This document shows positions 1 to 64,000 of a stretch of DNA of 64,000 bases, one piece after another. The stretch covers positions 6,729 to 70,728 of the forward strand of contig CAMNLW010000002.1 of the NCBI GenBank assembly GCA_946544115.1, in the 5' to 3' direction. Source of the stretch: an uncultured Verrucomicrobiota bacterium (GTDB lineage: Bacteria > Verrucomicrobiota > Kiritimatiellia > RFP12 > UBA1067). Under the pieces are notes generated by a model that did not search any database, was not told where the DNA came from, and saw nothing but the letters and a program-made list of their open reading frames with translations. The first letter of the stretch is position 1. The number at the start of each line of letters is the position of its first letter. The position numbers and the translations under genes are program-made.

Positions 1-330
1 GGCGACAAACGCCGTCGCGGGCTTCACGGCAAGCGGGCGTATGAGCGAGGCGATGCCGAGAATCGCCGCGATGTTGAAGACGCAGCTTCCGTAGGCGTTG
101 CCGAGCGAAAGGTTGGAGTGGCTGGAAAGGCCCGACATGACGCTCACGCAAAGTTCCGGCGCGCTCGTGCCGAACCCGATTATCACCATGCCGATCACGA
201 ACGGCGAGATGCCGAGCGCCTTCGCGACCGACGACGCGCCGTCCACGAACGTATCGCTCGACCACGCGAGCGCGACGAGGCCGGCCGCCATGAAGAGAAT
301 CGAAGCCCAGAGCGGAATATCAGTGTACAT
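1..330 (-). CDS. Ca2+/Na+ antiporter, CaCA/YrbG family. Only the N-terminal ~110 aa lies in the window; the gene runs off the window start.
   Basis: Reverse-strand translation begins MYTDIPLWASILFMAAGLVALAWSSDTFVDGASSVAKALGISPFVIGMVIIGFGTSAPELCVS. This matches the YrbG-type alpha-repeat motif (GTSxPE). The ATG is at 328-330. The ORF track does not list it because there is no in-window stop. Confidence 0.6.
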   Translation of the reverse strand, partial: MYTDIPLWASILFMAAGLVALAWSSDTFVDGASSVAKALGISPFVIGMVIIGFGTSAPELCVSVMSGLSSHSNLSLGNAYGSCVFNIAAILGIASLIRPLAVKPATAFVA

Positions 331-336
331 CGCGCC

Positions 337-1761
337 TCACCTGACGATCGCAGCCCTCGCCTCGTCCAGGCCGGCGAACTCACCGGCGGCGATCATCTGC
401 ACAATTAGATTGCCTATGGCCGTCCCCTCTACAGGGCCTGTGACGACCTCAAGGCCCGTCGCCTTCGCTGTAAGCTCGTTCAAGTATGCGTCCTGGCAGC
501 CGCCGCCGACGATGTTGAGCGAGGTGTAGGTCTTGCCGGTCATGCGGGAGAGCGTCTTGATCGCATCGGCATAGCACGCCGCGAGCGACCTGTAGACGCA
601 CTGCATGAGCGCGGCGATAGTCGTCGGCGCAGCGCCGTTCCCGGCAGCAGCCGCCATCACTTCGCCGATCATGGAGTCGGGGTTCATGAAGCGCTGCTGG
701 TTGACATCGACCGTCACGCTGAAGCCGTCGCCGCGCGCGACCGACGAAAGGTCGGCAAAGGAATACTCGCGGCCGCTCTCGTAGTCGGCGAGCTTCGCAA
801 GCGCCGCTCTGGTCGCTTCGCCGCCCTTCCCTTCTACATACGCGACGCCGTTCAGTTCGCGGCGGATGGACTGTATCATCCAAAGGCCCATGATGTTCTT
901 GAGGTAGCGGTAGCGTCCCCATGCGCCGCCCTCGTTGGTGAAGTTCGCCGCGCAGGAGTCTGGCGTCGTTATCGGCCTGTCGTTCTCCACGCCGAGCAGC
1001 GACCACGTTCCGCTGGAGAGGTAGACGGCTCTGTCGTCTCGCGCGGGAACTGCAAGATAGGCCGAGCCGGTGTCGTGCATGGCTGGCAGAACGACCTTCA
1101 CGCCGCGGTATTCGCCGACGGTCGCGCCCGGCATCTCGAGCCTGCCGAAGATGCGCCGCGGCAGGCCGAGGCGGTCGATGAGGTCGAAGTCCCAGTCCTT
1201 CTTCGCGGCGTCCAGAAGAGCCGTCGTCGAGGAGTCGGTGTATTCGTGGACGATTCTGCCGGTGAGCCGGTAGTTGATGTATTCGGGGATTGTCAGAAAG
1301 TGCGCCGCCTTCTCCAGCTGCCGGGGATGCTCCTTCTTGAGCGCCCAGAGCTGGTAGATTGTGTTGAAGCTCGTCTTCTGTATTCCCGTGCGCGCGTAAA
1401 GCTCGGCGAAAGGCATGACCGCCGCCTCGATCTCGGCGTCGGCCCCGGCGGTTCTCTTGTCGCGGTAGGCGACCGCGTCGCCGATCATCGCGCCCGATTC
1501 GTCGAGCAGGACGAAGTCCACGCCCCACGTGTCTAGGCCGATGGACTCCACCGCCGTCTTTTCGAGCGCGGCGTCGATCCCCGCCTTCACGCTCGCGACG
1601 AGTTTTTCGACATCCCAGCAGTCGTGCCCTCCGCGGCGCACCTGCGAGTTGACGAAGCGGTAAACTTCCTCAAGAACGATTTTCCCGTTTTCGACGCGCC
1701 CGACGATGTGCCGTCCAGAGCTTGCGCCTATGTCCACTGCCAGATAGTTCTTCATCTGCAA
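337..1761 (-). CDS. rhaB: Rhamnulokinase-like FGGY carbohydrate kinase
   Basis: 474-aa product. N-terminus YLAVDIGASSGRHIVG and the motifs IGLDTWGVDFVLLD, AYRDKRT, LSSGTWSLLG, NEGGAWGRYRYLKNIMGLW and NIVGGGCQ align with E. coli RhaB along the whole length. Confidence 0.75.
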   Translation of the reverse strand: MQMKNYLAVDIGASSGRHIVGRVENGKIVLEEVYRFVNSQVRRGGHDCWDVEKLVASVKAGIDAALEKTAVESIGLDTWGVDFVLLDESGAMIGDAVAYRDKRTAGADAEIEAAVMPFAELYARTGIQKTSFNTIYQLWALKKEHPRQLEKAAHFLTIPEYINYRLTGRIVHEYTDSSTTALLDAAKKDWDFDLIDRLGLPRRIFGRLEMPGATVGEYRGVKVVLPAMHDTGSAYLAVPARDDRAVYLSSGTWSLLGVENDRPITTPDSCAANFTNEGGAWGRYRYLKNIMGLWMIQSIRRELNGVAYVEGKGGEATRAALAKLADYESGREYSFADLSSVARGDGFSVTVDVNQQRFMNPDSMIGEVMAAAAGNGAAPTTIAALMQCVYRSLAACYADAIKTLSRMTGKTYTSLNIVGGGCQDAYLNELTAKATGLEVVTGPVEGTAIGNLIVQMIAAGEFAGLDEARAAIVR

Positions 1762-1791
1762 CCCCCTTTTTGATCAAACCGTCGCAACCCG

Positions 1792-2697
1792 TCACGCCCG
1801 CCCGACGGTCGACTGCACCGCCGCAGACAGAACCGCGCTCGCGCCCGGCGCGAGCGACGACGACGCCTTCGGCCACGCCGTCACCGGTTCTACGCAGACA
1901 AACCTGCGCCAGTCACCATCCTCGAAGTCGGCGAGCCTCCCGCCAGGACCCGGATTCCACACGACGGCGCTGCCGCTTCCCGAAGAAACCATTGCTATCG
2001 CACGCTTGAGCCCCGGGTCCAGCAGCGCGAACTCGTGCTTCGGCACGGGCGGCAGAGAGAAGACGTGATCGGCGTCGGCGTTCATCGCAAGATCGCCGGA
2101 GAGGACGTGGTCTGTCATGTCGCGCGCGTCGACATATGCACACCCGTCAAGCCCCTTCACTGCCGTCGCGTCGCGGTCGCGCACGAGGAAGTACGGATGG
2201 AAGCCCGCCGTGAACTCGAACGGCGCGTCGCCCGTGTTCTTTGTTGCAAGCCTTAGATTGAGCTTCATCGAGACGGACACCTTGTACTCGAGGTCGAAGT
2301 CGTGCGGCCACAGCGCCCTGGTCTCGGCGGACGATCCAAGCCCAAGCGTTATCTCGGTCATGTCCTCTGTATACTCCGTGCCGCGCACCTCGAAAGGCAT
2401 GATGCGCGCGAAGCCGTGCGCCGCCATGCCGTCGATCGCGAGCTTCCCGAACTGCGGCCAGCATACGGGCAGCCCGCCGTGGATCGACTCGCCGCGGTTG
2501 TAGTCGCGCCGCGCCGGACGAAACAGCACCGGGCTGTGGCCCGTCGGCCTGTATGAAAGCACGTTCGCACCGAGAAGCGCGATTTCGGCAGTGCCGTACC
2601 TGTTGGCGAGCACCACCTCGGGCCAGCCTGCGAACCCTGTATGGAACACTATGCGCCCCGGCGCACCATAGCGGCTGTTGAGCTGATCGACCGTCAT
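1792..2697 (-). CDS. Glucose-6-phosphate 1-epimerase-like (YeaD-type aldose-1-epimerase family)
   Basis: 301-aa product with GGLPVCWPQFG, HGFAR and FHPYF motifs typical of the hexose-6-phosphate mutarotase branch of aldose epimerases. Lies between rhaB and the CBS gene on the same strand. Confidence 0.6.
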   Translation of the reverse strand: MTVDQLNSRYGAPGRIVFHTGFAGWPEVVLANRYGTAEIALLGANVLSYRPTGHSPVLFRPARRDYNRGESIHGGLPVCWPQFGKLAIDGMAAHGFARIMPFEVRGTEYTEDMTEITLGLGSSAETRALWPHDFDLEYKVSVSMKLNLRLATKNTGDAPFEFTAGFHPYFLVRDRDATAVKGLDGCAYVDARDMTDHVLSGDLAMNADADHVFSLPPVPKHEFALLDPGLKRAIAMVSSGSGSAVVWNPGPGGRLADFEDGDWRRFVCVEPVTAWPKASSSLAPGASAVLSAAVQSTVGRA

Positions 2698-2718
2698 CTC
2701 CAGTCTCCTCCTTCGCGC

Positions 2719-3744
2719 TTACTTCTTCGCGAGCATGAACTCGCACATGACCGTCGTGCCAGACGGAATCTTGGACTGTATGTCGAACGTGTCGGCGACG
2801 CGCTTCGAATTCGCGAGCCCCATTCCCGCGCCGAACCCCATGGAGCGTATCCAGTCATTCGCCGTAGATGTCCCGTCCTGACAGGCCCACTCCACGTCTT
2901 TGATGCCCGGCCCGCGGTCCTTGGCGACGATCGTCGCCTTCTCGGTGTCGAGGATGAACGTTATCGACCCGCCTAGAGAATGGATGCAGATGTTTATCTC
3001 CAGCTCGTAGGCGGCCACTGCGACGCGGCGGACGATTTTGTTGTCTATTCCCGCATCCTTCATCATCTTCTTTATTTCGTTCGCGGCCTTGCCAGCATTC
3101 GAGAGGTCGTTTCGCACGACCATGAACTGGCGCATCGAGTAGTATGGCAGCGCGCCCTCGCTCTTCGCGCGCTCCGCCGGCGCGGCCTTGCCCTCCAGCT
3201 TGGCGATCTCTTTCGTGAGCTCCTGCATTAGCACGCGCGTCACGTCGCGCTGGGAGACGATGCCGACGAGGTCGCGGTCCTTGTTGAGCACGGGGAAGCG
3301 CCCGAAAGTGTAGTTCTGGAAAAACTTGATCGCGAACGCGAGCGGCATGTCGGCTTCTAGCACGACAAGGTTCGTCGCCATGTGCTGCTGGCACGTGTCG
3401 TTTATCCACCCGCCTTCGAGCGCCTTGATGATATCGTTGACCGAAATTATGCCGAAGAGACGCTTGCCCTCGACAACCGGCACGCCCGAGATGTTGTTGA
3501 GCTTCATCAGATGCTGGGCGCGGGCCATCGTGTCGGCGCGCGAGACGGCGATGATGTCGTGGCCGCGCATCACATCGCGCACGCGCAGACGCTGCAGCAG
3601 CTCCATGATGACAAGCGGACTGTCATCCGCGCCGGGCAGCCCCGGACCGGATACGCTGCGCACCTTGTCGTGCGCGGCGAGAATCTCGTCGTCGCTCTTC
3701 GACTCGCCGCCGGTGAGGATCTTCGGACTGTAGCCTTCGGCCAT
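2719..3744 (-). CDS. CBS-domain pair fused to a GHKL/HATPase_c (anti-sigma-factor/RsbW-like Ser kinase) domain
   Basis: 341-aa product. Two CBS-like repeats (VRDVMRGHDIIAV...GVPVVEG...IISVNDIIKAL; GRFPVLNKDRDLVGIVSQRDV) are followed by a C-terminal region with the N-box and G-box of histidine-kinase-like ATPases (ELEINICIHS...DRGPGI...GFGAGMGL). Confidence 0.6.
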   Translation of the reverse strand: MAEGYSPKILTGGESKSDDEILAAHDKVRSVSGPGLPGADDSPLVIMELLQRLRVRDVMRGHDIIAVSRADTMARAQHLMKLNNISGVPVVEGKRLFGIISVNDIIKALEGGWINDTCQQHMATNLVVLEADMPLAFAIKFFQNYTFGRFPVLNKDRDLVGIVSQRDVTRVLMQELTKEIAKLEGKAAPAERAKSEGALPYYSMRQFMVVRNDLSNAGKAANEIKKMMKDAGIDNKIVRRVAVAAYELEINICIHSLGGSITFILDTEKATIVAKDRGPGIKDVEWACQDGTSTANDWIRSMGFGAGMGLANSKRVADTFDIQSKIPSGTTVMCEFMLAKK

Positions 3745-3755
3745 GGCGCCGCCCC

Positions 3756-4097
3756 TTACTTCTTCTCGGCTTCGAGGAAGTCATGTATCCTCACGCAGCT
3801 CTCATATTTCGAGAGCGGCGAGGACACGAGCGGTATTCCGAGCGTGTCGGCCACCTGGCACATGGTCTGCGGCAGGGGCTTGGCGTTGTGCACGACGACC
3901 GCCATCGCGCCGACGATGTTCGCCGTGCGGATCGCCTGGTCGGACGCGAGCGAGGTCAAAAGCAGCATGTCCTCGCCGTCGTTCAAGAGCACGTCGCTCA
4001 TGAGATCGTTCGCCACTACAGTACCGACGGTCCTGTCGGAATTTCCTCCGGCAACGAGCGTCCCGTCAAGAGTCTTTACAATATCCTCGATGTTCAT
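3756..4097 (-). CDS. DRTGG domain protein
   Basis: 113-aa product with LMSDVLL...DMLLLTSLASDQAIRTANIVGAMAVVV, matching the DRTGG fold. An extended -10 TGGTATAAT sits 8 nt upstream of the ATG. Confidence 0.55.
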   Translation of the reverse strand: MNIEDIVKTLDGTLVAGGNSDRTVGTVVANDLMSDVLLNDGEDMLLLTSLASDQAIRTANIVGAMAVVVHNAKPLPQTMCQVADTLGIPLVSSPLSKYESCVRIHDFLEAEKK

Positions 4098-4136
4098 GAT
4101 GCAAGATTATACCATATTTGGTAGAATAGCGGGGCG
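4098..4136. promoter_or_regulatory. Back-to-back divergent promoters: TGGTATAAT on the minus strand and TGGTAGAAT on the plus strand, each 8-9 nt from its ATG
   Basis: The 39-bp intergenic spacer carries two extended -10 elements pointing outward. No Shine-Dalgarno sequence precedes either start, so transcripts are predicted to be leaderless or near-leaderless. Confidence 0.5.
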
Positions 4137-4889
4137 ATGAAATTCGATTTACACATACATTCGTGTCTGAGCCCCTGCGCGGACCTCGAGATGTCGCCCG
4201 GCGACATCGTCGATCGAGCCGTCGCCGCAGGCATGGGCGGCATAGCCCTCACCGACCACAACTCGGCCATGAACACGCCAGCAATGGCGCGGCGCGCGAA
4301 AACCGCCGGTCTCGCGTGTCTCTTCGGCCTCGAGGTGCAGACCGCCGAGGAGACGCACACGCTCGCGCTCTTCGATACGCCCGCACAGGCGCTCGCCATG
4401 ACGGAGTGGGTCTACGCCGCCATGCCAAAACGCGTCAACGATCCCGACACGTTCGGCGACCAGCCCATACTTTCGGCCGACAGCGACGAGGACGAGATCG
4501 CCGACCTCGAATGGCGCATCCTCGCGATGGGCTGCCGCCGGACGATCCCCGAGACTTCTGCGAAGGTTCACGATCTCGGAGGTCTCTACATCGCCGCCCA
4601 CATCGACCGGCCGAATTTTTCGGTCGTCGCGGCGCTCGGCGCAGTCCCGCGCGCGCCGGACGGCTCGCCATACTTCGACGCGGTGGAGCTCTCGCGCACC
4701 GCCGACGAATCGCAGTGGCTCGCCAAGGCCGAGGACTACGCCGTGACGCGCAGCTCCGACGCGCACAACCTCGATGATGTCGCGCGCGTGTGGACCGAGG
4801 CGCCGCTCGAGGCGTTCAACGTGGCAGAGCTGAAGCGCGCGTTCAACGCGCACATGACGCGCCCGTCGCCGCGTCTCACGAAATTCTGA
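4137..4889 (+). CDS. PHP (polymerase/histidinol-phosphatase) domain metal-dependent phosphoesterase
   Basis: 250-aa product. MKFDLHIHSCLSPCAD plus downstream His/Asp ligands (LTDHNS, AAHIDRP, SSDAHN) are typical of PHP domains. Confidence 0.65.
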   Translation: MKFDLHIHSCLSPCADLEMSPGDIVDRAVAAGMGGIALTDHNSAMNTPAMARRAKTAGLACLFGLEVQTAEETHTLALFDTPAQALAMTEWVYAAMPKRVNDPDTFGDQPILSADSDEDEIADLEWRILAMGCRRTIPETSAKVHDLGGLYIAAHIDRPNFSVVAALGAVPRAPDGSPYFDAVELSRTADESQWLAKAEDYAVTRSSDAHNLDDVARVWTEAPLEAFNVAELKRAFNAHMTRPSPRLTKF

Positions 4890-4906
4890 AAAGGAAAGGC
4901 AGAAAA

Positions 4907-5242
4907 ATGACAGTAAGCGAAATAGCAGAAAAGGTTGATGGCAAAGTGGCCGTCGACAAACCCGGCACCAATGTGAACTACGCCTATGCAAGCGATCTGC
5001 TCTCGGATGTAATGGGCCACTGCGGCGACGAGTCGGTTCTGGTGACAATACAGAACCACCTCAACACGATCGCCGTCTGCACACTGGCCGGGATAGAGGT
5101 CATCGTCATATGCCACAACCGCCCTGTGCCGGACGACATGGCCGAGGCCGCCGCGCGCGAGGAGGTGGCCATCATAACGACGCCGCTCTCGCAGTATGCA
5201 GCGTCGGTCGCGCTCTCCTCCCTCCCGCCTTCGGCAAAATGA
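4907..5242 (+). CDS. DRTGG domain protein, second copy
   Basis: Internal ATG at 4907 (MTVSEIAEKVDG...) preceded by AAAGGAAAGG; the track ORF 4790-5242 is an upstream extension. LLSDVMGHCGDESVLVT...IAVCTLAGIEVIVICHN matches DRTGG. Confidence 0.55.
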   Translation: MTVSEIAEKVDGKVAVDKPGTNVNYAYASDLLSDVMGHCGDESVLVTIQNHLNTIAVCTLAGIEVIVICHNRPVPDDMAEAAAREEVAIITTPLSQYAASVALSSLPPSAK

Positions 5243-5273
5243 CGGCAGGAAGGCCGCACCTGGCGCGAACGTG

Positions 5274-6137
5274 CTACGGCAGGGTTGCCATGGCGTAGCG
5301 GTCGAGGTCGGCGAAGTCGCGCTCTACGCGCACATCCGTAAAGCCGTAGCTCTCCATGAGGCCCGCGACGGCCGCGCCCTGCGACTCGCCGATTTCGAAG
5401 AATACTGCGCCGCCAGGCTTGAGCAGATGGAGCGCGTCGCCGAGATAGCGCTCGTAAAAATCGAGTCCCGTCGCGCCGCCGTCGAGTGCGAGGCGCGGCT
5501 CGTAGTCGAGCACCCTTGGATCAAGCTTCTCGCACACCGCGCTCTCGATATACGGAGGATTAGAAACAATCACATCTATGACGCCCGGCTCGTCGAAGTC
5601 GTCAAGTCCATCGGCGACGGCGAACCTTACGCGCCCCTCCAGCGCACATCTGGCGGCGTTCTCCTTCGCCAGGGCGACGGCGTCCTCGCTCACGTCCGTG
5701 CCGAGAAACACGGCGTCGCCCGCGAACTCCTTCGCGATGCTCAGTATTATCGCGCCTGTACCAGTCCCCACGTCTACCACGAACGGCGGCGGCGCGCCGA
5801 CCGGTCTCGCGCGCAGGCGGGCGAGGACGCGCGTGACGAGCTGCTCCGTCTCGGGACGCGGAATGAGCGCGCGACGATCGCACTTGAGCGTGAGCGAACG
5901 GAAATCCCACTCGCCCAGGACGTACTGCAGCGGCTCGCCGACGACAAGACGGCGCATCCCGCGGCGCATAGCCTCCAGCTGGCGCGGCGAGGCCTCCTGC
6001 TCAAGCGCTGCCGCCAGAAATCCTCGCGAGCGCCCGAGAAGACGCGCGGCGAGAAGCTCGGCGGCGGTCTGCGCGTCGGGCACGGCTCTGGCCGCCAGGA
6101 ACGCGGCCGCCTTGGCAACGATCTCGCGCCAGGGCAT
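5274..6137 (-). CDS. prmC: Release-factor glutamine N5-methyltransferase
   Basis: The internal Met at MPWREIV fits PrmC N-termini. Carries the SAM motif VVDVGTGTGAI, the NPPY catalytic motif (VSNPPYIE) and HEP/LALDGG motifs. Starts 4 nt downstream of the preceding gene's stop. Confidence 0.75.
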   Translation of the reverse strand: MPWREIVAKAAAFLAARAVPDAQTAAELLAARLLGRSRGFLAAALEQEASPRQLEAMRRGMRRLVVGEPLQYVLGEWDFRSLTLKCDRRALIPRPETEQLVTRVLARLRARPVGAPPPFVVDVGTGTGAIILSIAKEFAGDAVFLGTDVSEDAVALAKENAARCALEGRVRFAVADGLDDFDEPGVIDVIVSNPPYIESAVCEKLDPRVLDYEPRLALDGGATGLDFYERYLGDALHLLKPGGAVFFEIGESQGAAVAGLMESYGFTDVRVERDFADLDRYAMATLP

Positions 6138-6141
6138 GCGG

Positions 6142-6525
6142 TCAGAAAGGCATGTCGATATCCTGCGCGTCGACAAAGTCGTCCGGCTCGGCAGGTGCCG
6201 GGACAGGCTCGGTAGAGGAACCGTCGTCCTTGAGGACTTCCAGCTTTAGGCCGGTGAGGTCGGTGAAATACTTCACCTGGCCCTGCGGATTGGTCCATTC
6301 GCGACCGTCGATGGCGAAGCGTATTTTGGCGCGAAGGCCGGGCTTGAGGCCGTCAAGCAGACTTGTGGAATCCTTCTTGAAAGTGAAAGCGATGTGGTTG
6401 GGCCACTTGCCCTCCTGACCGATGTCATCGGTAAGCACGACATCACGCTTTGTAAAACCGCTTGCGAAAGTCTGGAGGTCGAGGACCTTTTCGACAACGC
6501 CAGTGTACTCATAAATCGCCGCCAT
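6142..6525 (-). CDS. DUF3127-family small protein
   Basis: 127-aa product (MAAIYEYTGVVEKVLDLQTFASGFTKRDVVLTDD...) with an acidic tail. TGCTATAAT plus AAGGAG lie upstream. Confidence 0.4.
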   Translation of the reverse strand: MAAIYEYTGVVEKVLDLQTFASGFTKRDVVLTDDIGQEGKWPNHIAFTFKKDSTSLLDGLKPGLRAKIRFAIDGREWTNPQGQVKYFTDLTGLKLEVLKDDGSSTEPVPAPAEPDDFVDAQDIDMPF

Positions 6526-6603
6526 TGTAAAACCATCTCCTTTGTTGTTTCAAGTGTTGAGATTATAGCATATTTTCCCGTCGCGTGGTAGAGAGGCGCA
6601 CCC

Positions 6604-9600
6604 TTACGGCTTGACAGGAAGCGCTTTCACGCGGAAGAATCCGCACGGTTCGGTGCGCGGCGAACTTCGTATCGTCATCGGACCGTTCGCCGTCGCGCGG
6701 ATGAACGACTCCGCATCTGGGGCGAACGCCGCGCTTTCGCCGAGTTCGTCCGCCACCTCGTAGCCGTACCACAGTCCGATGACGGCATTGTCTATGCTGG
6801 ACGAGACGATCGTTTCTCCCGCGTCGTCCGTCACGGCCGCGACGGGCGGATCGTCGCCCGCCGCCGCAAACCGCGGCGCGGCGACCGTCGCCGGATTCAC
6901 ATCGACAACCGCTTGATAGGTGCCCTCGCCGGCTGCGACCGCGCGCACGACGAGATTGTCCGCCGACAATCCCGCCTCCTTGTCGTCCGCCGTCAGCGTC
7001 GGCGCAATCGTCTTGACGACGGCCGCCGCAGCCTTGTCGTTCTTTGCCGCGAACGTCAATACGCCGTCGGCGGACGACAGACCATGCAGGCACGTGCCGT
7101 CGGATGAATTGAGCACGACGGCGCCGATTCCGCCGAAATCGGCGTTTCCGACAATCACCTGATCTGTCAGTTCGTCCAAGTGCGCGGCGATGTAGGCGCG
7201 GCGGTCGGACACGACGTATATGCAGTCGTTCGAATCGCAGACGGTTCCTGCGGGCAGCGTCCACTCGACGCCAAAACGAAGCGTCCATCCGCTCATGTCC
7301 ACGACCTCGTCGTTCGCGTTCGAGACGACAACCACCCCTTCCGCATGCCGGGAGAAATCCAGCGTGATATTCGGCGCGAGCGACTCGATCGAACTCTGCG
7401 CCTCGGGAATGCCGGCGTTATAGCGCGAGCCGTAGCCGATTTTCCACGCCGTGTTCGTGACGGAGTGCGTCACATACAGATGCTCGCGGCGCGGGACGAC
7501 ATAGTTGTTCCAGATGTCTTCGATTCCTTCGTCAATGTCAGACGGACGCTTGCCGTCCGGCCACACGTCAATCGCGGCATCCGAACCGTCGTTCAGCCAC
7601 TTTGCGCCATCCAGCCTGGAATCGGCGCGCATGAGATCAGCCATCTCGCGCATCTTCACCATGAACGGCGTGTCGGCTTCGGCGGTTCCCGGCTCTTTCA
7701 GTTCCTGGTCCATCAGCGTCCTCAGGCGACGCAGGTAGAGTCGGCGGAATTTCGCGGACTGCAAGACCGACTCGAAGCCGTCATTGCCGTTGTTTATTGT
7801 TGAAGTCATCGCAGGCGACGCATAGCATCTGACGCGGTTGCCGCCGTAGAACGGATGGCACTTGAACCAGTCATCCTGTGCCTTGAGGCCCGAAGCGCTC
7901 ATACCGCCATCACGATAATGCTGTCCGAACGTCAGGTTGAAGTCGTAGCCGAGCGGCATCCACGTTCCCGTGCCGCGAGCGCCCTCCTTCATATCCGGGT
8001 TGTCGTAGTAGATGCAGACATTCGCCCAAACGTCATCCATCTCCTGCGTGATACGCGCCGAGGCGAGGTAGTTGAGCCACGCGGGAAGATCAAACTTCTC
8101 GACGACGAACCTCGTCAAATTTTCAACGTCCTCTCCGACAGACTGTGCACCATATTGTTTGAGATAGTAGCGCAATTCATCTTCCAGCACATCGACATTT
8201 TTCTCGTCCTCGTCGTCCGGCGTCTTCTTTTCTGCGCCACCGGCAGATGTGCCGTAAGTGTTGTCATTCTTCGGTCCACTCTTCATCGTCCCGACGTTCT
8301 TGTAGCCGTAGCCGAACTTGTCCAGTCCGTACACGTCCTCGATCAGTTCGTCGGTGAAACGCTCGGAATTGAACGCGAGCTGGTAGAACTCGCCGTTCAG
8401 ATTGCAGCGCACCGGGAAGTCGAACGGCACGAGGTTCCCCATCCTGCGCCACAGCCAGAACGCGATCATCTGGCGCATGTAGCTCGGGTCTGCGAACTCG
8501 CTGATGAGCGAAGTCTTGCGGATTTCCTCTATCGGCTCGCCCGTCACGACGTCTGTCATCGTAAGCGGATGCGCCTTGGCGAAGCGGAGGCCGTGCCCCT
8601 TCTTCGTGAACCCGGCGGAGGTGTTTCCGCGCAGGTCGATTCGAACATAGTCGTAGTAGTTGGAAGTGGACGAATCGTATATCGCCACACGCGCCTGGTT
8701 CGGGACCTTGGAGCGGTCTTGCTTGTCGGCATCGACATCCATCTGCGTCAGGTGGTTGCCGCTCGCGAACATGTGCCAGGTCGGCAGCGTCGCGCTCATC
8801 TGCGTCGCCGTGTCAGGCTCGACGATGGTGCCGTACCACTCGTATCCGTCGTCTGGGTTGTTGAAGCTGGGCGAAGTCCATTCCACTCCTTCGCCGTCGG
8901 TAATCAGCACCTTCCACTGCATAAGATGCCCGGCGGCCGGGAAGTAGCTCGCCGGTATCGCCGCCGTATACTGATCGCCCCACGCCTTCTTGTCGGTGGA
9001 CTTTGTTGTCATAGTCACGACATTAGTTGTCAATGTTGCATCGTCCAAATCCTTCCGATAGACGAGTTTGATGGATTCTATCTTATCTTTTGTGCGCGGC
9101 GAGAAGGTTCCATTCGGATTCATCACCGGATTGATAGGTAGCGTTATCGCATAATCCTCGCCAGGTTTTGCAGGCGGAACAGGGCGAGCGAATTCGTTGG
9201 CCACGTCCGTCTTCTTGAGCGAAGAAATTTCATAGAGCGGGCCGACATTCGGGCCAATGCGCTTCAGCCTGTCCGTAGACGTGTTCGCCCTGCCGCGTGT
9301 CGGCGTGGGACACATCCAGCGACGAGTGCCTTCGCCTTCCGCCGCATCACCGACGATAATCGACCAGCCCTCGGGCAAGTCGCTGGGGATTACGACGGTA
9401 TCGACAACATTGGTCGTCGCGGCATTAGGCATGTAATACAATCTCACAAACGGCGATTTCTTGGGATTCACCTTGTCGCCCCAGACGAGTATGTTGCCGT
9501 AGTCCTTGAATATCTCAGGCTTGCCCTTGAATTTGCCATTCTCAAACGCGCTATCTTTCTGGCTCTTGCTGTTCGAATAGCGTTCGGACGTGTAGAATAT

Positions 9601-12600
9601 CGCACGGCTGCGCGGCGGCACAAGGCGGGACGGGAAGTTGCCAAAACCCGCCGGATCAGTCTTCTTGCCGCGATTGACGCGGATGAAGCGATAATCTGCA
9701 AGATCCGCCCACTGGTCGGATGTGTTTTCGACTTCCACCCAGCCGGATTCAAGTCCGTTTACATCCATACCCTCCAATGCGCCGCGATTTAGCGCATCCG
9801 TCGGCTTTGGCATTATCTCGCCGATGCGAAGGACTGAGCTATCGGCCACTTCTGGGTTGATAGCACCTGTTTCCCTGTAAAGGTTTAATGCGGCCAATTG
9901 ATTTACTACATTCTGTCCTGCAAAGTCGGCAAGGACGCCCAATTGCTGCAAGGTTTGGTCTGCAGAGTCGTCTGTGCGCTCGAAAATAGCACTGCCAACT
10001 CCAAAATCAGTATGGACGGAATAAATCTTCATGCCAGGGAGAGGATATTTATTGCGCCGATCATTACCGAATGTAATAGGACCGGAAATTTCAGACGATG
10101 CCCACTGAATAACAGTTGTACTCGCAATCTCTTTGCCATCGCAATAAAGTTTGGCACCTGTTTGTGCGCCAAAGGCAAATGTCCAAACATGTGGCGCTGT
10201 CCAATTTTCAACTACACTTGAGGTTGCGGTGTCTGTTGTGTCAGTATGTCCCAGAGAGAAGGTACCATTGCCATTGGAGTATGCAAAAGCGTAAAATGTG
10301 TCAGAGTTCCGTTTTAATTGGCAACCGATAATTATGCCAGCCGCCCCTTCCGGCAATTCAGCTAGCACGCTTGCACACACTGCGTTGGTGCTGAAGTGGA
10401 GCGTCTCAACGACACCCTTCGAACCGACCTCGATTCCGCCTAAAGGTCCGCCAATCGCATTTGCCTCGAAACTGGACGGGAATGCCCAGCTGATATCGTC
10501 ACTTGTCGAAGAGTGCTCACACTCCAGAGTTTGGATATCTTCAAGCGCAATATCCTTCAGCCATACGGCATCGTCCGCCTCCGGCGTCAAATCCTTGTTG
10601 TCGGACGGATTGTTCATCGCGTAACGTTGCGAGAAGACGAATACGACTTCATGCGCGCCATCGGGAATGTCGATCGCCGCCGCCGTCCAATCGTTCGTGC
10701 ATTCCGTTTGCGCGAGGACGGGCGAATCGTCGAGAAGTACGTCGAAATGCGAATAGTTGTCGCCCGCGAGCATTGCGCCGCCAAAATAAGACTTGTGCTT
10801 GAACGAAAGACGTTTTGGACCAACTATCGTCGCCTTGAGCGGAGTCGTGCACTGATATGCGTAGTCGGCCTGATTGTAGCTGCGAATGGTGTCGCCTTCA
10901 ACCGTCCACGGATATTTCAGGCTTGTCTGCCAAACAGCATCCACGGCATTGGCGAGAAGATCGCACCGAATGAATTTCACCTTGCGAACAGGCAGGAGGT
11001 AATCGGCACCAGCGGGACGCAGCGCCACGGAAAGAGTCTTATCCGCAGTAATATTCACGACAGGATTTGCGGATGAATATTCAAAGGCATCATCCAGTTT
11101 TTCGATTATTGGATCTGAGCCATCTAAAGTATAGTAGATACTCGCGCCCTCAATTGGGGAAGAAAGACGCACCGAAATTCTCTCGGAAAATACGCGCCCA
11201 GAGGTGACTTCCTCGCCCGTGCCATCGACAAAAACAATCGCTTCGTCGCTATACGTCTTCAAGGCGTCGCGCCATTCAGCGACATACGAACATGTCTCAC
11301 GCAGGACTCGCGCGTTATCGTTGTCGGCATCGCCGAGCACTAGCCCGAATTCGCTCGACGAAGTAGAGAAATACCACGAAGCGTCTTTGTCGCCGCCGTA
11401 TGCCATGATTGTATGGCGCGTCACATTGCCGTCTTTGAAATAAAAACCTCTTCCATACGCGAACGGCGAACAGATGTTATTGCCTTGCGCTCTGGCGTGT
11501 CCGCAGCCCATATTGTGGGCGTTCTCGTGAATCATGGTGTGTTGCTTGCCGATATCGACTGCACGGATACTGCAAACGCTGAAAGCGCACTCATGTTGGC
11601 TTGCCACATTATCAGGCGAATTGAGCGGCGAGCTGTTGCCGAGCGTATTACCAGTCACATCCACAAGTAGCGTCACGGTGTCAGCACCATACATCTCGCG
11701 CGCCGCACGCAGGCCGACAGCCGCATCCACGCCTGCCGCCGCAAGCCCAGGCGCCGAATTGATGTCGCCGTACGTGCCGTCGACCTTGCACACTCCGGCG
11801 AGGCGATACGAATAGAACCTGTCGAGTTTGTTCGTGACAAGCACGTCGTTCATCTTTTTGATCTGCTCTTGCGCGAACTCTTCAAGCGTAACGCCCTTGT
11901 TTGCCACGTACGCCTGCGCGCCATTGTCATACGCGACGAGCACATCGACTGTCGGCACACGGAAGCCTTGCTTCGATTTGAGCGAGAGTGTCTTGGTTGT
12001 GCTGTCATAGACAAGTTCGCGCCCAGCTCCAAGCCCATCCACCTGCATGCTCTGCCAATTTACAAGTCCGCCAGGCGCGACAAGCAATGCAACTCCATCC
12101 TCGTGGGGTTCGCCGCCAAGAACCAGGCGCAGAGTCGAACAGTCAAGCGAGCGTGTACCTGTCTGGACAAGAGAAGCACCATGTGCGAGTGTGATAGTCG
12201 ATTGCTTGGCATAAAGATTCGCAATAGTCACTGGCTTGGCAAGGACAAGCCCTGCACCGTTTATCGTCAGGTTTGCCGTAGCGAAACCAGATACATCGCA
12301 TTCTGCGCCAATTGCAAGATAGCCGTTTGTGACCGTGATTGCGGCTCCATCTGCCTTGGTCGATAGAGACCCTGTCACATTGGCGGAAACGGGATTCCAC
12401 TGGTCACCCAAACGTGTGCCATTTGCGCAAACGAGATTCTTTACGGAAAGCGAGCCGCAGAGTTTTGCGTTGCTGCCGTCGAGGGTCACAATGCCGTCGC
12501 CCGTGATTGCGCCCGAGCCTGTGAGCCTAGCCCCGCTTGCGATGGTATATACGCCGGTGTTTTGGTGCTCGGCATTCATCACAAGTGTCATACCACCACC

Positions 12601-15600
12601 AACCGATGTCGCGCCGACATACGTCAACGGTTGACCATTGAAGCTGTTCTGTATGAATGTGCCAACGCCGGAAATGTTTATGCCACCGTTGGCATTGGCG
12701 AAGTTCGCCGTGCCGTCCGCATAGATGATGTTGTTTGTCAGCGTGGCTTTGTTGGAGAACGTGAACGTCGGCGACCCCTCCCGCAGATAGACATACGGTG
12801 AGGCCGTCTTTTCGGCGGATGAATCAAAGAGAGAATCTGCGCTCACTGATATCGTCGGGGCGTTGTATAACTCGAAAGCGCGGCCATAACTCTTGTTATC
12901 GCCAGCGACGGTGAACGAGCCGCCCTTGAAATTCAACCTGCGGCGGAAATTGACCATTCCCCGGACCTCTATCCCGCCGCCGTTTTCGACATTGACAATC
13001 GAATTGTTGCCATTATCCGCCAAAGCATCGCTTCCCTCGAATACAAGCCTTCCGTTGTCCTTTACGGTAATCTGCAAACTCCCGAACAATCCGCGATTGT
13101 TGCCATTTGCGGTAAACACCGTCGTCCCTTCCCCGATGTTGAATTTAGACGTGCTCCAGAATGTGCCGGAATTGTTGAATTGGTTGAACACCTGCGTATT
13201 TCCGGCGCCTGGGGCGACATTGAGCGTCGAGGCCGCTCCTACTATAATAACATTCGAATTCGTCGCGCACGTCGCGGTGGCGTACTGGCCGAATGGCGCG
13301 TTGAATGTGTAGGTCTTTCCATCCGCGACATAGAAAGACGTGGAATCCATCTTGACGGGGACATTGAACGAAATGCTGTTCGGCGGGGAGAAATTCGCAC
13401 CGGGAAGCGATATGTGCGCATCTTCGTCGCCCCTGGCAAAAGTGTATGCGCTTGTAGTTGCAGAGATTTCGGCAACCTTTGGATTTACTGCCCCTTTGAC
13501 TGTGACGACGGGCGCGGCGTTTTCTGCTATATCTCCGAATGTCACCGTTGGCTGGTTTAGATTCGCAAAGCCGTACACCGAATCATTCCACGCAAGTACT
13601 GCCGAATCATCCATCCATCTGCCGTTGCCATTCTGCCCTGCTTCGCCGGACCATGCGAGCGGAACATTTTCCGTAAACGAGACGCTGCGGAGGAAGAGCC
13701 CGTGCGTTTTGCCCGTCGTCGCCCCGATGTTGTTCTGGCTGTACACAAAGCGCACATCATGTGTCCCCTCGGGAATAGCGACACTTCGCGTGATGTCGCT
13801 GGAGGATCCCTTTGTGTCGCTCATAACAGTTTCGCCGTCGATTGTCACGGTAAAGGCGCTGCCCGTCAAGAACATTGTCTTGTATGTGAAACTCATTAGC
13901 TTTGGTCCTTCAACGAGAGTGCCAAGCCATGTATAATTGTGTAGTGCACCGTCGGCGAACGGGTAGTTGAAAATGTAGGTGCTGACGCTTGTGCCCCATT
14001 CATTCTGCGGCGACCCCGACCACACGCGGGTCGAATCGCCCAGCCATGTGCTCATATCGGCATTCCCTTTGTTCTTACTCCTGTAGTTAGATGCAAAAAC
14101 TGCGCTCGCCTTGCCATTCCCGTCAACCGCAATGGCCTTTATCGTGCAGTTTTTCGTTACGCTTATGGGTGACGAATATTGTGCCGATGACGTCGTCGGG
14201 GTCGAGCCATCGGTTGTGTAGTATATCGTCTGCCCGGTCTTGTCTGCTGTGAGTGTGACCGGGATTGTGCCGTTGAACGATGCCACGTCACGAGGTGAAA
14301 TGGCTACTTCGGTCTGGTTGTCCACCAGCTGCAGGTCATCAAGCCAAACGCCGGATTTTTTGTAGTGGGAGTTGCCCTGATTGTAGAGAATGGCGAGTTT
14401 GTGGCTTCCCGCTGGAATGTCTATATAGTCCTGCCGCCATGTCATGCTCGATTCTGCGGTCGAAAAGTAGCCGCCGTCGTCGCAAACCACTGAAAAACGC
14501 CCCCACAGCCCTTTGCCTTCGGAGAGAGAAGGGAAGTTTGACTTGTGCCTGAAATACAACCGCTTGGGACCTTCTGTTATGGTTGAGATGTAGGAGATTT
14601 TCTCCGGTCCGTAAGTTTCGCCGAATTCATAGTTGTGCAGCACCGTCTTTGCGCCGTTTGTCCAGTCAGAATCGCTTGCACCCGACCATGGATAGTCCCC
14701 GTCCGTCTGCCAGGCGAGACCGGCAATCGGCAACGTTCCCTTAACAACCTTGATTGAGCGCATTGACTCCGCGACACCGTTTGTGACAATGCATGCAGTA
14801 AGAGTGGTTGTGTCTTTTATGGTTATGCTTGTATTGAAGCGATATGGTATGGAGGTCGTGTTAGGAGTCGTTCCGTCGAGAGTCAGGTAGATTCTCGCGC
14901 TTTCTGGATAGGAACTGCTACCGGTTAGCGTAATCTGTATTGAATCTTCGAAGATTTGCCCGTGGCTGATATCATTGCCACTGGAGTCAAGGAATCGGAC
15001 ATCCCACTCGTACGGAATGGAATGCTCGCGCCATTCGCTGACGCCTTTGTAGGAGAGAGTCAGGACTTTGCGGTTGTTGTTCTTTTCCTCCGTACCTACG
15101 GGTACGCCATATTCCTTCGGCGTTATGTCCGGAGTGGAGTAGTATGGGATTGCTTCGAAATAATAGTCAGCATCTGATGTGTAGTTGTATCCCATCACAG
15201 TATAGCGCGGTTTCCCAGATGCATCAAGGAAGTGGTAGCCGCAGGAATACGAAGTCGATTGGGGGCCAGATTTTGATCCTTGCCGGTTGCTATGTCCGCA
15301 GCCCATGTTGTGTCCAACCTCGTGCGACATAGTGTAGCGGTTCCAGACGCGCCGGATATGGCAGACGTTGCAGGTCTGCCCGATGCTGTTTGCTACCACC
15401 GCATTACTTGCAATGGCATCGCCGTCCGCACCACCCAGTGGATAGCCTATACCAGTTGTATAGGAACTTGCGCTTTCATCGACATCCACAAGCAGCGTGA
15501 CGATATCTGCGCCATAATAATCTCGCAGCGCGGGTATATGGCTGAAAGGCGCTTCGCCTACACGTAGCGAATTCAGAATCGGGTTGGTTATGTTTGGATA

Positions 15601-16368
15601 TGTCGCATTGACTTGAGTGATGCCGACAAGACGGTAGAAAAAGAGGTGGTCAAGCTGCGACTTCTGTAGCACTATGTTCATCTTGTTGATGGCATAGTCG
15701 GCAAACTCCTCGATCGTATCGGCATCTGGGCAGTTACCACCTTCCACCCACGCCTTCGCCCCCTTGTCAAAGGCGACTAGGATATCTACGACGCTCTTTT
15801 GCTCTGCGAGAGGGAATTCATTGCCGGATGCGCCAAGCAGCGTGCGCGACTTTTTGGTTGATGTGGTCTTGGTTTCTTCGACGGCTGGCTGAGGGACCTC
15901 GATATCGCCGCCGCATGTGCCGCACTCGCCGTCATCCATCTGCGAATTGTCGCGCTCGACTATGAGCACCTTGCCGTCCTTGCAGCGGACGGTGTACTGC
16001 CGCCGGTTCATGAAATCGTCCACGGATATGCGGGCGGACTTTTCGCTTACCTTCACAATCGCCGAGGCCGAGCCATTCGCATCCTTCGCGATAAAGCTCT
16101 GCCCCGCGATACCGGCCGGCGGTGCGGAAACGATTCTGAGGGCATAGTCCACATCGCCGAAAAGCCTGAGGTTCAGCGTGTCGCCTACTGCGACTGCGGG
16201 GACTGTCCCCACATTCGTCGACATCTCCGCACGCCGCAACACAGGCGCTTCGGCGTCATGCGCCACGCCACTGGAGAAGTCGAGTGTATACTCCGCCGCA
16301 CAGACCGCAACCGACCAAAAGAGCGACAACGCGATAAGCAGCACCGTCGCATTTTTTCCTCCAGACAT
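6604..16368 (-). CDS. Giant secreted multidomain protein (3254 aa): two metzincin-like Zn-metalloprotease domains, chitobiase/Fn3-like domains, a beta-helix region, a CotH kinase-like domain and a C-terminal lamin-tail domain
   Basis: Start assigned to the MSGGKNATVLLIALSLFWSVAVCAAEY signal peptide, with GGAGG 8 nt upstream and TGGTATAAT further upstream. The HExxHxxGxxH zinc site appears twice (HEVGHNMGCGHS; HENAHNMGCGHA). Chitobiase-C-like segments are present (TLDGTTPN..., YYTLDGSDP). Gly/Asn/Thr-rich beta-helix repeats are present. CotH motifs are present (DYVRIDLRGNTSAGFTKKGHGLRFAK; VCIYYDNPDMKEGARGTGTWMPLGYDFNLTFGQHY; KFRRLYLRRLRTLMD). A C-terminal LTD is present (DMSGWTLRFGVEWTLPAGTVCDSNDCIYVV). 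Confidence 0.7.
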   Translation of the reverse strand: MSGGKNATVLLIALSLFWSVAVCAAEYTLDFSSGVAHDAEAPVLRRAEMSTNVGTVPAVAVGDTLNLRLFGDVDYALRIVSAPPAGIAGQSFIAKDANGSASAIVKVSEKSARISVDDFMNRRQYTVRCKDGKVLIVERDNSQMDDGECGTCGGDIEVPQPAVEETKTTSTKKSRTLLGASGNEFPLAEQKSVVDILVAFDKGAKAWVEGGNCPDADTIEEFADYAINKMNIVLQKSQLDHLFFYRLVGITQVNATYPNITNPILNSLRVGEAPFSHIPALRDYYGADIVTLLVDVDESASSYTTGIGYPLGGADGDAIASNAVVANSIGQTCNVCHIRRVWNRYTMSHEVGHNMGCGHSNRQGSKSGPQSTSYSCGYHFLDASGKPRYTVMGYNYTSDADYYFEAIPYYSTPDITPKEYGVPVGTEEKNNNRKVLTLSYKGVSEWREHSIPYEWDVRFLDSSGNDISHGQIFEDSIQITLTGSSSYPESARIYLTLDGTTPNTTSIPYRFNTSITIKDTTTLTACIVTNGVAESMRSIKVVKGTLPIAGLAWQTDGDYPWSGASDSDWTNGAKTVLHNYEFGETYGPEKISYISTITEGPKRLYFRHKSNFPSLSEGKGLWGRFSVVCDDGGYFSTAESSMTWRQDYIDIPAGSHKLAILYNQGNSHYKKSGVWLDDLQLVDNQTEVAISPRDVASFNGTIPVTLTADKTGQTIYYTTDGSTPTTSSAQYSSPISVTKNCTIKAIAVDGNGKASAVFASNYRSKNKGNADMSTWLGDSTRVWSGSPQNEWGTSVSTYIFNYPFADGALHNYTWLGTLVEGPKLMSFTYKTMFLTGSAFTVTIDGETVMSDTKGSSSDITRSVAIPEGTHDVRFVYSQNNIGATTGKTHGLFLRSVSFTENVPLAWSGEAGQNGNGRWMDDSAVLAWNDSVYGFANLNQPTVTFGDIAENAAPVVTVKGAVNPKVAEISATTSAYTFARGDEDAHISLPGANFSPPNSISFNVPVKMDSTSFYVADGKTYTFNAPFGQYATATCATNSNVIIVGAASTLNVAPGAGNTQVFNQFNNSGTFWSTSKFNIGEGTTVFTANGNNRGLFGSLQITVKDNGRLVFEGSDALADNGNNSIVNVENGGGIEVRGMVNFRRRLNFKGGSFTVAGDNKSYGRAFELYNAPTISVSADSLFDSSAEKTASPYVYLREGSPTFTFSNKATLTNNIIYADGTANFANANGGINISGVGTFIQNSFNGQPLTYVGATSVGGGMTLVMNAEHQNTGVYTIASGARLTGSGAITGDGIVTLDGSNAKLCGSLSVKNLVCANGTRLGDQWNPVSANVTGSLSTKADGAAITVTNGYLAIGAECDVSGFATANLTINGAGLVLAKPVTIANLYAKQSTITLAHGASLVQTGTRSLDCSTLRLVLGGEPHEDGVALLVAPGGLVNWQSMQVDGLGAGRELVYDSTTKTLSLKSKQGFRVPTVDVLVAYDNGAQAYVANKGVTLEEFAQEQIKKMNDVLVTNKLDRFYSYRLAGVCKVDGTYGDINSAPGLAAAGVDAAVGLRAAREMYGADTVTLLVDVTGNTLGNSSPLNSPDNVASQHECAFSVCSIRAVDIGKQHTMIHENAHNMGCGHARAQGNNICSPFAYGRGFYFKDGNVTRHTIMAYGGDKDASWYFSTSSSEFGLVLGDADNDNARVLRETCSYVAEWRDALKTYSDEAIVFVDGTGEEVTSGRVFSERISVRLSSPIEGASIYYTLDGSDPIIEKLDDAFEYSSANPVVNITADKTLSVALRPAGADYLLPVRKVKFIRCDLLANAVDAVWQTSLKYPWTVEGDTIRSYNQADYAYQCTTPLKATIVGPKRLSFKHKSYFGGAMLAGDNYSHFDVLLDDSPVLAQTECTNDWTAAAIDIPDGAHEVVFVFSQRYAMNNPSDNKDLTPEADDAVWLKDIALEDIQTLECEHSSTSDDISWAFPSSFEANAIGGPLGGIEVGSKGVVETLHFSTNAVCASVLAELPEGAAGIIIGCQLKRNSDTFYAFAYSNGNGTFSLGHTDTTDTATSSVVENWTAPHVWTFAFGAQTGAKLYCDGKEIASTTVIQWASSEISGPITFGNDRRNKYPLPGMKIYSVHTDFGVGSAIFERTDDSADQTLQQLGVLADFAGQNVVNQLAALNLYRETGAINPEVADSSVLRIGEIMPKPTDALNRGALEGMDVNGLESGWVEVENTSDQWADLADYRFIRVNRGKKTDPAGFGNFPSRLVPPRSRAIFYTSERYSNSKSQKDSAFENGKFKGKPEIFKDYGNILVWGDKVNPKKSPFVRLYYMPNAATTNVVDTVVIPSDLPEGWSIIVGDAAEGEGTRRWMCPTPTRGRANTSTDRLKRIGPNVGPLYEISSLKKTDVANEFARPVPPAKPGEDYAITLPINPVMNPNGTFSPRTKDKIESIKLVYRKDLDDATLTTNVVTMTTKSTDKKAWGDQYTAAIPASYFPAAGHLMQWKVLITDGEGVEWTSPSFNNPDDGYEWYGTIVEPDTATQMSATLPTWHMFASGNHLTQMDVDADKQDRSKVPNQARVAIYDSSTSNYYDYVRIDLRGNTSAGFTKKGHGLRFAKAHPLTMTDVVTGEPIEEIRKTSLISEFADPSYMRQMIAFWLWRRMGNLVPFDFPVRCNLNGEFYQLAFNSERFTDELIEDVYGLDKFGYGYKNVGTMKSGPKNDNTYGTSAGGAEKKTPDDEDEKNVDVLEDELRYYLKQYGAQSVGEDVENLTRFVVEKFDLPAWLNYLASARITQEMDDVWANVCIYYDNPDMKEGARGTGTWMPLGYDFNLTFGQHYRDGGMSASGLKAQDDWFKCHPFYGGNRVRCYASPAMTSTINNGNDGFESVLQSAKFRRLYLRRLRTLMDQELKEPGTAEADTPFMVKMREMADLMRADSRLDGAKWLNDGSDAAIDVWPDGKRPSDIDEGIEDIWNNYVVPRREHLYVTHSVTNTAWKIGYGSRYNAGIPEAQSSIESLAPNITLDFSRHAEGVVVVSNANDEVVDMSGWTLRFGVEWTLPAGTVCDSNDCIYVVSDRRAYIAAHLDELTDQVIVGNADFGGIGAVVLNSSDGTCLHGLSSADGVLTFAAKNDKAAAAVVKTIAPTLTADDKEAGLSADNLVVRAVAAGEGTYQAVVDVNPATVAAPRFAAAGDDPPVAAVTDDAGETIVSSSIDNAVIGLWYGYEVADELGESAAFAPDAESFIRATANGPMTIRSSPRTEPCGFFRVKALPVKP

Positions 16369-16445
16369 GTTCCACCTCCTCTGTTTGGTGCAATTATACC
16401 ATAATTTACCCTGCACCGCCCAATCGGCGAACACCGGATTGCACG

Positions 16446-17810
16446 CTAGTTCTTGAACGAGTGAATCGGCGCTGGGATGCGGCCGCGTCGGGAAACAAGC
16501 CCTTCGCATGAAAACTTAGACACTTTCATAACCGGCGCGTGGCCTAGGAGTCCGCCGAAGTTCACGCTGTCGCCGACTTTCTTCCCCGCGACCGGTATCA
16601 CTCGAACCGCCGTCGTCTTCTGGTTCACCATTCCTATCGCCGCTTCGTCGGCTATTATACCGCTTATCGTCGCCGCGCTCGTGTCGCCGGGTATCGCAAT
16701 CATGTCCAGCCCGACGGAGCATACGCACGTCATGGCCTCAAGCTTTTCTATCGTGAGCGCGCCGGCGTTCACCGCGTCGATCATGCCCTGGTCCTCCGAG
16801 ACGGGTATGAACGCGCCGGAGAGCCCGCCCACATAAGAGCTCGCCATTACGCCTCCCTTCTTCACCTGGTCGTTGAGGAGCGCGAGCGCGGCGGTCGTGC
16901 CGGGAGCGCCCGGTTCTTCAAGACCGATTTCGCGCAGGATGTCCGCAACGCTGTCGCCGACAGCCGGTGTTGGCGCGAGCGAGAGGTCGATTATGCCGAA
17001 TGGCACGCCCAGGCGCTTCGCCGCCTCCTGCGCGACAAGCTGCCCGACACGCGTTATCTTGAAAGCCGTGCGCTTTATCGTCTCGCAGAGCGTCTCAAAG
17101 TCCGCCCCGCGAATGGACTTGAGGACGTGGTTCACAACACCAGGACCCGACACGCCGACGTTTATCACCGCGTCGGCTTCGCTCACGCCGTGGAACGCAC
17201 CCGCCATGAACGGGTTGTCGTCCGGCGCGTTGCAGAGGACTACGAGCTTCGCGCAGCCGATGGAATCGCGGTCTTTTGTCCGCTCTGCCGTCGCTTTCAC
17301 TATTTCGCCCATGAGCCGCACGGCGTCCATGTCGATTCCCGTTTTGGTGGAGCCCACGTTCACCGACGAGCATAGGCGCTCGGTCGTCGCCATCGCTTCG
17401 GGGATTGAGCGTATGAGCAGCTCGTCGGCGAGGGTCATTCCCTTCGAGACGACCGCCGAATAGCCGCCTATGAAGTTGACGCCAAGCTTCTTCGCCGCGC
17501 GGTCGAGGGTTTTGGCTATCTTCACGAAATCGCCCGGCTTTTTGCAGCACGCCGAGCCGACGATCGCCGCGGGGGTTATGGATATGCGCTTGTTCACGAT
17601 CGGTATTCCGAATTCGCGCCCTATCTCGTCACCAGTCTTCACAAGGTCTTTGGCGAGACGGGTCAACTTGGCGTATATCCTGTCGCAGGTCGTCTTGAGG
17701 GACGCGTCGGCGCAGTCGAGAAGCGACACGCCCATCGTAATCGTGCGCACGTCCAGATTCTCCTCGAGGATCATCTTGTTCGTCTCGAGGACTTCGAATA
17801 TATTGATCAT
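16446..17810 (-). CDS. UPF0210 (DUF711, PFL-like) family protein
   Basis: 454-aa product. N-terminus MINIFEVLE...[14 protein letters not shown] and the conserved length and motifs of the UPF0210 family. Forms the usual operon with the ACT-domain partner. Confidence 0.6.
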
Positions 17811-17815
17811 GGCTC

Positions 17816-18088
17816 TCAGACCCTGTGCATCTTCTCGAAAATCTCGCTCTTCTGGCAGCGTATCTTGAGTCCCATCGAAACGCCTATCTCTCCCAGATCG
17901 GCCGCGACGTCCTCGAAGCTCTTGCAGCAGCCGGTGATGTCGACTATCATCATCATGTTGAAATAGTTCTGGACTACCGTCTGGGAGATGTCCAGAATGT
18001 TGATCTTGTTCTTGGCGAGATACGCGCTTGTTTTGGCGATGATGCCGACGGTATCCTTGCCGACGACTGTGATGATTGCTTTTTTCAT
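17816..18088 (-). CDS. ACT-domain protein, UPF0237 family
   Basis: [51 protein letters not shown] is the classic UPF0237 ACT fold. Start taken 9 nt after TGGTATAAT; the track ORF is an upstream extension. Confidence 0.6.
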
Positions 18089-18098
18089 GACCATCGTA

Positions 18099-18581
18099 TT
18101 ATACCATAATATACGGTTCTCCACAGAACGAGCATACCGCGCCGTCGTGCACCGCCGCTCCGCAACCGGGGCAGCGCCTTTCAAGAACTTCGCCGCATAC
18201 GGCGCAGTAACGCCCTCCCGCAGGATCGGCCTCCTCCCGGTCGGGTCGCGCGAACACGCGCCCCTCCACCTCGTAGCGGCGGTTCGATGGACATGACGCG
18301 TTCGGACAGTACCCCGTATGCGCCGCAGCTCTCTTCCCCTCCGCCACGATGCGCGCCGGCTCTGCAGCATCTTCTTCCTCATTGGACGGCAGCGGTATGC
18401 CGAATTTTTTCGACAGCCTTCCTATGACATCGTCATTGAGCTTGGTGCCGTCGCCCTGCTCGAACATTGAAATAGCCGACTGCTTGCAGCCAAGTTCAGA
18501 GGCCAGCTCGCCTTGCGATATCTTAGCCGCACGGCGCGCTTCCTTGATCTTGAAGCAGAACTCTGGACTTAGGTTTGTCAT
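18099..18581 (-). CDS. XRE-family HTH DNA-binding protein with C-terminal zinc-ribbon Cys clusters
   Basis: The N-terminus IKEARRAAKISQGELASELGCKQSAISMFEQG is a Cro/C1-type HTH. The C-terminus has CPNASCP...CAVCGE...CPGCG...CSFCGEP. Its upstream region is the DnaA-box cluster. Confidence 0.55.
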   Translation of the reverse strand: MTNLSPEFCFKIKEARRAAKISQGELASELGCKQSAISMFEQGDGTKLNDDVIGRLSKKFGIPLPSNEEEDAAEPARIVAEGKRAAAHTGYCPNASCPSNRRYEVEGRVFARPDREEADPAGGRYCAVCGEVLERRCPGCGAAVHDGAVCSFCGEPYIMV

Positions 18582-18589
18582 GGGTACAT

Positions 18590-18725
18590 ATTATGGACTT
18601 TATTTTATCAACTTGCAAGGGGGAAGTTATCAACATTATCAACAGGGTTATCAACTTATCAACACCATGTAGACTACTTTGTTGATAACCCGTGTTGATA
18701 TTATCAATACATCCGTGTAAGAATC
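18590..18725. promoter_or_regulatory. Dense cluster of at least 8 DnaA-box-like 9-mers (TTATCAACA / TGTTGATAA and variants)
   Basis: Plus-strand reading: ttatcaact, ttatcaaca, ttatcaaca, ttatcaact, ttatcaaca, then inverted tgttgataa, tgttgatat, then ttatcaata. All lie within ~130 bp. Confidence 0.55.
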
Positions 18726-19441
18726 TCCGACGGCAGCAGGTACTCTTCGCCGTTCTTGTGGGCGATGTTGTACTTGGCAAGCTCCTCCAGAACCGGACCC
18801 GAAAGTATATTGCCGTTGTCGTTGAAGAACTTCTCTAGAGCTGCGCGCTTTTTAGCGAGGTTTCCGCTGGACTCGTTGGCTACAAGCACGCCCTCCAGCA
18901 GTTGTGCACGGCGAACGCGCCCTTCGGCCTCGGCGCGGTCGCGCGCCTCTTTGACTGCCTCTATCACATGGTCGCGCGTTTCGCCTGGGAAGCGGTCGGG
19001 AAGCTCTATGTCACGGTCGAGAAGAGCAAGCGCGTTGGGATTTCTAGACTGTTCATCAAAGTGGCGCTCCTGCTCCTCGGCAAGCCTGGCCGAAAGTTCG
19101 GCAACTCTTATCTTAAGGCCGTTCACCTCTGCCGCCGCCGCCGCGAGAGCCTTGTTAGCATCATCAAGCTCGGCCTTCAAGCGCTCGTTTTCACTCTTCA
19201 GACCGTCGTTTGACTCATTTTCAAGCGTCTGTATCTTCTGTTGAAGAGTTTCAACCTTCTCCTCAAGTTTGGCCTTGTCTACTGCAAGCTCCTCTACAAC
19301 GGCTTTCTGTACGTCCAGTTCGGGCGCAGTCTCTTCCACAGTCTCAGCTTCGGCAGAGGTCTCCTCGACCTTTTCTTCGGCCTCATCTTCTCCGTTCGCA
19401 GCAGCCATTATGCTCTGTGCAAGAAATTCTTCCATTCTCAT
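18704..19441 (-). CDS. Acidic coiled-coil protein of unknown function
   Basis: 245-aa product. Glu-rich N-terminus and heptad-like region (LEEKVETLQQKIQTLENE...LKAELDDANKAL). Start overlaps the stop of the upstream methyltransferase (ATGA). Confidence 0.35.
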   Translation of the reverse strand: MRMEEFLAQSIMAAANGEDEAEEKVEETSAEAETVEETAPELDVQKAVVEELAVDKAKLEEKVETLQQKIQTLENESNDGLKSENERLKAELDDANKALAAAAAEVNGLKIRVAELSARLAEEQERHFDEQSRNPNALALLDRDIELPDRFPGETRDHVIEAVKEARDRAEAEGRVRRAQLLEGVLVANESSGNLAKKRAALEKFFNDNGNILSGPVLEELAKYNIAHKNGEEYLLPSEILTRMY

Positions 19442-20676
19442 GACAGATTCTGTCCTTTCAGTTCACAACCGGGGTATATGAAAAGCCGGCAGTCGATTGG
19501 TCCGTTGAAGAACGGAACTCTTGTCTTGTAATAAAGGTTTACGAGACGCGCGAGATCGGGATTACCGGTTATAAGCCCTCCAGTCCAGCCGCCGCACTTC
19601 TCGTTCATGAAAGTCCCTATGCGCTCGTAGACGGGCGCGAGCTCTTCGTATGTTCCAAGCCTGATTCCGTATTCCGGGTTGAAAAACACACATCCTTTGC
19701 CTTTTCCTTCGGGAACAGGCGTTTCGGCGAAGTCGCACACCTTGAACTCGATGTATGGCGCGACTCCCGCGGCAATGGCATTGTAGTGGGCGTTTTCAAC
19801 TGCATCCGGCGATATGTCGGTCGCCACAATGCAAGGCATTGAATCGGTCCTTTCCTCTTCTTTGGCGTCGAGGACCATTTCCTTCCATATCTGCTCCGGC
19901 GTCGCGCCGGCCCTCTGGCGAGGCGCAACCTTTGCTGCTGTCTCGCCCGGAATCATGCGCGTATACCCTTTTATCGACTGGAAGGCAAAATGTCCCTTCA
20001 GCGAACCCGGCGCTTTGTTCATCGCCATCATCGCCGCCTCTATCGCAGGCGTTCCGCTTCCGCACATCGGCGCCAGAAAAGGCGCGCGTCTGTCCCAATG
20101 CATTGCCATTATGCACGCCGCCGCAAGAGTTTCCTGCATCGGCGCCGAACCGGGAATCTTGCGGTAGCCGCGCTTTGAAAGCGGTTCCCCCGAAGTGTCG
20201 AGGTATATTATCACCTCATCCCTCTCCCAGTATACGAACACCGCCGACCCTATGTTCTCGCCGCCGGAATCAGGCCGGCGCTGACATCTTTCGCGCATTC
20301 TGTCGGCTATAGCGTCCTTCGTATAGAGCGAAGGCAGCCTTGTATCGCGTATTGTGTTGTTGTGGACGACCGACGAAACAGAGAAATACCCGTCCGCCTC
20401 TATGATGTTCTCCCAGTCTATCGAAAACGCAGCCTCGTAAAGGTCCCTTATGTTGCGGCAACGCGTCCGGAGAAGCGGCACCAGCACGCGGTGGGCCGTC
20501 CTCAGGCGCAGATTGAGCTTCATGACATCTCGCATGGAGCCCCTCACAACCACTGTGTTCTCTGTGACCTCTATTGGCTTGTAGCCAAAATCCCTTACCT
20601 CTATCTCCGTCCAGCGCGAAAGTTCCTTCGCGCAGGATATTATTATCGGATAGTTCCTGTCCGTCCAGATTTTCAT
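19438..20676 (-). CDS. THUMP-domain class I SAM-dependent RNA methyltransferase (RlmL/Trm14-like)
   Basis: 412-aa product. N-terminal ferredoxin-like/THUMP region, then a methyltransferase core with MCGSGT (motif I) and the catalytic NPEYG (N/D-PPY-type) motif. Confidence 0.6.
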   Translation of the reverse strand: MKIWTDRNYPIIISCAKELSRWTEIEVRDFGYKPIEVTENTVVVRGSMRDVMKLNLRLRTAHRVLVPLLRTRCRNIRDLYEAAFSIDWENIIEADGYFSVSSVVHNNTIRDTRLPSLYTKDAIADRMRERCQRRPDSGGENIGSAVFVYWERDEVIIYLDTSGEPLSKRGYRKIPGSAPMQETLAAACIMAMHWDRRAPFLAPMCGSGTPAIEAAMMAMNKAPGSLKGHFAFQSIKGYTRMIPGETAAKVAPRQRAGATPEQIWKEMVLDAKEEERTDSMPCIVATDISPDAVENAHYNAIAAGVAPYIEFKVCDFAETPVPEGKGKGCVFFNPEYGIRLGTYEELAPVYERIGTFMNEKCGGWTGGLITGNPDLARLVNLYYKTRVPFFNGPIDCRLFIYPGCELKGQNLS

Positions 20677-20721
20677 CGGTTCACCATTGACCTTTTCGAT
20701 TTCTGCCGCCTGCTGCGCCTC

Positions 20722-21816
20722 TTAGCTTATCCTCAAAGGCATCAGCACATAGAGGAACGGTATGGAGCACTTTATTACCGCAGGTGAATGGCCGTTGTTC
20801 AGGTTTATGGAAACCTCGTCGTCGTCAATCGCCTTGAGAGGATCCATCACATAGTTCGGATTGAACATTATCTCGATCGTCTCACCGCCGTACTTGATCG
20901 GCACTTCGTCGGTAGCCTCGCCTATCTCGCTCGCGGCGGATGTCACAGTAAGCCTGTTCGCGTCGAAAATGAGCTTGGTCGAATGGGCCTCGTCCATCGT
21001 CATCACGCTCGCGCGCTCAAGAGCGTCGAGCAGCAACTGCCTGTCTATGACAATCGTGTGCTGGCATTCCGCCGGAATTACCTGACGGTAGTTGGGATAG
21101 GCGTCGTCCATAAGCTTGGAGTATATCTGGACCGACCCGAGATTGAAGCTTATCTTCGTCCTCTGTATGTTGATTTTTACATCCCCTTCCCCGGCAAGAG
21201 AGCGCTGAAGTTCCTGCACCGCCTTCGACGGCAGCACAATATCGCGCTCGGAGGTCTTCGGGAACTCCATTTCCCTCTCAACCAACGCAAGCCTGCGCCC
21301 GTCGGTCGCGACCATTGTAAGCTTCGCGTCCTTGAAACTCATGAGAACTCCCTTGAGCGTCCGGCGCGTATCGTCCTGCGACGCCGCATACGCCGTCTTC
21401 CTGAGCATCTCCTGAAGCGTCTGCCTAGGCATGATGTATTCGCAGCTGTCCTCTTCGCCGCCGAGTTTCGGGAAATCCGCCTCAGGCTTGCCGTTGAGCT
21501 TGTAGCTGGCGCTTCCCGCGCGTATAACCGCCTTCTCGCCGCCGTCTATGTCGACCTCTACAATCCCCTCCGGAGCCTTCCCGATAAGGTTGAACAGAAG
21601 CTTCACCGGAAGCGTCGACGCCCCTTCCACGGAAACCTCGCACTCTACAGTGCTCACTATTGATATATCCAGATCGGTCGTCGTAAGCTTGAGCTCCCCG
21701 CCGCGCGCCTCGATCATCACATTCTGCAGAATCGGCAACGAACCCTTGCCGGCGACAATGCTCTGCACAGGCTTTAGAGCCTCGATGAACTTGCTGCGAA
21801 CTATGCTGAATTTCAT
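20722..21816 (-). CDS. dnaN: DNA polymerase III beta sliding clamp
   Basis: 364-aa product. MKFSIVRSKFIEALKPVQSIV...LPILQNVMIEA and the three-domain length are typical of DnaN. Lies immediately downstream of dnaA. Confidence 0.85.
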   Translation of the reverse strand: MKFSIVRSKFIEALKPVQSIVAGKGSLPILQNVMIEARGGELKLTTTDLDISIVSTVECEVSVEGASTLPVKLLFNLIGKAPEGIVEVDIDGGEKAVIRAGSASYKLNGKPEADFPKLGGEEDSCEYIMPRQTLQEMLRKTAYAASQDDTRRTLKGVLMSFKDAKLTMVATDGRRLALVEREMEFPKTSERDIVLPSKAVQELQRSLAGEGDVKINIQRTKISFNLGSVQIYSKLMDDAYPNYRQVIPAECQHTIVIDRQLLLDALERASVMTMDEAHSTKLIFDANRLTVTSAASEIGEATDEVPIKYGGETIEIMFNPNYVMDPLKAIDDDEVSINLNNGHSPAVIKCSIPFLYVLMPLRIS

Positions 21817-22071
21817 TTCTCTTTCCTTTCTCTGCCCACTGAGGGGCTTTGGGTTGTTATTGTATCAAATACTGTTACTGAAATAAAGGGTTAATTTACT
21901 ATTACCTATTAGGTGTGTCGACAGTGTAGACAACTCGCGAAACCCCTGCGCCGCAAGGCTTTCACGCGTTTTGATCTGTTGATATCCGTTCATGCTGCCG
22001 GTTGACATCTTTTCACAACCGCCTTTCCCTGTTGACAACCCGGGTTTTGCGGACAGTTTATCTACAGGATT

Positions 22072-23490
22072 TCAGACGCTTTTATCCTCCACCCCGTCCA
22101 GCCCCAGGCCGAAATCCGTGACAATCGAAATCAGGTTTTCCTTGAGTTCCGGTTCTACATCCAGCCTCTTCGCTATCGTCTTCACTCCGTGAAGAACAGT
22201 CGCGTGCGACTTTTCAAACTCCTTCGCGATCTCCGGCAGGCTCTTTGTCGTGTACTTTCGCGCGATATACATCGCGAGCTGGCGCGGCGTAACAAGCGAC
22301 ACCGTCCTTTCTATTGAAAGTATCTGCTCCACCGTCACGGAGTATTTAGCCGCCACCGCCGCCTGAATCTCCTTTATAGTGACCTTTTTCTGCTTCTTCT
22401 CCTTTTCTATGAAGTCTTTGAGAAGGTGCGATAGTATCTCGTTGTTGAGTTTTATGGTGCTGTCGAGTTTCATCATAACCGAAACCTTCCCAAGCGCGCC
22501 CTCCATCGCCCTCACATGGCTCTTTATGTTCTGGGCTATGAATTTAAGCGTGTCTTCTGGAACTGACGGTACCATACCCTCTGACTTCTTCTTCAGAATC
22601 GCAAGACGCGTCTCGTAGCTCGGCTGCTCGATCTCCTGGACCATACCCCATTCAAATCGCGATATAAGCCTCGGTTCTATCCCTGGCAGATCCTTCGGGG
22701 CGACATCGCTAGTCATTACAATCTGCTTGCCGTCGTTATGCAGAGAGTTGAATGTATTGAAGAATTCCTCCTGAAAGTCCTTTCCTCGGCTCATGAACTG
22801 TATATCGTCGACCAGGAGAACGTCTATCTTGCGGTACCTGTCGCGAAACTGCTGTATAGAGGAGCTCGTAAGTGCGTTCACATATTCGTTCAGAAACCTC
22901 TCGGCTGTTAGATAGCATACCGACGAAGAAGGATTCTTCCTCTTTATGTCGTTTCCTATAGCCTGCATTATGTGGGTTTTGCCAAGCCCCGTCCCGCCGT
23001 GGATGAAAAGAGGATTGTACCCCTTCTTGCCCGGCTCCTTCGCAGCGCCTTTCGCCGCCGCGTGAGCCCAGCTGTTCGACGGACCCGTCACGAACTCTTC
23101 AAACGTGTAGTCTTCGTTGAGTGGCATAGTCGAAACGAAATGCGCCGCCGGCTTTTCAGGCGCCGCCGCGTCCTTGCTCTTGCGATGCGGCACCACTATC
23201 GCCGGGTTCAAGCTCTCGTCGAACTTGAACTCCAGCCTTATAGCCTCGCCCCCGTCGGATAGAACAAGCGCGTTTTTGAGTTTCGTCGAGTAGTTGTCGC
23301 GCAGCATCTCCGCCGCAAACTTGTTCGCGGTGAATATGGTGTAAAGACCGTCCTTCTCGGTTATTGAAGTCACCATGGAGAAATGGCGCCTCGCCTGATC
23401 TTTCTCCTCTTGGGTGGATAGCGTCGAGACATAAAGGTCTTTCGCCTTTTGCCAAGCGTCTTTCGCCCTTGTGTCCTGCATGTCTTTCAT
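22072..23490 (-). CDS. dnaA: Chromosomal replication initiator protein
   Basis: 472-aa product. AAA+ Walker A GGTGLGKTH, sensor motifs and a C-terminal DNA-binding domain (VTIKEIQAAVAAKYSV...). TGGTATTAT promoter upstream. Confidence 0.9.
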   Translation of the reverse strand: MKDMQDTRAKDAWQKAKDLYVSTLSTQEEKDQARRHFSMVTSITEKDGLYTIFTANKFAAEMLRDNYSTKLKNALVLSDGGEAIRLEFKFDESLNPAIVVPHRKSKDAAAPEKPAAHFVSTMPLNEDYTFEEFVTGPSNSWAHAAAKGAAKEPGKKGYNPLFIHGGTGLGKTHIMQAIGNDIKRKNPSSSVCYLTAERFLNEYVNALTSSSIQQFRDRYRKIDVLLVDDIQFMSRGKDFQEEFFNTFNSLHNDGKQIVMTSDVAPKDLPGIEPRLISRFEWGMVQEIEQPSYETRLAILKKKSEGMVPSVPEDTLKFIAQNIKSHVRAMEGALGKVSVMMKLDSTIKLNNEILSHLLKDFIEKEKKQKKVTIKEIQAAVAAKYSVTVEQILSIERTVSLVTPRQLAMYIARKYTTKSLPEIAKEFEKSHATVLHGVKTIAKRLDVEPELKENLISIVTDFGLGLDGVEDKSV

Positions 23491-23955
23491 CTTTTTCTTC
23501 TTTCAAGTTTCGCATATATAATACCATAATTTTTGACGCCATGGGCATAAAAGAAATAGTCATATGTCTACACTTTATCAACAGCCTCATGTTGATAACT
23601 ATTGTCTCCCGCGCGAGGACGCAATTTGAATGTTCCTGAATATATACCGTTGCCGACGCCCTGTTACAATTGACCCTCCCAAACAACCCCTCGCGAAACC
23701 ACTGATTTTATTGCGGCTTTTGGCCACCACCCCTCTCAAAGCCCTATAAACATTGGCTCTCGACGCCTGTTGATAACCGTTAGATAATGGTTCACATAAG
23801 TTCACAATTTTCCCCTTGACAAAATGCCGCCTTGTCATGAAACCCTTGTTTTTCAGGCTTTTTTGAACATTTCTCCTCCGCAGATTGACGCATAATACAG
23901 AAAATATTTTTGTTCACAACCTAGTAGATAATATGGTATAATGCCCGCCAGTGAA
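23491..23955. promoter_or_regulatory. dnaA-mnmG intergenic region with DnaA-box-like motifs; candidate oriC or dnaA autoregulatory region
   Basis: A 465-bp non-coding spacer, lower in GC than its flanks. Contains ttatcaaca, tgttgataa (twice) and TGTGAAC-type variants (gttcacataag, gttcacaatt, ttgttcacaac). Also contains divergent promoters for dnaA and mnmG. Confidence 0.45.
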
Positions 23956-26013
23956 ATGAACAGCAATCACTTCGAAATCATCGTTGTCGGCGGCGGACAC
24001 GCCGGAGCGGAAGCAGCCCTCGCGTCCGCCAGAATGGGAGCCAAAACACTCCTCGTCACCTCATGCCGTGACGCCATCGCGCGAATGCCCTGCAACCCTT
24101 CTATCGGAGGCCTCGCCAAAAGCCATCTCGTCTACGAACTGGACGCAATGGGCGGCGAAATGGGTAGAAACGCCGATGCCACGGCCCTTCAGTCAAAAAC
24201 CCTCAACCTCAGCCGCGGCCCCGCAGTATGGGCCACCCGCGCCCAATGCGCCAAGCTGGAATACACCCGCAGAATGCAGCAGGTTGTCGAAACCCAGCCC
24301 AACTTGACCGTACTCGAGGACAGCGTAATAGACTTGATCGTCGACAATGATGGTCAAACTCTGTCTCCTCCAAGTGCTGATGGCCAAACTGCGCTTGACC
24401 AATTCTCAGTCTGCGGAGTCAAAACTCTTCTCAGTGGCTCTTTCTACGCACGCTCCATAGTCGTAACCGCCGGTACTTCCCTTCGTGGCAGAATATGGAT
24501 AGGAAAAGAGTCAAAAGAGAGCGGCGGCGATTCCCGCCCTGCCGTGAACCAGCTCTCGGCCGCGCTTTCCCGCCTTGGCTTTGACTTGATACGCCTTAAA
24601 ACCGGTACTCCTCCGCGCCTCAAGGCCTCATCCTGCGATTTTACCAGATGTTTGCGGCAGGATGGCGAGTCGCCCCGCCCATTGTTCCACGTGGAACAAT
24701 CTACAGCCTCCGATTCCTCTTCCATATCATCGCCTCCAGGCGCCGCAATGTTCCACGTGGAACAATCTGCCGCCTCCGATCCCTCTTTCATATCATCGCC
24801 TCCAGGCTCCGCAATGTTCCACGTGGAACAATCTACAACCTCCGATCCATCTTCCATATCATCGCCTCCAGGCGCTGCAATGTTCCACGTGGAACAATCT
24901 GCCGCGCTTTCTCCTGCTGAAAAGGGCGGCAATCCCCCGATGTTCCACGTGGAACATTGCCCGCCGCTGCCCGAAATGCCGTGCTGGCAGACCCATACAA
25001 CGCCTCTCACCCACCAGATAATACGGGATAATCTATCCAATTCAGCCCTCTACGGCGGCGCGATCCAGGGAACCGGCGTTCGATACTGCCCGTCGATAGA
25101 GGATAAAATCGTCCGCTTTGCCGACGCCGACCAGCACCATGTTATGCTGGAACCCGAGGACTCCGCCGGGACGGTGATCTATCCCAACGGTCTCAGCTGC
25201 AGCCTGCCGCGCGATGTACAGGAGAAAATGGTTCATTCTGTGCCGGGCCTTGAAAACGCCGAGTTCCTGGCTTACGCCTATGCCATAGAATATGACGGAA
25301 TCGACGCGCGCGAGCTTAAACATTCCCTTGAATCCAAGCGCATACGCGGCCTGTTCTTTGCCGGACAGGTCAACGGCACGACCGGCTACGAGGAAGCCGC
25401 CGCACAAGGCTTCATGGCAGGCGTGAACGCCGTCTTTTCCGCGCGCGGTGAAGAGCCGCTTGTCTTGAGCCGTCAAGATGCCTACATAGGCGTCATGATA
25501 GACGATCTCGTGACGAAGGGGACAGATGAACCCTACAGAATCTTCACCAGCCGCGCCGAGCGCCGCCTTATCCTGCGCCAGGATAACGCCCGCTACCGCC
25601 TTGCCGATGCCGCCGAGCGGATAGGCATACGTCCGCGAGCCTTCCTGGACGAGACGCGCCGCTTTATGGCGATCCTCGATAAAGCCCTTGCCGAAAACCG
25701 CGCTGCCACCGTTATCGACGCCTCTCTGCCGCCGGAAGCATGCCGACGCCTTGACGATGAACTTGCAATTATGCGACGCTACGCGCCATACATAGAGCAG
25801 GAAAAACGGGCGGCAGAACGGGCCAAAGCCGACGAAACATTGGCCATTCCCCGGTGGCTGGACTACGACAAGTGCGTCGCCGTGAGGTTCGAAAGCCGCG
25901 AAAAGCTGAAGAAGTACCGCCCCGAAAACCTTGCGCAGGCTTCTCGCATACCGGGCGTGAACCCCAGCGATGTGGCGATTCTTGCTATTATAATAAGGAG
26001 AGGCCATGTATAA
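23956..26013 (+). CDS. mnmG: tRNA uridine-5-carboxymethylaminomethyl modification enzyme MnmG/GidA, carrying an in-frame repeat insertion
   Basis: [21 protein letters not shown] (FAD-binding GGGHAG), [13 protein letters not shown] and [16 protein letters not shown] all align with E. coli MnmG. Start taken at 23956 because the ATG at 23941 lies inside the TGGTATAAT -10 element. Confidence 0.85.
24672..24960 (+). repeat. In-frame tandem repeat inside mnmG (4 x 66 bp plus a 60-bp variant), each unit carrying the perfect palindrome TGTTCCACGTGGAACA
   Basis: Palindromes start at about 24683, 24749, 24815, 24881 and 24941. Encodes repeated FHVEQS(A/T)(A/T)SD(P/S)S(S/F)ISSPPG(A/S)AM units. The native MnmG segment (P-x-FSF in E. 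coli) corresponds to the final PMFHVEH copy. Confidence 0.85.
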
Positions 26014-26049
26014 TCGCCCCTGAGAAGGGGGCTTGCTGCAAGGATGGAA

Positions 26050-26166
26050 AAAAGTTAAAAAAGTCTGTCATCGATCGTCACGCCGTGCATACATTCTCTT
26101 GGTTAAACTTGTTGCTCGAACCGAAGCGTCATCTTCAGCGCTTCGGTTTCGTGTATCTAGAGCACG
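26050..26166 (+). repeat. Copy 1 of a ~117-bp direct repeat that contains a GC-rich hairpin (cgaaccgaagcg...cgcttcggtttcg)
   Basis: Near-identical to 26320-26436 (2-3 mismatches). Lies 36 bp after the mnmG stop. Confidence 0.8.
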
Positions 26167-26199
26167 TCTTCCCTCCTAAAAACACCCCCCTGGGGGTTG

Positions 26200-26310
26200 A
26201 AGGGCGCTGGTTGGGGGGTAGCACCGTGCTACCCCTAGGGGTAGCGCCGCGCTACCCCCGGGGTAGGGTTCGGCTACCCTCAGAGGGTAAAAAAACTACC
26301 CCCTCCCTGC
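26200..26310 (+). repeat. Tandem GGGGTAGC...GCTACCCC palindromic hairpins
   Basis: ggggtagcaccgtgctacccc and ggggtagcgccgcgctacccc are perfect 10-bp-arm hairpins. They are followed by degenerate copies (gggtagggttcggctaccc; gagggtaaaaaaactaccccctc). Confidence 0.7.
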
Positions 26311-26319
26311 CGCCAAAAA

Positions 26320-26436
26320 AAATCGTAAAAAAGTTTGTCATCGGTCGTCACGCCGTGCATACATTCTCTTGGTTAAACTTGTTGCTCGAACCGAAGCGTC
26401 ATCTTCAGCGCTTCGGTTTCGTGTATCTAGAGCACG
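26320..26436 (+). repeat. Copy 2 of the ~117-bp direct repeat
   Basis: Same sequence as 26050-26166, offset by 270 bp. Followed immediately by the strong promoter at 26486. Confidence 0.8.
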
Positions 26437-26485
26437 CCTCTCCTCCCGGTTTTTCCACCCGCAAAAAAAAAATTCGCCACCCCCA

Positions 26486-26515
26486 TTGACAAGCGAACAG
26501 AAAATATGATACAAT
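26486..26515 (+). promoter_or_regulatory. Sigma-70-type promoter with a consensus -35 and an extended -10
   Basis: TTGACA (26486-26491), an 18-nt spacer, then TGATACAAT (TACAAT 26510-26515). This is the only clear -35/-10 pair in the window. Confidence 0.6.
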
Positions 26516-26521
26516 ACCCGC

Positions 26522-26744
26522 GTTCTTGAGCAAGGAAGGGGTTTCGGATGGGATGTCCGAGCCTGTGGTTAACGGACAAGGTCAATCCAGCCGTCAGCCC
26601 TGAACTGCGAGGGGACAACAAGTTAACCACCTGTAGTGGACTGATGGCGACGGCGGTCGGGTGACCGCAGGAGCTGCGGAAAGCGAAGGGTACGAGCGAG
26701 GGTCCAACAAGCCCGAACTCACAAAAAAAGAAAGAAACAGAAAA
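26522..26744 (+). ncRNA. Conserved, probably structured, ~220-nt 5' leader (copy A)
   Basis: About 85-90% identical over ~180 nt to the reverse complement of 54080-54260. Shared blocks: ggatgggatgtccgagcctgtggttaacggacaaggtcaatccagccgt..gccctgaactgcgaggggacaa.aagttaaccacct, ggcggtcgggtgaccgca and caacaagcccga. Internal complementarity is visible (gtggttaac / gttaaccac; gcggtc / gaccgc). Confidence 0.55.
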
Positions 26745-27473
26745 ATGAAGAAGCTCATGCTTGTTGCTGCTGTTGCAGCGATTGCTGGCGGCGCGTTCGC
26801 CGCTTGCGAGGAAGATACCGCGTGCGTTTACGCGTACAAGATGACCCTCACGGGCAAGTCCACGGTTCCGCTCGCCAAGAAGGGCAATGCCTCCAAGTGC
26901 GTTGACGCCGCTTGCTTCCGCAAGGTCGGTTCCTACAAGGTCACTGGTTATGTCTTCGGCACGACCACCGACAACACCAATCCTGACGAGTGCATCGAAG
27001 GTTGCGCTTGCAACGATTTCTCCGCGATCAAGTCCGTTCTCTGGAACACTGGCACCAAGACGCTCCTGACCGACGCGCTCGAGATCAAGCAGCTCGACCT
27101 CATCGGCGCTGATGCCAAGTCCGCTGAAATCGTCGCCACGCTTGGCGATCTCACGCTCGCCGGCTTCGGCAAGTACAACACGAAGACCCTCAAGCTCACG
27201 TCCGCGTCGGGCAACTTCGCCGGCCAGGTCGCCGCTCCCAAGTGCTCGACCTGCACGTACAATGCTGACACCTGCGATGACACCTGCGAAGAGACCGACT
27301 CGGCCGTGTTCGCGGTTTGCACGCTGGAGGCCACTACCGCCGAGACGACCGCTGCTTACGGCAAGTGGAGCCTCAAGACCAACGCTGCCGCCGTCAAGAA
27401 GCTCACGAAGAACTACTCTGAAGAGGGCACGGTTCTCATTCCGTCGAACGTGAAAGTAGTTCAGGTTCCGTAA
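26745..27473 (+). CDS. Secreted Cys-rich protein (243 aa) of unknown function
   Basis: Signal peptide MKKLMLVAAVAAIAGGAFAA, then 13 Cys in the mature part (CEEDTAC, CVDAAC, CIEGCAC, CSTCTYNADTCDDTCEE). The track ORF 26661 is an upstream extension through the leader. Confidence 0.55.
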   Translation: MKKLMLVAAVAAIAGGAFAACEEDTACVYAYKMTLTGKSTVPLAKKGNASKCVDAACFRKVGSYKVTGYVFGTTTDNTNPDECIEGCACNDFSAIKSVLWNTGTKTLLTDALEIKQLDLIGADAKSAEIVATLGDLTLAGFGKYNTKTLKLTSASGNFAGQVAAPKCSTCTYNADTCDDTCEETDSAVFAVCTLEATTAETTAAYGKWSLKTNAAAVKKLTKNYSEEGTVLIPSNVKVVQVP

Positions 27474-27560
27474 TTCCAACGATTGAGTGAACGCTAAAAC
27501 GGGCGGGGGGGCTTTTAAAAGTCTTCCTGCTCGTTTTCACATGAAAAAATGAGGTACGAC

Positions 27561-28574
27561 ATGCTTAGAACGGTTTTCATCTATGTGGCCCTGATGGCTG
27601 TGCTTGCCGGATGCCGGCGGCAGAGCGATCGGCATGTCGTGCTTTCCGTCAACGGCCACGATCTCACGGAGGAGATGATTTCAAGCCGTGCCAATCTCAT
27701 GGTTGCGCTTCGGCATCATCGAAATCCGAAGTTCTCCGATGATGATGCGTTGAAGCTGAGGGAGACATTCAGGCGGGGATATGGAAACGTGTTCATAAGG
27801 GACGCTGTTTTAGCCGATTTCGCAAAGTCGCGCGGAATATCGATTCCCGACAGGATTCTTGCAGAATGCCGCGCCAAGGCGTTCGCCGCCCAGCGAAACC
27901 GCGGCGACAAGAACTTTGAAGATATGGTTGTGCGCGCAGGTGTCGACAGGCGGGAATTTGACGCCCAGATACGCACCGAGGCTCTTGTGGTTGCAGTCAA
28001 GGAGCATCTCGCGCAGAGCAACCCGACGAATTTCACGACCGCCTACGCTGATGACCTTATAAAGAGGATGAAGGCGTTCAACGCCGATATGGTCAAAACC
28101 AACGCGCTGGTTTATGCGCGAGCGACAAATGTGTGGATGCGTCTTAACGCAGGTGCCGATTTCGCGCAGACGGCGAAGGAGTTTACCGAGGTTCCCGAAG
28201 AAAAAGACGATTGCGAGTGGGGCATTCTAGACGATTCGTTTCTGCGCGACAGCCCTCGGCTTCTGGAGGCCGTCAAGAAGTTGCGCGTAGGCGAATTCAC
28301 GCCGCCGGTCGAAGGGGACAACGCCTTGTTGATCGTGCGGTTGGACGGTCTTTCAAATGATGGCGCGTATGAGCTTTCGCGCATAGTGTTTCTGCTTCCG
28401 ATGATGCTCGACATAGCCTCCAGAGAGGAGATCATCGAGACGGCCTATAAAGAGCATTACGACAGCCTTTACAAGACGACTCTAAAGGATTTAATCGATT
28501 CTGCCGACATTGTTCGGATGAACCAAGATTCAGAGCAAACAAGCAAGGAGGACAAAAATGAAGCAAAAAGGTAG
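27561..28574 (+). CDS. Lipoprotein with SurA-N-like chaperone and parvulin/PpiC-like regions
   Basis: Lipobox LAGC at residues 16-19. VLSVNGHDLTEEMI resembles the SurA N-domain. EFTPPVEGDNALLIVRL resembles a parvulin core. GAGG lies 9 nt before the ATG at 27561. Overlaps the next gene by 17 nt. Confidence 0.45.
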   Translation: MLRTVFIYVALMAVLAGCRRQSDRHVVLSVNGHDLTEEMISSRANLMVALRHHRNPKFSDDDALKLRETFRRGYGNVFIRDAVLADFAKSRGISIPDRILAECRAKAFAAQRNRGDKNFEDMVVRAGVDRREFDAQIRTEALVVAVKEHLAQSNPTNFTTAYADDLIKRMKAFNADMVKTNALVYARATNVWMRLNAGADFAQTAKEFTEVPEEKDDCEWGILDDSFLRDSPRLLEAVKKLRVGEFTPPVEGDNALLIVRLDGLSNDGAYELSRIVFLLPMMLDIASREEIIETAYKEHYDSLYKTTLKDLIDSADIVRMNQDSEQTSKEDKNEAKR

Positions 28575-31500
28575 TTCACTGGCAGCCGTGAAGATCATAT
28601 GCGCAGCCGCGATCATGGCGATTGCGACCGCATCGGCCGAAACGGCGGATGGAGGGCTGGTTTACAGCACATCCACCGATTACAAGGTCGGTGAGTGGAA
28701 TTCTCATTTTGTGGCGATAAAAGAGCTGGCCGACGCGGAGCGAATCCCATTGGTCGTTTTCTGGGCGAACCCCGGTTGCCCCAAGTGCAAAACGCTTGAA
28801 GCGGCGCTTAACACCGATACGGCCAGGGCTTGGCAGAAGAACAAAGGATACTATTTCGTATTTGCCTTGGACATTAAAACAACAGACGGAAGCAAGGCCA
28901 AGTCCTTCGCCAGACACGCGAGCGGCCATTTCCCGTATATAGCCGCATACTGGAACAACGGTGTCTCCAAAAAGCCGATCAAGACGACTTTTTCGGGGCG
29001 CAACGGTGAAATGCCCGTGAAGAGCGGCTCCTTGGCAGAGCAGTTCATGGCCTCCATAGATAGGTATATAGGCAACTATGTCAAGCCCGTCAATTATGTC
29101 GGCGGCAAGGTTTCGCTTGAAGAGACCGACGGCAACCGCCTGGAGGCCGAGGAGGGCACGAGCGAGATTTCCTTCGAGATGGTTCGCGACGAGACCGCCG
29201 CCGAAGTCGCCACGAACAACATTGTAAAGGTTATCGGGCCGGACGGCAAGACGGCGCAGACAGTGTCCGTCACGTGGACTGCCGGGCAGACAAAGCAGAC
29301 TGTTACGGTCGATATATCAAAAGTCTCCTTCTCCAAGGATGGCGAAAAGGCCCTCTTGGTTGCAGCCGATGCCAACGGCAGCGAGCAGGCGACCAACACT
29401 GTCACATATGTGGCCGGTTCCGGCGAAAGTTCGGCGAATCCTCTTTGGATCGGCGAGCGCTCAGCGCCCAAGACCACCGGAAAACTTCTCACGGCGACAA
29501 CGGCTCCCGCTCTTCAGTTCGGCGAGTGGACTATGGATCTAGATACGGCCAAGGCGACAGCGGCGGCGGCCGAAGGCGACGCATACACGCTCGTCTCAGT
29601 TGAAGGTTCACTCTGGTGCCATGATTGCGCCAATACCGAGCGCAACTTCCTGTCCGTCACCGACAAGGACGGCAATAACAGGTTCAACAAGTGGGCCGCC
29701 GACAACAATGTGGCGCTTGTCGCCATTGATGTGCCGAATTTCACAACGAACAGTTCCGAAAATATAACAAGACCTACGATTCTTTCGCGCAAGGCAATTA
29801 CGACCACTCTTGCTTATGAAATTCCCGCTTCCGGATTTTATGATGTATCGAAAGGCGGTGCGCCTCAGTCTCTTACACTGCCTATGGTCCGCAGCGGTCT
29901 CGGCTACCTTACGCGCAAGGGCGTTTCGGATGAAACCGCCGCCGCCGCCCTCGAGCGCAACCGCCAGCTCGTGACGACCGACTTCTCTGAGGGAGGCTTC
30001 CACAGTGCGGCGGATTCGTCGCCTTACAGGACCGGTGTGCCGATTTTCGTCGTTCTCGACAAGAAGGGCAATGTTGCGGCCCGCCTTACGCGTTTCGCCT
30101 CAGTGAGCCCGATGGCGTCTGCCAAGGACGACTGGGACAACATCATCAAGCGCTTCGACGAGCTTCTTGCAATCGCCCGCGGCGACCACAACGACGGCGG
30201 CGTTCTCGAAAACGACTTCCCGTCCGCCAAGATCGCCGGCTTCAAGGCGAACGGCGGCAGTGCGAGCGGCGAGATAAGCCACGTGGATTATCGCGACATT
30301 TTTGCGCTTCAGGATTTCACCGGCAATGCGCTGCTCAAGACTACTGTCTCCGGCGAGAGCGCCGCAGAAGTGACGGTTTCGTATATCAAACTCGGCGCGG
30401 ACGGCAAGGAGCAGGTCGTCGGCGAGCCTGCGACGGGCAAACTGTCCGACGGCATCGAGCTGGAATACACGTTCACGGTTGCGGGCGAGTATTTCGTCAA
30501 AGTGTCCGGCGATCTGGCCGGCGACGATTTTGGCATTGCGAACGAGACGGCCGGCAATTTCCACTCCTACGCGGTTTCCAGCACGGTGGTCTACGTACCG
30601 CAGGAGGAAAAGGCCAGCGGCAATCCGGCGGCAGGTTCCGACCAGGTGACGATGCGCCTTGAAAAGGGTCAGATGTACAGGATCGAAGGACTCAACACAT
30701 CGAAGGTCACCGATATTCTTGAGCCGACCGACTCCGAAGATCCTTACTGCATCTTCTACACGGCGCTTGTCGACGGCGACAAGTCGCTTACGACGCAGAA
30801 GAAGGATGTCACGGTTTCTTACCAGAAGTGGACGCCGGGAACCGTGGGCTTCACCGCCGCCAACAAGTCTGTGACCGAGAGCGCGGGCGAGGTCAAGGTT
30901 TCCCTCTCGCGCACAGGTGGCGCGTCGGGCGACATAACGGTCAAAGTCGCTCTTGATGAAGAGGCGACCACTTTGTATGACAGCGACGGCAAGGCCCGCT
31001 TTGAATTCAAAGATGCCGAACTCATATTGAAGGAAGGCTGGCTCGGCGAAACGAACGTCACGGTGGCGGTCTTGGACGATGCACGTTTTGACGGCAGCGG
31101 CGATGTCGCGCTGAGCCTGGAAGTGGTCAAGGACGAGAACGGCGACACGGTTCTTGCAACGACAAACTTTGTGCTCGCGGTGAGGGAGGACGACAAGCAG
31201 GCCGCAGGAAAGGCAGCCTTTGTCGGCGCGGATCCGTTCTTCTCGCGCAGGGCGACGGTCTATGCGCGTGAGAGCGATGGCGCCACTGTTTACGCGAAGC
31301 GGGTGGAGGCGTCCGACGGGTATGTCACCGTCAAGGTCGCCGCGACGAACGGCGCGAAGACCGAGATCGGCGGCGTCGAGACCAATCTGCTCGTGTGGGC
31401 CAACCACAAGTTCGATGAGCAGGCGGTAAAGGTTTCCGGCATCGCGGCGGGCAGGTCGGCCAGGCTCACGCTCACCAGTCCTACGGACGGGCTGAGGATT

Positions 31501-33105
31501 CTTTCGGCGTCCAACTATGTGACCGTTGTTTCCGTGGCGGACGACGCGCCCGCGTTCTCGACGACCGAGAAAGCCGAGAAGATCTATCGTTATGTCGCGG
31601 TCAGCAATGTCTATCCCGTGGTTCTCGCCGAGAGCGTGGACGCCTCCGCCGCGAAGCTTACTTTCACAAAGCTTTCCGGCACGCTCCCCGCCGGTCTCAC
31701 CGCGAAGTACGACGCCGATTCCTGCGCCCTTGCCGTGATCGGCACGCCGACAGCCAAGGCGGGCGTGTACACAATGGTCTACCAGGTGACGCAGAGGGTC
31801 GGGACGAAGACCACGCCCGGTCTTACGATAGAGTTGACCTACACCATCCAGGATCCGACTGTTGCGGGCGGCGACGAAGCCGACTACAACGAGGCTGTCG
31901 CGGCGGGCCGGTCGCGTACCATCAAGGACATTCCTGTGATCGACGCCGAAGCGAAGCGTCTCGCGGGCGTTCTGCAGGTTACGATACCGCAGAACGGCAG
32001 GGCGAGCGCGAAGTTCACGTGCGCCGACGGTGCGGTTTCGTTCAGCGCCAAGGGGTGGTCGGCGTTCGGCGAGAGCGGCGAAAAGGCGCTTTCGGCCAAG
32101 CTTGCTTCGACGAAGAAGGGCTACTCCATGACGCTCGTCGCCAGCAACGACGGCTCCGTCACGGCGGAGATCGATACGCCCGATACGGAAGAAACCCCGC
32201 TCGTTGCTTCGAGCGACGGCAAAGTCTGGAGCGCCTCCAATGCTGCGGAGCCGTGGAAGGGCGTGTATACCGTCGCGCTGAAGGTCGAGAGCGTTGAAGA
32301 GACGCGCGAACAGATTGCGCCTCGCGGATATGGATATCTCACGCTCAAGCTTGAAGGAACCGGAGCGTTGCGCGACGGACGCGTGACTTGGAGCGGAATT
32401 CTGCCGAACGGCATGTCGGTTTCCGGCAGCACAATACTGTCCGGCAACGAAAACGACGACTGGGCGACGCTCCCGATATACAAAAAGTCTTCGCTGGACG
32501 AGATTGCCCTTGTTGCCAGGATGTATCCCGGGCTTGCAACGCGTTCCGTCATCGAGGATGACTCGGCCGACGCTGTCTGGCGTCATGCCGAGCGTATCGA
32601 AAGCGCAAACGTGGAATGGACCGCCGAACTTGGCGTCTACGGCAGCATCTTCGACAAGACGGCCAATCTCCTTGACTGCTGCGAGGAATACCAGAAGTCC
32701 ACGTTCGATCTGGTGTTCGACACCTCGATGATAGGAGAGACGTATCGCGGCGCCGTGCAAAAGGCGGGCGTCGCACAGCTGGTCGTTTCCGACACCAGGC
32801 TCAGTCTTGAAAACCGCCCGGCGGGAATGTCGTCCATTTCGTTCAACAAGTCGCTTGGAACGGTCTCCGGCAGTCTGCGCCTGCCGTGTGAAGATGGTTA
32901 CATCTCGGCCGTCTACAAGGGCGTTCTGTTGACTGGCTGGGGCGAGGGATGCGGTTGCAGCGACGAAGATGAAGAGTTCGGTCTTCCGTTCGTCATCGGA
33001 GCGTTTTACTTCACCGACAGAATCGGCTATGAAGCAAAGTCTGGCAGTCGCGTCGTAGAGCGGCAGCTTTCGGTGAAGCGCGGAGGTTCGGTTTTTACAG
33101 AGTAA
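28558..33105 (+). CDS. Giant secreted protein A (1515 aa): two thioredoxin-like CxxC domains, PPC-like, Calx-beta and putative Ig-like domains, plus a family-specific C-terminal domain
   Basis: Signal peptide. LVVFWANPGCPKCKTL and SLWCHDCANTE...PIFVVLDKKGNVAARLTRF are Trx-like. The Calx-beta signature is VTESAGEVKVSLSRTGGASGDITVKV. The putative Ig-like segment is LPAGLTAKYDADSCALAVIGTPT. The C-terminal about 360 aa (GVYTVALKV...GYGYLTLKLEG...CGCSDEDEE...FYFTD) are shared with the other four giants. Confidence 0.6.
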   Translation: MKQKGSSLAAVKIICAAAIMAIATASAETADGGLVYSTSTDYKVGEWNSHFVAIKELADAERIPLVVFWANPGCPKCKTLEAALNTDTARAWQKNKGYYFVFALDIKTTDGSKAKSFARHASGHFPYIAAYWNNGVSKKPIKTTFSGRNGEMPVKSGSLAEQFMASIDRYIGNYVKPVNYVGGKVSLEETDGNRLEAEEGTSEISFEMVRDETAAEVATNNIVKVIGPDGKTAQTVSVTWTAGQTKQTVTVDISKVSFSKDGEKALLVAADANGSEQATNTVTYVAGSGESSANPLWIGERSAPKTTGKLLTATTAPALQFGEWTMDLDTAKATAAAAEGDAYTLVSVEGSLWCHDCANTERNFLSVTDKDGNNRFNKWAADNNVALVAIDVPNFTTNSSENITRPTILSRKAITTTLAYEIPASGFYDVSKGGAPQSLTLPMVRSGLGYLTRKGVSDETAAAALERNRQLVTTDFSEGGFHSAADSSPYRTGVPIFVVLDKKGNVAARLTRFASVSPMASAKDDWDNIIKRFDELLAIARGDHNDGGVLENDFPSAKIAGFKANGGSASGEISHVDYRDIFALQDFTGNALLKTTVSGESAAEVTVSYIKLGADGKEQVVGEPATGKLSDGIELEYTFTVAGEYFVKVSGDLAGDDFGIANETAGNFHSYAVSSTVVYVPQEEKASGNPAAGSDQVTMRLEKGQMYRIEGLNTSKVTDILEPTDSEDPYCIFYTALVDGDKSLTTQKKDVTVSYQKWTPGTVGFTAANKSVTESAGEVKVSLSRTGGASGDITVKVALDEEATTLYDSDGKARFEFKDAELILKEGWLGETNVTVAVLDDARFDGSGDVALSLEVVKDENGDTVLATTNFVLAVREDDKQAAGKAAFVGADPFFSRRATVYARESDGATVYAKRVEASDGYVTVKVAATNGAKTEIGGVETNLLVWANHKFDEQAVKVSGIAAGRSARLTLTSPTDGLRILSASNYVTVVSVADDAPAFSTTEKAEKIYRYVAVSNVYPVVLAESVDASAAKLTFTKLSGTLPAGLTAKYDADSCALAVIGTPTAKAGVYTMVYQVTQRVGTKTTPGLTIELTYTIQDPTVAGGDEADYNEAVAAGRSRTIKDIPVIDAEAKRLAGVLQVTIPQNGRASAKFTCADGAVSFSAKGWSAFGESGEKALSAKLASTKKGYSMTLVASNDGSVTAEIDTPDTEETPLVASSDGKVWSASNAAEPWKGVYTVALKVESVEETREQIAPRGYGYLTLKLEGTGALRDGRVTWSGILPNGMSVSGSTILSGNENDDWATLPIYKKSSLDEIALVARMYPGLATRSVIEDDSADAVWRHAERIESANVEWTAELGVYGSIFDKTANLLDCCEEYQKSTFDLVFDTSMIGETYRGAVQKAGVAQLVVSDTRLSLENRPAGMSSISFNKSLGTVSGSLRLPCEDGYISAVYKGVLLTGWGEGCGCSDEDEEFGLPFVIGAFYFTDRIGYEAKSGSRVVERQLSVKRGGSVFTE

Positions 33106-33130
33106 TGCAAGTATTTCAGAGGGGGGATTT

Positions 33131-36100
33131 ATGAGCATAAAACACGTGGTTCTGGGTTTGGTCGCCGCGCTTGCGCCTGCATTGTTCGCTGCCTCGCCTT
33201 CGGCGGGCAGCTGTGAGTCCAGTGCGGTGACCGCCAAGGTTTCTCAAACGGTTCGTCTCGTAAGGGAGTGGAATCCTGATTCCGACAAATACGAAGACTC
33301 CGGGGTGTACTATTTCAAGGCTGTCCTGCGGCGCAGCAACGCCTACACGATTTGGACCGACTCATTCGGGACAAACGAGGTGGAGCTTGCGACACATGCG
33401 GCAGACCCCGTCAAGGACGACGACTTCGGCCCGTCGGCCGATTTCAACGATGTGGACGAAGGCGACAGCGCAATACGCATGGTCATGTATGTCGACGACT
33501 GGTACATAGACAAAGAAGATCCGTCCGAAAGCGATCCGTCGAGCTGGACTTACTATTTCGTCCTTACCGGCGCGGTCGGTACGGAAGTCACTCTGCACTT
33601 CTCGACTGGCGTTTTGATTCCTGCGGGCCGTGAAGACAGTCCTCTGCTCATAACGCCGTCCGGGAACGCGGCAACCGTCAGTCGCAATCTCGAGATTGGG
33701 GGGATGTACTATTTCAGGGCGCGTCTCACCGGGGGGCGGCTCTACGCATTCGGGACGGTCGGCGGCTCCGAAGACGAATCCTTGATATTGAACTTCTATC
33801 CCGAGGACAATTCCAATACGGTGTCCAATACGGTGACAGTATACGACGATGTGTCGTATGCCGGCGACGATTACAATTCCGGACATTTTATCGTTCCTTC
33901 CGCAACAGGCTACTACCAGATAGTCGTCGACGGTTCGGGTGAAAACGAAAGAGCCGCGTTTGGCCTTGTACACCAGCTCATACCGTCGCGCGCCATAGGG
34001 AGCCACGACGTTTCCGGGCTGGAGGTGGGTTCACCGGTCGAATTCAATGCTGGCTACAAGAGCAATACGATAAAGCATAGAGCCTACGACGAAATAATCG
34101 ACGAATGTCTGTTCAAGGTGGTTGCTGCGAAGAATGACAGGTTTGCTGTCTACACCGCCGGGGCGCAGACAAACCTTTTGATGCGCGTCTACGACAGGAA
34201 TGGAAAAATACTCGCCGAGAACACGTCCGACGGGTATGGCATGGATGTCCGATGCGCGTTCGAGGCGACTGCCGCCGGCAACTACTACATCGGCGTCTGC
34301 CAGAACATCGACGACGAGTTCACGACCGCGCCCGCCTACACTGCGGCGACGCTTCATCTTGCGAACGCTTCGGCGGTCGAGGGCTCGCCCGACGAGTGGG
34401 ATCCCGCCGACGACTCGCCCGACACGGCGACCGGTCTCGCGGCAGTGCCGGGGACTGCGGCGGACGATCCCTCCAAGGTCGATGTCGAGGGGCACGGATG
34501 GCACGCTCTCGGAATGACCGACTGGGCCGATACTTTCGTGATCGCCGCGCGCAGGGGCGTGACATACCGCTTCTCCACCACGGTTGAAGACGAATCCGCC
34601 GTGCGCAACAGGCTGAGCGCCGAAGTATTCACGCTTTCAGGAAAAACCGAGCGCACGTTTTCCGCCGTTTCCGGCGACATCAATCCTGGCGCGGCCGTTC
34701 CTCTCACGTTTACGGCTGCCGCAAACGCCGCTTATTATATAAGGATATCGGTTGAGGGCGGCAGCGGACTAGACTACCCGAACTACAAGGTACACTCCAT
34801 GGCCTACACGACGAGCGGCGCACAGCTCGGCATACTTACGGTGAACACTCCGGGAGCGCCTTCGGCGACATGGTCGCTCGGCTCAGAGTCGGTGAAGTAT
34901 CCCAGCGGCTCTTCGGTTCTCGTGAGCGGCACGCAGACCGTCAAGCTCTCCACGGTGAGCGGCTACAAGGCGGCGGTGTCGTCCACGACCGTCACCGTGA
35001 ACCCGGGCGCGAAGCCGACGGTCGTCGAAGTCAAGTACTCCGACACCTTCGACCCCAGGGACGACGCCCCATCCGGCAGGACGGGGAGGGTTTCCCACTC
35101 CGCCACAGCGCTCACCTTCAAGAACGTCGAAACCGAATACGCCAGGCGCACGCTCTGGGACGACGACCCCGAGGACAACTTCGCGATCACCGGCGCCGAC
35201 GGCTACTATTACGACATCTCTCTCAAGAATGTCGAAGGCGACGATGTGACGTTCTCCATAACCAACGCCGAGAATGGCGTCGTGGCCGAGAATGTGAAGG
35301 CCGTGAGCCAGCTCACGATGCCGAAGACGAAGTCCAAATACTTCCTCGCCGTGAAGAACGGCGACAAGGCGACTGCTTACGGCGGCTACTCGCTTTTCGG
35401 GAAGTTCGCGAACGTCGGCGCGATCAAGTTCGCGAGAACCGCGGTCTCCGCGAGGGAGAATGCGGCGTCCGTCGTGATCACCGTGAACCGCACGGCGAGG
35501 GACGGCGTGGTCCGCGTCAAGTACGGCACTGTGGCAGGCACCGCAAAGCCCGGCGAGGACTACATCGCCCAGAACGGCGTCCTTGAATGGGCCAACGGCG
35601 ACAACAAGGCGAAGACGATCACCGTCAAGCTCATCCCCGATCTCGTCCCCTTTTACGAAGGGAACAAGACGTTTACCGTGCAGCTCAAGGCGTTCGAGGA
35701 CGACGAGCGCGAGGCGTCGGAGTATCCCGCCTCCATCGTCGGCGGCGACACGTGCACGGTGACGCTCACCGAAACGTCGCGCGCGACGGACACCGTTGAA
35801 TCGGCCTACGCCAAGGTCGCCCCGAGGCTTGCGACCGTCAGAACCGAGACCGTCCCGCTCGAAACCGGCACTTTCTACGGCGTTCTCTCCGAGGACGGTT
35901 CGGCCCTCACGAACGGCCTGCCGCAGCTCGCCTCTGTGACGCTCACCGCCTCCGTCCCGACCTCGACGCGTCCGTCGCGGCTCTCCGCCAAGGTCGCCCT
36001 CGCCGGCAAGACCTACACGTTCACCGCGGAAGGCTGGAACGACGGCGAGACGGAAGGCACCCTTGAGCGCGAGCTTTCCCTCGTCCAGCGGCTCAACCGG

Positions 36101-37312
36101 CTCGACGAAGAAACCGGGCGCACGGTCTCCGTGACGGTCACGAACACGCTCGTGGTCACGGCGGCTTCCGGCGAGACCGCGGCGGACGGCGACTGGCTCA
36201 AGTCCGGCGGAACGGCGACGCTCGTCATGAATGTTCCGGACACGAACAACAAGGGCTATCAGGAGGAGATACGCTACACCGGCGCGATCTACCGCCAGAA
36301 CGCGAAGATACAGGACTACCTTACGGCCGTCACCAACTTCACCGGCTACTACACCGTCGCGCTCGCCGCTACGGGCGTTGACGCGCTGGAGGCACCCGCC
36401 GGGAACGGCTACATAACGCTCACCATCGACAACAAGGGCATGGTCAGGGCGGCGGGAATGCTCGCCGACGGGACTACGCGACCGTCGCTCTCCGTCGCGG
36501 CCTGCGCGATAATGGAAGATGAATCGTCCGCGAACGGCTACTCGATGTATGTGCCGCTCTTCTTCGCGAAATCGCCTGCTGTGTTCGGCGGCGAACTCAG
36601 GCTCTACGCCGGTGAATCGGGCGCGATCGTCGTCGATTCGTCCCGGCCGCTCGTCTGGAACAACGACAACGCCAGGCTCACCTACTACGGCGAAGAGGGC
36701 TACCGCCTTTCGCTCGACCCCGCAGGCGGCTGGTACGACAAGGTCGTCAACCTCCAGGCCTACTATCTCACGCGTGCGTTCGAGGTCGCCGCGCCCGACG
36801 CGTCGGAGTTCTTCTCCGAGGCGCTTACGGCCAACTCCGCGACGAAAGACTACCATTTCGTGGATGCGGTCCAGCCGGACGGCACGGCGGTCGATCTCGC
36901 GGGCGACGCGTTCTCGACGGCGAGGAAGACGCTCGTAAGAAGCGGCACGCTATACGACCTCGCGGCGAGCTCCAACCCGTGCAACGTGCAGGTAAAGCTG
37001 GCGCGCGCGACGGGCCTCGTCACCGGCACGTTCTCGCTCTGGAGCGAGAACGAGGACGGCTCGAAGCAGAAGGAGATCACCGGGCTCAAGCACTTCGGCG
37101 TCCTGGTGATGAACCGTGACGAGGCCGCCCCGCTCGACGGCGAGATTATCTGCGCGGGCTTCTGCACCCAGGCCATAAAGGTGAGCGACTACAACGAGAC
37201 GACTAGGCGCACAACGACGCGCAATATCACGGCCTCCATGCCGTTCAACCTCCTCGGCGTTGACCAGGGCGAGCAGGACTGGTGGGCCGACGACTGGGGC
37301 GAGCCCGAGTAA
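33131..37312 (+). CDS. Giant secreted protein B (1393 aa): at least 8 PPC-like domains, a Calx-beta domain and the family-specific C-terminal domain
   Basis: Signal peptide. Repeated beta-sandwich motifs (GVYYFKAVL, GMYYFRARL, TGYYQIVVDG, DTFVIAARRGVTYRFS, DNFAITGADGYYYDISL). Calx-beta (VVITVNRTARDGVVRVKYGTVAGTAKPGEDY). C-terminus ...WWADDWGEPE. Confidence 0.6.
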   Translation: MSIKHVVLGLVAALAPALFAASPSAGSCESSAVTAKVSQTVRLVREWNPDSDKYEDSGVYYFKAVLRRSNAYTIWTDSFGTNEVELATHAADPVKDDDFGPSADFNDVDEGDSAIRMVMYVDDWYIDKEDPSESDPSSWTYYFVLTGAVGTEVTLHFSTGVLIPAGREDSPLLITPSGNAATVSRNLEIGGMYYFRARLTGGRLYAFGTVGGSEDESLILNFYPEDNSNTVSNTVTVYDDVSYAGDDYNSGHFIVPSATGYYQIVVDGSGENERAAFGLVHQLIPSRAIGSHDVSGLEVGSPVEFNAGYKSNTIKHRAYDEIIDECLFKVVAAKNDRFAVYTAGAQTNLLMRVYDRNGKILAENTSDGYGMDVRCAFEATAAGNYYIGVCQNIDDEFTTAPAYTAATLHLANASAVEGSPDEWDPADDSPDTATGLAAVPGTAADDPSKVDVEGHGWHALGMTDWADTFVIAARRGVTYRFSTTVEDESAVRNRLSAEVFTLSGKTERTFSAVSGDINPGAAVPLTFTAAANAAYYIRISVEGGSGLDYPNYKVHSMAYTTSGAQLGILTVNTPGAPSATWSLGSESVKYPSGSSVLVSGTQTVKLSTVSGYKAAVSSTTVTVNPGAKPTVVEVKYSDTFDPRDDAPSGRTGRVSHSATALTFKNVETEYARRTLWDDDPEDNFAITGADGYYYDISLKNVEGDDVTFSITNAENGVVAENVKAVSQLTMPKTKSKYFLAVKNGDKATAYGGYSLFGKFANVGAIKFARTAVSARENAASVVITVNRTARDGVVRVKYGTVAGTAKPGEDYIAQNGVLEWANGDNKAKTITVKLIPDLVPFYEGNKTFTVQLKAFEDDEREASEYPASIVGGDTCTVTLTETSRATDTVESAYAKVAPRLATVRTETVPLETGTFYGVLSEDGSALTNGLPQLASVTLTASVPTSTRPSRLSAKVALAGKTYTFTAEGWNDGETEGTLERELSLVQRLNRLDEETGRTVSVTVTNTLVVTAASGETAADGDWLKSGGTATLVMNVPDTNNKGYQEEIRYTGAIYRQNAKIQDYLTAVTNFTGYYTVALAATGVDALEAPAGNGYITLTIDNKGMVRAAGMLADGTTRPSLSVAACAIMEDESSANGYSMYVPLFFAKSPAVFGGELRLYAGESGAIVVDSSRPLVWNNDNARLTYYGEEGYRLSLDPAGGWYDKVVNLQAYYLTRAFEVAAPDASEFFSEALTANSATKDYHFVDAVQPDGTAVDLAGDAFSTARKTLVRSGTLYDLAASSNPCNVQVKLARATGLVTGTFSLWSENEDGSKQKEITGLKHFGVLVMNRDEAAPLDGEIICAGFCTQAIKVSDYNETTRRTTTRNITASMPFNLLGVDQGEQDWWADDWGEPE

Positions 37313-37315
37313 CCG

Positions 37316-38440
37316 CTACAGCGGCGGTATCGCCTTTTTCACTGCGGCAAGCAGTGCTTGGGGCGAAGGTTGTGTATAGCGGGCGTGCATCCCGCCGCCC
37401 GCGTGGCCGGTGATTGCATCCGTGATATGCGGCGGAACCCCCGCCTCGTCCATCATTGAGATGAATGTGGCACGCAGCGAATGAAAGCTTGCACGTCCGT
37501 TGCCGTGTGCAAAAACGCCGCAGCTTTTGAAAGCTGCGGCGATTTTCCGCGATGGACGATGACGAGCATCTTCGGAGAAAAGATATGGATCTCCGTCAGG
37601 AGGAGAGGTTCGTCGCCGCAGTATAAGATTTCGCACCTGGTTCGTCAGCGGAATCTTGAGTGGAATAGGTTTGGTGAGATGCGTCTTGTTCGGTACAACG
37701 CGCAGGAACCTCCCATCCGCCTCAATTTCGGACCATTCCAGCCAGGCGACATCCGAAAGCCTGAGCCCGGTCGAATAGCCTATCACAACCATATCCGCCA
37801 GGTCTCGATTCCTGCTCTGCAGATAACCATGCACTTTGCGGCTCTCGTCAAGCGACAGCCGCCTGTAGTGCTCGTGTCTGCAAAGCGGTTTCACGGTGCC
37901 TGCTCCGGACGTCTCCCAAAGCCCACGGTCGAGGCCGAGCGTGCTCCAGACGCGTCGATAAAACACGAGCATCCGACGCGCTGATATATATGCCCCCATA
38001 AGTCTCGCTGTTATCTTTGCACATGCATCCTTCTTTAGTATGTCTTCTGGCAAAAGGCCAAGTTCATCAGCCGCTTCGGCAAGAATCCGCATCCAGCGTT
38101 CATAGCTCGTTTCGCTTGCTTCGGAAATCGTTCCAGCTGCGCGAGCCATGAATTCGTCCCAGAGATTTCTCCATGTGAGAGACGCCAGAGCAGAACGTCG
38201 GCGAAGCTCAAGGTCGGCCCGCGCGCCAAGCCGTGATAGATGCTCAAGCCAGGCCTGCTCGCTGTCTTCCGGCGGCAGAAGTTTTCGCGCCCGCTTCTTC
38301 GCAATGTTGAAATCGCCCGTTTTCAGCGAAATCCACTTGCTCCTCCCGCCAAGGCGCGTGACGAGATAAAGGATGTTACCGCGGAGTTGAATAGATCCAA
38401 AGTTAAGTTTCATGGAGTGAATAATAGCAAATTTGCGCAA
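37316..38440 (-). CDS. Tyrosine site-specific recombinase / phage-type integrase
   Basis: Catalytic residues recognisable: GLRLSD (Arg I), HSLRATF (HxxR) and GGMHARYTQ (Tyr). Its stop is 3 nt from the stop of giant B on the opposite strand. Confidence 0.75.
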   Translation of the reverse strand: MRKFAIIHSMKLNFGSIQLRGNILYLVTRLGGRSKWISLKTGDFNIAKKRARKLLPPEDSEQAWLEHLSRLGARADLELRRRSALASLTWRNLWDEFMARAAGTISEASETSYERWMRILAEAADELGLLPEDILKKDACAKITARLMGAYISARRMLVFYRRVWSTLGLDRGLWETSGAGTVKPLCRHEHYRRLSLDESRKVHGYLQSRNRDLADMVVIGYSTGLRLSDVAWLEWSEIEADGRFLRVVPNKTHLTKPIPLKIPLTNQVRNLILRRRTSPPDGDPYLFSEDARHRPSRKIAAAFKSCGVFAHGNGRASFHSLRATFISMMDEAGVPPHITDAITGHAGGGMHARYTQPSPQALLAAVKKAIPPL

Positions 38441-38472
38441 TAACGACTATAGAAACATATTGCGCCCGCTTA

Positions 38473-41400
38473 TTACTTGTCCAATATCAATGGAATTGAA
38501 CGCGTTCCAGCACGACCTTCTATACTGTCTGTAAAATAAACCGTTCCACATCCATATGCCTTCTCCGGAGCCACTATTCCACATTCACATGGCAAGACCC
38601 ATCCCGGAGTGACAACGCCGGCATAGGCAGCCGATATCATGCGTCCACCGTCAAACGGTATTCTATAAGCACCTCTGAAAACACCATTTCTAGTGTGGAA
38701 ATAGAACGAATTCCCTTGTGCCTTGTCAAGTGCAAGACCTTTTGGTTCCACTCGCACCAAGAGTCTGCTCGGTGGTGCAAATGCACCGTACCGTTCACTG
38801 GCCGTCGCTCCTTCTACAATTGCTGACAACGAAAATGGAGCTTCTGGAACATAGCGGTCAATATCACCGTAAAAGAGTTTATCTAAGGTTTCTTGTGAAA
38901 CTCCTTGGGGATACCACGAGCCGTAAACGGAATGAATGGCAAACCACCTAACGGTTGTCCCTTGATGAAGTGTGTATGCTATATGACTGCTGGCAGATGT
39001 TACTATCTCGCGAACAAGTCGGCTCCCATCTGAGGTTATTTCGCTAGACGCCCACTTTTCTGCACCATCTACGCCAATTGAAAAAACACCGCCGAATATA
39101 TTGTGGGCCGAGCGTGAAAAAAAAGGCACTCGCGCATTTTCACGATATCTATCGAATCCGCTTATCCTCGTCGAGCCGCTTATGGATATGCCGTCTGGAG
39201 CAATTCCTGCAAAGCGGACAACACCGTTCTTAAGGTTCGACACGCCAGCTATAGAAAGCGTCAAGAAGCCTGATCCTGTCGGCGCTTCAGCAGGACCTTC
39301 TACTTCAATCACGGGTAAAGCGACTGTGTAATATCCCTTGAGTTTATCGAAAACGCTGGTCTCCGGCCAATCGGCTTCTGCAGAAAATGTGTTTCCGTGG
39401 CAATTGTACCCGTCAGGCAGTGAAAGGACTGTAGAAAGTCGGCCAGATGTCTCCATAGATGCATAAAGCACACAATCCTTTGAAACCAGTGTCGCTGTTG
39501 CTGTGCCGTTTGTGTCCAAGGTCTGCCATTTGCCTGCGAAACTGACGGTCCTCCCCTCTGTCCCGATGTACTTTGCTGAAAGGGAACCCTGCGATGTTGA
39601 GGCGAATGAGAGTGTGCCGGCTGCTAATCTGTACCCTTCATCATCCGTTGCAAACAGTGTCATAATCTGATTAGAACGTTTCACGCCTAACATTGGATTG
39701 ATTTTGGGCGAATCTGTTATGGTAAAACGAAATGTTGTTTCAAAACCTGTGACTTTTTTACCATAGCGACGTGAAGAGACAACACAGGTAAATTCATATG
39801 TCCCAGTCTTTTTGGGGACTCCAGATAGAAGGATCGCACCACTTTTTTTATCGTATTTGAGAGTCAGTCCAGACGGAAGTGGTGCCGAGCCGGGGATGCG
39901 AGAAACAACCACCTGTGTATCGGCAGATCCAAGACCTATAAGCGCAAAAGAATTTGTTGGAGTGAACATGGTATATGCTGAGACATCGTATGTCATCTGT
40001 CCAAAACAGGGAGCGTCAGTATCAATTATGGTAACGGCGCAAGTGGCATTCTCACCAATGAACGAATTACCCTGCAATCGTTCTAGTGTAAGCGTGAATG
40101 TACCATCCCCCTCGAAAACCTCATTGGGAATAAGTGTAAAACAAACCTCTTTCTCTCCTTGTTCTCCATCGCGCCAAGAAAGTATTTGATCTTCCCATAC
40201 AAAACGTTCTTCTGATGCATTATCTGATTTGGTGCAGATTACACGAACTGAAGACGCGCCGTAGCCGCCATCTTTGCGCACTATGCTCACGGTTCCGGTT
40301 CCTGCAAACTCAATTATTCGCATATCGGATGAGGCGAAGGCTATCTCACCTGGATTTTGGTCGGGTGGCGACGCCGCAAGTGCAAGTGTATACCGTGCCT
40401 CCGTCGAACCAGAGAAATCAACCGCAAATCCATCGTCGGTGTTCTGGCATGATACGCCAGCAAACCATCGTTCTCCAGGAGGAAGGTTGGTTTTCAGCGT
40501 AAAGCCATCGCTAAGCACAACACGCTCTTTCACGACGGGCCGCAATATTCCGGCCTCCAAAACCGACAAGGCTAACGTAATTACATTTGACGCCTCGCCA
40601 GAAACATACAGCCTTAGACTGGAACCTGCTGATACATCGGAAAGTTCATACCAGTCTGCCGTGTCTGCATGGCACAGCGTGCTTGCGATTGAAAAATCAG
40701 ATGCAAGCATGCTACCGGTAGTAATCGGGTGGTTGTCGCTGATTTCGCCTGGCTCATCTGCCAACTCCAGCATCTCGTCGAACCGGGCGATATAATTGCT
40801 CCAATTGGCCAGGTCGTCCTCTCCGGGCGACTTGTTGGCGAAGCGGGTTAGACGGGCGGCAACCGTACCGTCCTTTCGCAGCAGGACGAAAATGGGCACG
40901 CCCGTGCGGTAGGCGTTCGTGTCCTCGGGACGGTGGTACCCACCCGCGTCAGTGTTGGTCTTTACAAGAAAATGGTTTCGCGCACGCATCGCCGCGGCGG
41001 CTTCGTCCGACACCATTTTCCTCGAAAGGTATGGGCGTCCGCTCCTCATTGCGCCGCGCGACAAGTAGGCCGTCTTCGAAAACATTGAAGGGGAAGCGCA
41101 GTTCTCCGGACCCGCGCCGTTTCTGGCACTGAAATTTGGAATATCCACCACGGCAAGCGCAACATGATTAGATTCTGCCCATTTTCTGAAGAGGTTGTCC
41201 CCGTTTGTGTCGGCAAGGTCTAGAAAATTGGCATCGGTATTAGCACAATCGGGGCACCAGAGCGAGCCTTGAACGCTTACAAGAGTATACGCTGCACCAT
41301 CGGTTGCTGCCACCATATTGGTTACAATGTCAAGGTCGACCGTCCATTCACCAAAAGCAAGTGTCTCTGCCGTTCGCTCGCCAAGCCATAATGGATTGTT

Positions 41401-42312
41401 GTTCGAGTTCGCCTTTTCGACAAAGTAAATCTCGTTTGTTCCACAGAAATAGCCGCCGTCACCGTAAAGTTCAAGCCCAACCTTTTCGCCATTGACGAAT
41501 GAATTCATCAGACCAATACGTACCGACTTGGTGGTTTCTTCCAACGCCCAAGGAACCTCGTTTGTTAAAACGTTGCCAGAAGGGAAAACGGCGACAAGTC
41601 TGTTTGTGCATACGGATGACAGGCTATCTGTGCCACGAACAAGCTCTATGTCTACATATTCCGTTGTCCGTTCGGCTTCATACCGGTCAAATTCTGTACC
41701 CGATGCGGTAAACGAACCGCCACGATAGTTGGGCACGATGTCATTGTCAGAGAGCCATTTCAAGTAGAGCGACTTGAACCCAGCCCAACTACGACTCCCT
41801 GTACCATATGGCGAGCCTCCAGTTACAATCGAGCCGTCCCCTTTTTCATAATAAAAGCCAAAAAGCGGAAACGCCGCCTGCCCTCCGCATACTGTGGTTA
41901 TAAAACGGTATGCGTCATAAACGACCTTTGGTTTGTAGTTTGACGCTGGTACGCTATCATCAGATGTGTCGGCCTTAAAGTAGACGAAAACAGCTCTGTT
42001 TGCCGATAGAAAAGATGCCACCTCTTCAACTTTCCCGTTTATTTCCGAGATGAGATTGTTGCAGTGTTGACAATCTTCTTCGCTCCATATCACAACCAAA
42101 GGCACATGTTCTGCTGTTGCAAGTGCCTTGGCTTTTTCTAGAGATTCGTCGCCCGGTCCATCAGACTTTGTCTGATATCCATAAAACATTCCAGCCGCAA
42201 TCGAAGGATTTCCGCTAGTCTGAATCAGCCTTGAATCCAGAGTCGCCGCCATTCCCGACCAGGCGAGAAAGGTCGCTATTGCAAAAACCATGGTTGTGAA
42301 TGTCAACTTCAT
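38473..42312 (-). CDS. Giant secreted protein A' (1279 aa), paralog of A
   Basis: Signal peptide. LVVIWSEEDCQHCNNL and SLWCPDCANTD...PIFVLLRKDGTVAARLTRF are Trx-like CxxC. PPC-like (DTADWYELSDVSAGSSLRLYVSGE). Calx-beta (VSIVRKDGGYGASSVRVI). Putative Ig-like (LPSGLTLKYDKKSGAILLSGVPKKTGTY). C-terminal domain ...LPCECG...GCGTVYFTD. Confidence 0.6.
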   Translation of the reverse strand: MKLTFTTMVFAIATFLAWSGMAATLDSRLIQTSGNPSIAAGMFYGYQTKSDGPGDESLEKAKALATAEHVPLVVIWSEEDCQHCNNLISEINGKVEEVASFLSANRAVFVYFKADTSDDSVPASNYKPKVVYDAYRFITTVCGGQAAFPLFGFYYEKGDGSIVTGGSPYGTGSRSWAGFKSLYLKWLSDNDIVPNYRGGSFTASGTEFDRYEAERTTEYVDIELVRGTDSLSSVCTNRLVAVFPSGNVLTNEVPWALEETTKSVRIGLMNSFVNGEKVGLELYGDGGYFCGTNEIYFVEKANSNNNPLWLGERTAETLAFGEWTVDLDIVTNMVAATDGAAYTLVSVQGSLWCPDCANTDANFLDLADTNGDNLFRKWAESNHVALAVVDIPNFSARNGAGPENCASPSMFSKTAYLSRGAMRSGRPYLSRKMVSDEAAAAMRARNHFLVKTNTDAGGYHRPEDTNAYRTGVPIFVLLRKDGTVAARLTRFANKSPGEDDLANWSNYIARFDEMLELADEPGEISDNHPITTGSMLASDFSIASTLCHADTADWYELSDVSAGSSLRLYVSGEASNVITLALSVLEAGILRPVVKERVVLSDGFTLKTNLPPGERWFAGVSCQNTDDGFAVDFSGSTEARYTLALAASPPDQNPGEIAFASSDMRIIEFAGTGTVSIVRKDGGYGASSVRVICTKSDNASEERFVWEDQILSWRDGEQGEKEVCFTLIPNEVFEGDGTFTLTLERLQGNSFIGENATCAVTIIDTDAPCFGQMTYDVSAYTMFTPTNSFALIGLGSADTQVVVSRIPGSAPLPSGLTLKYDKKSGAILLSGVPKKTGTYEFTCVVSSRRYGKKVTGFETTFRFTITDSPKINPMLGVKRSNQIMTLFATDDEGYRLAAGTLSFASTSQGSLSAKYIGTEGRTVSFAGKWQTLDTNGTATATLVSKDCVLYASMETSGRLSTVLSLPDGYNCHGNTFSAEADWPETSVFDKLKGYYTVALPVIEVEGPAEAPTGSGFLTLSIAGVSNLKNGVVRFAGIAPDGISISGSTRISGFDRYRENARVPFFSRSAHNIFGGVFSIGVDGAEKWASSEITSDGSRLVREIVTSASSHIAYTLHQGTTVRWFAIHSVYGSWYPQGVSQETLDKLFYGDIDRYVPEAPFSLSAIVEGATASERYGAFAPPSRLLVRVEPKGLALDKAQGNSFYFHTRNGVFRGAYRIPFDGGRMISAAYAGVVTPGWVLPCECGIVAPEKAYGCGTVYFTDSIEGRAGTRSIPLILDK

Positions 42313-42322
42313 GCATCAATTC

Positions 42323-45300
42323 CTATTCTGGCTCTGAATCGGACCACACGCGATCAGCGGCGACAGCCTTGATATCGAACCTGTAGGATCCATTCCATTT
42401 CCGGGTCACGGTCTTTGTAGTCGTTCGTGAGCCAATTGTTGTTACAACCTCCCTGGTCAGCGACTGTGGCGCAAGGAAGAAGCCGCTTGTCACAACACCA
42501 TCGTCAAGAATGCCGTCGTCCCCGCATTCCGTCAAAAGGATGCCGTTATGTTTAAGCCCTGTAATGGCTTTCTGCTCAACCGCACCCTTGACATTTGTGC
42601 CTTGATACCAAAGATCAAATGTTCCGCTTACTATTCCCGTCGCACGTTTGAAAGTAAGTTTCACATTGGATGCGTTGACGCAGCTATTCCAGTCGTTCAG
42701 TTTCTTCGATGCGTCTTTCGCAAGAATCTGCTTGGCAACAGATATAGCATCTCCGGCAACGTCAACCGACTGGCCAGAGGGCTGTGCAACAAACTGGTAA
42801 TCGCCTCCAAGTGCGAGCGCGTCCATGATATCAGCCAGTGCATCGTCTCCTGAAGGCATGTCTATGAAAAGATCGCTTTCAAGATATGTGCGTTGCAGGT
42901 TTGATATCGTGTCGTACCAGCCGCCGACCGGTCTGAGACTAAGCGCGAAGCCTTCATAGCCATCGCGGGTTGACGATGGATCGTCGTTTATCCATCTGAA
43001 GTCTGTATCTGGCGAGTCAATCTTAGCAACTGGATTTCCACCACCAGCTGGGTATGCCACTGTGAGCCACCCGCCAAACACGCTTGTCCCCTTGCACATG
43101 TAAAGAGGAACCCGGAAGATCTCGGCCTCACCGACCGTTCCCAGTATGCCAGAGAGCGATGACGCTGAATATGACGTTCCGTCTGCCAGCAGGCCCGCAA
43201 CTTTTGCCTTGCCTTTTGCGTCGATAGTCATTGTCATGTAGCCGTTGCCCTGAGGCTCACCATACGCTGCACTGTCCGGTACGAGCGATACTGTATAGTA
43301 GCCCATGAATTTTGCGGTCTTTTCAACCCAGGATGCAACTTTTGTGTTATCGCGCCCGAGGCTGCCGAGATACCAGACATCCTCCTGGAAGCCTGTTCCT
43401 TTTGCATCAGGAAGCGCCGCCATCTGGATTTCAAAATCTCCTAGTGTGGTCCATGCGGTTGTATTCGTTTCCGCGACTGCAGCAACCGTCATATAGAGCA
43501 TATTCGTCAGCGTGACAGACTTCCTTTCAACGGTCACCCTTTGGAGTTGCAAGAGTTCTGCCGTGTAGTATGTTGGCGTCACGTCATCACCCGGGATAAC
43601 ATCTGCATATCCCGAATCGGTGAATGTGTAGGTCTTGCCGCCTATTGCCGCCTTGGCGCTTAGTTTGCCGTTCGCCGCAGCGGTGAATGTCACCTGAGCA
43701 AGTGTTGGCAGTCCGTTCGTAGCATCAAAAGTTGAAGCAAGCCCGGTAAATGTCCCTATCGCAGAGCCGGCGTCGGCTACATCGTAAGCGAGTTGTATGG
43801 GGGCTTCAGCTATCGTTTTGGAGCCTTCCTTGCGGCTCGGCTGAATTATCGGCGTGTAGACGCCGGCCTTTGAAGGCACACCGGATATAAGCCATTTTTT
43901 CGTCTTTTTATCCTGTTCAAGCTTAAGCCCGTCGGGGAGTTTTCCAGTGACCTTGATTGCCGTTATTTCCTCCCCAGCCACTTCAATCTCGGTTTTTACT
44001 CCTTGATAAAGAGGTTCTTTATCAAGCGTGTCTGCATACGATGTCCAGTTCCATGAGTCAATCTTTGTCACATCTTTGATTGTAACAGATTTATTCATCA
44101 ATGTAATCTCGTACTCTTCACCGTTCACGGTGAGCGTCCCAGGCTCTGTCATCGTGAATGTGAGGGTGTTCTTGCCGTCAAGCGTGAATATGGAGCCGTC
44201 GGCATTCATGTACCATGTGCCGGTCTTTGACTCTCTGAATGAGATGCCTCTGCTCTTTAGCGCTGCCGAGTTGACCTTGGCATAATTGGCCAGCGTGTTC
44301 GCAAACTTGTCGTTTGCAATGTTTACGGTCACGGACGTTGCCGCAAAAGTCGGTCTGTCGTACTGGGTGGCGTCGTTTCTCGCGCTGGTGAGAGCCGTAA
44401 GCTTCAGTGAGAATGTCTTTGTCGCGGTGTAGTCGTCGGCGACAGCCTTCGTCTGAATAGAAACAGTTTTGACGTCCTTTTCACCATCCCCCCATATAAG
44501 CGTCTGGTTGACGGGCTCGAAATCGGTCTCCCCGGACTTGTTCGCCGTGCCCTTGACCGTCTCGACCTTGACGCCGATGATGCCGTCCGCGCCCAGGACT
44601 CGCTCAAACGGAATGTCGATGGTCTTGCCCGCCGTGACGGAGAGGACGGGCTTTTTCGGCGTGGCGCATTCCGCAACTTGTATCGTGCCCGGCGTCTTCT
44701 TTGCCGCAGGTGTAATCGTTATTGTCGCGGTGTCGAGCGGTGCGCCTGTCTTCTTGTCTGTTTCAAAGCCGGGGACATACTCGTTTGCAATGTCGAACGT
44801 CTCGTCTTCATCGCTGAAAGTTGAAAACACCACATTTACCGTCTTGTTGGTGGACCATCCGGAGTTCTGGATGATTCTAACGCGTACCGTCTTGGCCTTC
44901 ATGTCGCCCGCGGCCCATGTCAACACTCCGTTTGTCGGATAATAGTATGCGTCATAGGCAGAAGTCTGACATCCAACCGTTGCAAATTTAACACGAACGA
45001 TGCCGTCTTTGCCTGTGCGGGAGACCGAGACGTCTGCATAGCCTGCAGTGTCCTTGACGGAGATTGTTGTCTTGGCGAGTTTTATGACGCCAGGCGTGGC
45101 CATCGAAGCCGTAAGCGTATACGCACTGTCGCCAGGCCCGCTATCATCGGCATGGCCGACCTTTACATAGTACATTCCCTTTGTTGTGGTAGAAATCTGC
45201 AACATTTCCCCGGTATCTTTGAATGACACATACTCACATTCCTTGGTCCAGTCGTCTGGTCCGTACACAGCCATCTTCGGAGCGCCATCCGTGCCAGAAA

Positions 45301-47428
45301 GTCCAAACCGATATACCGAGCCCGCATTCGCTGCAAGTGTAAACCAGTCTGCAGGATCGTCATCCCACAGGGATCTGACAACCTCCACAGACCTTGTCGC
45401 CGTCGGGGCGAGTTTCGTCGGGGCGTACGCCCTGCCGAGCGACGGATGCTTCGCCTTTGCATCGGGCGAATCATCGAGAGGATCTGCCGTATCAGCATAT
45501 TTATACTCATCGGCTGCGCTAGGCGTTGTTCCTGCGTTGACATGCACGGTGGTGTATCCCCTGGTGTCTGGGACGGCGAACCCGTCAACCTTGTTGGCGA
45601 TAATGGTATAGTCGCCTTCACGAAGAATCGCGCTCGTGCCTGCGGCGTAAAACACTTCCTTTGACGATGTAATTCCTGGCCCGGACAGGATCTTCCATCC
45701 CATCAAGGACTGCGATGCCCCTTTCATTGGTACAGTCAGTATGCCAAGATCGGAACCGGCTGCAGATGCATACAGAACATACGGACCATATTCAAGTCCG
45801 ACACCAGCACCATAGTCTCCATATGCAATGCATACATCAATATATATATTGCCGTGCGATTGCGGTGTAAACTCAAGCCAGCCGCTGAAATTCGGGTCGA
45901 GCGATCCTGTGACCCCGAAGCTGGCGGGCAGCTCCTTTTTCGCAGATCCTGTCACAGTATAAAGCTTTGCCGCCAGATTCAAGCCGTGTGTCTCGGAATT
46001 TACAGCCTTGACGCGATAGGTGATTCCTGCACGAGCGGCAATTACAAACGTATCGACCCACTCTGTCGCAGAAAGTGTGCGCTCCTCGGAAGGCACGGCG
46101 CCGTCTACCTTTTCCGGAGAGAGGTTTTTCCCGTCGGGAATAACGGCAACAGGGGTGGTTTTTGTTGCAAGCGTTACAACCTGCGCTGAAATTGTTACCG
46201 TGCCCGCCGACGGCTCTTCGTCGTCTGCAAGCTGCTGGCAGACGCCGAGATACACCGCGCTCGCGGCAGAATAGGCGGCCGTCGCCGTCCAGGCGATGGA
46301 CACCTCCTGGCTGTCGTCGCTCATGCGTCTGCTTTCGGCTAGAATATTTCCTTTGGCGTCATAAAGGCGCATCAATAAATCGTCAGCAGCTCCTTCAGTG
46401 CGGAAAACGATGTTGTCGCCCCTCCTGTAGCCGGTTATGCGGAAGAGCCGCTGGTCTATGACCGCGTCAAACGCTCCGCTCTCCGGATCATTTAAATATC
46501 CGGGAGCGAACTCTTCGCTCACGGTCCCTACTGAAAGGTCGGTGAACTCGTGCTTGTCAGGTGTGAGCGCAGGGAGCGCCGCGCAGTAGAAGGTGAAATC
46601 GCCGTCCGGCTGCACTGTTATCCAGAATACACCCGAGGCAGGAGCAACAAAGGAGTATGCCTCTGTACAGCTTGTGAAGCCTTCGTAAGCTTTGGATACA
46701 GCCTCGTTTTTGAACAAGTTATCCCCGCCGACACCTGTCGAAATCGTCAATTCCGATCCGCTGTCGATACCAAAGAAATATTTGTGGCCGGCTACTAGAT
46801 TGGGTGTCTTTATGTAATACGTGCCGCCGAAGTCTTCTCCAAGCTCGCAACTGATCATAGAGGCTTCTACATCAGGTCGTGCAGTCTCTTTTACCGTGAA
46901 GGTCTGCGGGTTGTCCTGCGTACCCTTAGGCGCGACGTACACCGGTTCTTGCTCGCCTGGATAGGCGCTTTCGCCGTCGGAATGCCCGAACTTGAAACTC
47001 ATGTCGGCTGTGGTATAATCGTCATCGCCCCATCCCGAGACCGTTACCGTGAATGTGAGCGAGCTCTTGGAACTGGGAACCCATTCCCAGTCTTCCGCCG
47101 TTAGAAGAACATACCTGTCAAAACCCCCGGAAGAATTCTCGATCTCGCATGATTCGCTTGCAAATACATAGTCTTCTATAGTTTCGCCGTCTTCCGTGTA
47201 TGTGTATTCGCACGATACTTCCATATCCGTGATGGCTGTGTTCTCGGTAAGACCGGTAATCCAGAATGTGTGTGCACTGCCACGCGAGACTTTAACCGTC
47301 GTCTTCCAGTACCACTCTTCAAAACCGTCAACGGTATGCTTGGATATTTTCTCCGCATTAGCGGCGAATACGTAGCCGAACACCATGCCAACAGCCAGCA
47401 GCTTGGAAATAAAACTATAATTTTTCAT
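42323..47428 (-). CDS. Giant secreted protein B' (1701 aa from the signal-peptide start), paralog of B
   Basis: Start at MKNYSFISKLLAVGMVFGYVFAANA with GGAGG upstream. PPC-like repeats (DTFVIAARAGITYRVKA; DWFTLAANAGSVYRFGLSG; RLFRITGYRRGDNIVFRTEG...LLMRLYDAKGNILAE). Calx-beta (VSVSRTGKDGIVRVKFATVG). Putative Ig-like (LPDGLKLEQDKKTKKWLISGVPSKAGVY). C-terminal domain colinear with B (GNGYMTMTIDAKGKAKVAGLLADGT...FRVPLY...GLKHNGILL...WSDSEPE). Confidence 0.6.
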   Translation of the reverse strand: MKNYSFISKLLAVGMVFGYVFAANAEKISKHTVDGFEEWYWKTTVKVSRGSAHTFWITGLTENTAITDMEVSCEYTYTEDGETIEDYVFASESCEIENSSGGFDRYVLLTAEDWEWVPSSKSSLTFTVTVSGWGDDDYTTADMSFKFGHSDGESAYPGEQEPVYVAPKGTQDNPQTFTVKETARPDVEASMISCELGEDFGGTYYIKTPNLVAGHKYFFGIDSGSELTISTGVGGDNLFKNEAVSKAYEGFTSCTEAYSFVAPASGVFWITVQPDGDFTFYCAALPALTPDKHEFTDLSVGTVSEEFAPGYLNDPESGAFDAVIDQRLFRITGYRRGDNIVFRTEGAADDLLMRLYDAKGNILAESRRMSDDSQEVSIAWTATAAYSAASAVYLGVCQQLADDEEPSAGTVTISAQVVTLATKTTPVAVIPDGKNLSPEKVDGAVPSEERTLSATEWVDTFVIAARAGITYRVKAVNSETHGLNLAAKLYTVTGSAKKELPASFGVTGSLDPNFSGWLEFTPQSHGNIYIDVCIAYGDYGAGVGLEYGPYVLYASAAGSDLGILTVPMKGASQSLMGWKILSGPGITSSKEVFYAAGTSAILREGDYTIIANKVDGFAVPDTRGYTTVHVNAGTTPSAADEYKYADTADPLDDSPDAKAKHPSLGRAYAPTKLAPTATRSVEVVRSLWDDDPADWFTLAANAGSVYRFGLSGTDGAPKMAVYGPDDWTKECEYVSFKDTGEMLQISTTTKGMYYVKVGHADDSGPGDSAYTLTASMATPGVIKLAKTTISVKDTAGYADVSVSRTGKDGIVRVKFATVGCQTSAYDAYYYPTNGVLTWAAGDMKAKTVRVRIIQNSGWSTNKTVNVVFSTFSDEDETFDIANEYVPGFETDKKTGAPLDTATITITPAAKKTPGTIQVAECATPKKPVLSVTAGKTIDIPFERVLGADGIIGVKVETVKGTANKSGETDFEPVNQTLIWGDGEKDVKTVSIQTKAVADDYTATKTFSLKLTALTSARNDATQYDRPTFAATSVTVNIANDKFANTLANYAKVNSAALKSRGISFRESKTGTWYMNADGSIFTLDGKNTLTFTMTEPGTLTVNGEEYEITLMNKSVTIKDVTKIDSWNWTSYADTLDKEPLYQGVKTEIEVAGEEITAIKVTGKLPDGLKLEQDKKTKKWLISGVPSKAGVYTPIIQPSRKEGSKTIAEAPIQLAYDVADAGSAIGTFTGLASTFDATNGLPTLAQVTFTAAANGKLSAKAAIGGKTYTFTDSGYADVIPGDDVTPTYYTAELLQLQRVTVERKSVTLTNMLYMTVAAVAETNTTAWTTLGDFEIQMAALPDAKGTGFQEDVWYLGSLGRDNTKVASWVEKTAKFMGYYTVSLVPDSAAYGEPQGNGYMTMTIDAKGKAKVAGLLADGTSYSASSLSGILGTVGEAEIFRVPLYMCKGTSVFGGWLTVAYPAGGGNPVAKIDSPDTDFRWINDDPSSTRDGYEGFALSLRPVGGWYDTISNLQRTYLESDLFIDMPSGDDALADIMDALALGGDYQFVAQPSGQSVDVAGDAISVAKQILAKDASKKLNDWNSCVNASNVKLTFKRATGIVSGTFDLWYQGTNVKGAVEQKAITGLKHNGILLTECGDDGILDDGVVTSGFFLAPQSLTREVVTTIGSRTTTKTVTRKWNGSYRFDIKAVAADRVWSDSEPE

Positions 47429-47485
47429 TTTTGTCCTCCGTTTGATACATTCTAGTTTCTTTAAATGTTTAATATTCGTCATCCG

Positions 47486-50400
47486 TCATTCGGCAGCAGT
47501 AAGATCTACCGCGTCGCCCACTCGCACCGTGCGTTTGCGATTACGCCCTTGCGCGTCCACATAAGGCCTTGTCGCATCGTACCAGCAAGAGCCGAGGACG
47601 CGAGGCGTTTCGCCCGGTATGGCAAAGCCGCGCCATTTTACGCGTGTCTGCCGGTCGGATTTCTCATCTAACTTTACGCTTATAACTCCTGACGCCATCC
47701 CTGACGTTTTATTGACATTCACCGTGCCGCCAGACCAACTCCAGCCTGCCCACGACCAAAGCGCGCCGATAACGTCATAGTTGTTCTTGTAGGAGAGCGA
47801 TTCAATGCCTGATTCGTCGTGTGACCAGAAAGGAATAACATTCGGTGTAGCGCATAGAGCCGTGCCGTCAATATCAACCATAGCCGCAAATGTATCCGAA
47901 GACGAACTTGCAAAGACAGACAGAGTTGCGCTTGCCGCGTTATTCGTAACCGGCACAAGGTAAGACGTTCCGCTGATGTTCTTCCCGTTTGGAAGTGTGC
48001 CTGCGAACATAACGGCGCCGCGATTCCACAGGCTTCTTGTGTCGCATTTAAGTCGTATGGCCGGAGAGCCGAAGCAGAGCGTGTTTTCGTTTGTCGTCGC
48101 GTCGAGAACAAACGCCGCAACATAATTGCCGCCGAAAACTTCTGCAGTATGGTTCGTGCTCCACTGTTGAGCGCCTGCCGGGATGTCCGCGGTTCCCACC
48201 AAGATTTCGTCAGCACATCCGCCGCCTTGCGAAACGGTTGCGCCAAGCGAACCGTCCGCACCGAGCGTAGCGCCAAAAATCCATTTACCACCGCAGCAAG
48301 CCGACTTCTCGGCATACAATGACACCGTGCCGGATTCATCCACGGCCGCAAGACCCGGCGCGGAGAAAGCAACCGCCCTGCCGCCATTCATGCGATAACG
48401 CGCGCTCGTCTTGCCGTTCTTGGACACAGTCAAGTCAAGAAGACCTGCGAGACGGGTGCCGTCTTCGCTGAGCAGAGGCAGGCCGTTCCATGAACGGGCT
48501 TTGACAAAGCCGTCGTTCACATCGGCAAGAGCCTTGTTTTTAAATGTCACTGTCACGGGCATGGAATAAAGCCGCCCGCCGCCATCACGCTCTAGCAAGA
48601 CCCAGTATGTCGCCGTCGTATCAACAGTTCCTGTGGTGGGGGTGCCGGTTACGACAAGCTTGCCGTCGACAAGTGTCACTTTAAGTCCCGCAGGGACGCT
48701 GCCGGATATTTTTACCAGAGACTTGACAGTCATGCCGTCCGGTATCGCAACCGAAGTAAGGTTTGTCATGGTCGTAGTGTACTGCACGCCGCTCCATTTC
48801 ACGTCGTCGCCGTCGAAAAGCGGCGCGTCGCCGGGGAGAACGCGAACCTTGAGCGTCGCCCCGTCCTTGACCACGGGCACCGAATTGGAGGACGTCACCG
48901 TCACCGTGACGTCGGTGTAACCGCTCTTGCCAGGGGCCGGGAATCCTTTGTCGAGGAACGCCGTCTGGGTCCCGGTCAGGTAGTTCGCCCAGGAAAGCGT
49001 CTCCCTTGCCGTGTCCTTCCCGTTCTTCCAGCTGATGTACGCTGCCGCGGGCCCCTTGCCGCCAGTGCGGTTTACCTGAACGGAGATCGCGTCGTCCGTG
49101 CGCAATTCGCCGTCCGCCATGTAGCGCACGTAGATCCGCCCGTCGGCTCGCACCGCCGGCGTCACGGACACCACCGCGATCTGCCCTTCCTCGGATGGCT
49201 CCTTGCCGTAGGAGATGGTGTAGTACTTCTCCACGCCAGCCATGGCGTCTATCTCTTCGATGCGCAGAGTGATGTTGTAGAGCCCGTCGTTGTACTCGCT
49301 TCCCTTCAGCGTGACCGGCACGTACTTGACGCCAGTCTCGCCGTTCGTCCATACAAGGTCGGTCGAGGCAAACTCGTAGCGGCCGGTCGCCGTTGTCAAC
49401 GTTTCGTCGATTGCCACGTTCACCCTCAACTCTCCGTCGCTTCCGAAGAGGCGGTAGAGCGGCACCTGTATCACCTGGTTGGTCGTGGCCTGGATGACGG
49501 TGGCGGCCTGTCCAAAAAACGATATCAACCCGGCATTGGTCGTAGCGCGATATGCAGATACCGTGTAGCCGAACGCCGATTTGCCGCCATATTTCTTGCC
49601 GCTTCCGGCGCTTTCATATTTTCTGGACACGGCCACGAACAGTCGCCCGGCATCCACATCCTCCTGCGACAGTGAATAGACGATTTCGGCGTCTCGCACA
49701 CCGTTTGTCGCAAAAATGCTAAGCCCCCCATCAAGTTCGCAGCACTCTCCGCTTTTCTCATCGCGGCACAGTACCGTGACAAAAGCGTTGCTGGTGGAGG
49801 TTCCGAAAACAACCTTGCCGTCCGCCCAGCCGTCGCCGGTCAGCTGGATGCAGTCGATGGTGTCGTTGACGGAGAGAGTCCCTGTCGTTTCGCCGCCGAA
49901 GGCGATTGATGGCAGTCCTGCTTTCGCCCAGTTCTCTGGCTCGTCCGGCAGATCGTTCGTAGCCTCCGCACCGTCCGCCGCCTGCTCGACCAGCTCGTTA
50001 AGTCGCGCCAGATTCTCGTCGAGATCGCACTTCCCATCGGCGTCGAAGTACGGCGCGAGGAACCCGGCCACGGAACCATCGGCCCGCACGAACGCGATCT
50101 GGAAAGTATTCGGTAGGGCGGTCGCCCCGCGACCGCCGAACAGCTCCTTCGCGTCCGCCTCCGCCTGCGCAGCGTATTCCTCGCCCTGCTTTGCGCTCAA
50201 CCCGTTCAGCGACATGAACGACGCACCGCTGTTGCCATTGGAGGCCATGTTGTACGAGAAGAGCGACGCTCCTGTTTCCAGCTCGGGCTTGTCGAGATAT
50301 ACAAGCGAGACTTTGTTGCTTGCGCACCATTCCTCGAAATCCGCAGATGCAAAGACAGCTTCATTAAAAGCGCGAAGCCCTGCATCCCAAACGACTCCTC

Positions 50401-51370
50401 CGTTGACCGCCAGGAAGAATCCTTCGCCCGCGCTTTTAATCAGAGCCGCATCGGTCGTCCATTCGCCGTAGCCAGGAGTGACTATTGTGCCGGGAAGATG
50501 TGGAAATGCGCACGCGTTTGCCGGTTGCGCAACGCATGTTATTGAATTTGTCGCAACAGCAAGATGATTTGTGTTGAGAAGCACAAGTGTCACCTTATCG
50601 TTGACGTTGGTCAGTTTCCCGAAAAGATCGATGGCGATCTCGCTTGATTGGCCGCTCTTTGCCCAGTTGAATTCATTTGTCGCAATCACGCCATCTGGGT
50701 ATTTCACCTCAAGCCAGTTTGTTTCCGCCTTGTCAAGGCTGTTCGTGCGTATGAATGGAACATAAACAGTTTCCTTTTCTGCTGTAACCTTGAGTTCACC
50801 GTCCTCCACCGCAAACTTTGCATCTGACGCCGGCGGAATGAAATGATGTTTGGGAAGTTCCGCGTTGAACCGTGTAACGAAGGCGTTGACGATACCTTGA
50901 TAGCCCGCTGGGTTGGAAAACGTGCCGGAAGACACGAGTTCATACCCGTCAGGGAACTTCGCATAGCAAACACACACAGGTGAGTTCCCAGGGTCACCAT
51001 GATGCTTTAACACGAAGTCGGCGACATCGCTTTCTGCTTGACGTGCAGTTCCATAGAACAGCCCCTGCAGGACCTTTTTGCTGACGCCCCATGATGAATA
51101 TGTGGCATAAGAAGCATTCAAGGCCGAGACAAAGGAGCTGAGCGTGGATTCACTCTTCCCCCATACGACTGTAAAAGGACGCTGGGCTTCGGCGCAGAGT
51201 TCCAGACATTGTGAAAGGGCGTCGTCTGGCAATGGCGTGGACTGCGACCCGTAAAACCTACCCGATCCAATGGCAATCGCCAATCTGTTGATGTACAGAA
51301 AGTTCACCAGTTGCGTGGCATGCAACATTCCGATGAACAGAAGAGACAAGACAAAGACGACTTTTTTCAT
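47486..51370 (-). CDS. Giant secreted protein C (1294 aa), an A-type paralog whose two Trx-like domains have lost the CxxC motif
   Basis: Signal peptide. FTVVWGKSESTL sits where the other paralogs have CxxC. The second Trx-like region GGVVWDAG...VSLVYLDKPE also lacks Cys. Calx-beta-like and putative Ig-like (VPAGLKVTLVDGKLVVTGTPTTG) segments. C-terminal domain homologous to A/A' (SLWNRGAVMFAGTLPNGKNISGTSYL...). Confidence 0.55.
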   Translation of the reverse strand: MKKVVFVLSLLFIGMLHATQLVNFLYINRLAIAIGSGRFYGSQSTPLPDDALSQCLELCAEAQRPFTVVWGKSESTLSSFVSALNASYATYSSWGVSKKVLQGLFYGTARQAESDVADFVLKHHGDPGNSPVCVCYAKFPDGYELVSSGTFSNPAGYQGIVNAFVTRFNAELPKHHFIPPASDAKFAVEDGELKVTAEKETVYVPFIRTNSLDKAETNWLEVKYPDGVIATNEFNWAKSGQSSEIAIDLFGKLTNVNDKVTLVLLNTNHLAVATNSITCVAQPANACAFPHLPGTIVTPGYGEWTTDAALIKSAGEGFFLAVNGGVVWDAGLRAFNEAVFASADFEEWCASNKVSLVYLDKPELETGASLFSYNMASNGNSGASFMSLNGLSAKQGEEYAAQAEADAKELFGGRGATALPNTFQIAFVRADGSVAGFLAPYFDADGKCDLDENLARLNELVEQAADGAEATNDLPDEPENWAKAGLPSIAFGGETTGTLSVNDTIDCIQLTGDGWADGKVVFGTSTSNAFVTVLCRDEKSGECCELDGGLSIFATNGVRDAEIVYSLSQEDVDAGRLFVAVSRKYESAGSGKKYGGKSAFGYTVSAYRATTNAGLISFFGQAATVIQATTNQVIQVPLYRLFGSDGELRVNVAIDETLTTATGRYEFASTDLVWTNGETGVKYVPVTLKGSEYNDGLYNITLRIEEIDAMAGVEKYYTISYGKEPSEEGQIAVVSVTPAVRADGRIYVRYMADGELRTDDAISVQVNRTGGKGPAAAYISWKNGKDTARETLSWANYLTGTQTAFLDKGFPAPGKSGYTDVTVTVTSSNSVPVVKDGATLKVRVLPGDAPLFDGDDVKWSGVQYTTTMTNLTSVAIPDGMTVKSLVKISGSVPAGLKVTLVDGKLVVTGTPTTGTVDTTATYWVLLERDGGGRLYSMPVTVTFKNKALADVNDGFVKARSWNGLPLLSEDGTRLAGLLDLTVSKNGKTSARYRMNGGRAVAFSAPGLAAVDESGTVSLYAEKSACCGGKWIFGATLGADGSLGATVSQGGGCADEILVGTADIPAGAQQWSTNHTAEVFGGNYVAAFVLDATTNENTLCFGSPAIRLKCDTRSLWNRGAVMFAGTLPNGKNISGTSYLVPVTNNAASATLSVFASSSSDTFAAMVDIDGTALCATPNVIPFWSHDESGIESLSYKNNYDVIGALWSWAGWSWSGGTVNVNKTSGMASGVISVKLDEKSDRQTRVKWRGFAIPGETPRVLGSCWYDATRPYVDAQGRNRKRTVRVGDAVDLTAAE

Positions 51371-51406
51371 GGCGCCGACCTTCTGATTATTTAGACCCCT
51401 GATTAA

Positions 51407-52513
51407 TTAGAAAAGATTCCTGCCATGCGGATAAACGATGGTGTTTAAGCCGTTCGTAACGAGGTTTTCTACATAACTGTCAATAGCCTGAAGCTGCATC
51501 TGGATCTTTAAGTCCGAAAACATCTTATCGTTTGACTGACGAAGGAAGAGGGGTTCCTTTTCCATTCTTATACGCTTTAGTATTCTCTGCTCCGACATGG
51601 CAATCTTTCCTTCCTTGTCGCGCCGCGCAGGGATTATTTCGCTGACCATAATCATATCGATGCCGTCGTCATCCTCCTGAATAGGAAGAATCTCACCCTT
51701 TGCCGCAGCAAACACGAGTTCGGCAATCGTTTCGTCATCGATGTCACCACGCGCAACCGTCTCCCACTCACCGGATTCATTTATTTCAAAGCGCCCGTCC
51801 GGGCCGTACTTTTCGACAAGAGCGTCAAATGTCAACTTGCCGGCGGCGATTTCATTCCGCCAGTTCTCGAACATCTGACGCCGGACGCTGTTTGTAAGGC
51901 CTATGATGTTGTTCTCCAAAGTGACTTGTGCCTGCGCGTTGGAAACGAAAGTCATGTCAACTTCGGTCACCGGGGGGATTCTCTGCTTCACGAGTTCGGA
52001 GACGAGTTCGCGTTCTGCAATTTGATATATAAGGTGTCTGTCGGCATTCCCGTACTTTGAAAGCAATTCATCGGCAGTAATTTTGTTAGCCGTCGCCCTC
52101 TCTTCAAGCACAGCCTTGATCTTAGCCACAAGGGCGGCATTATCCATCACATTGTTTGTCCTGGCATCGTCGATGAGAAGCCTGTTGCGGATAAACTGAT
52201 CGAGGAACTGCACCCTCGCCTGTTCGAAATATTTCTCAGCCTCTCCCAGATTTCCCTTGGCATGCTTGCGTATCATAGCCAGCAACTGCCCAGTCCACAC
52301 GTCATAGTCACGCTTCAGCAGTGGATAACCATTGACTGCGACGATTACGTCATCTGGCTTCATGTCATCTATTTTCTTCACATCACGGGAGTCCTTAACG
52401 CTTATACGTGCATTCAACTCCAATGGCGACTGAAACAAAGATGCTCTATTGTCATTTCGGCCACATCCACAAACGGCCAGAACAACTAGTATGAAAAACG
52501 ACGTTTTTTTCAT
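51407..52513 (-). CDS. Lipoprotein with SurA-N-like and parvulin-like regions; second copy, heading the minus-strand array
   Basis: MKKTSFFILVVLAVCGCG lipobox. VAVNGYPLLKRDYD (SurA-N-like). GEILPIQEDDDGIDMIMVSEI (parvulin-like). Confidence 0.45.
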   Translation of the reverse strand: MKKTSFFILVVLAVCGCGRNDNRASLFQSPLELNARISVKDSRDVKKIDDMKPDDVIVAVNGYPLLKRDYDVWTGQLLAMIRKHAKGNLGEAEKYFEQARVQFLDQFIRNRLLIDDARTNNVMDNAALVAKIKAVLEERATANKITADELLSKYGNADRHLIYQIAERELVSELVKQRIPPVTEVDMTFVSNAQAQVTLENNIIGLTNSVRRQMFENWRNEIAAGKLTFDALVEKYGPDGRFEINESGEWETVARGDIDDETIAELVFAAAKGEILPIQEDDDGIDMIMVSEIIPARRDKEGKIAMSEQRILKRIRMEKEPLFLRQSNDKMFSDLKIQMQLQAIDSYVENLVTNGLNTIVYPHGRNLF

Positions 52514-52594
52514 TTGCAATCTCACTGATGTATATTAAGAAAGGGTGGGGTGTAGCAATACACCTCACCCATTCTCGACTTGCGTCAAGTCAAC

Positions 52595-54064
52595 TTACCT
52601 GAAGTTGCCAAGACCATAGTACCTAGCGAACTGCGGTGTCAGCGCAGGCACGGAGTAGCGCGTAGCCGCCGTAGAGACGCGAGACGCCGTCTCAGCCGCA
52701 CCAGTTGTAGCGACGAAGATCGTCTGGTCGTTCAGACGAAGCGCACATCCCTTAAGCGTAGACACGAGATCTTCCAGATCGTCAGCATCCTCGGTGTAGT
52801 TTGCAGCGTTAGCCGCTACCGTACCGCCGCTGAGACGACTAACCTCGGGAACCGTCAGAGCGGCCACCGGGATGTTGTTCGCACGACGCTTGATCGACCA
52901 GGTACCAGTAATGATATCCGTCGTGTTGAGCTCGGCGAAGCCATCCTGCCAAAGGTCGCGCTGATCCTGGTCACCAGCATAGTCCTGAACAGGGTTGGCC
53001 AGCGGAGTAAACCACTGATCTTCCCAGTCCTGAACCAGGTTGAGCCAAGTAATGACCTGACCATTGGACGTATACGAAGTGTGGAGCAATCCCTCGTAGG
53101 TGCAGAGGAAGAGACCACCCTTCAGATTGCCCGAAAGCGTGTTCAGGAGCGCAGTAGCGGAGGTTCCGCTAAAACCGCAGCACGTACCGGCAGAGACATC
53201 GCGGATGAACTTTCCAAAGCCGGAACCATTCATCCAAGTGTCGTGGAAGTAGTACGTGCCGGTCCAGCCAGGAACAGCCGTAGCAATCTGCACGTCGGTT
53301 TCAAAGCCGGCATCAATGGCCGTCTGAGCTGCCTGCCACCAAGCTGCGAGGTTGCGACCTTCATAGTCAGGACCATTGTACTCGCCAAACAGATAGCAGG
53401 ACTGCCACACGTAGTCCTGAATCATAGCCATACCAGCGGTACCCGGAGTCCCCGCAGCCGGAGCAGCCGGCTGTCCCGGACCCACAGTCGGAGCCGTCGC
53501 AATACGCGAAGTGATGCCAGCTATGAGAGAATCGAGCTTTGCACGGACAGGACCAACCGCCTCGCCACCAACATAGAGGTAGCCTTCGGCAAGACCCGAA
53601 GTAGCGTTAGGTCTGCCATCGGCACCGAACCTGTAGGACGTGTCGATGAAGTTCACTTCAATGTTTGCGGGAAGTATCTTGGCCGTACGGAACGAACGCG
53701 CATTTACCCCAGCAGGAACCGTCGCCGAATTATTCTGGACGACGAGAAACGCACGATTACGACCATGGTCAATACCAGCCGTCGCAGGATAGCCATTAGC
53801 AGCCGTAGAGCCGTTGGCAATCTTGTCGGCGATGATCGTCTGGCTTGTCGCACCCTCGCTATCGACGACCAGATACCCCTTGAGCGACGCGCTCTTGACG
53901 AGCTTCTGGTAGACGTTGCGGTTGGTGTTGTTCATGTCGCGAACGTTGATACGCTTCGCATACATGTGCTTCACGGAAGCCTTGTAATCGTAGACCTGAG
54001 GCATAACGGCAAAAGCACCGCCAGCAACGGCCGCCGTCAAGGCAGTAACCATTAGCTTCTTCAT
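52595..54064 (-). CDS. Secreted protein (about 490 aa) of unknown function; shares leader and signal peptide with the 26745 gene
   Basis: Start at MKKLMVTALTAAVAGGAFA (track ORF Met-35). The signal-peptide nucleotide sequence is homologous to that of 26745. The mature part is Gly/Thr/Ala-rich with a CCGFSG motif and has no recognisable domain. Confidence 0.5.
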   Translation of the reverse strand: MKKLMVTALTAAVAGGAFAVMPQVYDYKASVKHMYAKRINVRDMNNTNRNVYQKLVKSASLKGYLVVDSEGATSQTIIADKIANGSTAANGYPATAGIDHGRNRAFLVVQNNSATVPAGVNARSFRTAKILPANIEVNFIDTSYRFGADGRPNATSGLAEGYLYVGGEAVGPVRAKLDSLIAGITSRIATAPTVGPGQPAAPAAGTPGTAGMAMIQDYVWQSCYLFGEYNGPDYEGRNLAAWWQAAQTAIDAGFETDVQIATAVPGWTGTYYFHDTWMNGSGFGKFIRDVSAGTCCGFSGTSATALLNTLSGNLKGGLFLCTYEGLLHTSYTSNGQVITWLNLVQDWEDQWFTPLANPVQDYAGDQDQRDLWQDGFAELNTTDIITGTWSIKRRANNIPVAALTVPEVSRLSGGTVAANAANYTEDADDLEDLVSTLKGCALRLNDQTIFVATTGAAETASRVSTAATRYSVPALTPQFARYYGLGNFR

Positions 54065-54330
54065 TTTTGTTTCCTTTACTTTGGAGTCGGGCTTGTTGTC
54101 CCTTCCCCGATTCCCTCCGCTTTCCTGAACTCTTGCGGTCACCCGACCGCCTTTGCTCAAGTCCACTTCAGGTGGTTAACTTATTGTCCCCTCGCAGTTC
54201 AGGGCGCACGGCTGGATTGACCTTGTCCGTTAACCACAGGCTCGGACATCCCATCCGGGCCAAAGTCAATAAGCAAAGGCGAGAGAATGGGGTTTCCCTT
54301 GTTTTTGCTAAAAGCCGGGATGCCGCGCGA
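54065..54330 (-). ncRNA. Conserved ~220-250-nt 5' leader (copy B), inverted relative to copy A
   Basis: The reverse complement of about 54080-54260 matches 26550-26730. A candidate TAGAAT -10 (plus-strand complement attcta) lies near 54326-54331. Confidence 0.5.
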
Positions 54331-54470
54331 TTCTACTTGGCGCACCGATGCCTGTCGCTATGGCTGGACCGACACGATATTTTCCGCTGTCTCGCTGAGA
54401 CTTGCCCAAGTGTCGGCGGATTGGGGTGCCTTGGCGGGCATGACGGCCATAGATATGATATAATTGCAGC

Positions 54471-54956
54471 ATGAGCAATGCCGAAGAACTAGTTGTTAAA
54501 CTGTCCGCCAAAGGCCTTACATGCGCCACTGCCGAGTCGTGCACTGGCGGCGGTGTCGGCAGCGCCATAACTGCAGTCGCCGGTTCGAGCGCCGTTTTCA
54601 AAGGCGGCGTCATAAGCTATTCCAACGACGTGAAGGCCTACGTTCTCGGCGTGTCGCGCGATTTGCTGGCCCGGGTTGGCGCGGTGTCGGGCGAAGTTGC
54701 CGGGCAGATGGCCGCAGGAGCCCGTCGCGTCATCGGTGCCGATATTGCGGTGAGTCTTACCGGGATCGCCGGGCCGGGCGGCGGCAGCGCCGAAAAGCCT
54801 GTCGGTCTCGTCTGGTTCGGCGTCGCGACCGCCGCGCGCATAGCCACCGAGCGCCGTGTGTTCACGGGCGACAGAGCCGCCGTGCGAAGCGCTGCGGTCG
54901 CGCATGCAATAGATCTTTTGTCTGCGGCGGCCGACGGTTTGGAGGGGAAAGGGTAG
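54471..54956 (+). CDS. CinA C-terminal-domain protein / NMN amidohydrolase PncC-like
   Basis: 161-aa product. [40 protein letters not shown] matches the CinA_C family. TGATATAAT lies 6 nt before the ATG. Confidence 0.7.
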
Positions 54957-54963
54957 GCCGCGA

Positions 54964-57741
54964 ATGACTGCGAGGCGGGAATTTCTCGATCCGGCAAAAA
55001 GTCTTGTGTCCGAAACAGTCCGCTGGCTTGCGCCGCGCGTGCGCGAAAACGCCGCCGGGGCCAGATCACTTTCGCATATCCTTGTCGTCGTGCCGACGGC
55101 GCAGTCGGCACGCAATCTTCGCCTCGCCCTTGCCCGCGCCTTCGCGCCCGCAGGCGTTCTGCCGCCTGCCATAACCATGCCGCGCGATCTTCTGGCCGAC
55201 GGCGGTTCCGCACGCGTCGCGACGAAAGCCGAAGCGTTGTCGACAATGGCCGAAGTCCTGCTCGACGCCGACATCGACGCGCTTGGAGCGCTCTTCCCCA
55301 GGCCGCCGGCCGGGCGCGGGCCGGACTGGGCCCTCGACATGGCGGAACGACTCCTCGGCGTCGCGACGCTTCTCGGCGAGCAGGCGATGACGATGGGCGA
55401 GGTCGTCTGCCCGGAGGATGCCGCGCGGTGGCGCGACATCGCCTCGATCGAAAAGGCGTTCTTCGCCGGTCTGGAATCGAAGGGCGTCATGCCGCCGTCG
55501 CTCGCGCGCAAGGCTGCGGTGCGGCGCGGCTGCACTGCAGCGGGTGTAGAGCAGATCGTTCTTCCGGCGTGCGTAGACGCCCAGGGAGCGCTCGTCAAAT
55601 ATCTCGAGAACTCCTCGCAGGAAGTAGTCGTGCTTGTACATGCGTACATGTCGGAGGCCGGGAAGTTCGACGAATGGGGGAGGCCTGTCGCAATGTTCTC
55701 CGCAGGCGTTGCACCGTCCGCGATATCCGCCGCTCCTACCGCGGTCATCGAGGCTGATGATATCGCGCGGTTCTTTCGCGGCATCCCCGAGACCGATGCG
55801 CTCCCGGCGCTGGCGGTGTGCGACGCGCAGATGTTTCCGGAGCTTGAAGGCGCGTTTCAGAACTATTTCTCGGAGGACGAGCTTGTCCTGCGGAATCCTT
55901 CCGACGAGCCGTTCGCGCAGTCGTCGTTGGGGCGGCTTCTTGTCGGAATGATCGACCTTGCGGGCCGCGGCGACTACGAGACGTTTTCCGCATTCGCGAG
56001 AAGCGGCGATGTCGCCCGCTGGGCGGCGTTGGCTCTCGCCGTCGCGCCGGAGGATGTAGCGCGTTTTGTCGGCGCGCTCGACGCCGTGCAGAACGCCCAT
56101 CTTCCGCGCACGATCGACGAGGCTTTGCGCGGGGCCGAGGTCGAGGCGCTGTCGGCCCGGCACGAGGCGGATCGCCACGCCTTTGCGGGACTGGTTTCGC
56201 TTGTCCGTGCGATAAAGAACGAACTCGCCGACCCGTTCGCGTTTTTGCGGAAGATTTTCGCCACGGTTGTTCTCGACGAGCGCAGGCCTGGCGACCGCGA
56301 GCTCATCGCGGCCGCTGCGGAGGCGCGGCGACTGCGCGAGGAATGCGCGAGCGAGGCCGTTCCCGCGCGACTGCGCAGAGCGCTCTTCGCAAGACTTCTG
56401 GGGGAGGCCTCCTACATGCTGGAGCCGACTGCGCCGCACGTGCTGGCGGCGTTGGGCTGGCTTGAGATCCCGTGGTGCGACGACGACGAACTGGTCATAT
56501 CAGGTTTCAACGAAGGGTGTGTGCCTGAGAGTGTTGTCGGCCATCCGTTCGTCCCCGATTCCCTGCGCGCGCGGCTCGGGCTTTCGACGAACGCGTCCAG
56601 GGCGTGCCGCGATTCGTTCATGCTTGCCGAGGCCGTCCGGTGCAGAGCGCCGGGAGCGGTTTCCATCCATCTCCATCAGATTGCAGGCGATAAAAACGTC
56701 GCGAAGCCGTCGCGACTTCTTTTCGAGGGCGTGGCCGACGACGATCTGCCGGCGCTGGCGACGAGACTGTACGCCGTCACCAAGGGCGGCGAGGGCGCCC
56801 CGCCTAAGGAACTGCCCTGCGCATGGCGGCTCAAACTGCCTATACCTCCGCGTGGAACGGTATGGCGCGAGCGCATCACGCCGACATCGCTCGACACGTA
56901 TCTGCGCTGTCCGTTCGAGTTCTTCCTGAATGAGGTTTTCGGGGAGCGTAAGGACGACCGCAATCAGGAGCTTGACGAGCGCACCTTCGGAAGTCTGTGC
57001 CATGCGGCGCTCGACGACTTCGCGAAGTGCGCGGCTCGCGATTCGACGGATGAAAAGGTCGTGGCCGATTTTCTGGAAGGGGCGCTGCGCCGCCGTCTCG
57101 CAATCTACGGCGAGAGCCTCCCTGCGGTGATAGAGCTCCAGGGAGAAGCCGCTATCGCGCGTCTTAGAGCGTTCGCGCCCCTGCAGGCTGCGCGGCGCGC
57201 GGCGGGGTGGCGAATTGTCGCCGCCGAGCAGTCGCTTTCGTGCACGATAAAGCAGTGCCCTACTCTCATACGCGGGACGGTCGACCGCATCGATTTGAAC
57301 GAGCGGACGGGTGAAATCGCGATCATCGACTACAAGACGTGGCGCCGTGCCGACGAGAAGAAGCGCAACAGTGTGCAACTGCCGCTGTACCGTGCGATGG
57401 TCGAGGCGTCGGGGAGGTTCGACGCTTCCAGAGCGCGATCTGCGAAAGCTTTTTACTGCGTGCTGGCCGAGCGTGCCGAAGACACGCTTTTCGACGAGGC
57501 GAACGCGTTCGACGAAGGAATGCAGAGCGAGGCCGAGGATACGGTGGTGAGGCTTCTGGAGGGAATCGCCAGAGGCGTTTTCTATCCGCCCGGAAAGGAG
57601 TCGTATTGGAAAGATCATTACAAGGGGCTGGCATGGGAGGATTCCGAGAAGGGGATTGACGAAGGGTGGCTGGAAGACCAGGCTGCGCGGCGCGCCGAAT
57701 GGGAGCGCGCCGCGGCGGACGGGAAGGAGGCGCAGCAATGA
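54964..57741 (+). CDS. AddB/RexB-like helicase-nuclease subunit B (PD-(D/E)XK)
   Basis: 925-aa product. Degenerate N-terminal helicase-like fold. C-terminal RecB-family nuclease motifs (GTVDRIDL...IIDYKTWRRA...QLPLYRAMVEA). Stop overlaps the start of the UvrD-like partner (ATGA). Confidence 0.5.
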   Translation: MTARREFLDPAKSLVSETVRWLAPRVRENAAGARSLSHILVVVPTAQSARNLRLALARAFAPAGVLPPAITMPRDLLADGGSARVATKAEALSTMAEVLLDADIDALGALFPRPPAGRGPDWALDMAERLLGVATLLGEQAMTMGEVVCPEDAARWRDIASIEKAFFAGLESKGVMPPSLARKAAVRRGCTAAGVEQIVLPACVDAQGALVKYLENSSQEVVVLVHAYMSEAGKFDEWGRPVAMFSAGVAPSAISAAPTAVIEADDIARFFRGIPETDALPALAVCDAQMFPELEGAFQNYFSEDELVLRNPSDEPFAQSSLGRLLVGMIDLAGRGDYETFSAFARSGDVARWAALALAVAPEDVARFVGALDAVQNAHLPRTIDEALRGAEVEALSARHEADRHAFAGLVSLVRAIKNELADPFAFLRKIFATVVLDERRPGDRELIAAAAEARRLREECASEAVPARLRRALFARLLGEASYMLEPTAPHVLAALGWLEIPWCDDDELVISGFNEGCVPESVVGHPFVPDSLRARLGLSTNASRACRDSFMLAEAVRCRAPGAVSIHLHQIAGDKNVAKPSRLLFEGVADDDLPALATRLYAVTKGGEGAPPKELPCAWRLKLPIPPRGTVWRERITPTSLDTYLRCPFEFFLNEVFGERKDDRNQELDERTFGSLCHAALDDFAKCAARDSTDEKVVADFLEGALRRRLAIYGESLPAVIELQGEAAIARLRAFAPLQAARRAAGWRIVAAEQSLSCTIKQCPTLIRGTVDRIDLNERTGEIAIIDYKTWRRADEKKRNSVQLPLYRAMVEASGRFDASRARSAKAFYCVLAERAEDTLFDEANAFDEGMQSEAEDTVVRLLEGIARGVFYPPGKESYWKDHYKGLAWEDSEKGIDEGWLEDQAARRAEWERAAADGKEAQQ

Positions 57742-60662
57742 ATCTGCCGCCGCTGACAGTAATAGAAGCCTCCGCGGGAACGGGCAAGACGTTTTCGCTC
57801 GTGACGCATCTTCTTGAATTGATATTTGCAGGTGTCGAGCCAGAGCGGATCGTGGCACTCACATTTTCGCGCATGGCGGCCGGCGAGATTTTCAACAGTT
57901 TCATAGAGCGTCTTGCGCGCGCCGCGGGCGACAACTGCGTGGCGGCGGAAGAGGCGTCGCGTCTTTCACGAAACCTCACCCGCGCCGACTTCGCGGCGAT
58001 GCTGCGAAAGGTCATATCGCGCCAGCACCTGTCGCTCATCGGCACTCTCGACAGCTTTCTGATGCGCATAGTGAGAATGGTGCCGCTTGAGCTGGGTCTT
58101 GGCGGAGAGATTTCGGTCATGAGCGATTACCGAAGCCCTGTGGAACAGCAGCGACTTGTCGGCGAGTTGATGGCGCTCGAAGGCGACGATGCGAAGAGCG
58201 TCCTGCGCGAGGCTTTCCTCCTTACGCTCGGCACCGTCGGCGCGAGCCGCCTTCTTAAGAGTTTTTCGGAGTGCATCGCGCACTGGCACGGGCGGTACCG
58301 CGATCGTCCGGCCGCCGCGCAGTGGGGCGAGCCGTCGGTGATATGGGGCGGCGATCCGCCTGCCGGTCTTGACGTCACGCTGGCGGAGATCCGGGCGTCA
58401 TCGGCGGCGCTTGAACGCTTTCGCGGGAAAAAAGGCGCCGACAAATTCATCGACAGCGTCGCCGCATTTTCCGGCGCGACCCTTCCCGATATGCCAAAAT
58501 GCATGGACGGCGACGTCGATGCGGGCCGCTCGCTCTCCATGATGCGCAGGTGGCGCATCTCCCGGGCTCTCGAGATTACACGCGGCGCCTACAGACTCAT
58601 GCGCGCCTACGACGCGGCGTATGCGTCGAAGATAAGGGCGAAGGGTCTGGTGGCATTCGAAGACATGCCGGTTCTTCTGAAGTCGCTCGAACGCGGCGAC
58701 AGGCTGGCGCTGGAATACAGAATGGACGCGCGCTTCGACCATTGGGCGCTTGACGAATTCCAGGATACGAGCCGCAGCCAGTGGCAGGTGATAGGCGATC
58801 TCATAGACGAGAGCGCGCAGTCGACAGAAGGGAAGACGGTCTTCATCGTCGGCGACAGAAAGCAGTCGATCTACGAATGGCGCGGCGGCGATGTGAGGAT
58901 TCTGGGCGAGGCCGCGGCGAGGGCCTCGCTCCCGGGCAACCGGCTCGTCCCGCTAAACCTTTCGCGCCGCTACCTGCCGGCGATCTCGCGCGCCGTGAAC
59001 CGCGTGTTTGGCGAAGCGACGGTGCAAGGGGCGTTCGACATGGACGACGCGCCATCTGGCGCGAAGTGGCTGTGCCGCGACCATATAAGCCACGATACTT
59101 CACAGGACGGATTTGTGGAGGTGATCGAGGCTCGCAAGAACGGAACGAAGGCGGCGCAATCCGACTTCTTCGAACCGGTCGCGAACGCGCTTATGGCCGT
59201 TCGCCCGTGGGAGCGTGGGCTCACTTGTGCGATACTCGTGAGGAAAAACGCTTTCGGTGAGGCGATTCTGGCCTATCTCAAGTCGCGCGGTATCGACAAG
59301 GTTGTTTTCGAGGGCGAGAGCGGCGTAGCGGACTGTCCGGCGCTGTCGGCAATCGCCGAACTTGTTACTCTGGCCGAACATCCCGCCGATGCCTATGCCT
59401 ACGCGCACATAGTCCATTCGCCACTTGCGCAGGCCCTGTGGCCGGCGGGCATGAAGAATATCGTGGCGACCGCCGCAGAACTTCTTTCGGAGTTCACGAG
59501 GAAGGGTCTTGTGCGCAAACTGCGTGAAGTCCGTGAATCGCTCAAGCGCGTGCCGGATACTTGGAATGCGTTTGTGGAGTCGCGCTTTGAAGACGCGATC
59601 AAGTGCGCCGCAGAGTTTGAAGCGGCGCGCGATTCGCGCACGCGGCTGTCGGATTTCACCGATTACCTCGCGCAGCGCACGCGTCGCGACTTCGCCGAAG
59701 CCGGAATGGTTCGCGTAATGACCATGCATCAGTCGAAAGGTCTCGGCTTCGATTATGTCCTGCTCCCGCTATACGAGCCGGACGGCCTTGTAGATTCGCG
59801 CCACACAGGTCCGCTGGAATCGGAGTCCCCCGACTGGATTGTCGAGAACCCGGGGCCGGATGTCGCCGCGAGCGATGCGACGCTAGGGGCCGCGGAACGC
59901 CGCCGCCAACACGCGGCGCGCTACGGCTCGCTGTGCCTGGACTACGTCGCCATGACGCGTGCGAAGAAGGCGCTCACGCTCATACTGCACCCTGCCAACA
60001 AAAAGCCGCCGGCGGTGCCTGCGAAGTTCAGCGATCTTGCAAGACTGGTTGGTCTCAAAACAGACGGCGACAGGGAATGGTATCTTAAGTCCGCTGCGTC
60101 TCCGGCGGCGCGCGCGGCCGAACCCGCTCGACGCGAAGCATCTGCGCCGCCTCGGAAGCCTCGCGTCGAGATAGCGAAAGTGCGCCCGAGCGAGTCGTTC
60201 TACCGCGGGCTTCGCGGCGACGTGCTGTTTACGGAAGGTTTTGGCGCCGCGGCCATGCACGGAACAGCTGTGCATGAGCGGTTTGAGAAGATCGAGTGGA
60301 TCGATGCTGCGTCGGCGGCAGGCGCGATCGAACGGGAGTTTGTGCGCCCGTCGCCCGATGCGGAGGTGTGGCGCGAAAGAGCATACGAGCGTTACGTGGA
60401 CGGCATATGGGAGTCGGGGCAGTTCGACCGAGTGGTCTTCTGGCGCGACGCGCAAGGACCGCGGGCGAAGATATGTGACTTCAAGACGAACGCCGTACGC
60501 GCCGGCGAGAGCGCCGACGCTTTCGCGGAACGCATGCGAGAAACATACCGTTCGCAGATGGCAGCCTACCGAACCGCGTTGTCGGCTTTGTGCGGCCTTC
60601 CTTCCTCGCGTATAGAACTCAAGCTTCTGCTGGTTGCGACTGGCGCGGTCGTTGAGGTCTAG
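57738..60662 (+). CDS. AddA/RexA-like UvrD-family helicase with C-terminal PD-(D/E)XK nuclease
   Basis: Walker A EASAGTGKTFSL, Walker B LDEFQDTS and VFIVGDRKQSIYEWRGG (motif III). C-terminal ICDFKTNAV nuclease motif. Confidence 0.6.
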   Translation: MNLPPLTVIEASAGTGKTFSLVTHLLELIFAGVEPERIVALTFSRMAAGEIFNSFIERLARAAGDNCVAAEEASRLSRNLTRADFAAMLRKVISRQHLSLIGTLDSFLMRIVRMVPLELGLGGEISVMSDYRSPVEQQRLVGELMALEGDDAKSVLREAFLLTLGTVGASRLLKSFSECIAHWHGRYRDRPAAAQWGEPSVIWGGDPPAGLDVTLAEIRASSAALERFRGKKGADKFIDSVAAFSGATLPDMPKCMDGDVDAGRSLSMMRRWRISRALEITRGAYRLMRAYDAAYASKIRAKGLVAFEDMPVLLKSLERGDRLALEYRMDARFDHWALDEFQDTSRSQWQVIGDLIDESAQSTEGKTVFIVGDRKQSIYEWRGGDVRILGEAAARASLPGNRLVPLNLSRRYLPAISRAVNRVFGEATVQGAFDMDDAPSGAKWLCRDHISHDTSQDGFVEVIEARKNGTKAAQSDFFEPVANALMAVRPWERGLTCAILVRKNAFGEAILAYLKSRGIDKVVFEGESGVADCPALSAIAELVTLAEHPADAYAYAHIVHSPLAQALWPAGMKNIVATAAELLSEFTRKGLVRKLREVRESLKRVPDTWNAFVESRFEDAIKCAAEFEAARDSRTRLSDFTDYLAQRTRRDFAEAGMVRVMTMHQSKGLGFDYVLLPLYEPDGLVDSRHTGPLESESPDWIVENPGPDVAASDATLGAAERRRQHAARYGSLCLDYVAMTRAKKALTLILHPANKKPPAVPAKFSDLARLVGLKTDGDREWYLKSAASPAARAAEPARREASAPPRKPRVEIAKVRPSESFYRGLRGDVLFTEGFGAAAMHGTAVHERFEKIEWIDAASAAGAIEREFVRPSPDAEVWRERAYERYVDGIWESGQFDRVVFWRDAQGPRAKICDFKTNAVRAGESADAFAERMRETYRSQMAAYRTALSALCGLPSSRIELKLLLVATGAVVEV

Positions 60663-60666
60663 CCAA

Positions 60667-61326
60667 CTACCTTATAAGCATCATCATTCCCGGTATCGTG
60701 TTTGTGACGACGCATGCAGGCTCGTAGCCGCGCACGAACGCCATATCGTCGATCTGTATGCGTCGGCCCGTTTTGGTCGTCGCAGGCGGCCATATCAGCA
60801 GTGTCGCCCGATCTATCACATTGGTGAGCAGTATGCAGTGGCGCACGAAGTTCGTGCCGAAAAGCTTTACCACGCCCAGATTATTTGTTGCTTCGCCGTT
60901 GACCCAGGCAATCGCCATTTCGCGACCTTTTACAACAACCTCTTTCGGATGACACCGCGCGGTTATCAGAAGAGACACGCCGTCGGCCATACCCGGGCCG
61001 TTGTATGCAAGAATCCCTGTGCAGTCCTGTTTTGTGTTTGAAAGCTGCAGGACGCCGTTCGTGCCATATGCGACAAAGAGGTTCGTGCTACATGAGAAGG
61101 CGTCGTATTTCGCGTTGGTGTAGAAGTCCGGTCCCAGTTTTTTCGCTCTCGTGTCGCTGCTCGTGAACAGGTTGTCGTTGAAGTCGTATCTGTCGACAGT
61201 CTCGCCTTTTTCTGGAATGAATTCAATGCGTTTCGTGTCCGCCCCCGCGCCGAAGGCGGCGAGCGAGAATGTCGCCAGCATGATAGCCGGCGCGGCGAAA
61301 CGGCGCATGTTCTGGGCAGAATCCAT
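60667..61326 (-). CDS. Secreted hypothetical protein
   Basis: Signal peptide MRRFAAPAIMLATFSLAAFGAGA. First ATG is 9 nt after TGGTATAAT (the track ORF begins at an upstream GTG). No recognisable domain. Confidence 0.4.
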   Translation of the reverse strand: MDSAQNMRRFAAPAIMLATFSLAAFGAGADTKRIEFIPEKGETVDRYDFNDNLFTSSDTRAKKLGPDFYTNAKYDAFSCSTNLFVAYGTNGVLQLSNTKQDCTGILAYNGPGMADGVSLLITARCHPKEVVVKGREMAIAWVNGEATNNLGVVKLFGTNFVRHCILLTNVIDRATLLIWPPATTKTGRRIQIDDMAFVRGYEPACVVTNTIPGMMMLIR

Positions 61327-61396
61327 GTGCACAATTATACCACAACATGGCGTCCTCTGCCCGCAAGGGGTCCATTTTTGATATAATGTAGACCCT

Positions 61397-64000
61397 ATGA
61401 GTCAGAATCTACTTTCAAAGATTGTCGACGGATTGCGCTCCAAGCCGGGCGAACGCTTCTTCACGCGCCTGGACTGGGCGGCTTTCTGGACGGCAACTCT
61501 CGTTACTTTCGCGGTCTATTTCTACACGCTCGGTCCGTCGGTAGGTCTTGAAGACTCCGGCGAACTAGCCACGGCCGGCGCGCATCTCGGAGTGCCGCAC
61601 CCGCCGGGATATCCGTTCTGGACGCTTTGCAGCTGGATATTCTGCAAGCTTTTCTTCTGGGTCACCTACATGGGCCACCCGACGCCCGCTTGGGCCATAA
61701 GCTGTTTCTCCGCCGTCGCGGGTGCGCTCGCTGCGGGCTGCACTGCGATGCTCATATGCCGTTCCGCACGTGATTTCATAGGCGGGTCCGGCGAGGGCGT
61801 CGCCGACTCGCTGTCGCCTGCCATGTCGTTCGGCGGCGGCGTCGCGGGCGCGCTCACCTTCGCTCTTTCGCCGGTAGAGTGGTCGCAGTCGACAATCGTC
61901 GAGATATATTCGCTCAACGCGCTTTTCCTGATGTGGGTGTTTCTTCTTTCATACCGGTGGATGAGAAAGCCGTCCGACAAGATGCTCTTTCTTACGGCGT
62001 TCGTCTTCGGCCTCGGCCTCACCAACTACCAGGTGCTGCTCTTCGCGATTGTCCCGCTCGCGCTCATAATCATGATGACGAACCTGGCGCTCTTCCGGGA
62101 TGTGTTCATATACCTTATTCCCGTGGCGCTCTCGTATCAGGTTCTCAAGATCGGGCAGCTCGTCCGCGCCGACCGCTTCATGCAGGCCGACGCGATCAAC
62201 AAGCACGCGGCGCTCGCATCGACGTCGACCTGCCCCTCCACGTTCTTCATCATTCTCGGCGTCGCGGCGCTTGTCGTCTCGCTCGTCGCGGCGGCGGTGC
62301 TTGACGATTTCGAAAAGCGCCGCAAGGCGGTGCTCTTCGGTGGCGGCGCCGGCGCGACGCTCGTCTTTCTCGCGTCGTTCGTCTTCACCGGCAGGAACGA
62401 CTGGAGCGGCATCTACGCGCCCGTTGCGCCGCTTATCGAGCCGTGGCGCTATGCGCTCATAGCGGCGCTCGTAGCTGCGTCGGTCGTGGCCGCCGCTCTT
62501 GCCGCGCTTGAGAACGCCGACAGGCTCACCGAGCCGAAGCCGCTCAAGCTTCTCGCGATTTCGGCGGGCTTCGCCGTGCTCGCGGTGGTGTTAGCCCTTG
62601 CCGTGCCAATGGCGGGTGACGCGGGGTATATGGGGCCGAAGTATCCGTGGTTCAAGTCGGCGACGGTCTTCTGGCTTCTTCTCGTCGTGCTTTTCGCCCT
62701 CGCCGCGCCGACACAAAAGGGTCTATGCTTCGCGATCCCTGTCGCAGGGATGCACATCGCCCTCTTTGTTCTGCTGCGCCACGGCGCGATGAACGGCCTC
62801 ACCCATCCGCAGAGCTGGTGGTTCGGCTGGCCGATCGCCTGGAACTTCGTGCTCCTCGCGCTCGCCTGGCTCACCCTGCCCAACGGACGCAGTGTCGCGG
62901 GCGCGGCGTTCTTCGCGCAGCTCGGCGTCAGTTTCTACGCCTATATGCCGATCGTCTCAGACCTTCGCAACCCGCCTATGAACTGGGGCTATCCGCGTAC
63001 GTGGGAGGGCTTCAAGCACGCGATCATGCGCGGACAGTACGAAGCGATCGGCGTGCCGACCTTCAAGAGCGCGGGACAGTTTTTCGACTTCTTCTGGAAG
63101 CAGATGGGTCATTACTTCAGCGATGTTAGGCTGCAGTTCACCGACGGCCTGCTGCTGTTCGCGCCGATCCCGTTCATCGCCGGACACTGGGCCGTCGGGC
63201 GGCGCGACAAGAAGGCGTTCTGGCAGTGGATGGGGGCGGCGGCGGCCTGCTTCCTGATGATGTCGTTCCTGCTCATACTGCTCGCGAACGTGAAGGGCGA
63301 CGTGCAGGACGGCTTCATCCAGAAAGTGAAGTTCATATCGTCCCACGCCATGATCGCGCTATGGATAGGTTACGGTCTCGTCTTCGCGTGCGTGCTCGGC
63401 CTGAAGGCCCGGGCCCGTCTCGCCGCCAAGGGGCTGCCGTTCATCAAGAGCGAGCGTCGTTACGTGCTGGGCTTCGCGGTGCTTGCCGTCTGCGGTGCGC
63501 TTATAACACCGATAGTGCAGAACTACACCGACGACCGCATGGTCTTTGAACTCGGCGGATGCGAGCAGAACGGTCACACCTTCGGCTGGCAGTTCGGCGC
63601 CTACCAGCTTGATGGCGCAAAGGCTATAAAGGAGCAGCTTGTCGCCGACGAGGAGCCGCTCCCCGATCCTGACTGGCCCGAGCCGATGGAACCGTTTTCA
63701 ATATTCTTCGGCGGAACCGACCCGGGGCGCTTCGTGCCGACCTACATGATTTATGCCGCCGACTTCCGTCCGGACGTATATCTCATCACCCAGAACGCGC
63801 TTGCCGACGACACCTACATGAGCGTCCAGCGCGATCTCTATGGCGACGAAATATGGATTCCGTCCAAGGACGACAGCGCCGAGGCGTTCAACATATACGT
63901 CGACGAGGTGCAGCGCGGCGTGAGGCAGGCCAACGGCGACCTTAAAATCGAGAACGGAAAGGTCCAGGTCACCGGTGCGCTCGGCGTGATGGAGATCAAC
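61397..64000 (+). CDS. DUF2723 (TMEM260-like) polytopic membrane protein; 3' end beyond the window
   Basis: Open frame from ATG 61397 to the window end (868 aa or more, not in the ORF track because there is no in-window stop). Hallmark GAHLGVPHPPGYPFW motif and many hydrophobic helices. TGATATAAT lies 9 nt before the ATG. Confidence 0.6.
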   Translation, partial: MSQNLLSKIVDGLRSKPGERFFTRLDWAAFWTATLVTFAVYFYTLGPSVGLEDSGELATAGAHLGVPHPPGYPFWTLCSWIFCKLFFWVTYMGHPTPAWAISCFSAVAGALAAGCTAMLICRSARDFIGGSGEGVADSLSPAMSFGGGVAGALTFALSPVEWSQSTIVEIYSLNALFLMWVFLLSYRWMRKPSDKMLFLTAFVFGLGLTNYQVLLFAIVPLALIIMMTNLALFRDVFIYLIPVALSYQVLKIGQLVRADRFMQADAINKHAALASTSTCPSTFFIILGVAALVVSLVAAAVLDDFEKRRKAVLFGGGAGATLVFLASFVFTGRNDWSGIYAPVAPLIEPWRYALIAALVAASVVAAALAALENADRLTEPKPLKLLAISAGFAVLAVVLALAVPMAGDAGYMGPKYPWFKSATVFWLLLVVLFALAAPTQKGLCFAIPVAGMHIALFVLLRHGAMNGLTHPQSWWFGWPIAWNFVLLALAWLTLPNGRSVAGAAFFAQLGVSFYAYMPIVSDLRNPPMNWGYPRTWEGFKHAIMRGQYEAIGVPTFKSAGQFFDFFWKQMGHYFSDVRLQFTDGLLLFAPIPFIAGHWAVGRRDKKAFWQWMGAAAACFLMMSFLLILLANVKGDVQDGFIQKVKFISSHAMIALWIGYGLVFACVLGLKARARLAAKGLPFIKSERRYVLGFAVLAVCGALITPIVQNYTDDRMVFELGGCEQNGHTFGWQFGAYQLDGAKAIKEQLVADEEPLPDPDWPEPMEPFSIFFGGTDPGRFVPTYMIYAADFRPDVYLITQNALADDTYMSVQRDLYGDEIWIPSKDDSAEAFNIYVDEVQRGVRQANGDLKIENGKVQVTGALGVMEIN

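Follow-up and report, generated by a model that had tools for sequence, protein, structure and literature searches.

Convergent giant-protein operons around a tyrosine recombinase in a Kiritimatiellae bacterium: a probable inversion switch

The window, a 64,000-nt stretch of DNA from a gut or rumen Kiritimatiellae bacterium, contains a 27.5-kb block that holds two giant-protein operons. The operons are convergent (26.5–37.3 kb on the plus strand and 54.3–37.3 kb on the minus strand; operons 1 and 2, respectively) and bracket an intact tyrosine recombinase gene. The recombinase and the inverted repeats in the operon leaders probably flip the block, with one promoter driving either operon. The whole model, i.e., two alternative export-system operons and a recombinase-driven inversion switch, is favored here with moderate confidence.

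The same gene order is common to both operons: leader, small secreted protein, parvulin/SurA-like lipoprotein, and giants. The plus-strand array comprises small1, a SurA-like gene, and giants A and B, whereas the minus-strand array comprises small2, a SurA-like gene, giants A′, B′, and C, and the recombinase gene. The gene coordinates bear out the shared layout in opposite orientation described in an earlier note on this DNA. The recombinase, which the note placed between the arrays, is indeed bracketed by them and intact, but it is co-oriented with the minus-strand array and forms its last gene. This Xer-like protein (37316–38413, minus strand; 365 aa from the ATG at 38413; Pfam Phage_integrase, 2.4e-16) retains the catalytic R, HxxR, H, and Y when aligned to P. 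abyssi XerA. Its gene is located 3 nt from the stop codon of B and 59 nt after that of C, with a weak promoter-like sequence of its own upstream.

The inverted repeat has arms of 98–99 nt with 95–96% identity, situated at 26544–26642 (plus strand; the 5′ half of leader 1) and 54160–54258 (minus strand); its longest exact run is 50 nt. Beyond the arms, the 3′ halves of leader 1 (26643–26744, plus strand, the 5′ UTR) and leader 2 (54065–54159, minus strand) are 75% identical up to the start codons. The 3′ half of leader 1 contains a hairpin, GCGGTC-GGGT-GACCGC, and an A-rich region ahead of the start codon. The repeat identity begins abruptly, exactly at a core-like palindrome of the general form CGGA-N7-TCCG with 4–5 bp arms, i.e., TCGGA-TGGGATG-TCCGA at 26544–26560 (plus strand) and CCGGA-TGGGATG-TCCGA at 54258–54242; the 7-nt spacer is identical in both copies. 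The repeats are 95% identical within the genome, compared to 57–75% identity to other species, and the stretch between GGTTAAC motifs, which differs among species, hardly varies between its two copies here. Since the operon types diverged anciently, this similarity points to concerted evolution confined to the repeat segment.

Only one strong promoter of the sigma-70 type faces either leader. This promoter, P1 (26486–26515, plus strand; TTGACA-18-TACAAT with an upstream TG, 11/12 consensus positions), adjoins gidA, and the inverted repeat starts just downstream of it. A TGnTAnAAT element homologous to P1 is conserved, by alignment, upstream of operon-1-type leaders at eight loci; at the operon-2-type leader of locus L022, alignment and inspection revealed no such element. 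On the operon-2 side of the window, there are weak promoter-like sites, located further upstream and having at most 9/12 matches, and no strong promoter was found on the outer flank of the right arm.

We propose that the Xer-like recombinase would recombine the 99-nt repeats that the two leaders carry in inverted orientation, probably with crossover at their outermost part, the CGGA-N7-TCCG core. The crossover would flip the 27.5-kb block, so that P1 beside gidA would read operon 1, as in the assembly, or operon 2 instead, while the non-selected operon would be placed against the promoter-poor flank. Such a switch would be of the phase- or antigenic-variation type, with one promoter, several cassettes, and the site in a conserved 5′ UTR.

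The leader had initially been taken for an RNA element, and the recombinase for an unexplained bystander, inversion of the region being hinted at only as something to check. Comparative evidence instead links both as a probable switch, because recombinase homologues and inverted leaders co-occur in other contigs. In two metagenomic contigs, L060 and L061, the recombinase gene lies directly between inverted leaders, next to one outward-facing promoter. In L061, inverted leader copies of ~190 nt (92–100%) lie on either side of the homologue (47% identity), between two divergent small/parvulin/Trx operons, and one of the repeats is adjoined by a single promoter, TTGACC-17-GATAAT. L060 likewise has a single promoter and a recombinase gene between the arms of an inverted repeat (98%); its right-hand site lacks 5 nt of the palindrome, a point against the proposed switch, and hence the exact core is only tentative. 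In L063, the promoter, site, leader, and small gene follow in this order, adjoining the recombinase. A giant followed by a convergent recombinase is also seen in L029, L055, and L059; in L055 and L056, the recombinase comes immediately after a giant. Wherever the length of the flanks permits a judgement, recombinase homologues with as little as 47% identity accompany arrays or leaders.

Alternatively, the operons could be static paralogs with their own promoters. The leader would then be an operator or a conserved 5′ UTR acting in RNA stability or translation, kept near-identical by purifying selection and occasional RecA-mediated gene conversion, and the recombinase would be a domesticated or relic enzyme inactive at this locus. 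We regard this explanation as unlikely, if by no means far-fetched. It agrees with the single orientation seen across all assemblies, which also speaks against inversion: no inverted-junction contig was found, as assemblies with small1, small2, gidA, cinA, or the recombinase all show the same orientation or simply break inside the 50-nt exact repeat. The weak promoter matches at operon 2 likewise fit static operons and weigh against a switch; the many loci with an operon and no recombinase nearby also fit static operons. Further points against inversion are that promoter-bearing leaders of other species are all joined to operon-1-type arrays, and that the window recombinase is not beside the repeats but 10.7 and 15.7 kb away from them. 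The leader is conserved between species, with recurrent hairpins, and since the hairpin and the remaining leader are conserved also in genomes with no known second copy, an RNA-level role could explain part of this conservation.

However, purifying selection fails to account for the near-identity, within the genome, of the species-variable stretch bounded by GGTTAAC motifs, or for the abrupt start of identity at the palindrome, and the inverted leader copies around recombinase homologues in L060 and L061 also argue against static operons. Of the claim of a conserved structured leader, conservation and inversion between the operons stand, but structure is weakly supported: the folding z-scores are −1.7 and −2.3, covariation is almost absent (RNAalifold), and an Rfam search of the locus yielded no match. 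Moreover, by inspection of the alignment, L016 and L023 seem to lack the site-bearing 5′ segment while retaining the promoter, 3′ leader, and operon, so this segment looks separable from expression. The leader is better read as a recombination module than as a structured RNA element.

Several known systems resemble the proposed switch. In the sap locus of Campylobacter fetus, a promoter-bearing invertible segment lies between opposed homologous 5′ regions, and inversion is RecA-dependent. The H-segment of Salmonella is inverted by the serine recombinase Hin, with the recombinase gene and promoter inside the segment, similar to the compact L060 and L061 loci. In the window, unlike both, the promoter is outside the segment and the operons are inside. 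In Mycoplasma agalactiae, the Vpma genes switched by Xer1 have recombination sites in a conserved 5′ UTR, a unique promoter, and a conserved signal peptide; the M. bovis Vsp and M. pulmonis Vsa loci are switched by the tyrosine recombinases Mbr and HvsR (PMC2268961). The window shares with these loci an Xer-like tyrosine recombinase and a conserved 5′ UTR and signal peptide preceding variable secreted or surface proteins; sites between the unique promoter and the start codons, with inversion bringing in silent genes, are proposed likewise here. The mycoplasma cassettes, however, are single small lipoprotein genes of a wall-less host, whereas here only two cassettes, each a complete 10–16-kb operon with giants and a foldase, would be inverted in a diderm PVC host. 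In B. thetaiotaomicron BT1032-53, a mid-locus tyrosine recombinase shuffles operons under one promoter via a 7-bp site (bioRxiv 10.1101/521070). This shufflon and the SusC/SusD shufflons of B. fragilis resemble the window in the gut anaerobe host, the mid-locus tyrosine recombinase, and the operons under a single promoter, but their sites are in the coding 5′ ends of susC and their cargo is nutrient transporters, as opposed to an untranslated leader and giant proteins.

Another possibility, that the recombinase is the integrase of a (once-)mobile element that brought the lower-GC minus-strand array (C, B′, A′, SurA2, small2) beside a resident operon, we consider improbable. The GC content is indeed 48–53% over 38–48 kb, compared to 58–62% over most of giants A and B (30–38 kb) and 62–64% in the flanks, and the giants next to the near-identical recombinase genes of L055 and L056 (96% and 90% nucleotide identity) are not the same. 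At the same time, the recombinase itself is located in the high-GC part, and an unrelated giant at 6604–16509 is likewise low-GC, so low GC seems to be a general property of these genes. The absence of tRNA and phage context recorded earlier was borne out: no tRNA, direct att-like repeats, or other mobile-element genes were found at the locus, the repeats being inverted. Finally, operon-2-type arrays are orthologously conserved in L022, L026, and L027, and the persistent association of even distant recombinase homologues with arrays or leaders does not favor a mobile element.

Outside this genome, gut and rumen MAGs of the Kiritimatiellae type contain 43 loci with the synteny, and operon-1-type and operon-2-type orthologues stay separate across them. 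Therefore the duplication is old and has been maintained, as had been suggested. The two operons may represent alternatives of a single export system specific to the lineage. Each provides a small beta-barrel protein exported via Sec, a dedicated foldase (a lipoprotein of the parvulin type), A-type giants, and B-type giants, the latter composed of beta-sandwich domains of the PPC, Calx-beta, and Ig types.

The window translations show signal peptides and lipoboxes. Small1 (26745–27473, plus strand) is a 242-aa secreted protein with 12 Cys, a beta-barrel fold, and the signal peptide MKKLMLVAAVAAIAGGAFA. Small2 (52595–54064, minus strand; 489 aa), whose orthologue is present in L022, shares its signal peptide and a VYDYK motif with small1, beyond which BLAST detected no relation. 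Both SurA/PrsA-like parvulin lipoproteins contain the Pfam domains SurA_N_3 and Rotamase: lipoprotein 1 (27549–28574, plus strand; 6e-08 and 5e-05, respectively) has the lipobox LAGC in the inspected translation, and lipoprotein 2 (51407–52513, minus strand; 6.7e-03 and 1.8e-04) is a 368-aa gene call.

A-type giant A (28558–33105, plus strand; 1515 aa) consists of a signal peptide, Trx-like domains 1 (CPKC) and 2 (WCHDC), a Calx-beta domain, an Ig-like region, and a C-terminal barrel module (residues 1109–1515). Its closest paralog, C (38473–42312, minus strand; 1279 aa; 35% identity), contains CQHC and WCPDC motifs, Calx-beta, a He_PIG-like Ig domain, and the C-terminal module. Thioredoxin_7 was identified by Pfam in A and C, and both CxxC motifs (CPKC and CHDC in A; CQHC and CPDC in C) are kept in A/C-type orthologues at more than 20 loci. 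The diverged A-type paralog A′ (47486–51370, minus strand; 1294 aa) retains the C-terminal module but has lost both motifs, and Pfam detected no Trx domain in it. Hence two CxxC Trx-like domains, ascribed earlier to all A-type giants, hold for A and C only. B-type giant B (33131–37312, plus strand; 1393 aa) contains a signal peptide, three PPC-like repeats, Calx-beta, and a C-terminal triple-barrel module (residues 914–1393); B′ (42323–47428, minus strand; 1701 aa from MKNYSF, in an ORF reaching 47482) has three PPC-like repeats, two Calx-beta domains, and the C-terminal module. Pfam also identifies PPC in B and B′ and Calx-beta in A, B, C, and B′. The earlier count of at least eight PPC-like repeats in B-type giants was too high, as an iterated profile detects three in each. 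Whole-length colinearity applies to B and B′ (30–38% identity), but A and A′ are similar (24%) in two segments only.

In Pfam and NCBIfam, none of the window proteins is assigned to a described family of adhesins, S-layer proteins, or T9SS, T5SS, or T1SS cargo. Together with the widespread synteny, this upholds the suggestion of an undescribed system with a dedicated chaperone, A′ without CxxC motifs being an exception to its redox part. A point against the model concerns export across the outer membrane, as no secretion-system genes were recognised among the window ORFs scanned. From sequence, we infer that the giants are secreted to the cell surface and that the CxxC Trx-fold domains are redox-active; the foldase and Trx domains may serve periplasmic folding and disulfide chemistry. 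They match the Pfam domains of PrsA/SurA/PpiD chaperones and Thioredoxin_7/DsbD-like oxidoreductases, with conserved CxxC motifs. In contrast to these, the window foldase is operon-dedicated, and the Trx folds, elsewhere stand-alone enzymes, are embedded in 1,300–1,500-aa proteins.

The C-terminal module, previously noticed as an unrecognised domain of ~360 aa, is common to all five giants, but its length is 345–410 aa in A-type and ~480 aa in B-type proteins. The modules are mutually 20–38% identical, and hhalign aligned the A-type and B-type versions over 341 columns (99.9% probability, E 8e-32). No Pfam or NCBIfam model covers the module, and it is previously undescribed. The AF2 model of residues 914–1393 of B (pLDDT 89.5, pTM 0.88) has no full-length match among solved structures; the predicted fold is tandem calycin-like beta-barrels, three of them fused in this B-type model. 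Slam/T11SS lipoprotein barrels (NHBA, fHbp, TbpB, HpuA, hemophilin) and other calycins have 6–11% sequence identity to the module; they differ from the window proteins, which have three fused barrels and signal peptides not of the lipoprotein type, and no Slam/DUF560 gene was seen.

The presence of the module in all giants, and the recombinase abutting the 3′ ends of B and C, could suggest that sites in the convergent 3′ ends are used for exchange of C-terminal modules, as by Rci for pilV. Consistent with this, homology between L055 and the window stops ~200 nt inside the B 3′ end, and the B 3′ region contains the palindrome TCGGAGTTCTTCTCCGA, with a similar one in a similar position in L059. 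Nevertheless, such swapping seems highly improbable for three reasons. Firstly, the 3′ regions share no high-identity short inverted repeats, only B–B′ coding homology of 70–83%. Secondly, the low identity of the modules implies that there are no conserved crossover segments. Thirdly, the spacers of the intragenic palindromes are unlike each other and unlike the leader sites.

We infer that the module may be an element shared by the giants for assembly, anchoring, or export recognition in a structure at the cell surface or outside the cell. It is present in at least 2,717 protein clusters; in the best 150 of these it is at the extreme C-terminus, mostly of 1,000–2,500-aa proteins and also of shorter, apparently fragmentary ones. 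Among taxon-labelled loci from the genome scan, nearly all with the module belong to Kiritimatiellae, “Lentisphaeraceae,” or Verrucomicrobia MAGs, the remainder being unclassified.

Gene calls and Pfam matches bear out, in outline, the claim of the earlier note that two arrays of the same layout bracket a tyrosine recombinase. The plus-strand array encodes small1 (242 aa, secreted), a lipoprotein with SurA_N_3 and Rotamase domains, and the giants A (1515 aa) and B (1393 aa). On the minus strand, in the order of transcription, lie small2 (489 aa, secreted), a SurA-like protein, the giants A' (1294 aa), B' (1701–1719 aa), and C (1279 aa), and finally the recombinase (365 aa), whose stop codon is 3 nt from that of B. 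Intergenic gaps within the arrays do not exceed 81 nt, hence the arrays fit two operons. The locus directly adjoins dnaN, dnaA, and gidA on the left, and cinA and addB/addA-like genes flank it on the right; the dnaN–dnaA–gidA segment (20722–26013) immediately beside the putatively switchable locus places it near the presumed replication origin. No tRNA was detected by ARAGORN in the 64 kb, in agreement with the reported lack of tRNA context, and no Rfam family was found across the 64-kb window at gathering thresholds. The window is matched by DGVK01000062.1 (MAG GCA_002395905.1) and several metagenome assemblies. Nearly all relatives identified when species-representative genomes were scanned are MAGs from gut or rumen that carry the label Kiritimatiellae or Kiritimatiellia; some are labelled 'Lentisphaeraceae' or Verrucomicrobia.

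The leaders of the two operons form an inverted repeat that is 96% identical over 98 nt and then 75% identical as far as the start codons. Its 99-nt arms (26544–26642 and 54160–54258) share 95% identity with each other vs. 57–75% with the leaders of other species, and such near-identity at the head of anciently diverged operons is what concerted evolution leaves behind when repeats recombine with each other. The repeat starts abruptly at a palindrome, TCGGA-TGGGATG-TCCGA in the left copy and CCGGA-TGGGATG-TCCGA in the right one, the 7-nt spacer being identical in both. Short inverted arms around a spacer are the usual core layout of tyrosine recombinases, and one of the features by which an inversion switch is recognized, bounding inverted repeats with an armed core and an identical spacer of 6–8 bp, is present. 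In the related loci, which were collected by genome and metagenome scans and carry the prefix L, the spacers match within a genome but differ between genomes (CGGCATG in both copies of L061, CAGTATG in L060). The exact core is uncertain, as 5 nt of the palindrome are missing from the right copy of L060.

The predicted promoter P1 (26486–26515, plus strand; TTGACA-18-TACAAT with an upstream TG) precedes the left palindrome by 29 nt and matches 11 of 12 consensus positions, whereas the consensus scan of the right flank yielded just 9/12 matches, situated further away. A P1-like promoter is kept upstream of operon-1-type leaders in eight loci; at the operon-2-type leader of L022, alignment and inspection revealed no P1-like element. 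The claim that the conserved leader is structured found weak support: nearly all of the 21 pairs proposed by RNAalifold are invariant (covariation term −0.89) and the single-sequence folding z-scores are −1.7 and −2.3, which is insufficient for a structured RNA. At permissive thresholds, Rfam gave only chance-level matches over 26000–26800 (E ≥ 1.2). A small leader ORF (MGCPSLWLTDKVNPAVSP) was also rejected, as inspection showed no conservation in other species. In two operon-1-type loci (L016, ~150–420; L023, ~370–640), the palindrome-bearing 5' segment of the leader is seemingly absent, and in L016 a promoter TTGCGC-17-TACAAT joins the 3' leader directly, as judged by alignment and inspection. 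This suggests two separable modules, one for recombination and one for expression.

The recombinase matches Phage_integrase (PF00589, 2.4e-16), and its GLRLSD, HSLRAT, GHA, and RYT segments align with the catalytic motifs of P. abyssi XerA (4a8e); with the catalytic R, HxxR, H, and Y intact, it is recognizable as a tyrosine recombinase. A metagenome scan with this protein yielded 15 loci, and its linkage to the repeat recurs across genomes. In L061 (Ga0247610_10011115), the recombinase (47% identity) lies between inverted leader copies (4620–4806 and 6495–6685; 92–100%) that head two divergent operons, each encoding a small protein, a parvulin, and a Trx-containing protein; directly next to the left copy is a single promoter that is homologous to P1. 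L060 (ODAI012468667.1; recombinase 49% identical) has the same design with a 98% inverted repeat and, on inspection, one promoter. In L063, the promoter, palindrome, leader, and small gene adjoin the recombinase. The repeat, the palindrome, the promoter, and the linkage in these three loci indicate that leader and recombinase probably belong together.

Taken at sequence level, these features point to recombinase-driven inversion with one promoter for two alternative operons as the most likely mechanism. The strong promoter P1 would serve both operons, a dedicated Xer-like recombinase acting at sites in the conserved 5' UTR. After inversion of the 27.5-kb block, P1 would read operon 2, and operon 1 would be left facing the cinA flank, which is poor in promoters. 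The compact loci L060 and L061 would reach the same outcome by flipping a 1.7-kb segment that carries the recombinase and the promoter. The regulatory logic would then be a variation on a well-known type of inversion switch, with the inversion itself being what we infer. Two characterized systems are similar. For Vpma/Xer1 of M. agalactiae, it has been experimentally demonstrated that the 5' UTR and signal peptide are conserved, that the UTR harbours the recombination sites, and that the promoter is unique (PMC2268961); the design proposed for the window likewise has a conserved 5' UTR and signal peptide, candidate sites in that UTR, and a putatively single strong promoter. The BT1032-53 shufflon of B. 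thetaiotaomicron has a mid-locus recombinase and operons swapped under one promoter with a 7-bp crossover (10.1101/521070); the recombinase of the window is likewise mid-locus, and a similar swap is proposed.

No assembly in the inverted state was found: look-ups of small1, small2, gidA, cinA, the recombinase, and two small1 homologues returned one context each, and all contigs with the junction genes show the assembled orientation only. Contigs often break inside the repeat; their ends cluster inside a 50-nt exact stretch, as they would in any repeat that long. In the main rival explanation, the two operons are paralogs that have a conserved 5' UTR and are both expressed constitutively; we regard it as rather unlikely. 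It is possible that inversion between the leader repeats is mediated by RecA. A shufflon acting at the 3' ends of the genes is extremely improbable, as the searched 3' ends gave diverged coding homology only and no shufflon-like sites. Finally, the locus might be a genomic island. The minus-strand array is lower in GC, and nearly identical recombinase genes have mosaic flanks, which lends this reading some support, but we consider it very unlikely.

The surroundings of the recombinase genes vary. As in the window, a giant is convergent with the recombinase in L029, L055, and L059 (69, 98, and 75% identity, respectively), and the recombinase lies directly 3' of a giant in L055 and L056. When L055 (1–3414) and L056 (9840–11095) are compared with the window (37111–38414), their recombinase genes are 96 and 90% identical, respectively, at the nucleotide level to that of the window and have different flanking giants; homology does not extend past the start codon of the recombinase, and in L055 it also stops ~200 nt inside the 3' end of B. 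A different short C-terminal tail, F(I/V)(K/R)(V/L)(F/Y)LVR, terminates the upstream giants of L055 and L056 and one gene of L057; it may be another sorting-type C-terminus. A 165-aa ORF beside a recombinase homologue (71% identity) in L058 (2053–2550, minus strand) resembles, by its sequence alone, type III secretion chaperones (CesT/SycE-like). Within B, at 36803–36819 and ~500 nt from its 3' end, there is a perfect palindrome (TCGGAGTTCTTCTCCGA) with the arms of the leader core and a different spacer; the L059 orthologue has a similar one at the corresponding position (1184–1200). It is probably a coding coincidence (S-E-F-F-S-E), less probably a recombinase site.

The first gene of every related operon opens with a near-identical signal peptide, MKKLMIAAA.AA..GGAFA, whereas the mature part is variable and often contains 8–13 cysteines. 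The common features of small1 and small2 are limited to this peptide and a VY.YK strand, and BLASTP gave no match between them (E up to 1e-3). A model of small1 (76 homologues) is a beta-barrel (pLDDT 88.7) that matches the same generic list of barrels as the C-terminal module of the giants; hhalign nevertheless detected no homology between the two despite the similar fold class (probability 0.1%). The lipoproteins of both arrays, as well as orthologues in L005 and L061, contain SurA N-terminal and PpiC-type rotamase domains, and are thus parvulins of the SurA/PrsA type, although some Pfam scores are near or below the gathering thresholds. The two SurA-like proteins have no mutual BLASTP match at E up to 1e-3.

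Among the giants, B and B' are colinear (30–38% identity), as the earlier note had claimed for both A–A' and B–B'; A and A' do not form the closest pair, as all-against-all BLASTP gave C as the nearest paralog of A (35%) and just 24% identity between A and A'. Similarly, two CxxC thioredoxin-like domains per A-type giant were confirmed for A and C, each with two CxxC motifs, Thioredoxin_7 matches, and the features of a thioredoxin-fold oxidoreductase; A' has no CxxC motif and lacks these features. GCxxC and WC[PH]DC are kept in A/C-type orthologues of more than 20 loci, and hence the motifs are under selection; a redox role of these domains is putative. The sequence of the N-terminal half of A matched nothing in PDB. 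Of the at least eight PPC-like repeats previously attributed to the B-type giants, an iterated profile detected three in B and three in B'.

The search for the same gene order outside this genome, suggested earlier, was successful. In a tblastn comparison of the window proteins with 43 loci, the order small1–SurA–A–B is kept in L010, L011, L013, and L015, with variant first genes in L004, L005, L007, L016, L018, L021, and L023, and the order small2–SurA–(A')–B'–C in L022, L026, L027, and L030. Two MAGs contain both operon types on separate contigs. The conservation of both orders elsewhere, and their co-occurrence in these MAGs, show that the duplication is old. In other arrays, small proteins of the HEAT-like type are added, as are giants that carry He_PIG, Flg_new_2, or BspA-type LRR, which are typical surface-protein domains.

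Two side observations concern other giants. In another organism, short ORFs of 58, 132, 314, and 303 aa beside recA (L002, 7978–10912; L003, 3682–6616) include a fragment of the B-type C-terminal module (47% identity), and this run looks like a decayed giant gene. The window itself encodes a third giant (6604–16509, minus strand; 3301 aa), unrelated to the five and lower in GC than its flanks, with a reprolysin-like M12B metalloprotease, three CHB_HEX_C/Fn3_assoc, Laminin_G_3, LTD, and CotH kinase domains. Its homologues follow B-type giants in L008 and L020, so it may share a surface-protein neighbourhood with them.

The last 345–480 residues of the five giants align, so the unrecognized C-terminal domain of ~360 aa described earlier is indeed common to all five, at a greater range of lengths. 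Profiles of the A-type and B-type modules, orthologues included, match over 341 columns with 99.9% probability (E = 8e-32). The module is outside the coverage of Pfam and NCBIfam. When 1.84 billion representative proteins were searched with a profile of the module, 2,717 clusters matched at E up to 1e-3, and 362 did so at E up to 1e-30. Among the best 150 of the 2,717 the module occupies the extreme C-terminus, and most of these proteins have 1,000–2,500 aa, the shorter ones appearing fragmentary. The few source names available read 'hypothetical protein' or 'Calx-beta domain-containing protein [Kiritimatiellia]'. The AlphaFold2 model of B residues 914–1393 (pLDDT 89.5, pTM 0.88) is all-beta, with ~34 strands in roughly three barrel-like units. 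Foldseek found no global match to it in PDB (TM-score ≤ 0.17), the top matches being the two-barrel proteins BFA1 and DUF3598; we read the modelled structure as a new tandem arrangement of calycin-like barrels. The terminal position of the module in otherwise variable giants suggests that it may serve a common role in assembly, anchoring, or export recognition.

In accordance with the earlier expectation, the giants match no described adhesin, S-layer, or T9SS/T5SS cargo family in Pfam or NCBIfam. At E up to 0.01, no window protein has a Por_Secre_tail, the C-termini being barrel modules instead. There is no Autotransporter match in Pfam and no translocator of 12–16 strands; the modelled barrels are of the small 8-stranded type, with marginal matches only to the Hbp barrel and AaaA. 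Neither Pfam nor NCBIfam detected RTX nonapeptide repeats, SLH, or LPXTG/PEP-CTERM signals, and the combination that marks Slam/T11SS-dependent surface lipoproteins, with a lipobox at the N-terminus, an 8-stranded barrel at the C-terminus, and a Slam/DUF560 gene alongside, is absent. Calx-beta, PPC, and He_PIG occur in many adhesins and define no secretion class. The system is real, conserved, and unannotated, and its protein family and C-terminal module are new to databases while being built largely from familiar surface-protein domains.

As a tentative overall reading, in which our confidence is well short of even, gut and rumen Kiritimatiellae may possess a phylum-specific surface system, non-homologous to described secretion and adhesin classes, in which the giants would be recognized or assembled via a novel triple calycin-barrel module at their C-terminus, and which would have its own parvulin foldase and built-in extracytoplasmic Trx domains, with antigenic switching by the 27.5-kb two-operon inversion near the origin, driven by an Xer-like recombinase at 5' UTR sites. 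Kiritimatiellae are common in gut and rumen and almost uncultured, and our literature search on their inversions and giant or cell-surface proteins retrieved nothing specific. This large unannotated family comprises at least 2,717 clusters (50% identity), and the confidently modelled new module with its conserved operon partners offers a handle for annotation and structural work. If the switch operates as proposed, the 'one promoter, swappable cassettes' strategy known in Mycoplasma and Bacteroides (PMC2268961; 10.1101/521070) would extend to the PVC group and to whole giant-protein operons, and would indicate strong phage or host immune pressure on Kiritimatiellae surfaces. Existing metagenomic reads allow a direct test.

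Several minor features of the region were also observed. The fetched copy of the NCBI record of the locus (L088, 11186–11332) has an N run inside B, opposite window positions 37143–37229, which reflects an assembly gap or masked stretch; a real difference between record and window was rejected, the N run accounting for it. Owing to this run, B is not called in the record and antisense ORFs are listed instead, so its annotation there may be unreliable. Between gidA and P1, a 129-nt direct repeat (26048–26176 and 26318–26446; 94% identity) carries a strong hairpin in each copy (GAACCGAAGCG...CGCTTCGGTT), with a 23-nt tandem repeat (26215–26266) between the copies; among loci L001–L069 the 129-nt repeat is restricted to this genome, and it could represent tandem terminators or a small repeat element. 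Inside gidA/mnmG (23941–26013, plus strand), a 66-nt tandem repeat of 3.4 copies (24676–24900; 91% identity) containing the palindrome GTTCCACGTGGAAC forms an in-frame insertion in MnmG that encodes repeated peptide units and is unusual for a housekeeping enzyme.

What the first reader, a model, noticed from the sequence alone, without database searches (positions are those of the whole stretch)
26486..26810. Near-identical promoter-proximal leader RNA plus signal peptide repeated in inverted orientation 27.5 kb apart
The ~220-nt 5' UTR after the TTGACA/TGATACAAT promoter and the first ~60 nt of the 26745 ORF recur as a reverse complement at 54010-54260, ahead of the 52595-54064 gene. Differences are clustered rather than uniform: cagccgtCAgccc versus cagccgtGCgccc, and acaaCaag versus acaaTaag. 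That pattern suggests a structured RNA, possibly a riboregulator, thermosensor or stability element, shared by two otherwise unrelated secreted proteins. Together the copies form a long inverted repeat flanking the whole giant-gene region and the recombinase. They could therefore also mediate large-scale inversion.
Basis: seen in the sequence. Interest (0 to 1): 0.8.

Follow-up and report, generated by a model that had tools for sequence, protein, structure and literature searches.

The report
Shared operon leader and inversion repeat
Two convergent giant-surface-protein operons of an uncultured gut Kiritimatiellae bacterium start with the same ~200-nt folded leader RNA, an undescribed RNA family; in relatives, the 5' edge of this leader is also where DNA recombination swaps the strong promoter between alternative operons.

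Summary
The repeat is real. Window 26545-26642 and 54257-54160 are 96% identical in inverted orientation. Weaker similarity continues to the start codons and signal peptides. There are only two copies in the window and no Rfam match.

About 45 homologous leaders were recovered from Kiritimatiellae MAGs and rumen/gut metagenomes. They always precede the same operon type: a variable secreted protein, a PpiC/SurA-like lipoprotein, then giant thioredoxin-like/Calx-beta proteins.

Covariation supports a sense-strand RNA fold. It has a hairpin whose loop (GGUUAAC) pairs with a downstream GUUAACC (pseudoknot), a long bent hairpin capped by a G(G/A/U)GU loop, and a last hairpin before an A-rich ribosome-binding site.

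Only copy A has the strong sigma-70 promoter. Homology with copy B starts exactly at a CGGAYG..GTCCG palindrome.

In a relative, one operon (7584 nt, 0 mismatches) is joined at exactly that point to two different upstream regions. One is a promoter cassette; the other is a recombinase-side region.

Orthologues of the window's tyrosine recombinase sat next to such operons in all five contexts sampled. In one context two divergent leaders flank the recombinase gene and the only promoter.

Best reading: a new structured leader family whose inverted copies also serve as inversion sites for operon switching. Inversion in this genome itself was not observed, and the role of the RNA is not known.

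The parts
26486..26515 (+). Strong sigma-70-type promoter of operon A (TTGACA, 18-nt spacer, TG-extended TACAAT), preceded by an A/T tract. It is not part of the repeat.
   Evidence: 11 of 12 matches. The same promoter cassette (A/T tract, CCCCCTTGCGC, 17 nt, TGnTAtAAT) is conserved upstream of most homologous leaders.
26516..26544 (+). 5'-terminal part of leader A, found only in promoter-bearing copies. UCUU...AAGG can form a small 5' hairpin (inferred).
   Evidence: Absent from copy B. Conserved in promoter-bearing leaders of relatives. The hairpin was read by eye and not tested formally.
26545..26559 (+). Palindrome CGGAT-GGGAT-GTCCG at the 5' boundary of the repeat. It is the candidate recombination junction. 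Its right arm is also the 5' strand of hairpin P2.
   Evidence: Homology between promoter-bearing and promoter-less copies starts here in the window, L036, L072 and L078/L080. The left arm is conserved without RNA covariation, and the pairing is broken in L055 and L026.
26552..26584 (+). Hairpin P2. Its loop carries GUGGUUAAC (26565-26573).
   Evidence: On A8 (41 sequences), P2 and the pseudoknot together are 95.9% paired, with 4 pairs and 17 cells changed on both sides, against 18-52% paired in the slid controls.
26622..26630 (+). GUUAACCAC, the 3' strand of the pseudoknot with the P2 loop. It lies inside the near-invariant ACAAGUUAACCACC motif.
   Evidence: Pair 35-113 is AU in 34 sequences, GU in 5 and UA in 2. 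L040 and L042 carry GGTTTAC with GTAAACC, a change on both sides that keeps the pairing. These variants came from the protein-anchored scan, not from the DNA pattern.
26630..26690 (+). Long bent hairpin P5. Its apex is GCGGUC-GGGU-GACCGC (26653-26668).
   Evidence: RNAalifold and pair counts on A9 (25 sequences): the whole 3' module is 97.7% paired, with 8 pairs and 43 cells changed on both sides. The apical stem is 100% paired, with 3 covarying pairs.
26694..26720 (+). Hairpin P6 (GAG..GGG / CCC..CUC), directly upstream of the A-rich ribosome-binding region 26721-26744.
   Evidence: Helix 6 is 97% paired, with 2 pairs changed on both sides. No terminator-like site follows it.
26745..27473 (+). 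First gene of operon A: a 242-aa secreted, probably lipidated, protein with no family match.
   Evidence: The lipobox-like AFAAC was read from the sequence (inference).
27549..37312 (+). Rest of operon A: a SurA/PpiC-like lipoprotein (27549-28574) and two giant proteins (28558-33105 and 33131-37312) with Thioredoxin_7, Calx-beta and PPC domains.
37316..38440 (-). Tyrosine recombinase (374 aa) between the 3' ends of the two convergent operons, inside the segment bounded by the two leaders.
   Evidence: Pfam Phage_integrase, E = 2.4e-16. Orthologues lie beside such operons and leaders in relatives.
38473..52525 (-). Distal genes of operon B: three giant proteins (47486-51370, 42323-47482, 38473-42312) and a PpiC-like lipoprotein (51407-52525).
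52595..54064 (-). First gene of operon B: a 489-aa secreted beta-rich protein. More than 200 unnamed homologues exist, and no fold match to a solved structure was found.
54065..54257 (-). Leader copy B. It has the palindrome (54243-54257), pseudoknot strands (54229-54237 and 54172-54180), the P5 apex (54135-54151) and P6 (54083-54109). It lacks the promoter cassette and the first ~29 nt of the leader.

Best explanation
The element is the conserved 5' leader of a Kiritimatiellae family of surface-protein operons, and it appears to work on two levels.

RNA level. The first helices listed here are shown by covariation. The leader is transcribed from a strong sigma-70 promoter and folds into a multi-helix structure. 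The structure comprises hairpin P2, whose loop forms a pseudoknot with the invariant GUUAACC; a small GNRA hairpin in most relatives; a long bent hairpin with a G(G/A/U)GU loop; and a final hairpin. All of this lies ahead of an unstructured A-rich ribosome-binding site. What the fold does is inferred, not shown. The most likely role is to protect and stabilise the long operon mRNA and set its translation. The invariant loop sequences suggest that a trans-acting factor recognises them.

DNA level. This is shown in relatives and inferred for this window. Copies at the heads of alternative operons lie in inverted orientation, and only one copy carries the promoter cassette. Recombination at the leader, with the visible junction at the CGGAY..GTCCG palindrome on its 5' edge, exchanges the upstream region. 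Which operon sits behind the strong promoter therefore changes. The linked tyrosine recombinase is the probable catalyst, although homologous recombination is not excluded.

In this window the state is 'A behind the promoter'. Inverting the ~27.7-kb segment between 26545 and 54257 would put operon B there instead.
For: Repeat and copy number.

Not a known RNA family.

Family and context: the same operon layout is seen in relatives. Leaders were found by a DNA pattern in 13 Kiritimatiellae/'Lentisphaerae' MAG contigs, and upstream of family-B genes retrieved by protein alone.

RNA fold:
- P2 plus pseudoknot: 95.9% paired; 0 of 500 shuffles reach the covariation score; slid controls give 18-52% paired.
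- 3' module: 97.7% paired, with 8 pairs and 43 cells changed on both sides.
- Many G-U pairs (for example UG in 36 of 41 sequences at pair 20-48) make the fold specific to the sense strand.

Switch:
- Only copy A has a strong promoter.
- L080 (promoter cassette upstream) and L078/L079 (recombinase side upstream) are 100.000% identical over 7584 nt starting exactly at CGGATGGG, and unrelated upstream of it.
- L038 is a chimera of two loci of one genome.
- L053 joins the window's copy-B flank to a different operon.
- Copies within a genome are each other's closest relatives: 96.6% against 75% in the window, 100% against 68% in L036.
- L036 and L072 have two divergent leaders flanking the only promoter. 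In L072 they also flank the recombinase gene.
- Recombinase homologues were next to such operons in 5 of 5 contexts sampled independently.
Against: No flipped arrangement of this locus was found. The three assemblies of this species (the window's contig, L005 and L007) are collinear, as are L036 with L043 and L072 with L073.

Most family members carry their own promoter, so a single expression site is not the general rule.

Copy B has weak promoter-like sites and may not be silent.

The junctions in L038 and L039 lie 75 nt or more inside the leader. That fits homologous recombination or gene conversion better than one fixed crossover site.

Alternative junctions in different samples show that rearrangement happened. 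They do not show that it is reversible.

The recombinase's role is only an association. The function of the RNA fold was not tested. Pseudoknot covariation rests on few independent events, and 13 sequences were selected by a pattern that required both of its halves.
Confidence: 0.6

Rival explanations
1. The element is purely a cis-regulatory leader RNA, such as a protein- or ligand-binding riboregulator or a 5' stabiliser. The two copies resemble each other because of selection on the RNA together with occasional gene conversion. Inversions are rare accidents without a regulatory role.
For: Strong covariation. Most operons in relatives have their own promoter and leader. All assemblies of this species have one orientation. 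Minimal versions (L040, L042, L060) keep only the 5' module directly before the ribosome-binding site, as expected of an autonomous RNA unit.
Against: It does not explain several observations. Homology stops at the same CGGA in four genomes. A promoter-bearing copy is repeatedly paired with a promoter-less inverted copy (window, L036, L072). The tyrosine recombinase is linked in 5 of 5 contexts. Two upstream junctions exist for an otherwise identical 7.6-kb operon. No expression platform is present: there is no terminator, and the ribosome-binding site is not sequestered.
Confidence: 0.25
2. The leader is a processive-antitermination signal, working like ops/JUMPstart with RfaH, the LoaP leader hairpin, or the EAR and put RNAs. 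It would let RNA polymerase read through 10-16-kb operons of giant genes.
For: It always heads very long operons. It has invariant sequence blocks (ACAAGUUAACCACC, and the C-GGGU-G loop on a covarying stem) of the kind recognised by protein or polymerase. GGCGGTCGGGTG matches the E. coli ops consensus GGCGGTAGnnTG, recalled from memory, at all 10 specified positions except one.
Against: No NusG-paralogue gene was seen near any locus. The GGGU hairpin is absent from the minimal leaders. The ops resemblance is short, is not kept in type II leaders and was not tested. There is no Rfam EAR or other hit.
Confidence: 0.1
3. The similarity only reflects a recent duplication of a promoter-proximal segment. 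It has no function of its own.
For: The cores of the two copies are 96-97% identical.
Against: The family is conserved across many species with compensatory changes. It precedes at least four unrelated first-gene families. The downstream genes are not homologous.
Confidence: 0.03

Closest known systems
Mycoplasma agalactiae vpma (also M. bovis vsp and M. pulmonis vsa) single-promoter inversion systems with the Xer1/HvsR tyrosine recombinase
   Same: Alternative surface-(lipo)protein genes share a conserved 5' region and signal peptide. There is one promoter, and inversion places another gene behind it. A tyrosine recombinase gene is adjacent. Recombinase-independent homologous events also occur (PMC5634654). 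That the sites lie in the shared 5' untranslated region is from my own knowledge.
   Different: Here the swapped units are whole 10-16-kb operons of giant proteins, and the inverted segment would be ~27.7 kb. The shared 5' region is a ~200-nt RNA with covariation-supported structure. Many family members carry their own promoter. The phylum is unrelated. Switching was not shown experimentally.
Campylobacter fetus sap S-layer cassette switching (own knowledge: Dworkin and Blaser, 1996-97)
   Same: A single promoter and oppositely oriented alternative genes with conserved 5' ends act as inverted repeats. Both a small promoter segment (compare L036 and L072) and larger nested segments can invert.
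   Different: The sap inversions depend on RecA and use ~600-bp conserved 5' regions without a dedicated recombinase. Here a tyrosine recombinase is linked, and one junction is sharp, at a 15-nt palindrome.
Classical invertible promoters (invertons): Salmonella hin/H segment, E. coli fimS, Bacteroides capsule promoters
   Same: Inverted repeats flank a promoter-bearing segment. The recombinase is encoded inside or beside it (L072: 1.5 kb holding the recombinase and the promoter). The target genes encode cell-surface structures.
   Different: The repeats are 100-250 nt and are functional transcribed leaders rather than short sites of 10-30 bp. In the window the promoter lies outside the segment, and the two operons invert instead.
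Stabilising structured 5' untranslated regions of abundant envelope-protein mRNAs, such as E. coli ompA and S-layer gene leaders (own knowledge)
   Same: A long structured leader follows a strong promoter. A hairpin sits near the 5' end, and the ribosome-binding site is left unstructured and A-rich.
   Different: There is no sequence or family relation. This leader has a pseudoknot and invariant loop motifs, and it is shared by many paralogous operons. Stabilisation was not tested.
Rfam families (release 15)
   Same: None.
   Different: No hit at the gathering thresholds in the whole window. Only noise appeared at E up to 10 around copy A.

Membership tests
Any curated RNA family (Rfam 15) | A covariance-model score at or above the family's gathering threshold | tested here: not met
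   Zero hits in the 64-kb window. At E up to 10, only ST7-OT3_2 (12.7 bits against 100) and CrcZ (9.2 bits against 95) appeared.
Structured cis-acting leader RNA (generic) | Conserved helices supported by compensatory changes on the transcribed strand | tested here: met
   95.9% and 97.7% paired, with 4 and 8 pairs changed on both sides. Slid and shuffled controls are far lower, and many G-U pairs are present.
Riboswitch | An aptamer coupled to an expression platform, either a terminator/antiterminator or a sequestered ribosome-binding site | tested here: not met
   No terminator-like site lies between the leader and the gene. The ribosome-binding site sits in an unpaired A-rich stretch in the consensus fold. 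Ligand binding cannot be tested here.
Inverton / invertible promoter switch | Inverted repeats that bound the segment whose inversion changes which genes are linked to the promoter | tested here: met
   Window: 26545-26642 and 54160-54257, with the promoter just outside. L036 and L072: the repeats flank the only promoter.
Inverton / invertible promoter switch | A site-specific recombinase encoded in or beside the element | tested here: met
   The tyrosine recombinase at 37316-38440 lies inside the segment. Orthologues sit beside leaders or operons in all sampled relatives.
Inverton / invertible promoter switch | Both orientations present in one population (reads or contigs) | tested here: inconclusive
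   A relative shows two upstream junctions for an identical 7.6-kb operon in sibling samples. For the window's species only one orientation was seen. Raw reads cannot be analysed with these tools.
Single-expression-site antigenic variation (vpma/vsa/sap type) | One promoter shared by several silent alternative genes with conserved 5' ends | tested here: inconclusive
   The window has one strong promoter for two operons, and so do L036 and L072. However, most family-B operons in metagenomes carry their own promoter, and copy number per complete genome is unknown.
RfaH/ops-type or LoaP-type antitermination leader | A specialised NusG paralogue encoded in the genome or locus, and a matching recruitment element | not testable with these tools
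   No NusG-like gene was seen in the window or loci. Whole genomes were not available. The 10-of-12 resemblance to ops is recalled from memory and is not a test.

The most novel reading that the evidence does not exclude
One ~200-nt sequence would be both a structured leader RNA and the recombination substrate of an 'operon shufflon'. A dedicated tyrosine recombinase would act at the CGGAY..GTCCG palindrome, whose right arm doubles as an RNA helix strand. It would flip segments of up to ~28 kb, so that whole giant-adhesin operons take turns behind one strong promoter. This would give uncultured gut and rumen Kiritimatiellae programmed surface variation.
Probability: 0.4. Interest if true: 0.8.

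Novelty: new variant of a known kind. Interest (0 to 1): 0.72.

Why it matters
Kiritimatiellae are common in rumen and gut communities but almost entirely uncultured, and nothing is known about how they regulate genes.

This finding defines a new, well-supported structured RNA family for the group. It marks their giant surface-protein operons as a coherent, co-regulated gene class. It also gives sequence-level evidence that these operons are rewired by recombination at a defined point next to a dedicated recombinase.

If the switching is programmed, it would extend phase and antigenic variation by promoter exchange to a new phylum. It would also extend it to an unusual scale: whole operons and tens of kilobases. 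The dual use of one sequence as RNA structure and DNA site would explain its extreme conservation.

The claim can be tested directly on existing metagenomic reads.

Tried and rejected
- Rfam search at the gathering and permissive thresholds: nothing.
- Single-sequence minimum-free-energy folds of the two copies: they disagree with each other, and z-scores are only -1.4 and -2.2, so they are uninformative.
- The CGGAY/GUCCG hairpin read as an RNA helix: rejected. It competes with the covarying P2, it does not covary, and it is broken in L055 and L026. It is better read as a DNA palindrome at the junction.
- A small helix P4 (CYCU/AGGG): only 72% paired, so left undecided.
- Sigma-54 or ECF readings of the GTTGGAACTTCCGTTGGAAG repeats upstream of promoter-less copies in relatives: the motif does not fit these consensus sequences as I recall them (read by eye, not scanned), and it is absent from the window.
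- Fold search with the AlphaFold model of the first-gene protein B (pLDDT 79.6): no significant PDB match. The afdb50 library was unavailable.
- Pfam and NCBIfam on both first-gene proteins: no family.
- Literature searches for Kiritimatiellae inversions or RNA motifs: nothing relevant (one search failed on syntax).
- Search for a flipped copy of L036 or L072 in second samples: collinear.

Full report
**Observation.** The two regions were read and aligned. Window 26545-26642 (+) and 54257-54160 (-) are 96% identical over 98 nt, including an exact 50-nt block and an exact 22-nt block (none expected by chance). Similarity continues at about 75% to the start codons (26745 and 54064) and into the signal peptides. 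It is the only long inverted repeat in the window. A covariance model later found exactly these two copies. Copy A follows a near-consensus promoter at 26486-26515. That promoter and the first 29 nt of leader A have no counterpart at copy B, which has only weak promoter-like sites. The two downstream proteins share the signal peptide and a VYxYK motif and nothing else.

**Context.** The window is contig DGVK01000062.1 of MAG GCA_002395905.1. Relatives are annotated as Kiritimatiellae. The two leaders head two convergent operons with the same layout: a small secreted protein, a SurA/PpiC-like lipoprotein, then giant proteins with Thioredoxin_7, Calx-beta and PPC domains. A tyrosine recombinase gene (37316-38440, minus strand) lies between the 3' ends of the two operons. 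The flanking genes are housekeeping genes.

**A family of leaders.** Homologues of first-gene protein B, all unnamed, were used to fetch contigs. The operon layout is conserved. The leader is present in some contigs (L012, L015) but replaced in closer relatives (L009, L011), so it is not simply inherited with the gene.
- A gapped DNA pattern found it in 13 Kiritimatiellae/'Lentisphaerae' MAG contigs, plus one chance hit.
- A protein-anchored metagenome scan gave 37 more loci, most with the leader.
- The leaders fall into a window-like type I and a type II. There are also minimal forms, in which the ribosome-binding site follows the 5' module directly, and a few divergent forms.
- They precede at least four unrelated first-gene families.
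- Rfam has no matching family.

**RNA structure.** Single-sequence folds were uninformative. On a model-guided alignment of 41 leaders (A8), hairpin P2 and a pseudoknot between its loop (GGUUAAC) and the downstream GUUAACC are 95.9% paired. Four pairs and 17 cells are changed on both sides. No shuffle out of 500 reaches the covariation score, and slid controls give 18-52% pairing. The single variable pseudoknot pair is AU in 34 sequences, GU in 5 and UA in 2. The UA cases (GGTTTAC with GTAAACC) come from loci found through the protein, not through the DNA pattern.

On 25 type I sequences (A9), the 3' module forms a long bent hairpin capped by C-G(G/A/U)GU-G, plus a last hairpin. Pairing is 97.7%, with 8 pairs and 43 cells changed on both sides. 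Frequent G-U pairs tie the fold to the sense strand. The ribosome-binding site stays in an unpaired A-rich stretch, and there is no terminator. The apparent CGGAY/GUCCG hairpin does not covary and competes with P2. I read it as a DNA palindrome instead.

**Recombination.**
- Homogenised copies. Copies within one genome are each other's nearest relatives: 96.6% in the window against 75% to the next species, and 100% over 84 nt in L036 against 68%.
- A shared boundary. Homology between a promoter-bearing and a promoter-less copy begins at the same CGGA in the window, L036, L072 and the UMGS1035 pair.
- Mosaics. L038 joins the promoter side of L022 to the operon of L024, and those are two contigs of one genome. 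L053 joins the window's cinA-side flank to a different family-B operon, with a leader that is closer to copy A.
- The strongest case. The exact protein P0114 occurs on 19 contigs. L080 and 14 similar contigs carry the promoter cassette upstream. L078 and L079 carry a recombinase gene and direct repeats upstream. L080 is 100.000% identical to L078 and L079 over 7584 nt starting exactly at CGGATGGG, and is unrelated upstream of that point. L079 and L080 come from samples with adjacent accession numbers. The shared stretch at the junction in the one genome where both partners are known is only about 16 nt. An assembly chimera is therefore unlikely (inference).

**Recombinase link.** Orthologues at 49-51% identity sit directly upstream of promoter-less leaders in L015, L024, L029 and L041. 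Five further homologues, chosen only for having long contigs, all lie beside such operons.
- In L069 and L071 the recombinase lies between convergent operons, as in the window.
- In L074 it lies directly before a leader.
- In L076 it is 2.4 kb from a leader.
- In L072/L073 two divergent leaders (250 nt, 90% identical) flank a 1.5-kb segment. That segment contains the recombinase gene and the only promoter cassette. This is the layout of a classical invertible switch.
- L036 has the same layout without the recombinase.

**Interpretation.** The simplest account of all these observations is a structured leader RNA whose inverted DNA copies are also recombination sites that re-assign the promoter among alternative surface-protein operons. 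In this window the promoter currently serves operon A. Inversion of 26545-54257 would hand it to operon B.

Shown here:
- the repeat;
- the leader family;
- the RNA helices;
- alternative junctions in relatives;
- the recombinase association.

Inferred:
- that inversion occurs in this organism;
- that it is reversible and catalysed by the recombinase;
- what the RNA fold does.

For the fold I favour mRNA protection and translation control, with recognition of the invariant loops by some factor. Antitermination remains a minority alternative.

**Caveats.**
- Only one orientation was seen for this species.
- Most family members have their own promoter.
- The junctions in L038 and L039 lie deeper in the leader, which suggests that homologous exchange also occurs.
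- The pseudoknot covariation rests on few events.

**Comparison with known systems.** The closest analogues are the Mycoplasma vpma/vsa systems: a single promoter, conserved 5' regions and a Xer-type recombinase (PMC5634654). Campylobacter fetus sap switching is also close (own knowledge). The differences here are the scale (whole operons, about 28 kb), the structured-RNA nature of the repeat and the phylum. I rate it a new variant of a known kind that also contains a new RNA family.

Noticed in passing
window 24676-24900 (inside the mnmG/gidA gene, 23941-26013): There are 3.4 tandem copies of a 66-nt unit (91% matches). They encode repeated '[16 protein letters not shown]' peptides inserted in a housekeeping tRNA-modification enzyme. 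Each unit contains the palindrome TGTTCCACGTGGAACA.
   Followed up: partly
window 26186-26287: GC-rich palindromic repeats of REP type (CCCCTAGGGGTAGCGCCGCGCTACCCC, 2.3 copies of 23 nt) lie between mnmG and promoter A. Contigs of relatives such as L080 break at a similar CCTAGGGG sequence upstream of their promoter cassette.
   Followed up: partly
window 26390-26425: A hairpin CCGAAGCG...CGCTTCGG followed by TTTCGTGT sits just upstream of the promoter cassette. The same GCGCTTCGGTTT(C/T)GTGT occurs upstream of the promoter in L018, L019 and L058. The conserved cassette may therefore include an insulating terminator.
   Followed up: no
L015, L024, L029, L035, L078 (about 40-60 nt upstream of the leader); L026; L012; L072 6790-6830: Promoter-less leaders in relatives are preceded by a direct repeat, GTT(A/G)GAA(C/G)TTCCGTT(A/G)GAAG. 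It is often next to the recombinase gene. It could be a set of recombinase arm sites or an activator-dependent promoter. It is absent from the window.
   Followed up: partly
window 6604-16509 (minus strand): A 3301-aa protein combines an M12 metallopeptidase, three CHB_HEX_C/Fn3-associated modules, Laminin_G, LTD and a CotH kinase domain. It has no leader of this family.
   Followed up: no
window 26745-26850 and 54064-53960; first genes in L018-L031: First-gene products of at least four unrelated families share the signal peptide (MKKLM..AGGAFA) and an N-terminal strand motif (VYxYK..GKT). Several have a lipobox-like A(A/G)C. The homology break in L053 falls about 100 nt into the coding sequence, so this conserved N-terminus may be a second cassette boundary.
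   Followed up: partly
L071 2759-3955: A second tyrosine recombinase gene lies within another giant-gene cluster on the same contig. This suggests several recombinase and operon units per genome.
   Followed up: no
L011 2480-2660: The region upstream of a family-B operon that lacks this leader is filled with short repeats (GACAAGCC / CTTAAG units). A different, shorter leader follows its promoter.
   Followed up: no
L008, L013, L014, L042, L046-L050, L052, L056, L060, L066, L067, L081, L002-L004: Many independent metagenome contigs begin or end inside the leader or exactly at its 5' edge. This is expected if the leader is a multi-copy repeat or a variable junction in the assembly graph.
   Followed up: partly

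Follow-up and report, generated by a model that had tools for sequence, protein, structure and literature searches.

Several multi-domain catalysts carry out thiol-disulfide exchange outside the cytosol. PDI and its ERp relatives combine two catalytic-type thioredoxin domains and a non-catalytic spacer in one chain, DsbD distributes three conserved cysteine pairs over three domains, and the secreted QSOX passes electrons from a thioredoxin CxxC to other cysteine pairs of the same chain. The pneumococcal Etrx1/2 proteins and the N-terminal domain of Neisseria PilB receive electrons from CcdA or DsbD and pass them to methionine sulfoxide reductases. Extracytoplasmic disulfide chemistry in strict gut anaerobes is poorly understood. 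The uncultured lineage considered here is common in ruminant and human guts and belongs, as does Chlamydia, to the PVC superphylum. Chlamydia has a periplasmic oxidoreductase of the reducing kind, DsbH (PMC5193440). The reductases TRP14 and S. aureus TrxP both have WCPDC as their active-site motif (PMC11217419, PMC6196236), TRP14 being cytosolic and recycled by thioredoxin reductase (PMC11217419).

The stretch of DNA analysed here (the window, 64,000 nucleotides) encodes two giant exported proteins, A and A', and a third, colinear paralog, C. We consider it somewhat better than an even chance that A and A' contain a tethered PDI-like module for thiol-disulfide exchange, a reading in which we infer redox activity, a relay, clients and any location beyond Sec export. 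The three genes, defined by translation, Pfam and alignment within the family for A and A', are as follows.

28558–33105, forward strand: gene A, 1515 aa, exported, containing both thioredoxin domains
38473–42312, reverse strand: gene A', a 1279-aa paralog of A
47486–51370, reverse strand: gene C, a 1294-aa paralog that takes the place of A in cassette 2

Translation and motif mapping place C74-P-K-C77 (nt 28777–28788) and, with a Trp just before it, C354-H-D-C357 (nt 29617–29628) in A, and C81-Q-H-C84 (nt 42061–42072) and C353-P-D-C356 (nt 41245–41256) in A'. At the aligned positions C reads S-E-S-T (nt 51143–51154) and W-D-A-G-L (nt 50375–50389), Cys being absent from both. By inspection, all three proteins start with Sec-type signal peptides, for example ...AIATASA|ETADGG in A. 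The motifs in A and A', the signal peptides and a colinear, redox-dead C that has lost the cysteines of both thioredoxin sites were all claimed in a preliminary description of this DNA, and all are confirmed.

Both CxxC-bearing domains of A are supported as thioredoxin folds, by sequence profiles and by predicted models. They flank a spacer in the N-terminal part of the protein.

28645–29091, forward strand: thioredoxin-like domain 1 of A (residues ~30–178), with a putative cis-Pro loop, FPY, at nt 28930–28938
29110–29427, forward strand: Calx-beta-like beta-sandwich spacer between the thioredoxin domains of A (residues ~185–290), from AF2 strands and Foldseek
29503–30192, forward strand: thioredoxin-like domain 2 of A (residues 316–545), with a putative cis-Pro loop, GVPIF, at nt 30034–30048

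In Pfam, residues 324–403 of A matched Thioredoxin_7 (PF13899) at 32.2 bits, above the curated cut-off of 27. Domain 1 of A itself scored only 15.7 bits (Thioredoxin_2), A' scored 20.8 bits, and domain 1 of the homologs P0003, P0006 and P0007 reached 28.5–31 bits. The AF2 models of domain 1 (pLDDT ~90, beta-CxxC-alpha topology) and domain 2 (pLDDT 91.9) have the canonical order of elements, and domain 2 additionally carries a partly helical insertion of ~100 aa between strands 2 and 3. Foldseek matched domain 1 to 1sen/ERp19 and gave thioredoxin-fold descriptions for 49 of the 50 matches listed for domain 2, DsbH (2ju5) first, with weak E-values (best 8e-3) that are probably due to the insertion. 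When profiles were compared with solved structures, domain 1 (A3) matched S. aureus DsbA (3e-5) and also AGR2/3, DsbC and ERp18, and domain 2 (A4) matched the 3fk8 disulfide isomerase, 2ju5 (DsbH) and 1z6n; the matches to DsbA, AGR, DsbC, ERp18, DsbH and 3fk8 span the CxxC plus the cis-Pro loop. The two domains are also homologous to one another (hhalign 96%, E=2e-9).

In the models C74 and C354 directly precede helices 75–84 and 355–365, so that in each domain helix 1 starts at the CxxC, and P126 and P495 stand directly before strand 3. This Pro is conserved at 97% among 134 full-length sequences, its cis assignment resting on its position before strand 3. In the same sequences neither domain contains any further conserved Cys with which the CxxC cysteines could form a structural disulfide at a distance. 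Inspection of the sequences shows no buried acidic residue of the classical type six positions ahead of the first Cys. Comparison of the domain-1 profile with a single E. coli TrxA sequence gave hhalign 2%, an uninformative value, with the CxxC region aligned correctly. The thioredoxin fold proposed in the preliminary description is thus borne out by the Thioredoxin_7 model, the profile matches, two AlphaFold models and Foldseek, as is the cis-Pro position in both domains, and the search for conserved distant disulfide partners within either domain returned none. A single-sequence phmmer search had suggested a serpin as the PDB relative of A residues 1–560; at E=0.45 this match is spurious, and profiles were needed.

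The family to which A belongs is large. An exhaustive homolog search returned 336 representatives at E<=1e-30 and 906 at E<=1e-3, each of the latter standing for one cluster at 50% identity; the initial word-indexed search had found 7 fragments only. Wherever the organism was identified it is a Kiritimatiellia-type MAG from gut or rumen, and none of the members examined carries a functional name. In an alignment of 157 members (154 database relatives with A, A' and C; mean column identity ~30%), both CxxC motifs are kept in 150, their cysteines are conserved at 96–99%, and the Trp before the domain-2 Cys is found in 152/152. The motif of domain 1 is CxHC in 94/148 (CGHC in 22/148) and CxYC in 22/148, that of domain 2 is CPDC in 114/152 (WCPDC type), and A's own CPKC and CHDC differ from these family-typical dipeptides. 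With 13 Cys in the 1515 aa of A, ~0.1 CxxC per protein would be expected by chance; since the motifs also occupy homologous positions in A and A' and are both kept in nearly the whole alignment, they are not chance occurrences.

Beyond the proposed redox module, the remainder of these giant proteins consists of adhesin-type domains (PPC, Calx-beta and He_PIG) and a C-terminal region that, in A, has no Pfam match and no PDB sequence match.

30835–31146, forward strand: Calx-beta domain of A (residues 760–863), Pfam 20.7 bits, below the cut-off of 27
31825–33102, forward strand: C-terminal region of A (residues ~1090–1515), with a vicinal CC at nt 32677–32682 and CGC at nt 32950–32958

The Calx-beta and Ig-like character given in the preliminary description is upheld by Pfam and by a match of the family profile to the NCX1 calcium-binding domains (E=1.1e-6). 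The Pfam scores for Calx-beta are 57.4 bits in partner protein B and 49.9 in B', described below, and 26.4 in A', which like A falls just under the cut-off. The spacer between the thioredoxin domains matched NCX1/CALX calcium-binding domains in Foldseek with a target-normalised TM of ~0.6. On inspection, the signal peptide is the sole hydrophobic segment. Part of the C-terminal region of A is common to B, B' and C.

The C-terminal region holds the third cysteine pair. Among the 134 full-length sequences Cys conservation exceeds 90% only in the two CxxC pairs and in a C-terminal CxC, mostly CGC (C1465 96%, C1467 92%); the vicinal CC at 1374/1375 is conserved at 63–75%. The corresponding motif of A' is CEC at nt 38581–38589. 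Paralog C has lost all six conserved cysteines together with the domain-2 cis-Pro. Joint loss of the thioredoxin cysteines and the CxC was observed in two lineages only, that of C and that of the homolog P0097, and the two losses are independent because P0097 groups within the A-type proteins that remain intact, with 41% identity. The P0097 contig ends before its first cassette gene would appear.

Comparison of sequences across strains and species indicates that the cysteine-free paralog is old and under purifying selection. Between C and its counterpart in strain L030 dN/dS is 0.35 and the ORF is intact in both strains, and another species (L023) has a C-like ortholog of ~30% identity that also lacks the domain-2 cysteines; together these observations rule out that C is a pseudogene. 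Paralog C would instead be a maintained pseudo-enzyme, its scaffold kept and its chemistry gone.

The persistence of C under selection without any of the cysteines also speaks for another reading. The thioredoxin-like domains could be non-catalytic binding or structural units in which CxxC forms static disulfides, the proteins being adhesins or surface-layer components, as the adhesin-type remainder would allow; the Ser, Gly, Tyr and Arg positions that are invariant in the domain-2 insertion could then make a ligand pocket. We regard this as unlikely, since cysteines at 96–99%, an invariant Trp and cis-Pro loops at ~30% identity exceed the need of a stabilising disulfide, non-catalytic thioredoxin domains (the PDI b domains and paralog C) typically lose such features, and the coupled loss of the distant CxC is hard to square with purely local disulfides.

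The three genes lie in two convergent cassettes. The interval given in the preliminary description corresponds to gene A alone and the whole system covers ~26486–54267; that description lacked the conserved C-terminal CxC, the conserved cassette in which a PPIase and a small cysteine-rich protein are encoded, and any indication of how large the family is. The further features are:

26486–26515, forward strand: sigma-70-like promoter of cassette 1, TTGACA-18-TACAAT, 11/12 matches, with TG extension
26535–26673, forward strand: structured, conserved leader RNA motif of cassette 1, covariance model 138.9 bits
26745–27473, forward strand: first gene of cassette 1, a small exported cysteine-rich protein of 242 aa with 12 Cys, no Pfam match
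27549–28574, forward strand: PPIase of cassette 1, SurA_N_3 and Rotamase (parvulin) by Pfam, lipobox LAGC
33131–37312, forward strand: gene B, a 1393-aa partner protein with PPC and Calx-beta (Pfam)
37316–38440, reverse strand: tyrosine recombinase (phage-integrase family, Pfam) between the two cassettes
42323–47482, reverse strand: gene B', the B-type partner of cassette 2, whose real start is probably Met19
51407–52525, reverse strand: second SurA/parvulin-type PPIase, with a lipobox-like N-terminus
52595–54064, reverse strand: first gene of cassette 2, 489 aa with 5 Cys, no Pfam match
54130–54267, reverse strand: leader RNA motif of cassette 2, covariance model 144.9 bits and alignment

The genes form a conserved cassette headed by the leader RNA, and the order cysteine-rich protein, PPIase, A and B recurs in many MAGs: the PPIase lies directly upstream of A in related loci, and B follows A in most of them. 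The leader cores of the two cassettes are almost identical and their flanks divergent, and the 5' leader and first ~20 codons of the cassette 2 first gene are common to cassette 1. The leader RNA has no Rfam match, and neither a tRNA nor any Rfam family was found in the window. In 18 related loci the PPIase is preceded by a first-gene homolog, each with 6–19 Cys; those at positions 83 and 89 of the compared segment are present in 19/19 sequences and those at 21 and 52 in 18/19. Gene B has a lone Cys390 (GVCQ, nt 34292–34303) that is invariant in 16/16 sequences. The recombinase also adjoins A' in three related loci (L015, at 79% identity, L030 and L031). The cassette 1 PPIase is, judged by its domains and lipobox, probably a PrsA-like lipoprotein foldase.

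We propose that the first ~550 residues make up a redox module of PDI-like type, in which a CxHC-type domain, a Calx-beta-like spacer and a WCPDC-type domain with a DsbA-style inserted cap would follow one another. The three cysteine pairs would be redox-active and trade disulfides among themselves and with a client. The logic would resemble that of PDI, QSOX or DsbD, with the catalyst anchored on a giant periplasmic or cell-surface protein. The cysteine-rich product of the first gene and the single invariant cysteine of B are plausible clients, and with a lipoprotein PPIase in the cassette both classical folding catalysts would then be encoded beside them. Alternatively, the targets may be external disulfides, such as those of host mucin, cystine or persulfides. 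The preliminary description put forward substrate trapping, adhesion through mixed disulfides and metal reduction as candidate functions. In cassette 2 the redox-intact A' stands beside a dead C, and the first gene is poor in cysteine, so that the correlation with a client rests on one lineage and is not clean.

A more far-reaching version is possible but doubtful, namely that A is a self-contained three-station relay (CxHC to WCPDC to C-terminal CGC) in a giant envelope or surface protein, with its own leader RNA heading a transcript that also encodes a lipoprotein PPIase and a cysteine-rich client, and that this relay would fold or cross-link the bacterium's own surface assembly or cut host or dietary disulfide networks (mucin) without DsbA/DsbB or DsbD. 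Neither the window nor the flanking DNA of related loci yielded a DsbB, DsbD/CcdA, VKOR or flavoprotein as electron donor or acceptor.

That no thiol-redox partner was found nearby is also what would be seen if the pairs bound Cu, Zn, Fe or Fe-S in a Sco- or ScsC-like manner and served metal capture, tolerance or electron transfer. The three conserved pairs include a CxC, which like the vicinal CC is a motif common in metal sites, and the loss of all pairs together is as one shared site would predict. However, the pairs lie hundreds of residues apart in separate domains, no His or Met ligand columns occur among the residues conserved at >=85%, W-CxxC with cis-Pro is the signature of redox-active thioredoxins, and the nearest matches in sequence and structure are oxidoreductases, which makes metal binding quite unlikely.

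If the PDI-like module is active, it would represent a new way of placing thiol-disulfide catalysis on the cell surface or in the periplasm, with possible roles in assembling the envelope or in attacking host polymers that are linked by disulfides. Natural controls for experiments are at hand in the maintained paralog without cysteines and in the lineages where three distant Cys pairs went together. The literature searched contained no bacterial protein that would be a tethered equivalent of PDI or QSOX, and searches on Kiritimatiellae with thioredoxin or mucin, and on secreted mucin disulfide reductases, returned nothing relevant.

Comparison with known systems shows partial resemblance to several of them. 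The WCPDC motif of family domain 2 is identical to that of TRP14/TXNDC17, S. aureus TrxP and P. aeruginosa PA1234. The motif is rare and has been described as otherwise unique to TRP14-type reductases (PMC11217419, PMC6196236), and the organisms identified all come from gut or rumen, so the module could, like TRP14 and TrxP, target small sulfur compounds that occur outside the cell in the sulfide-rich gut (cystine, persulfides or polysulfides) and not proteins. We find this very unlikely: there is no Pfam match to TRP14/DUF953 at E<=0.1 and no family-level likeness beyond the motif region, no reductase is present for recycling, and the 1500-aa scaffold, the PPIase and partner B would be left without evident reason.

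In sequence and in structure, both domains of A are matched best by DsbH, 3fk8, AGR2/3 and ERp18 (Thioredoxin_7), but these are single-domain proteins of ~130–170 aa that have no ~100-aa insertion, do not occur in tandem and are not borne by a giant protein. In the AF2 model the insertion of domain 2 lies at the same topological position as that of DsbA, and DsbA structures are in the Foldseek list; DsbA, however, has CPHC and a DsbB partner, whereas domain 2 is of WCPDC type, has no DsbA Pfam match and is accompanied by no DsbB that we could see. Etrx1/2 and the PilB N-domain, both in the domain-2 Foldseek list, are likewise extracytoplasmic thioredoxin folds attached to the envelope or to other domains, but they are TlpA/ResA-type domains, unlike A, and neither CcdA/DsbD nor methionine sulfoxide reductase partners of their kind were seen here.

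The likeness to DsbD lies in the three conserved pairs in three domains, an Ig-type sandwich, and profile and Foldseek matches that include DsbD gamma relatives such as DsbH. DsbD has one thioredoxin domain and A two, none of A's pairs lies in the beta-sandwich, and A, A' and C have no DsbD or CcdA Pfam match that would indicate the central membrane domain of DsbD/ScsB, whose Cys pair imports electrons. As in QSOX, a thioredoxin CxxC of a secreted multi-domain protein may pass electrons to other Cys pairs in the chain, but no QSOX-type Erv/ALR FAD domain was detected, and O2 is an unlikely acceptor in a host that, from its gut and rumen sources, is presumably a gut anaerobe. The parallel with PDI lies in the tandem of catalytic-type domains around a spacer outside the cytosol, a domain 1 that across the family is mostly CxHC, including CGHC, and the co-encoded PPIase. 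PDI nevertheless lacks the ~1000 aa of adhesin-type domains to which the bacterial module is fused, and we know of no Ero1-like oxidase for the bacterial family. Members of the PDI family have two catalytic CGHC-type domains around non-catalytic b/b' thioredoxin domains; with a Calx-beta-like sandwich in that place and a second site that is WCPDC in most of the bacterial family, the module is not a PDI family member, yet it may work like PDI.

Giant exported paralogs A, A' and C are encoded in the chromosomal origin region, where five giant ORFs are split over two convergent cassettes with a tyrosine recombinase between them. B and B', a second giant protein type, are partners of the A-type genes, and each cassette carries one PPIase.

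20722-21816, minus strand, dnaN
22072-23490, minus strand, dnaA
23941-26013, plus strand, mnmG
26745-27473, plus strand, small protein, cassette 1
27549-28574, plus strand, PPIase, cassette 1
28558-33105, plus strand, A, cassette 1
33131-37312, plus strand, B, cassette 1
37316-38440, minus strand, tyrosine recombinase, between the cassettes
38473-42312, minus strand, A', cassette 2
42323-47482, minus strand, B', cassette 2
47486-51370, minus strand, C, cassette 2, in the A position
51407-52525, minus strand, PPIase, cassette 2
52595-54064, minus strand, X, first gene of cassette 2

This arrangement is not confined to one assembly. The public MAG assembly GCA_002395905.1 has a gene for exactly the protein A sequence, the order PPIase-A-B is found again across different MAGs (at least 15 loci), and the order C-like-B'-A' recurs in loci L023, L030 and L031, with B' then A' in L024. 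Both PPIases appear to resemble PrsA-type lipoprotein foldases, since they combine SurA-N and parvulin domains with lipobox-like N-termini (LAGC, VCGC). The recombinase is also present in L015 (79% identity to the window copy), L026, L030 and L031, its position beside A' being kept in other strains and species, and it may take part in phase or antigenic variation. In L033 (GCA_002395905.1, DGVK01000062.1; equivalent to the window from 33131 onward) the start of B is uncalled in the ~1 kb past A, where short opposite-strand ORFs are called instead, so B-type giants may be under-annotated.

The preliminary description had placed two CxxC thioredoxin-like domains in each of A and A', and translation and motif mapping locate these motifs as described, at C74PKC77 and C354HDC357 in A and at C81QHC84 and C353PDC356 in A'. 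Paralog C is colinear with both and has SEST and WDAGL where they have CxxC, and by inspection each of the three has a Sec-type signal peptide at its N-terminus. As only ~0.1 CxxC motifs are expected per protein, two at homologous positions in two paralogs are beyond chance, and conservation in the family settles the point.

The thioredoxin fold of both domains is supported by four independent lines of evidence, namely Pfam, PDB profile searches, AlphaFold and Foldseek, and both are thioredoxin superfamily members nearest to Thioredoxin_7. Pfam Thioredoxin_7 scores 32.2 bits on residues 324-403 of A against a cut-off of 27; residues 57-131 of A' score 20.8 bits (cut-off 27), and domain 1 of the homologs P0003, P0006 and P0007 reaches 28.5-31 bits. 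When one profile per domain, built from ~36 diverse relatives, was searched against all PDB sequences, domain 1 matched S. aureus DsbA (3e-5), AGR3, AGR2, DsbC and ERp18/TXNDC12, and domain 2 matched the Xylella disulfide isomerase 3fk8 (3.5e-4; site WCTDC), Chlamydia DsbH 2ju5 and PA1234 1z6n (site WCPDC), its alignments spanning the CxxC and the G-x-P strand-3 loop. The AlphaFold models (pLDDT ~90 for domain 1, 91.9 for domain 2) have the canonical order of elements, helix 1 being directly preceded by the first Cys and strand 3 by a conserved Pro (P126, P495). By Foldseek, domain 1 matches ERp19 (1sen), the spacer matches NCX/CALX calcium-binding domains, and 49 of the 50 listed matches of domain 2 are described as thioredoxin-fold proteins, with DsbH first, followed by DsbA, StoA, TlpA-like proteins, PilB-N and Etrx2. 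The domain 2 E-values are weak (best 8e-3), probably owing to an insertion of ~100 residues that separates strand 2 from strand 3. By hhalign the two domains are homologous (96%, E=2e-9), suggesting that they arose by duplication within the gene.

When 1.84 billion representatives were searched exhaustively with an HMM, 906 proteins passed E<=1e-3 and 336 passed E<=1e-30; of the 150 best matches listed, most are ~1500 aa long and align over the whole N-terminal module. The few members with a source name are annotated solely as "hypothetical protein". A scan of one genome per species gave 28 loci, all from gut or rumen MAGs and the majority labelled Kiritimatiellae/Kiritimatiellia or Verrucomicrobia. 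Both CxxC motifs are retained in 150 of 157 aligned members (A, A', C and 154 database relatives), and the cis-Pro residues are ~97% conserved. Static structural disulfides within a binding module are a rival explanation of such pairs. The domain 1 site is CxHC in 94/148 and CxYC in 22/148, dipeptides typical of oxidising or isomerising thioredoxin-superfamily enzymes (PDI, DsbA, DsbC). The domain 2 site is CPDC in 114/152, always preceded by Trp; the reductases TRP14 and S. aureus TrxP have WCPDC as their active site (PMC11217419; PMC6196236); DsbH, the top structural match of this domain, is a reducing periplasmic oxidoreductase (PMC5193440).

Smaller proteins adjoining cassettes carry thioredoxin domains of the domain-1 type only (CGHC, CGYC, CPYC or CPKC), in most cases as fusions with repeat- or Ig-type regions, and 4/5 have a signal peptide. 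In L027 and L028, proteins of 2214 aa contain a Calx-plus-domain-2 unit mid-chain.

L014 17809-18894, domain-1-only protein
L015 19703-20806, domain-1-only protein
L018 17019-17753, domain-1-only protein
L019 19777-20511, domain-1-only protein
L026 2442-3716, domain-1-only protein

Across 134 full-length aligned sequences, conservation above 90% is confined, among cysteines, to C74/C77, C354/C357 and a C-terminal CxC (C1465 96%, C1467 92%), of which CGC is the commonest form; for a vicinal CC at 1374/1375 the figure is 63-75%. The CxC is CEC in A' and is lost in C together with the other pairs. It is also deleted in homolog P0097, which has SxxC and DxxC at the thioredoxin sites; this protein groups within the intact A-type proteins (41% identity to P0021) and is distant from C, so its loss is independent. 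Of ~128 sequences with both thioredoxin motifs, the CxC is wholly absent only in P0038 (1204 aa, shorter than most). Joint loss in 2/2 lineages has a probability of ~4e-4 by a rough hypergeometric estimate from two events only, and with these two events a chance origin appears unlikely. It is chiefly this joint loss, in two events, that suggests the three pairs work together. A metal site shared by the pairs, instead of disulfide exchange, is a second rival.

Paralog C had been described as redox-dead. Its lack of active-site cysteines stands, and it retains several scaffold residues (W353, G350, D391, P393, S446-G447 and the domain-1 Pro), but not the domain-2 cis-Pro. We rejected the possibility that C is a decaying pseudogene: a second strain (L030) also has an uninterrupted ORF, at dN/dS 0.35, and the values for A', B' and a housekeeping nuclease are 0.23-0.28. 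In another species (L023), a C-like protein of ~30% identity occupies the same cassette position and likewise has GGLVWDA at the site of WCxxC. Divergence from L030 is mosaic over 47486-54166: X and the PPIase are 100% identical in DNA, as is C over its first 480 codons, while the rest of C has dS 0.26 (protein identity 88%). This pattern suggests recent recombination inside cassette 2.

The exported small protein upstream of the PPIase is conserved and cysteine-rich: the window copy (242 aa) has 12 Cys and each of 18 relatives has 6-19, four being near-invariant. B-type partners have no conserved Cys pair; a lone Cys (GVCQ, at the end of a PPC domain) is invariant in 16/16 and could serve as a mixed-disulfide partner of A.

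34292-34303, GVCQ of B (Cys390)
46235-46246, GVCQ of B' (Cys415)

X is cysteine-poor (5 Cys in 489 aa), and since cassette 2 pairs it with the cysteine-free C, a client relationship fits, although this is a single lineage and redox-intact A' is also in cassette 2.

The window has further features.

6604-16509, minus strand, further giant ORF, 3301 aa (reprolysin-type M12 metallopeptidase, CotH kinase, chitobiase C-terminal/Fn3-associated, lamin-tail and laminin-G-like domains)
26535-26673, plus strand, leader RNA motif, cassette 1
54130-54267, minus strand, leader RNA motif, cassette 2

The conserved leader RNA motif (~140 nt) follows a strong sigma-70-like promoter (26486-26515) and precedes the first cassette gene, its core near-identical in both cassettes and its flanks divergent, with no match in Rfam. 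With a covariance model, 15 copies are found, in the window and in L001-L007, L012, L021, L022, L026, L030 and L031, those of loci anchored at 10001 being ~2 kb upstream of A; pairs are formed at 90% versus 22-47% in slid controls, six with compensatory changes. A regulatory or antitermination function of this leader in the 10-14 kb operons is possible. Between mnmG and this promoter, a 131-bp direct repeat (26048-26176, 26316-26446; 94% identical) surrounds GC-rich palindromic hairpins (26214-26259), and fragments of the repeat recur upstream of cassettes in L003 and L004. The mnmG coding region contains a tandem DNA repeat (24676-24905, period ~65 bp, copies 91-95% identical), and the 690-aa protein matches the GIDA domain in two stretches.

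Taken together, the best-supported reading is that the N-terminal module of A and A' would be a tethered, PDI-like thiol-disulfide exchange module. The analysis shows the folds, active-site geometry, conservation, joint loss and gene order; that the module is redox-active, which way electrons would flow, what the clients are and where the proteins end up we infer. Such a module would join a site that oxidises or isomerises to one that reduces and to the distal CxC, which may be a shuttle or the substrate. Its clients would be external disulfides or the proteins of the cassette itself that carry cysteines; small-molecule sulfur chemistry is a third rival. No DsbB, DsbD/CcdA, VKOR or flavoprotein was found as electron source or sink in the window or related loci, and we speculate that ambient thiols, in a reducing gut lumen, could drive reduction or isomerisation.

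Among known systems, DsbA has a helical cap at the topological position of the ~100-residue insertion of domain 2. Of the multi-domain families compared, none (PDI, DsbD, QSOX, DsbA, TRP14) shares the overall architecture of the A family, in which two catalytic-type thioredoxin domains, the second with a cap that may be DsbA-like, flank a Calx-beta spacer and are combined with a distal CxC and ~1000 aa of adhesin-type domains, with a dedicated PPIase and a cysteine-rich partner alongside.
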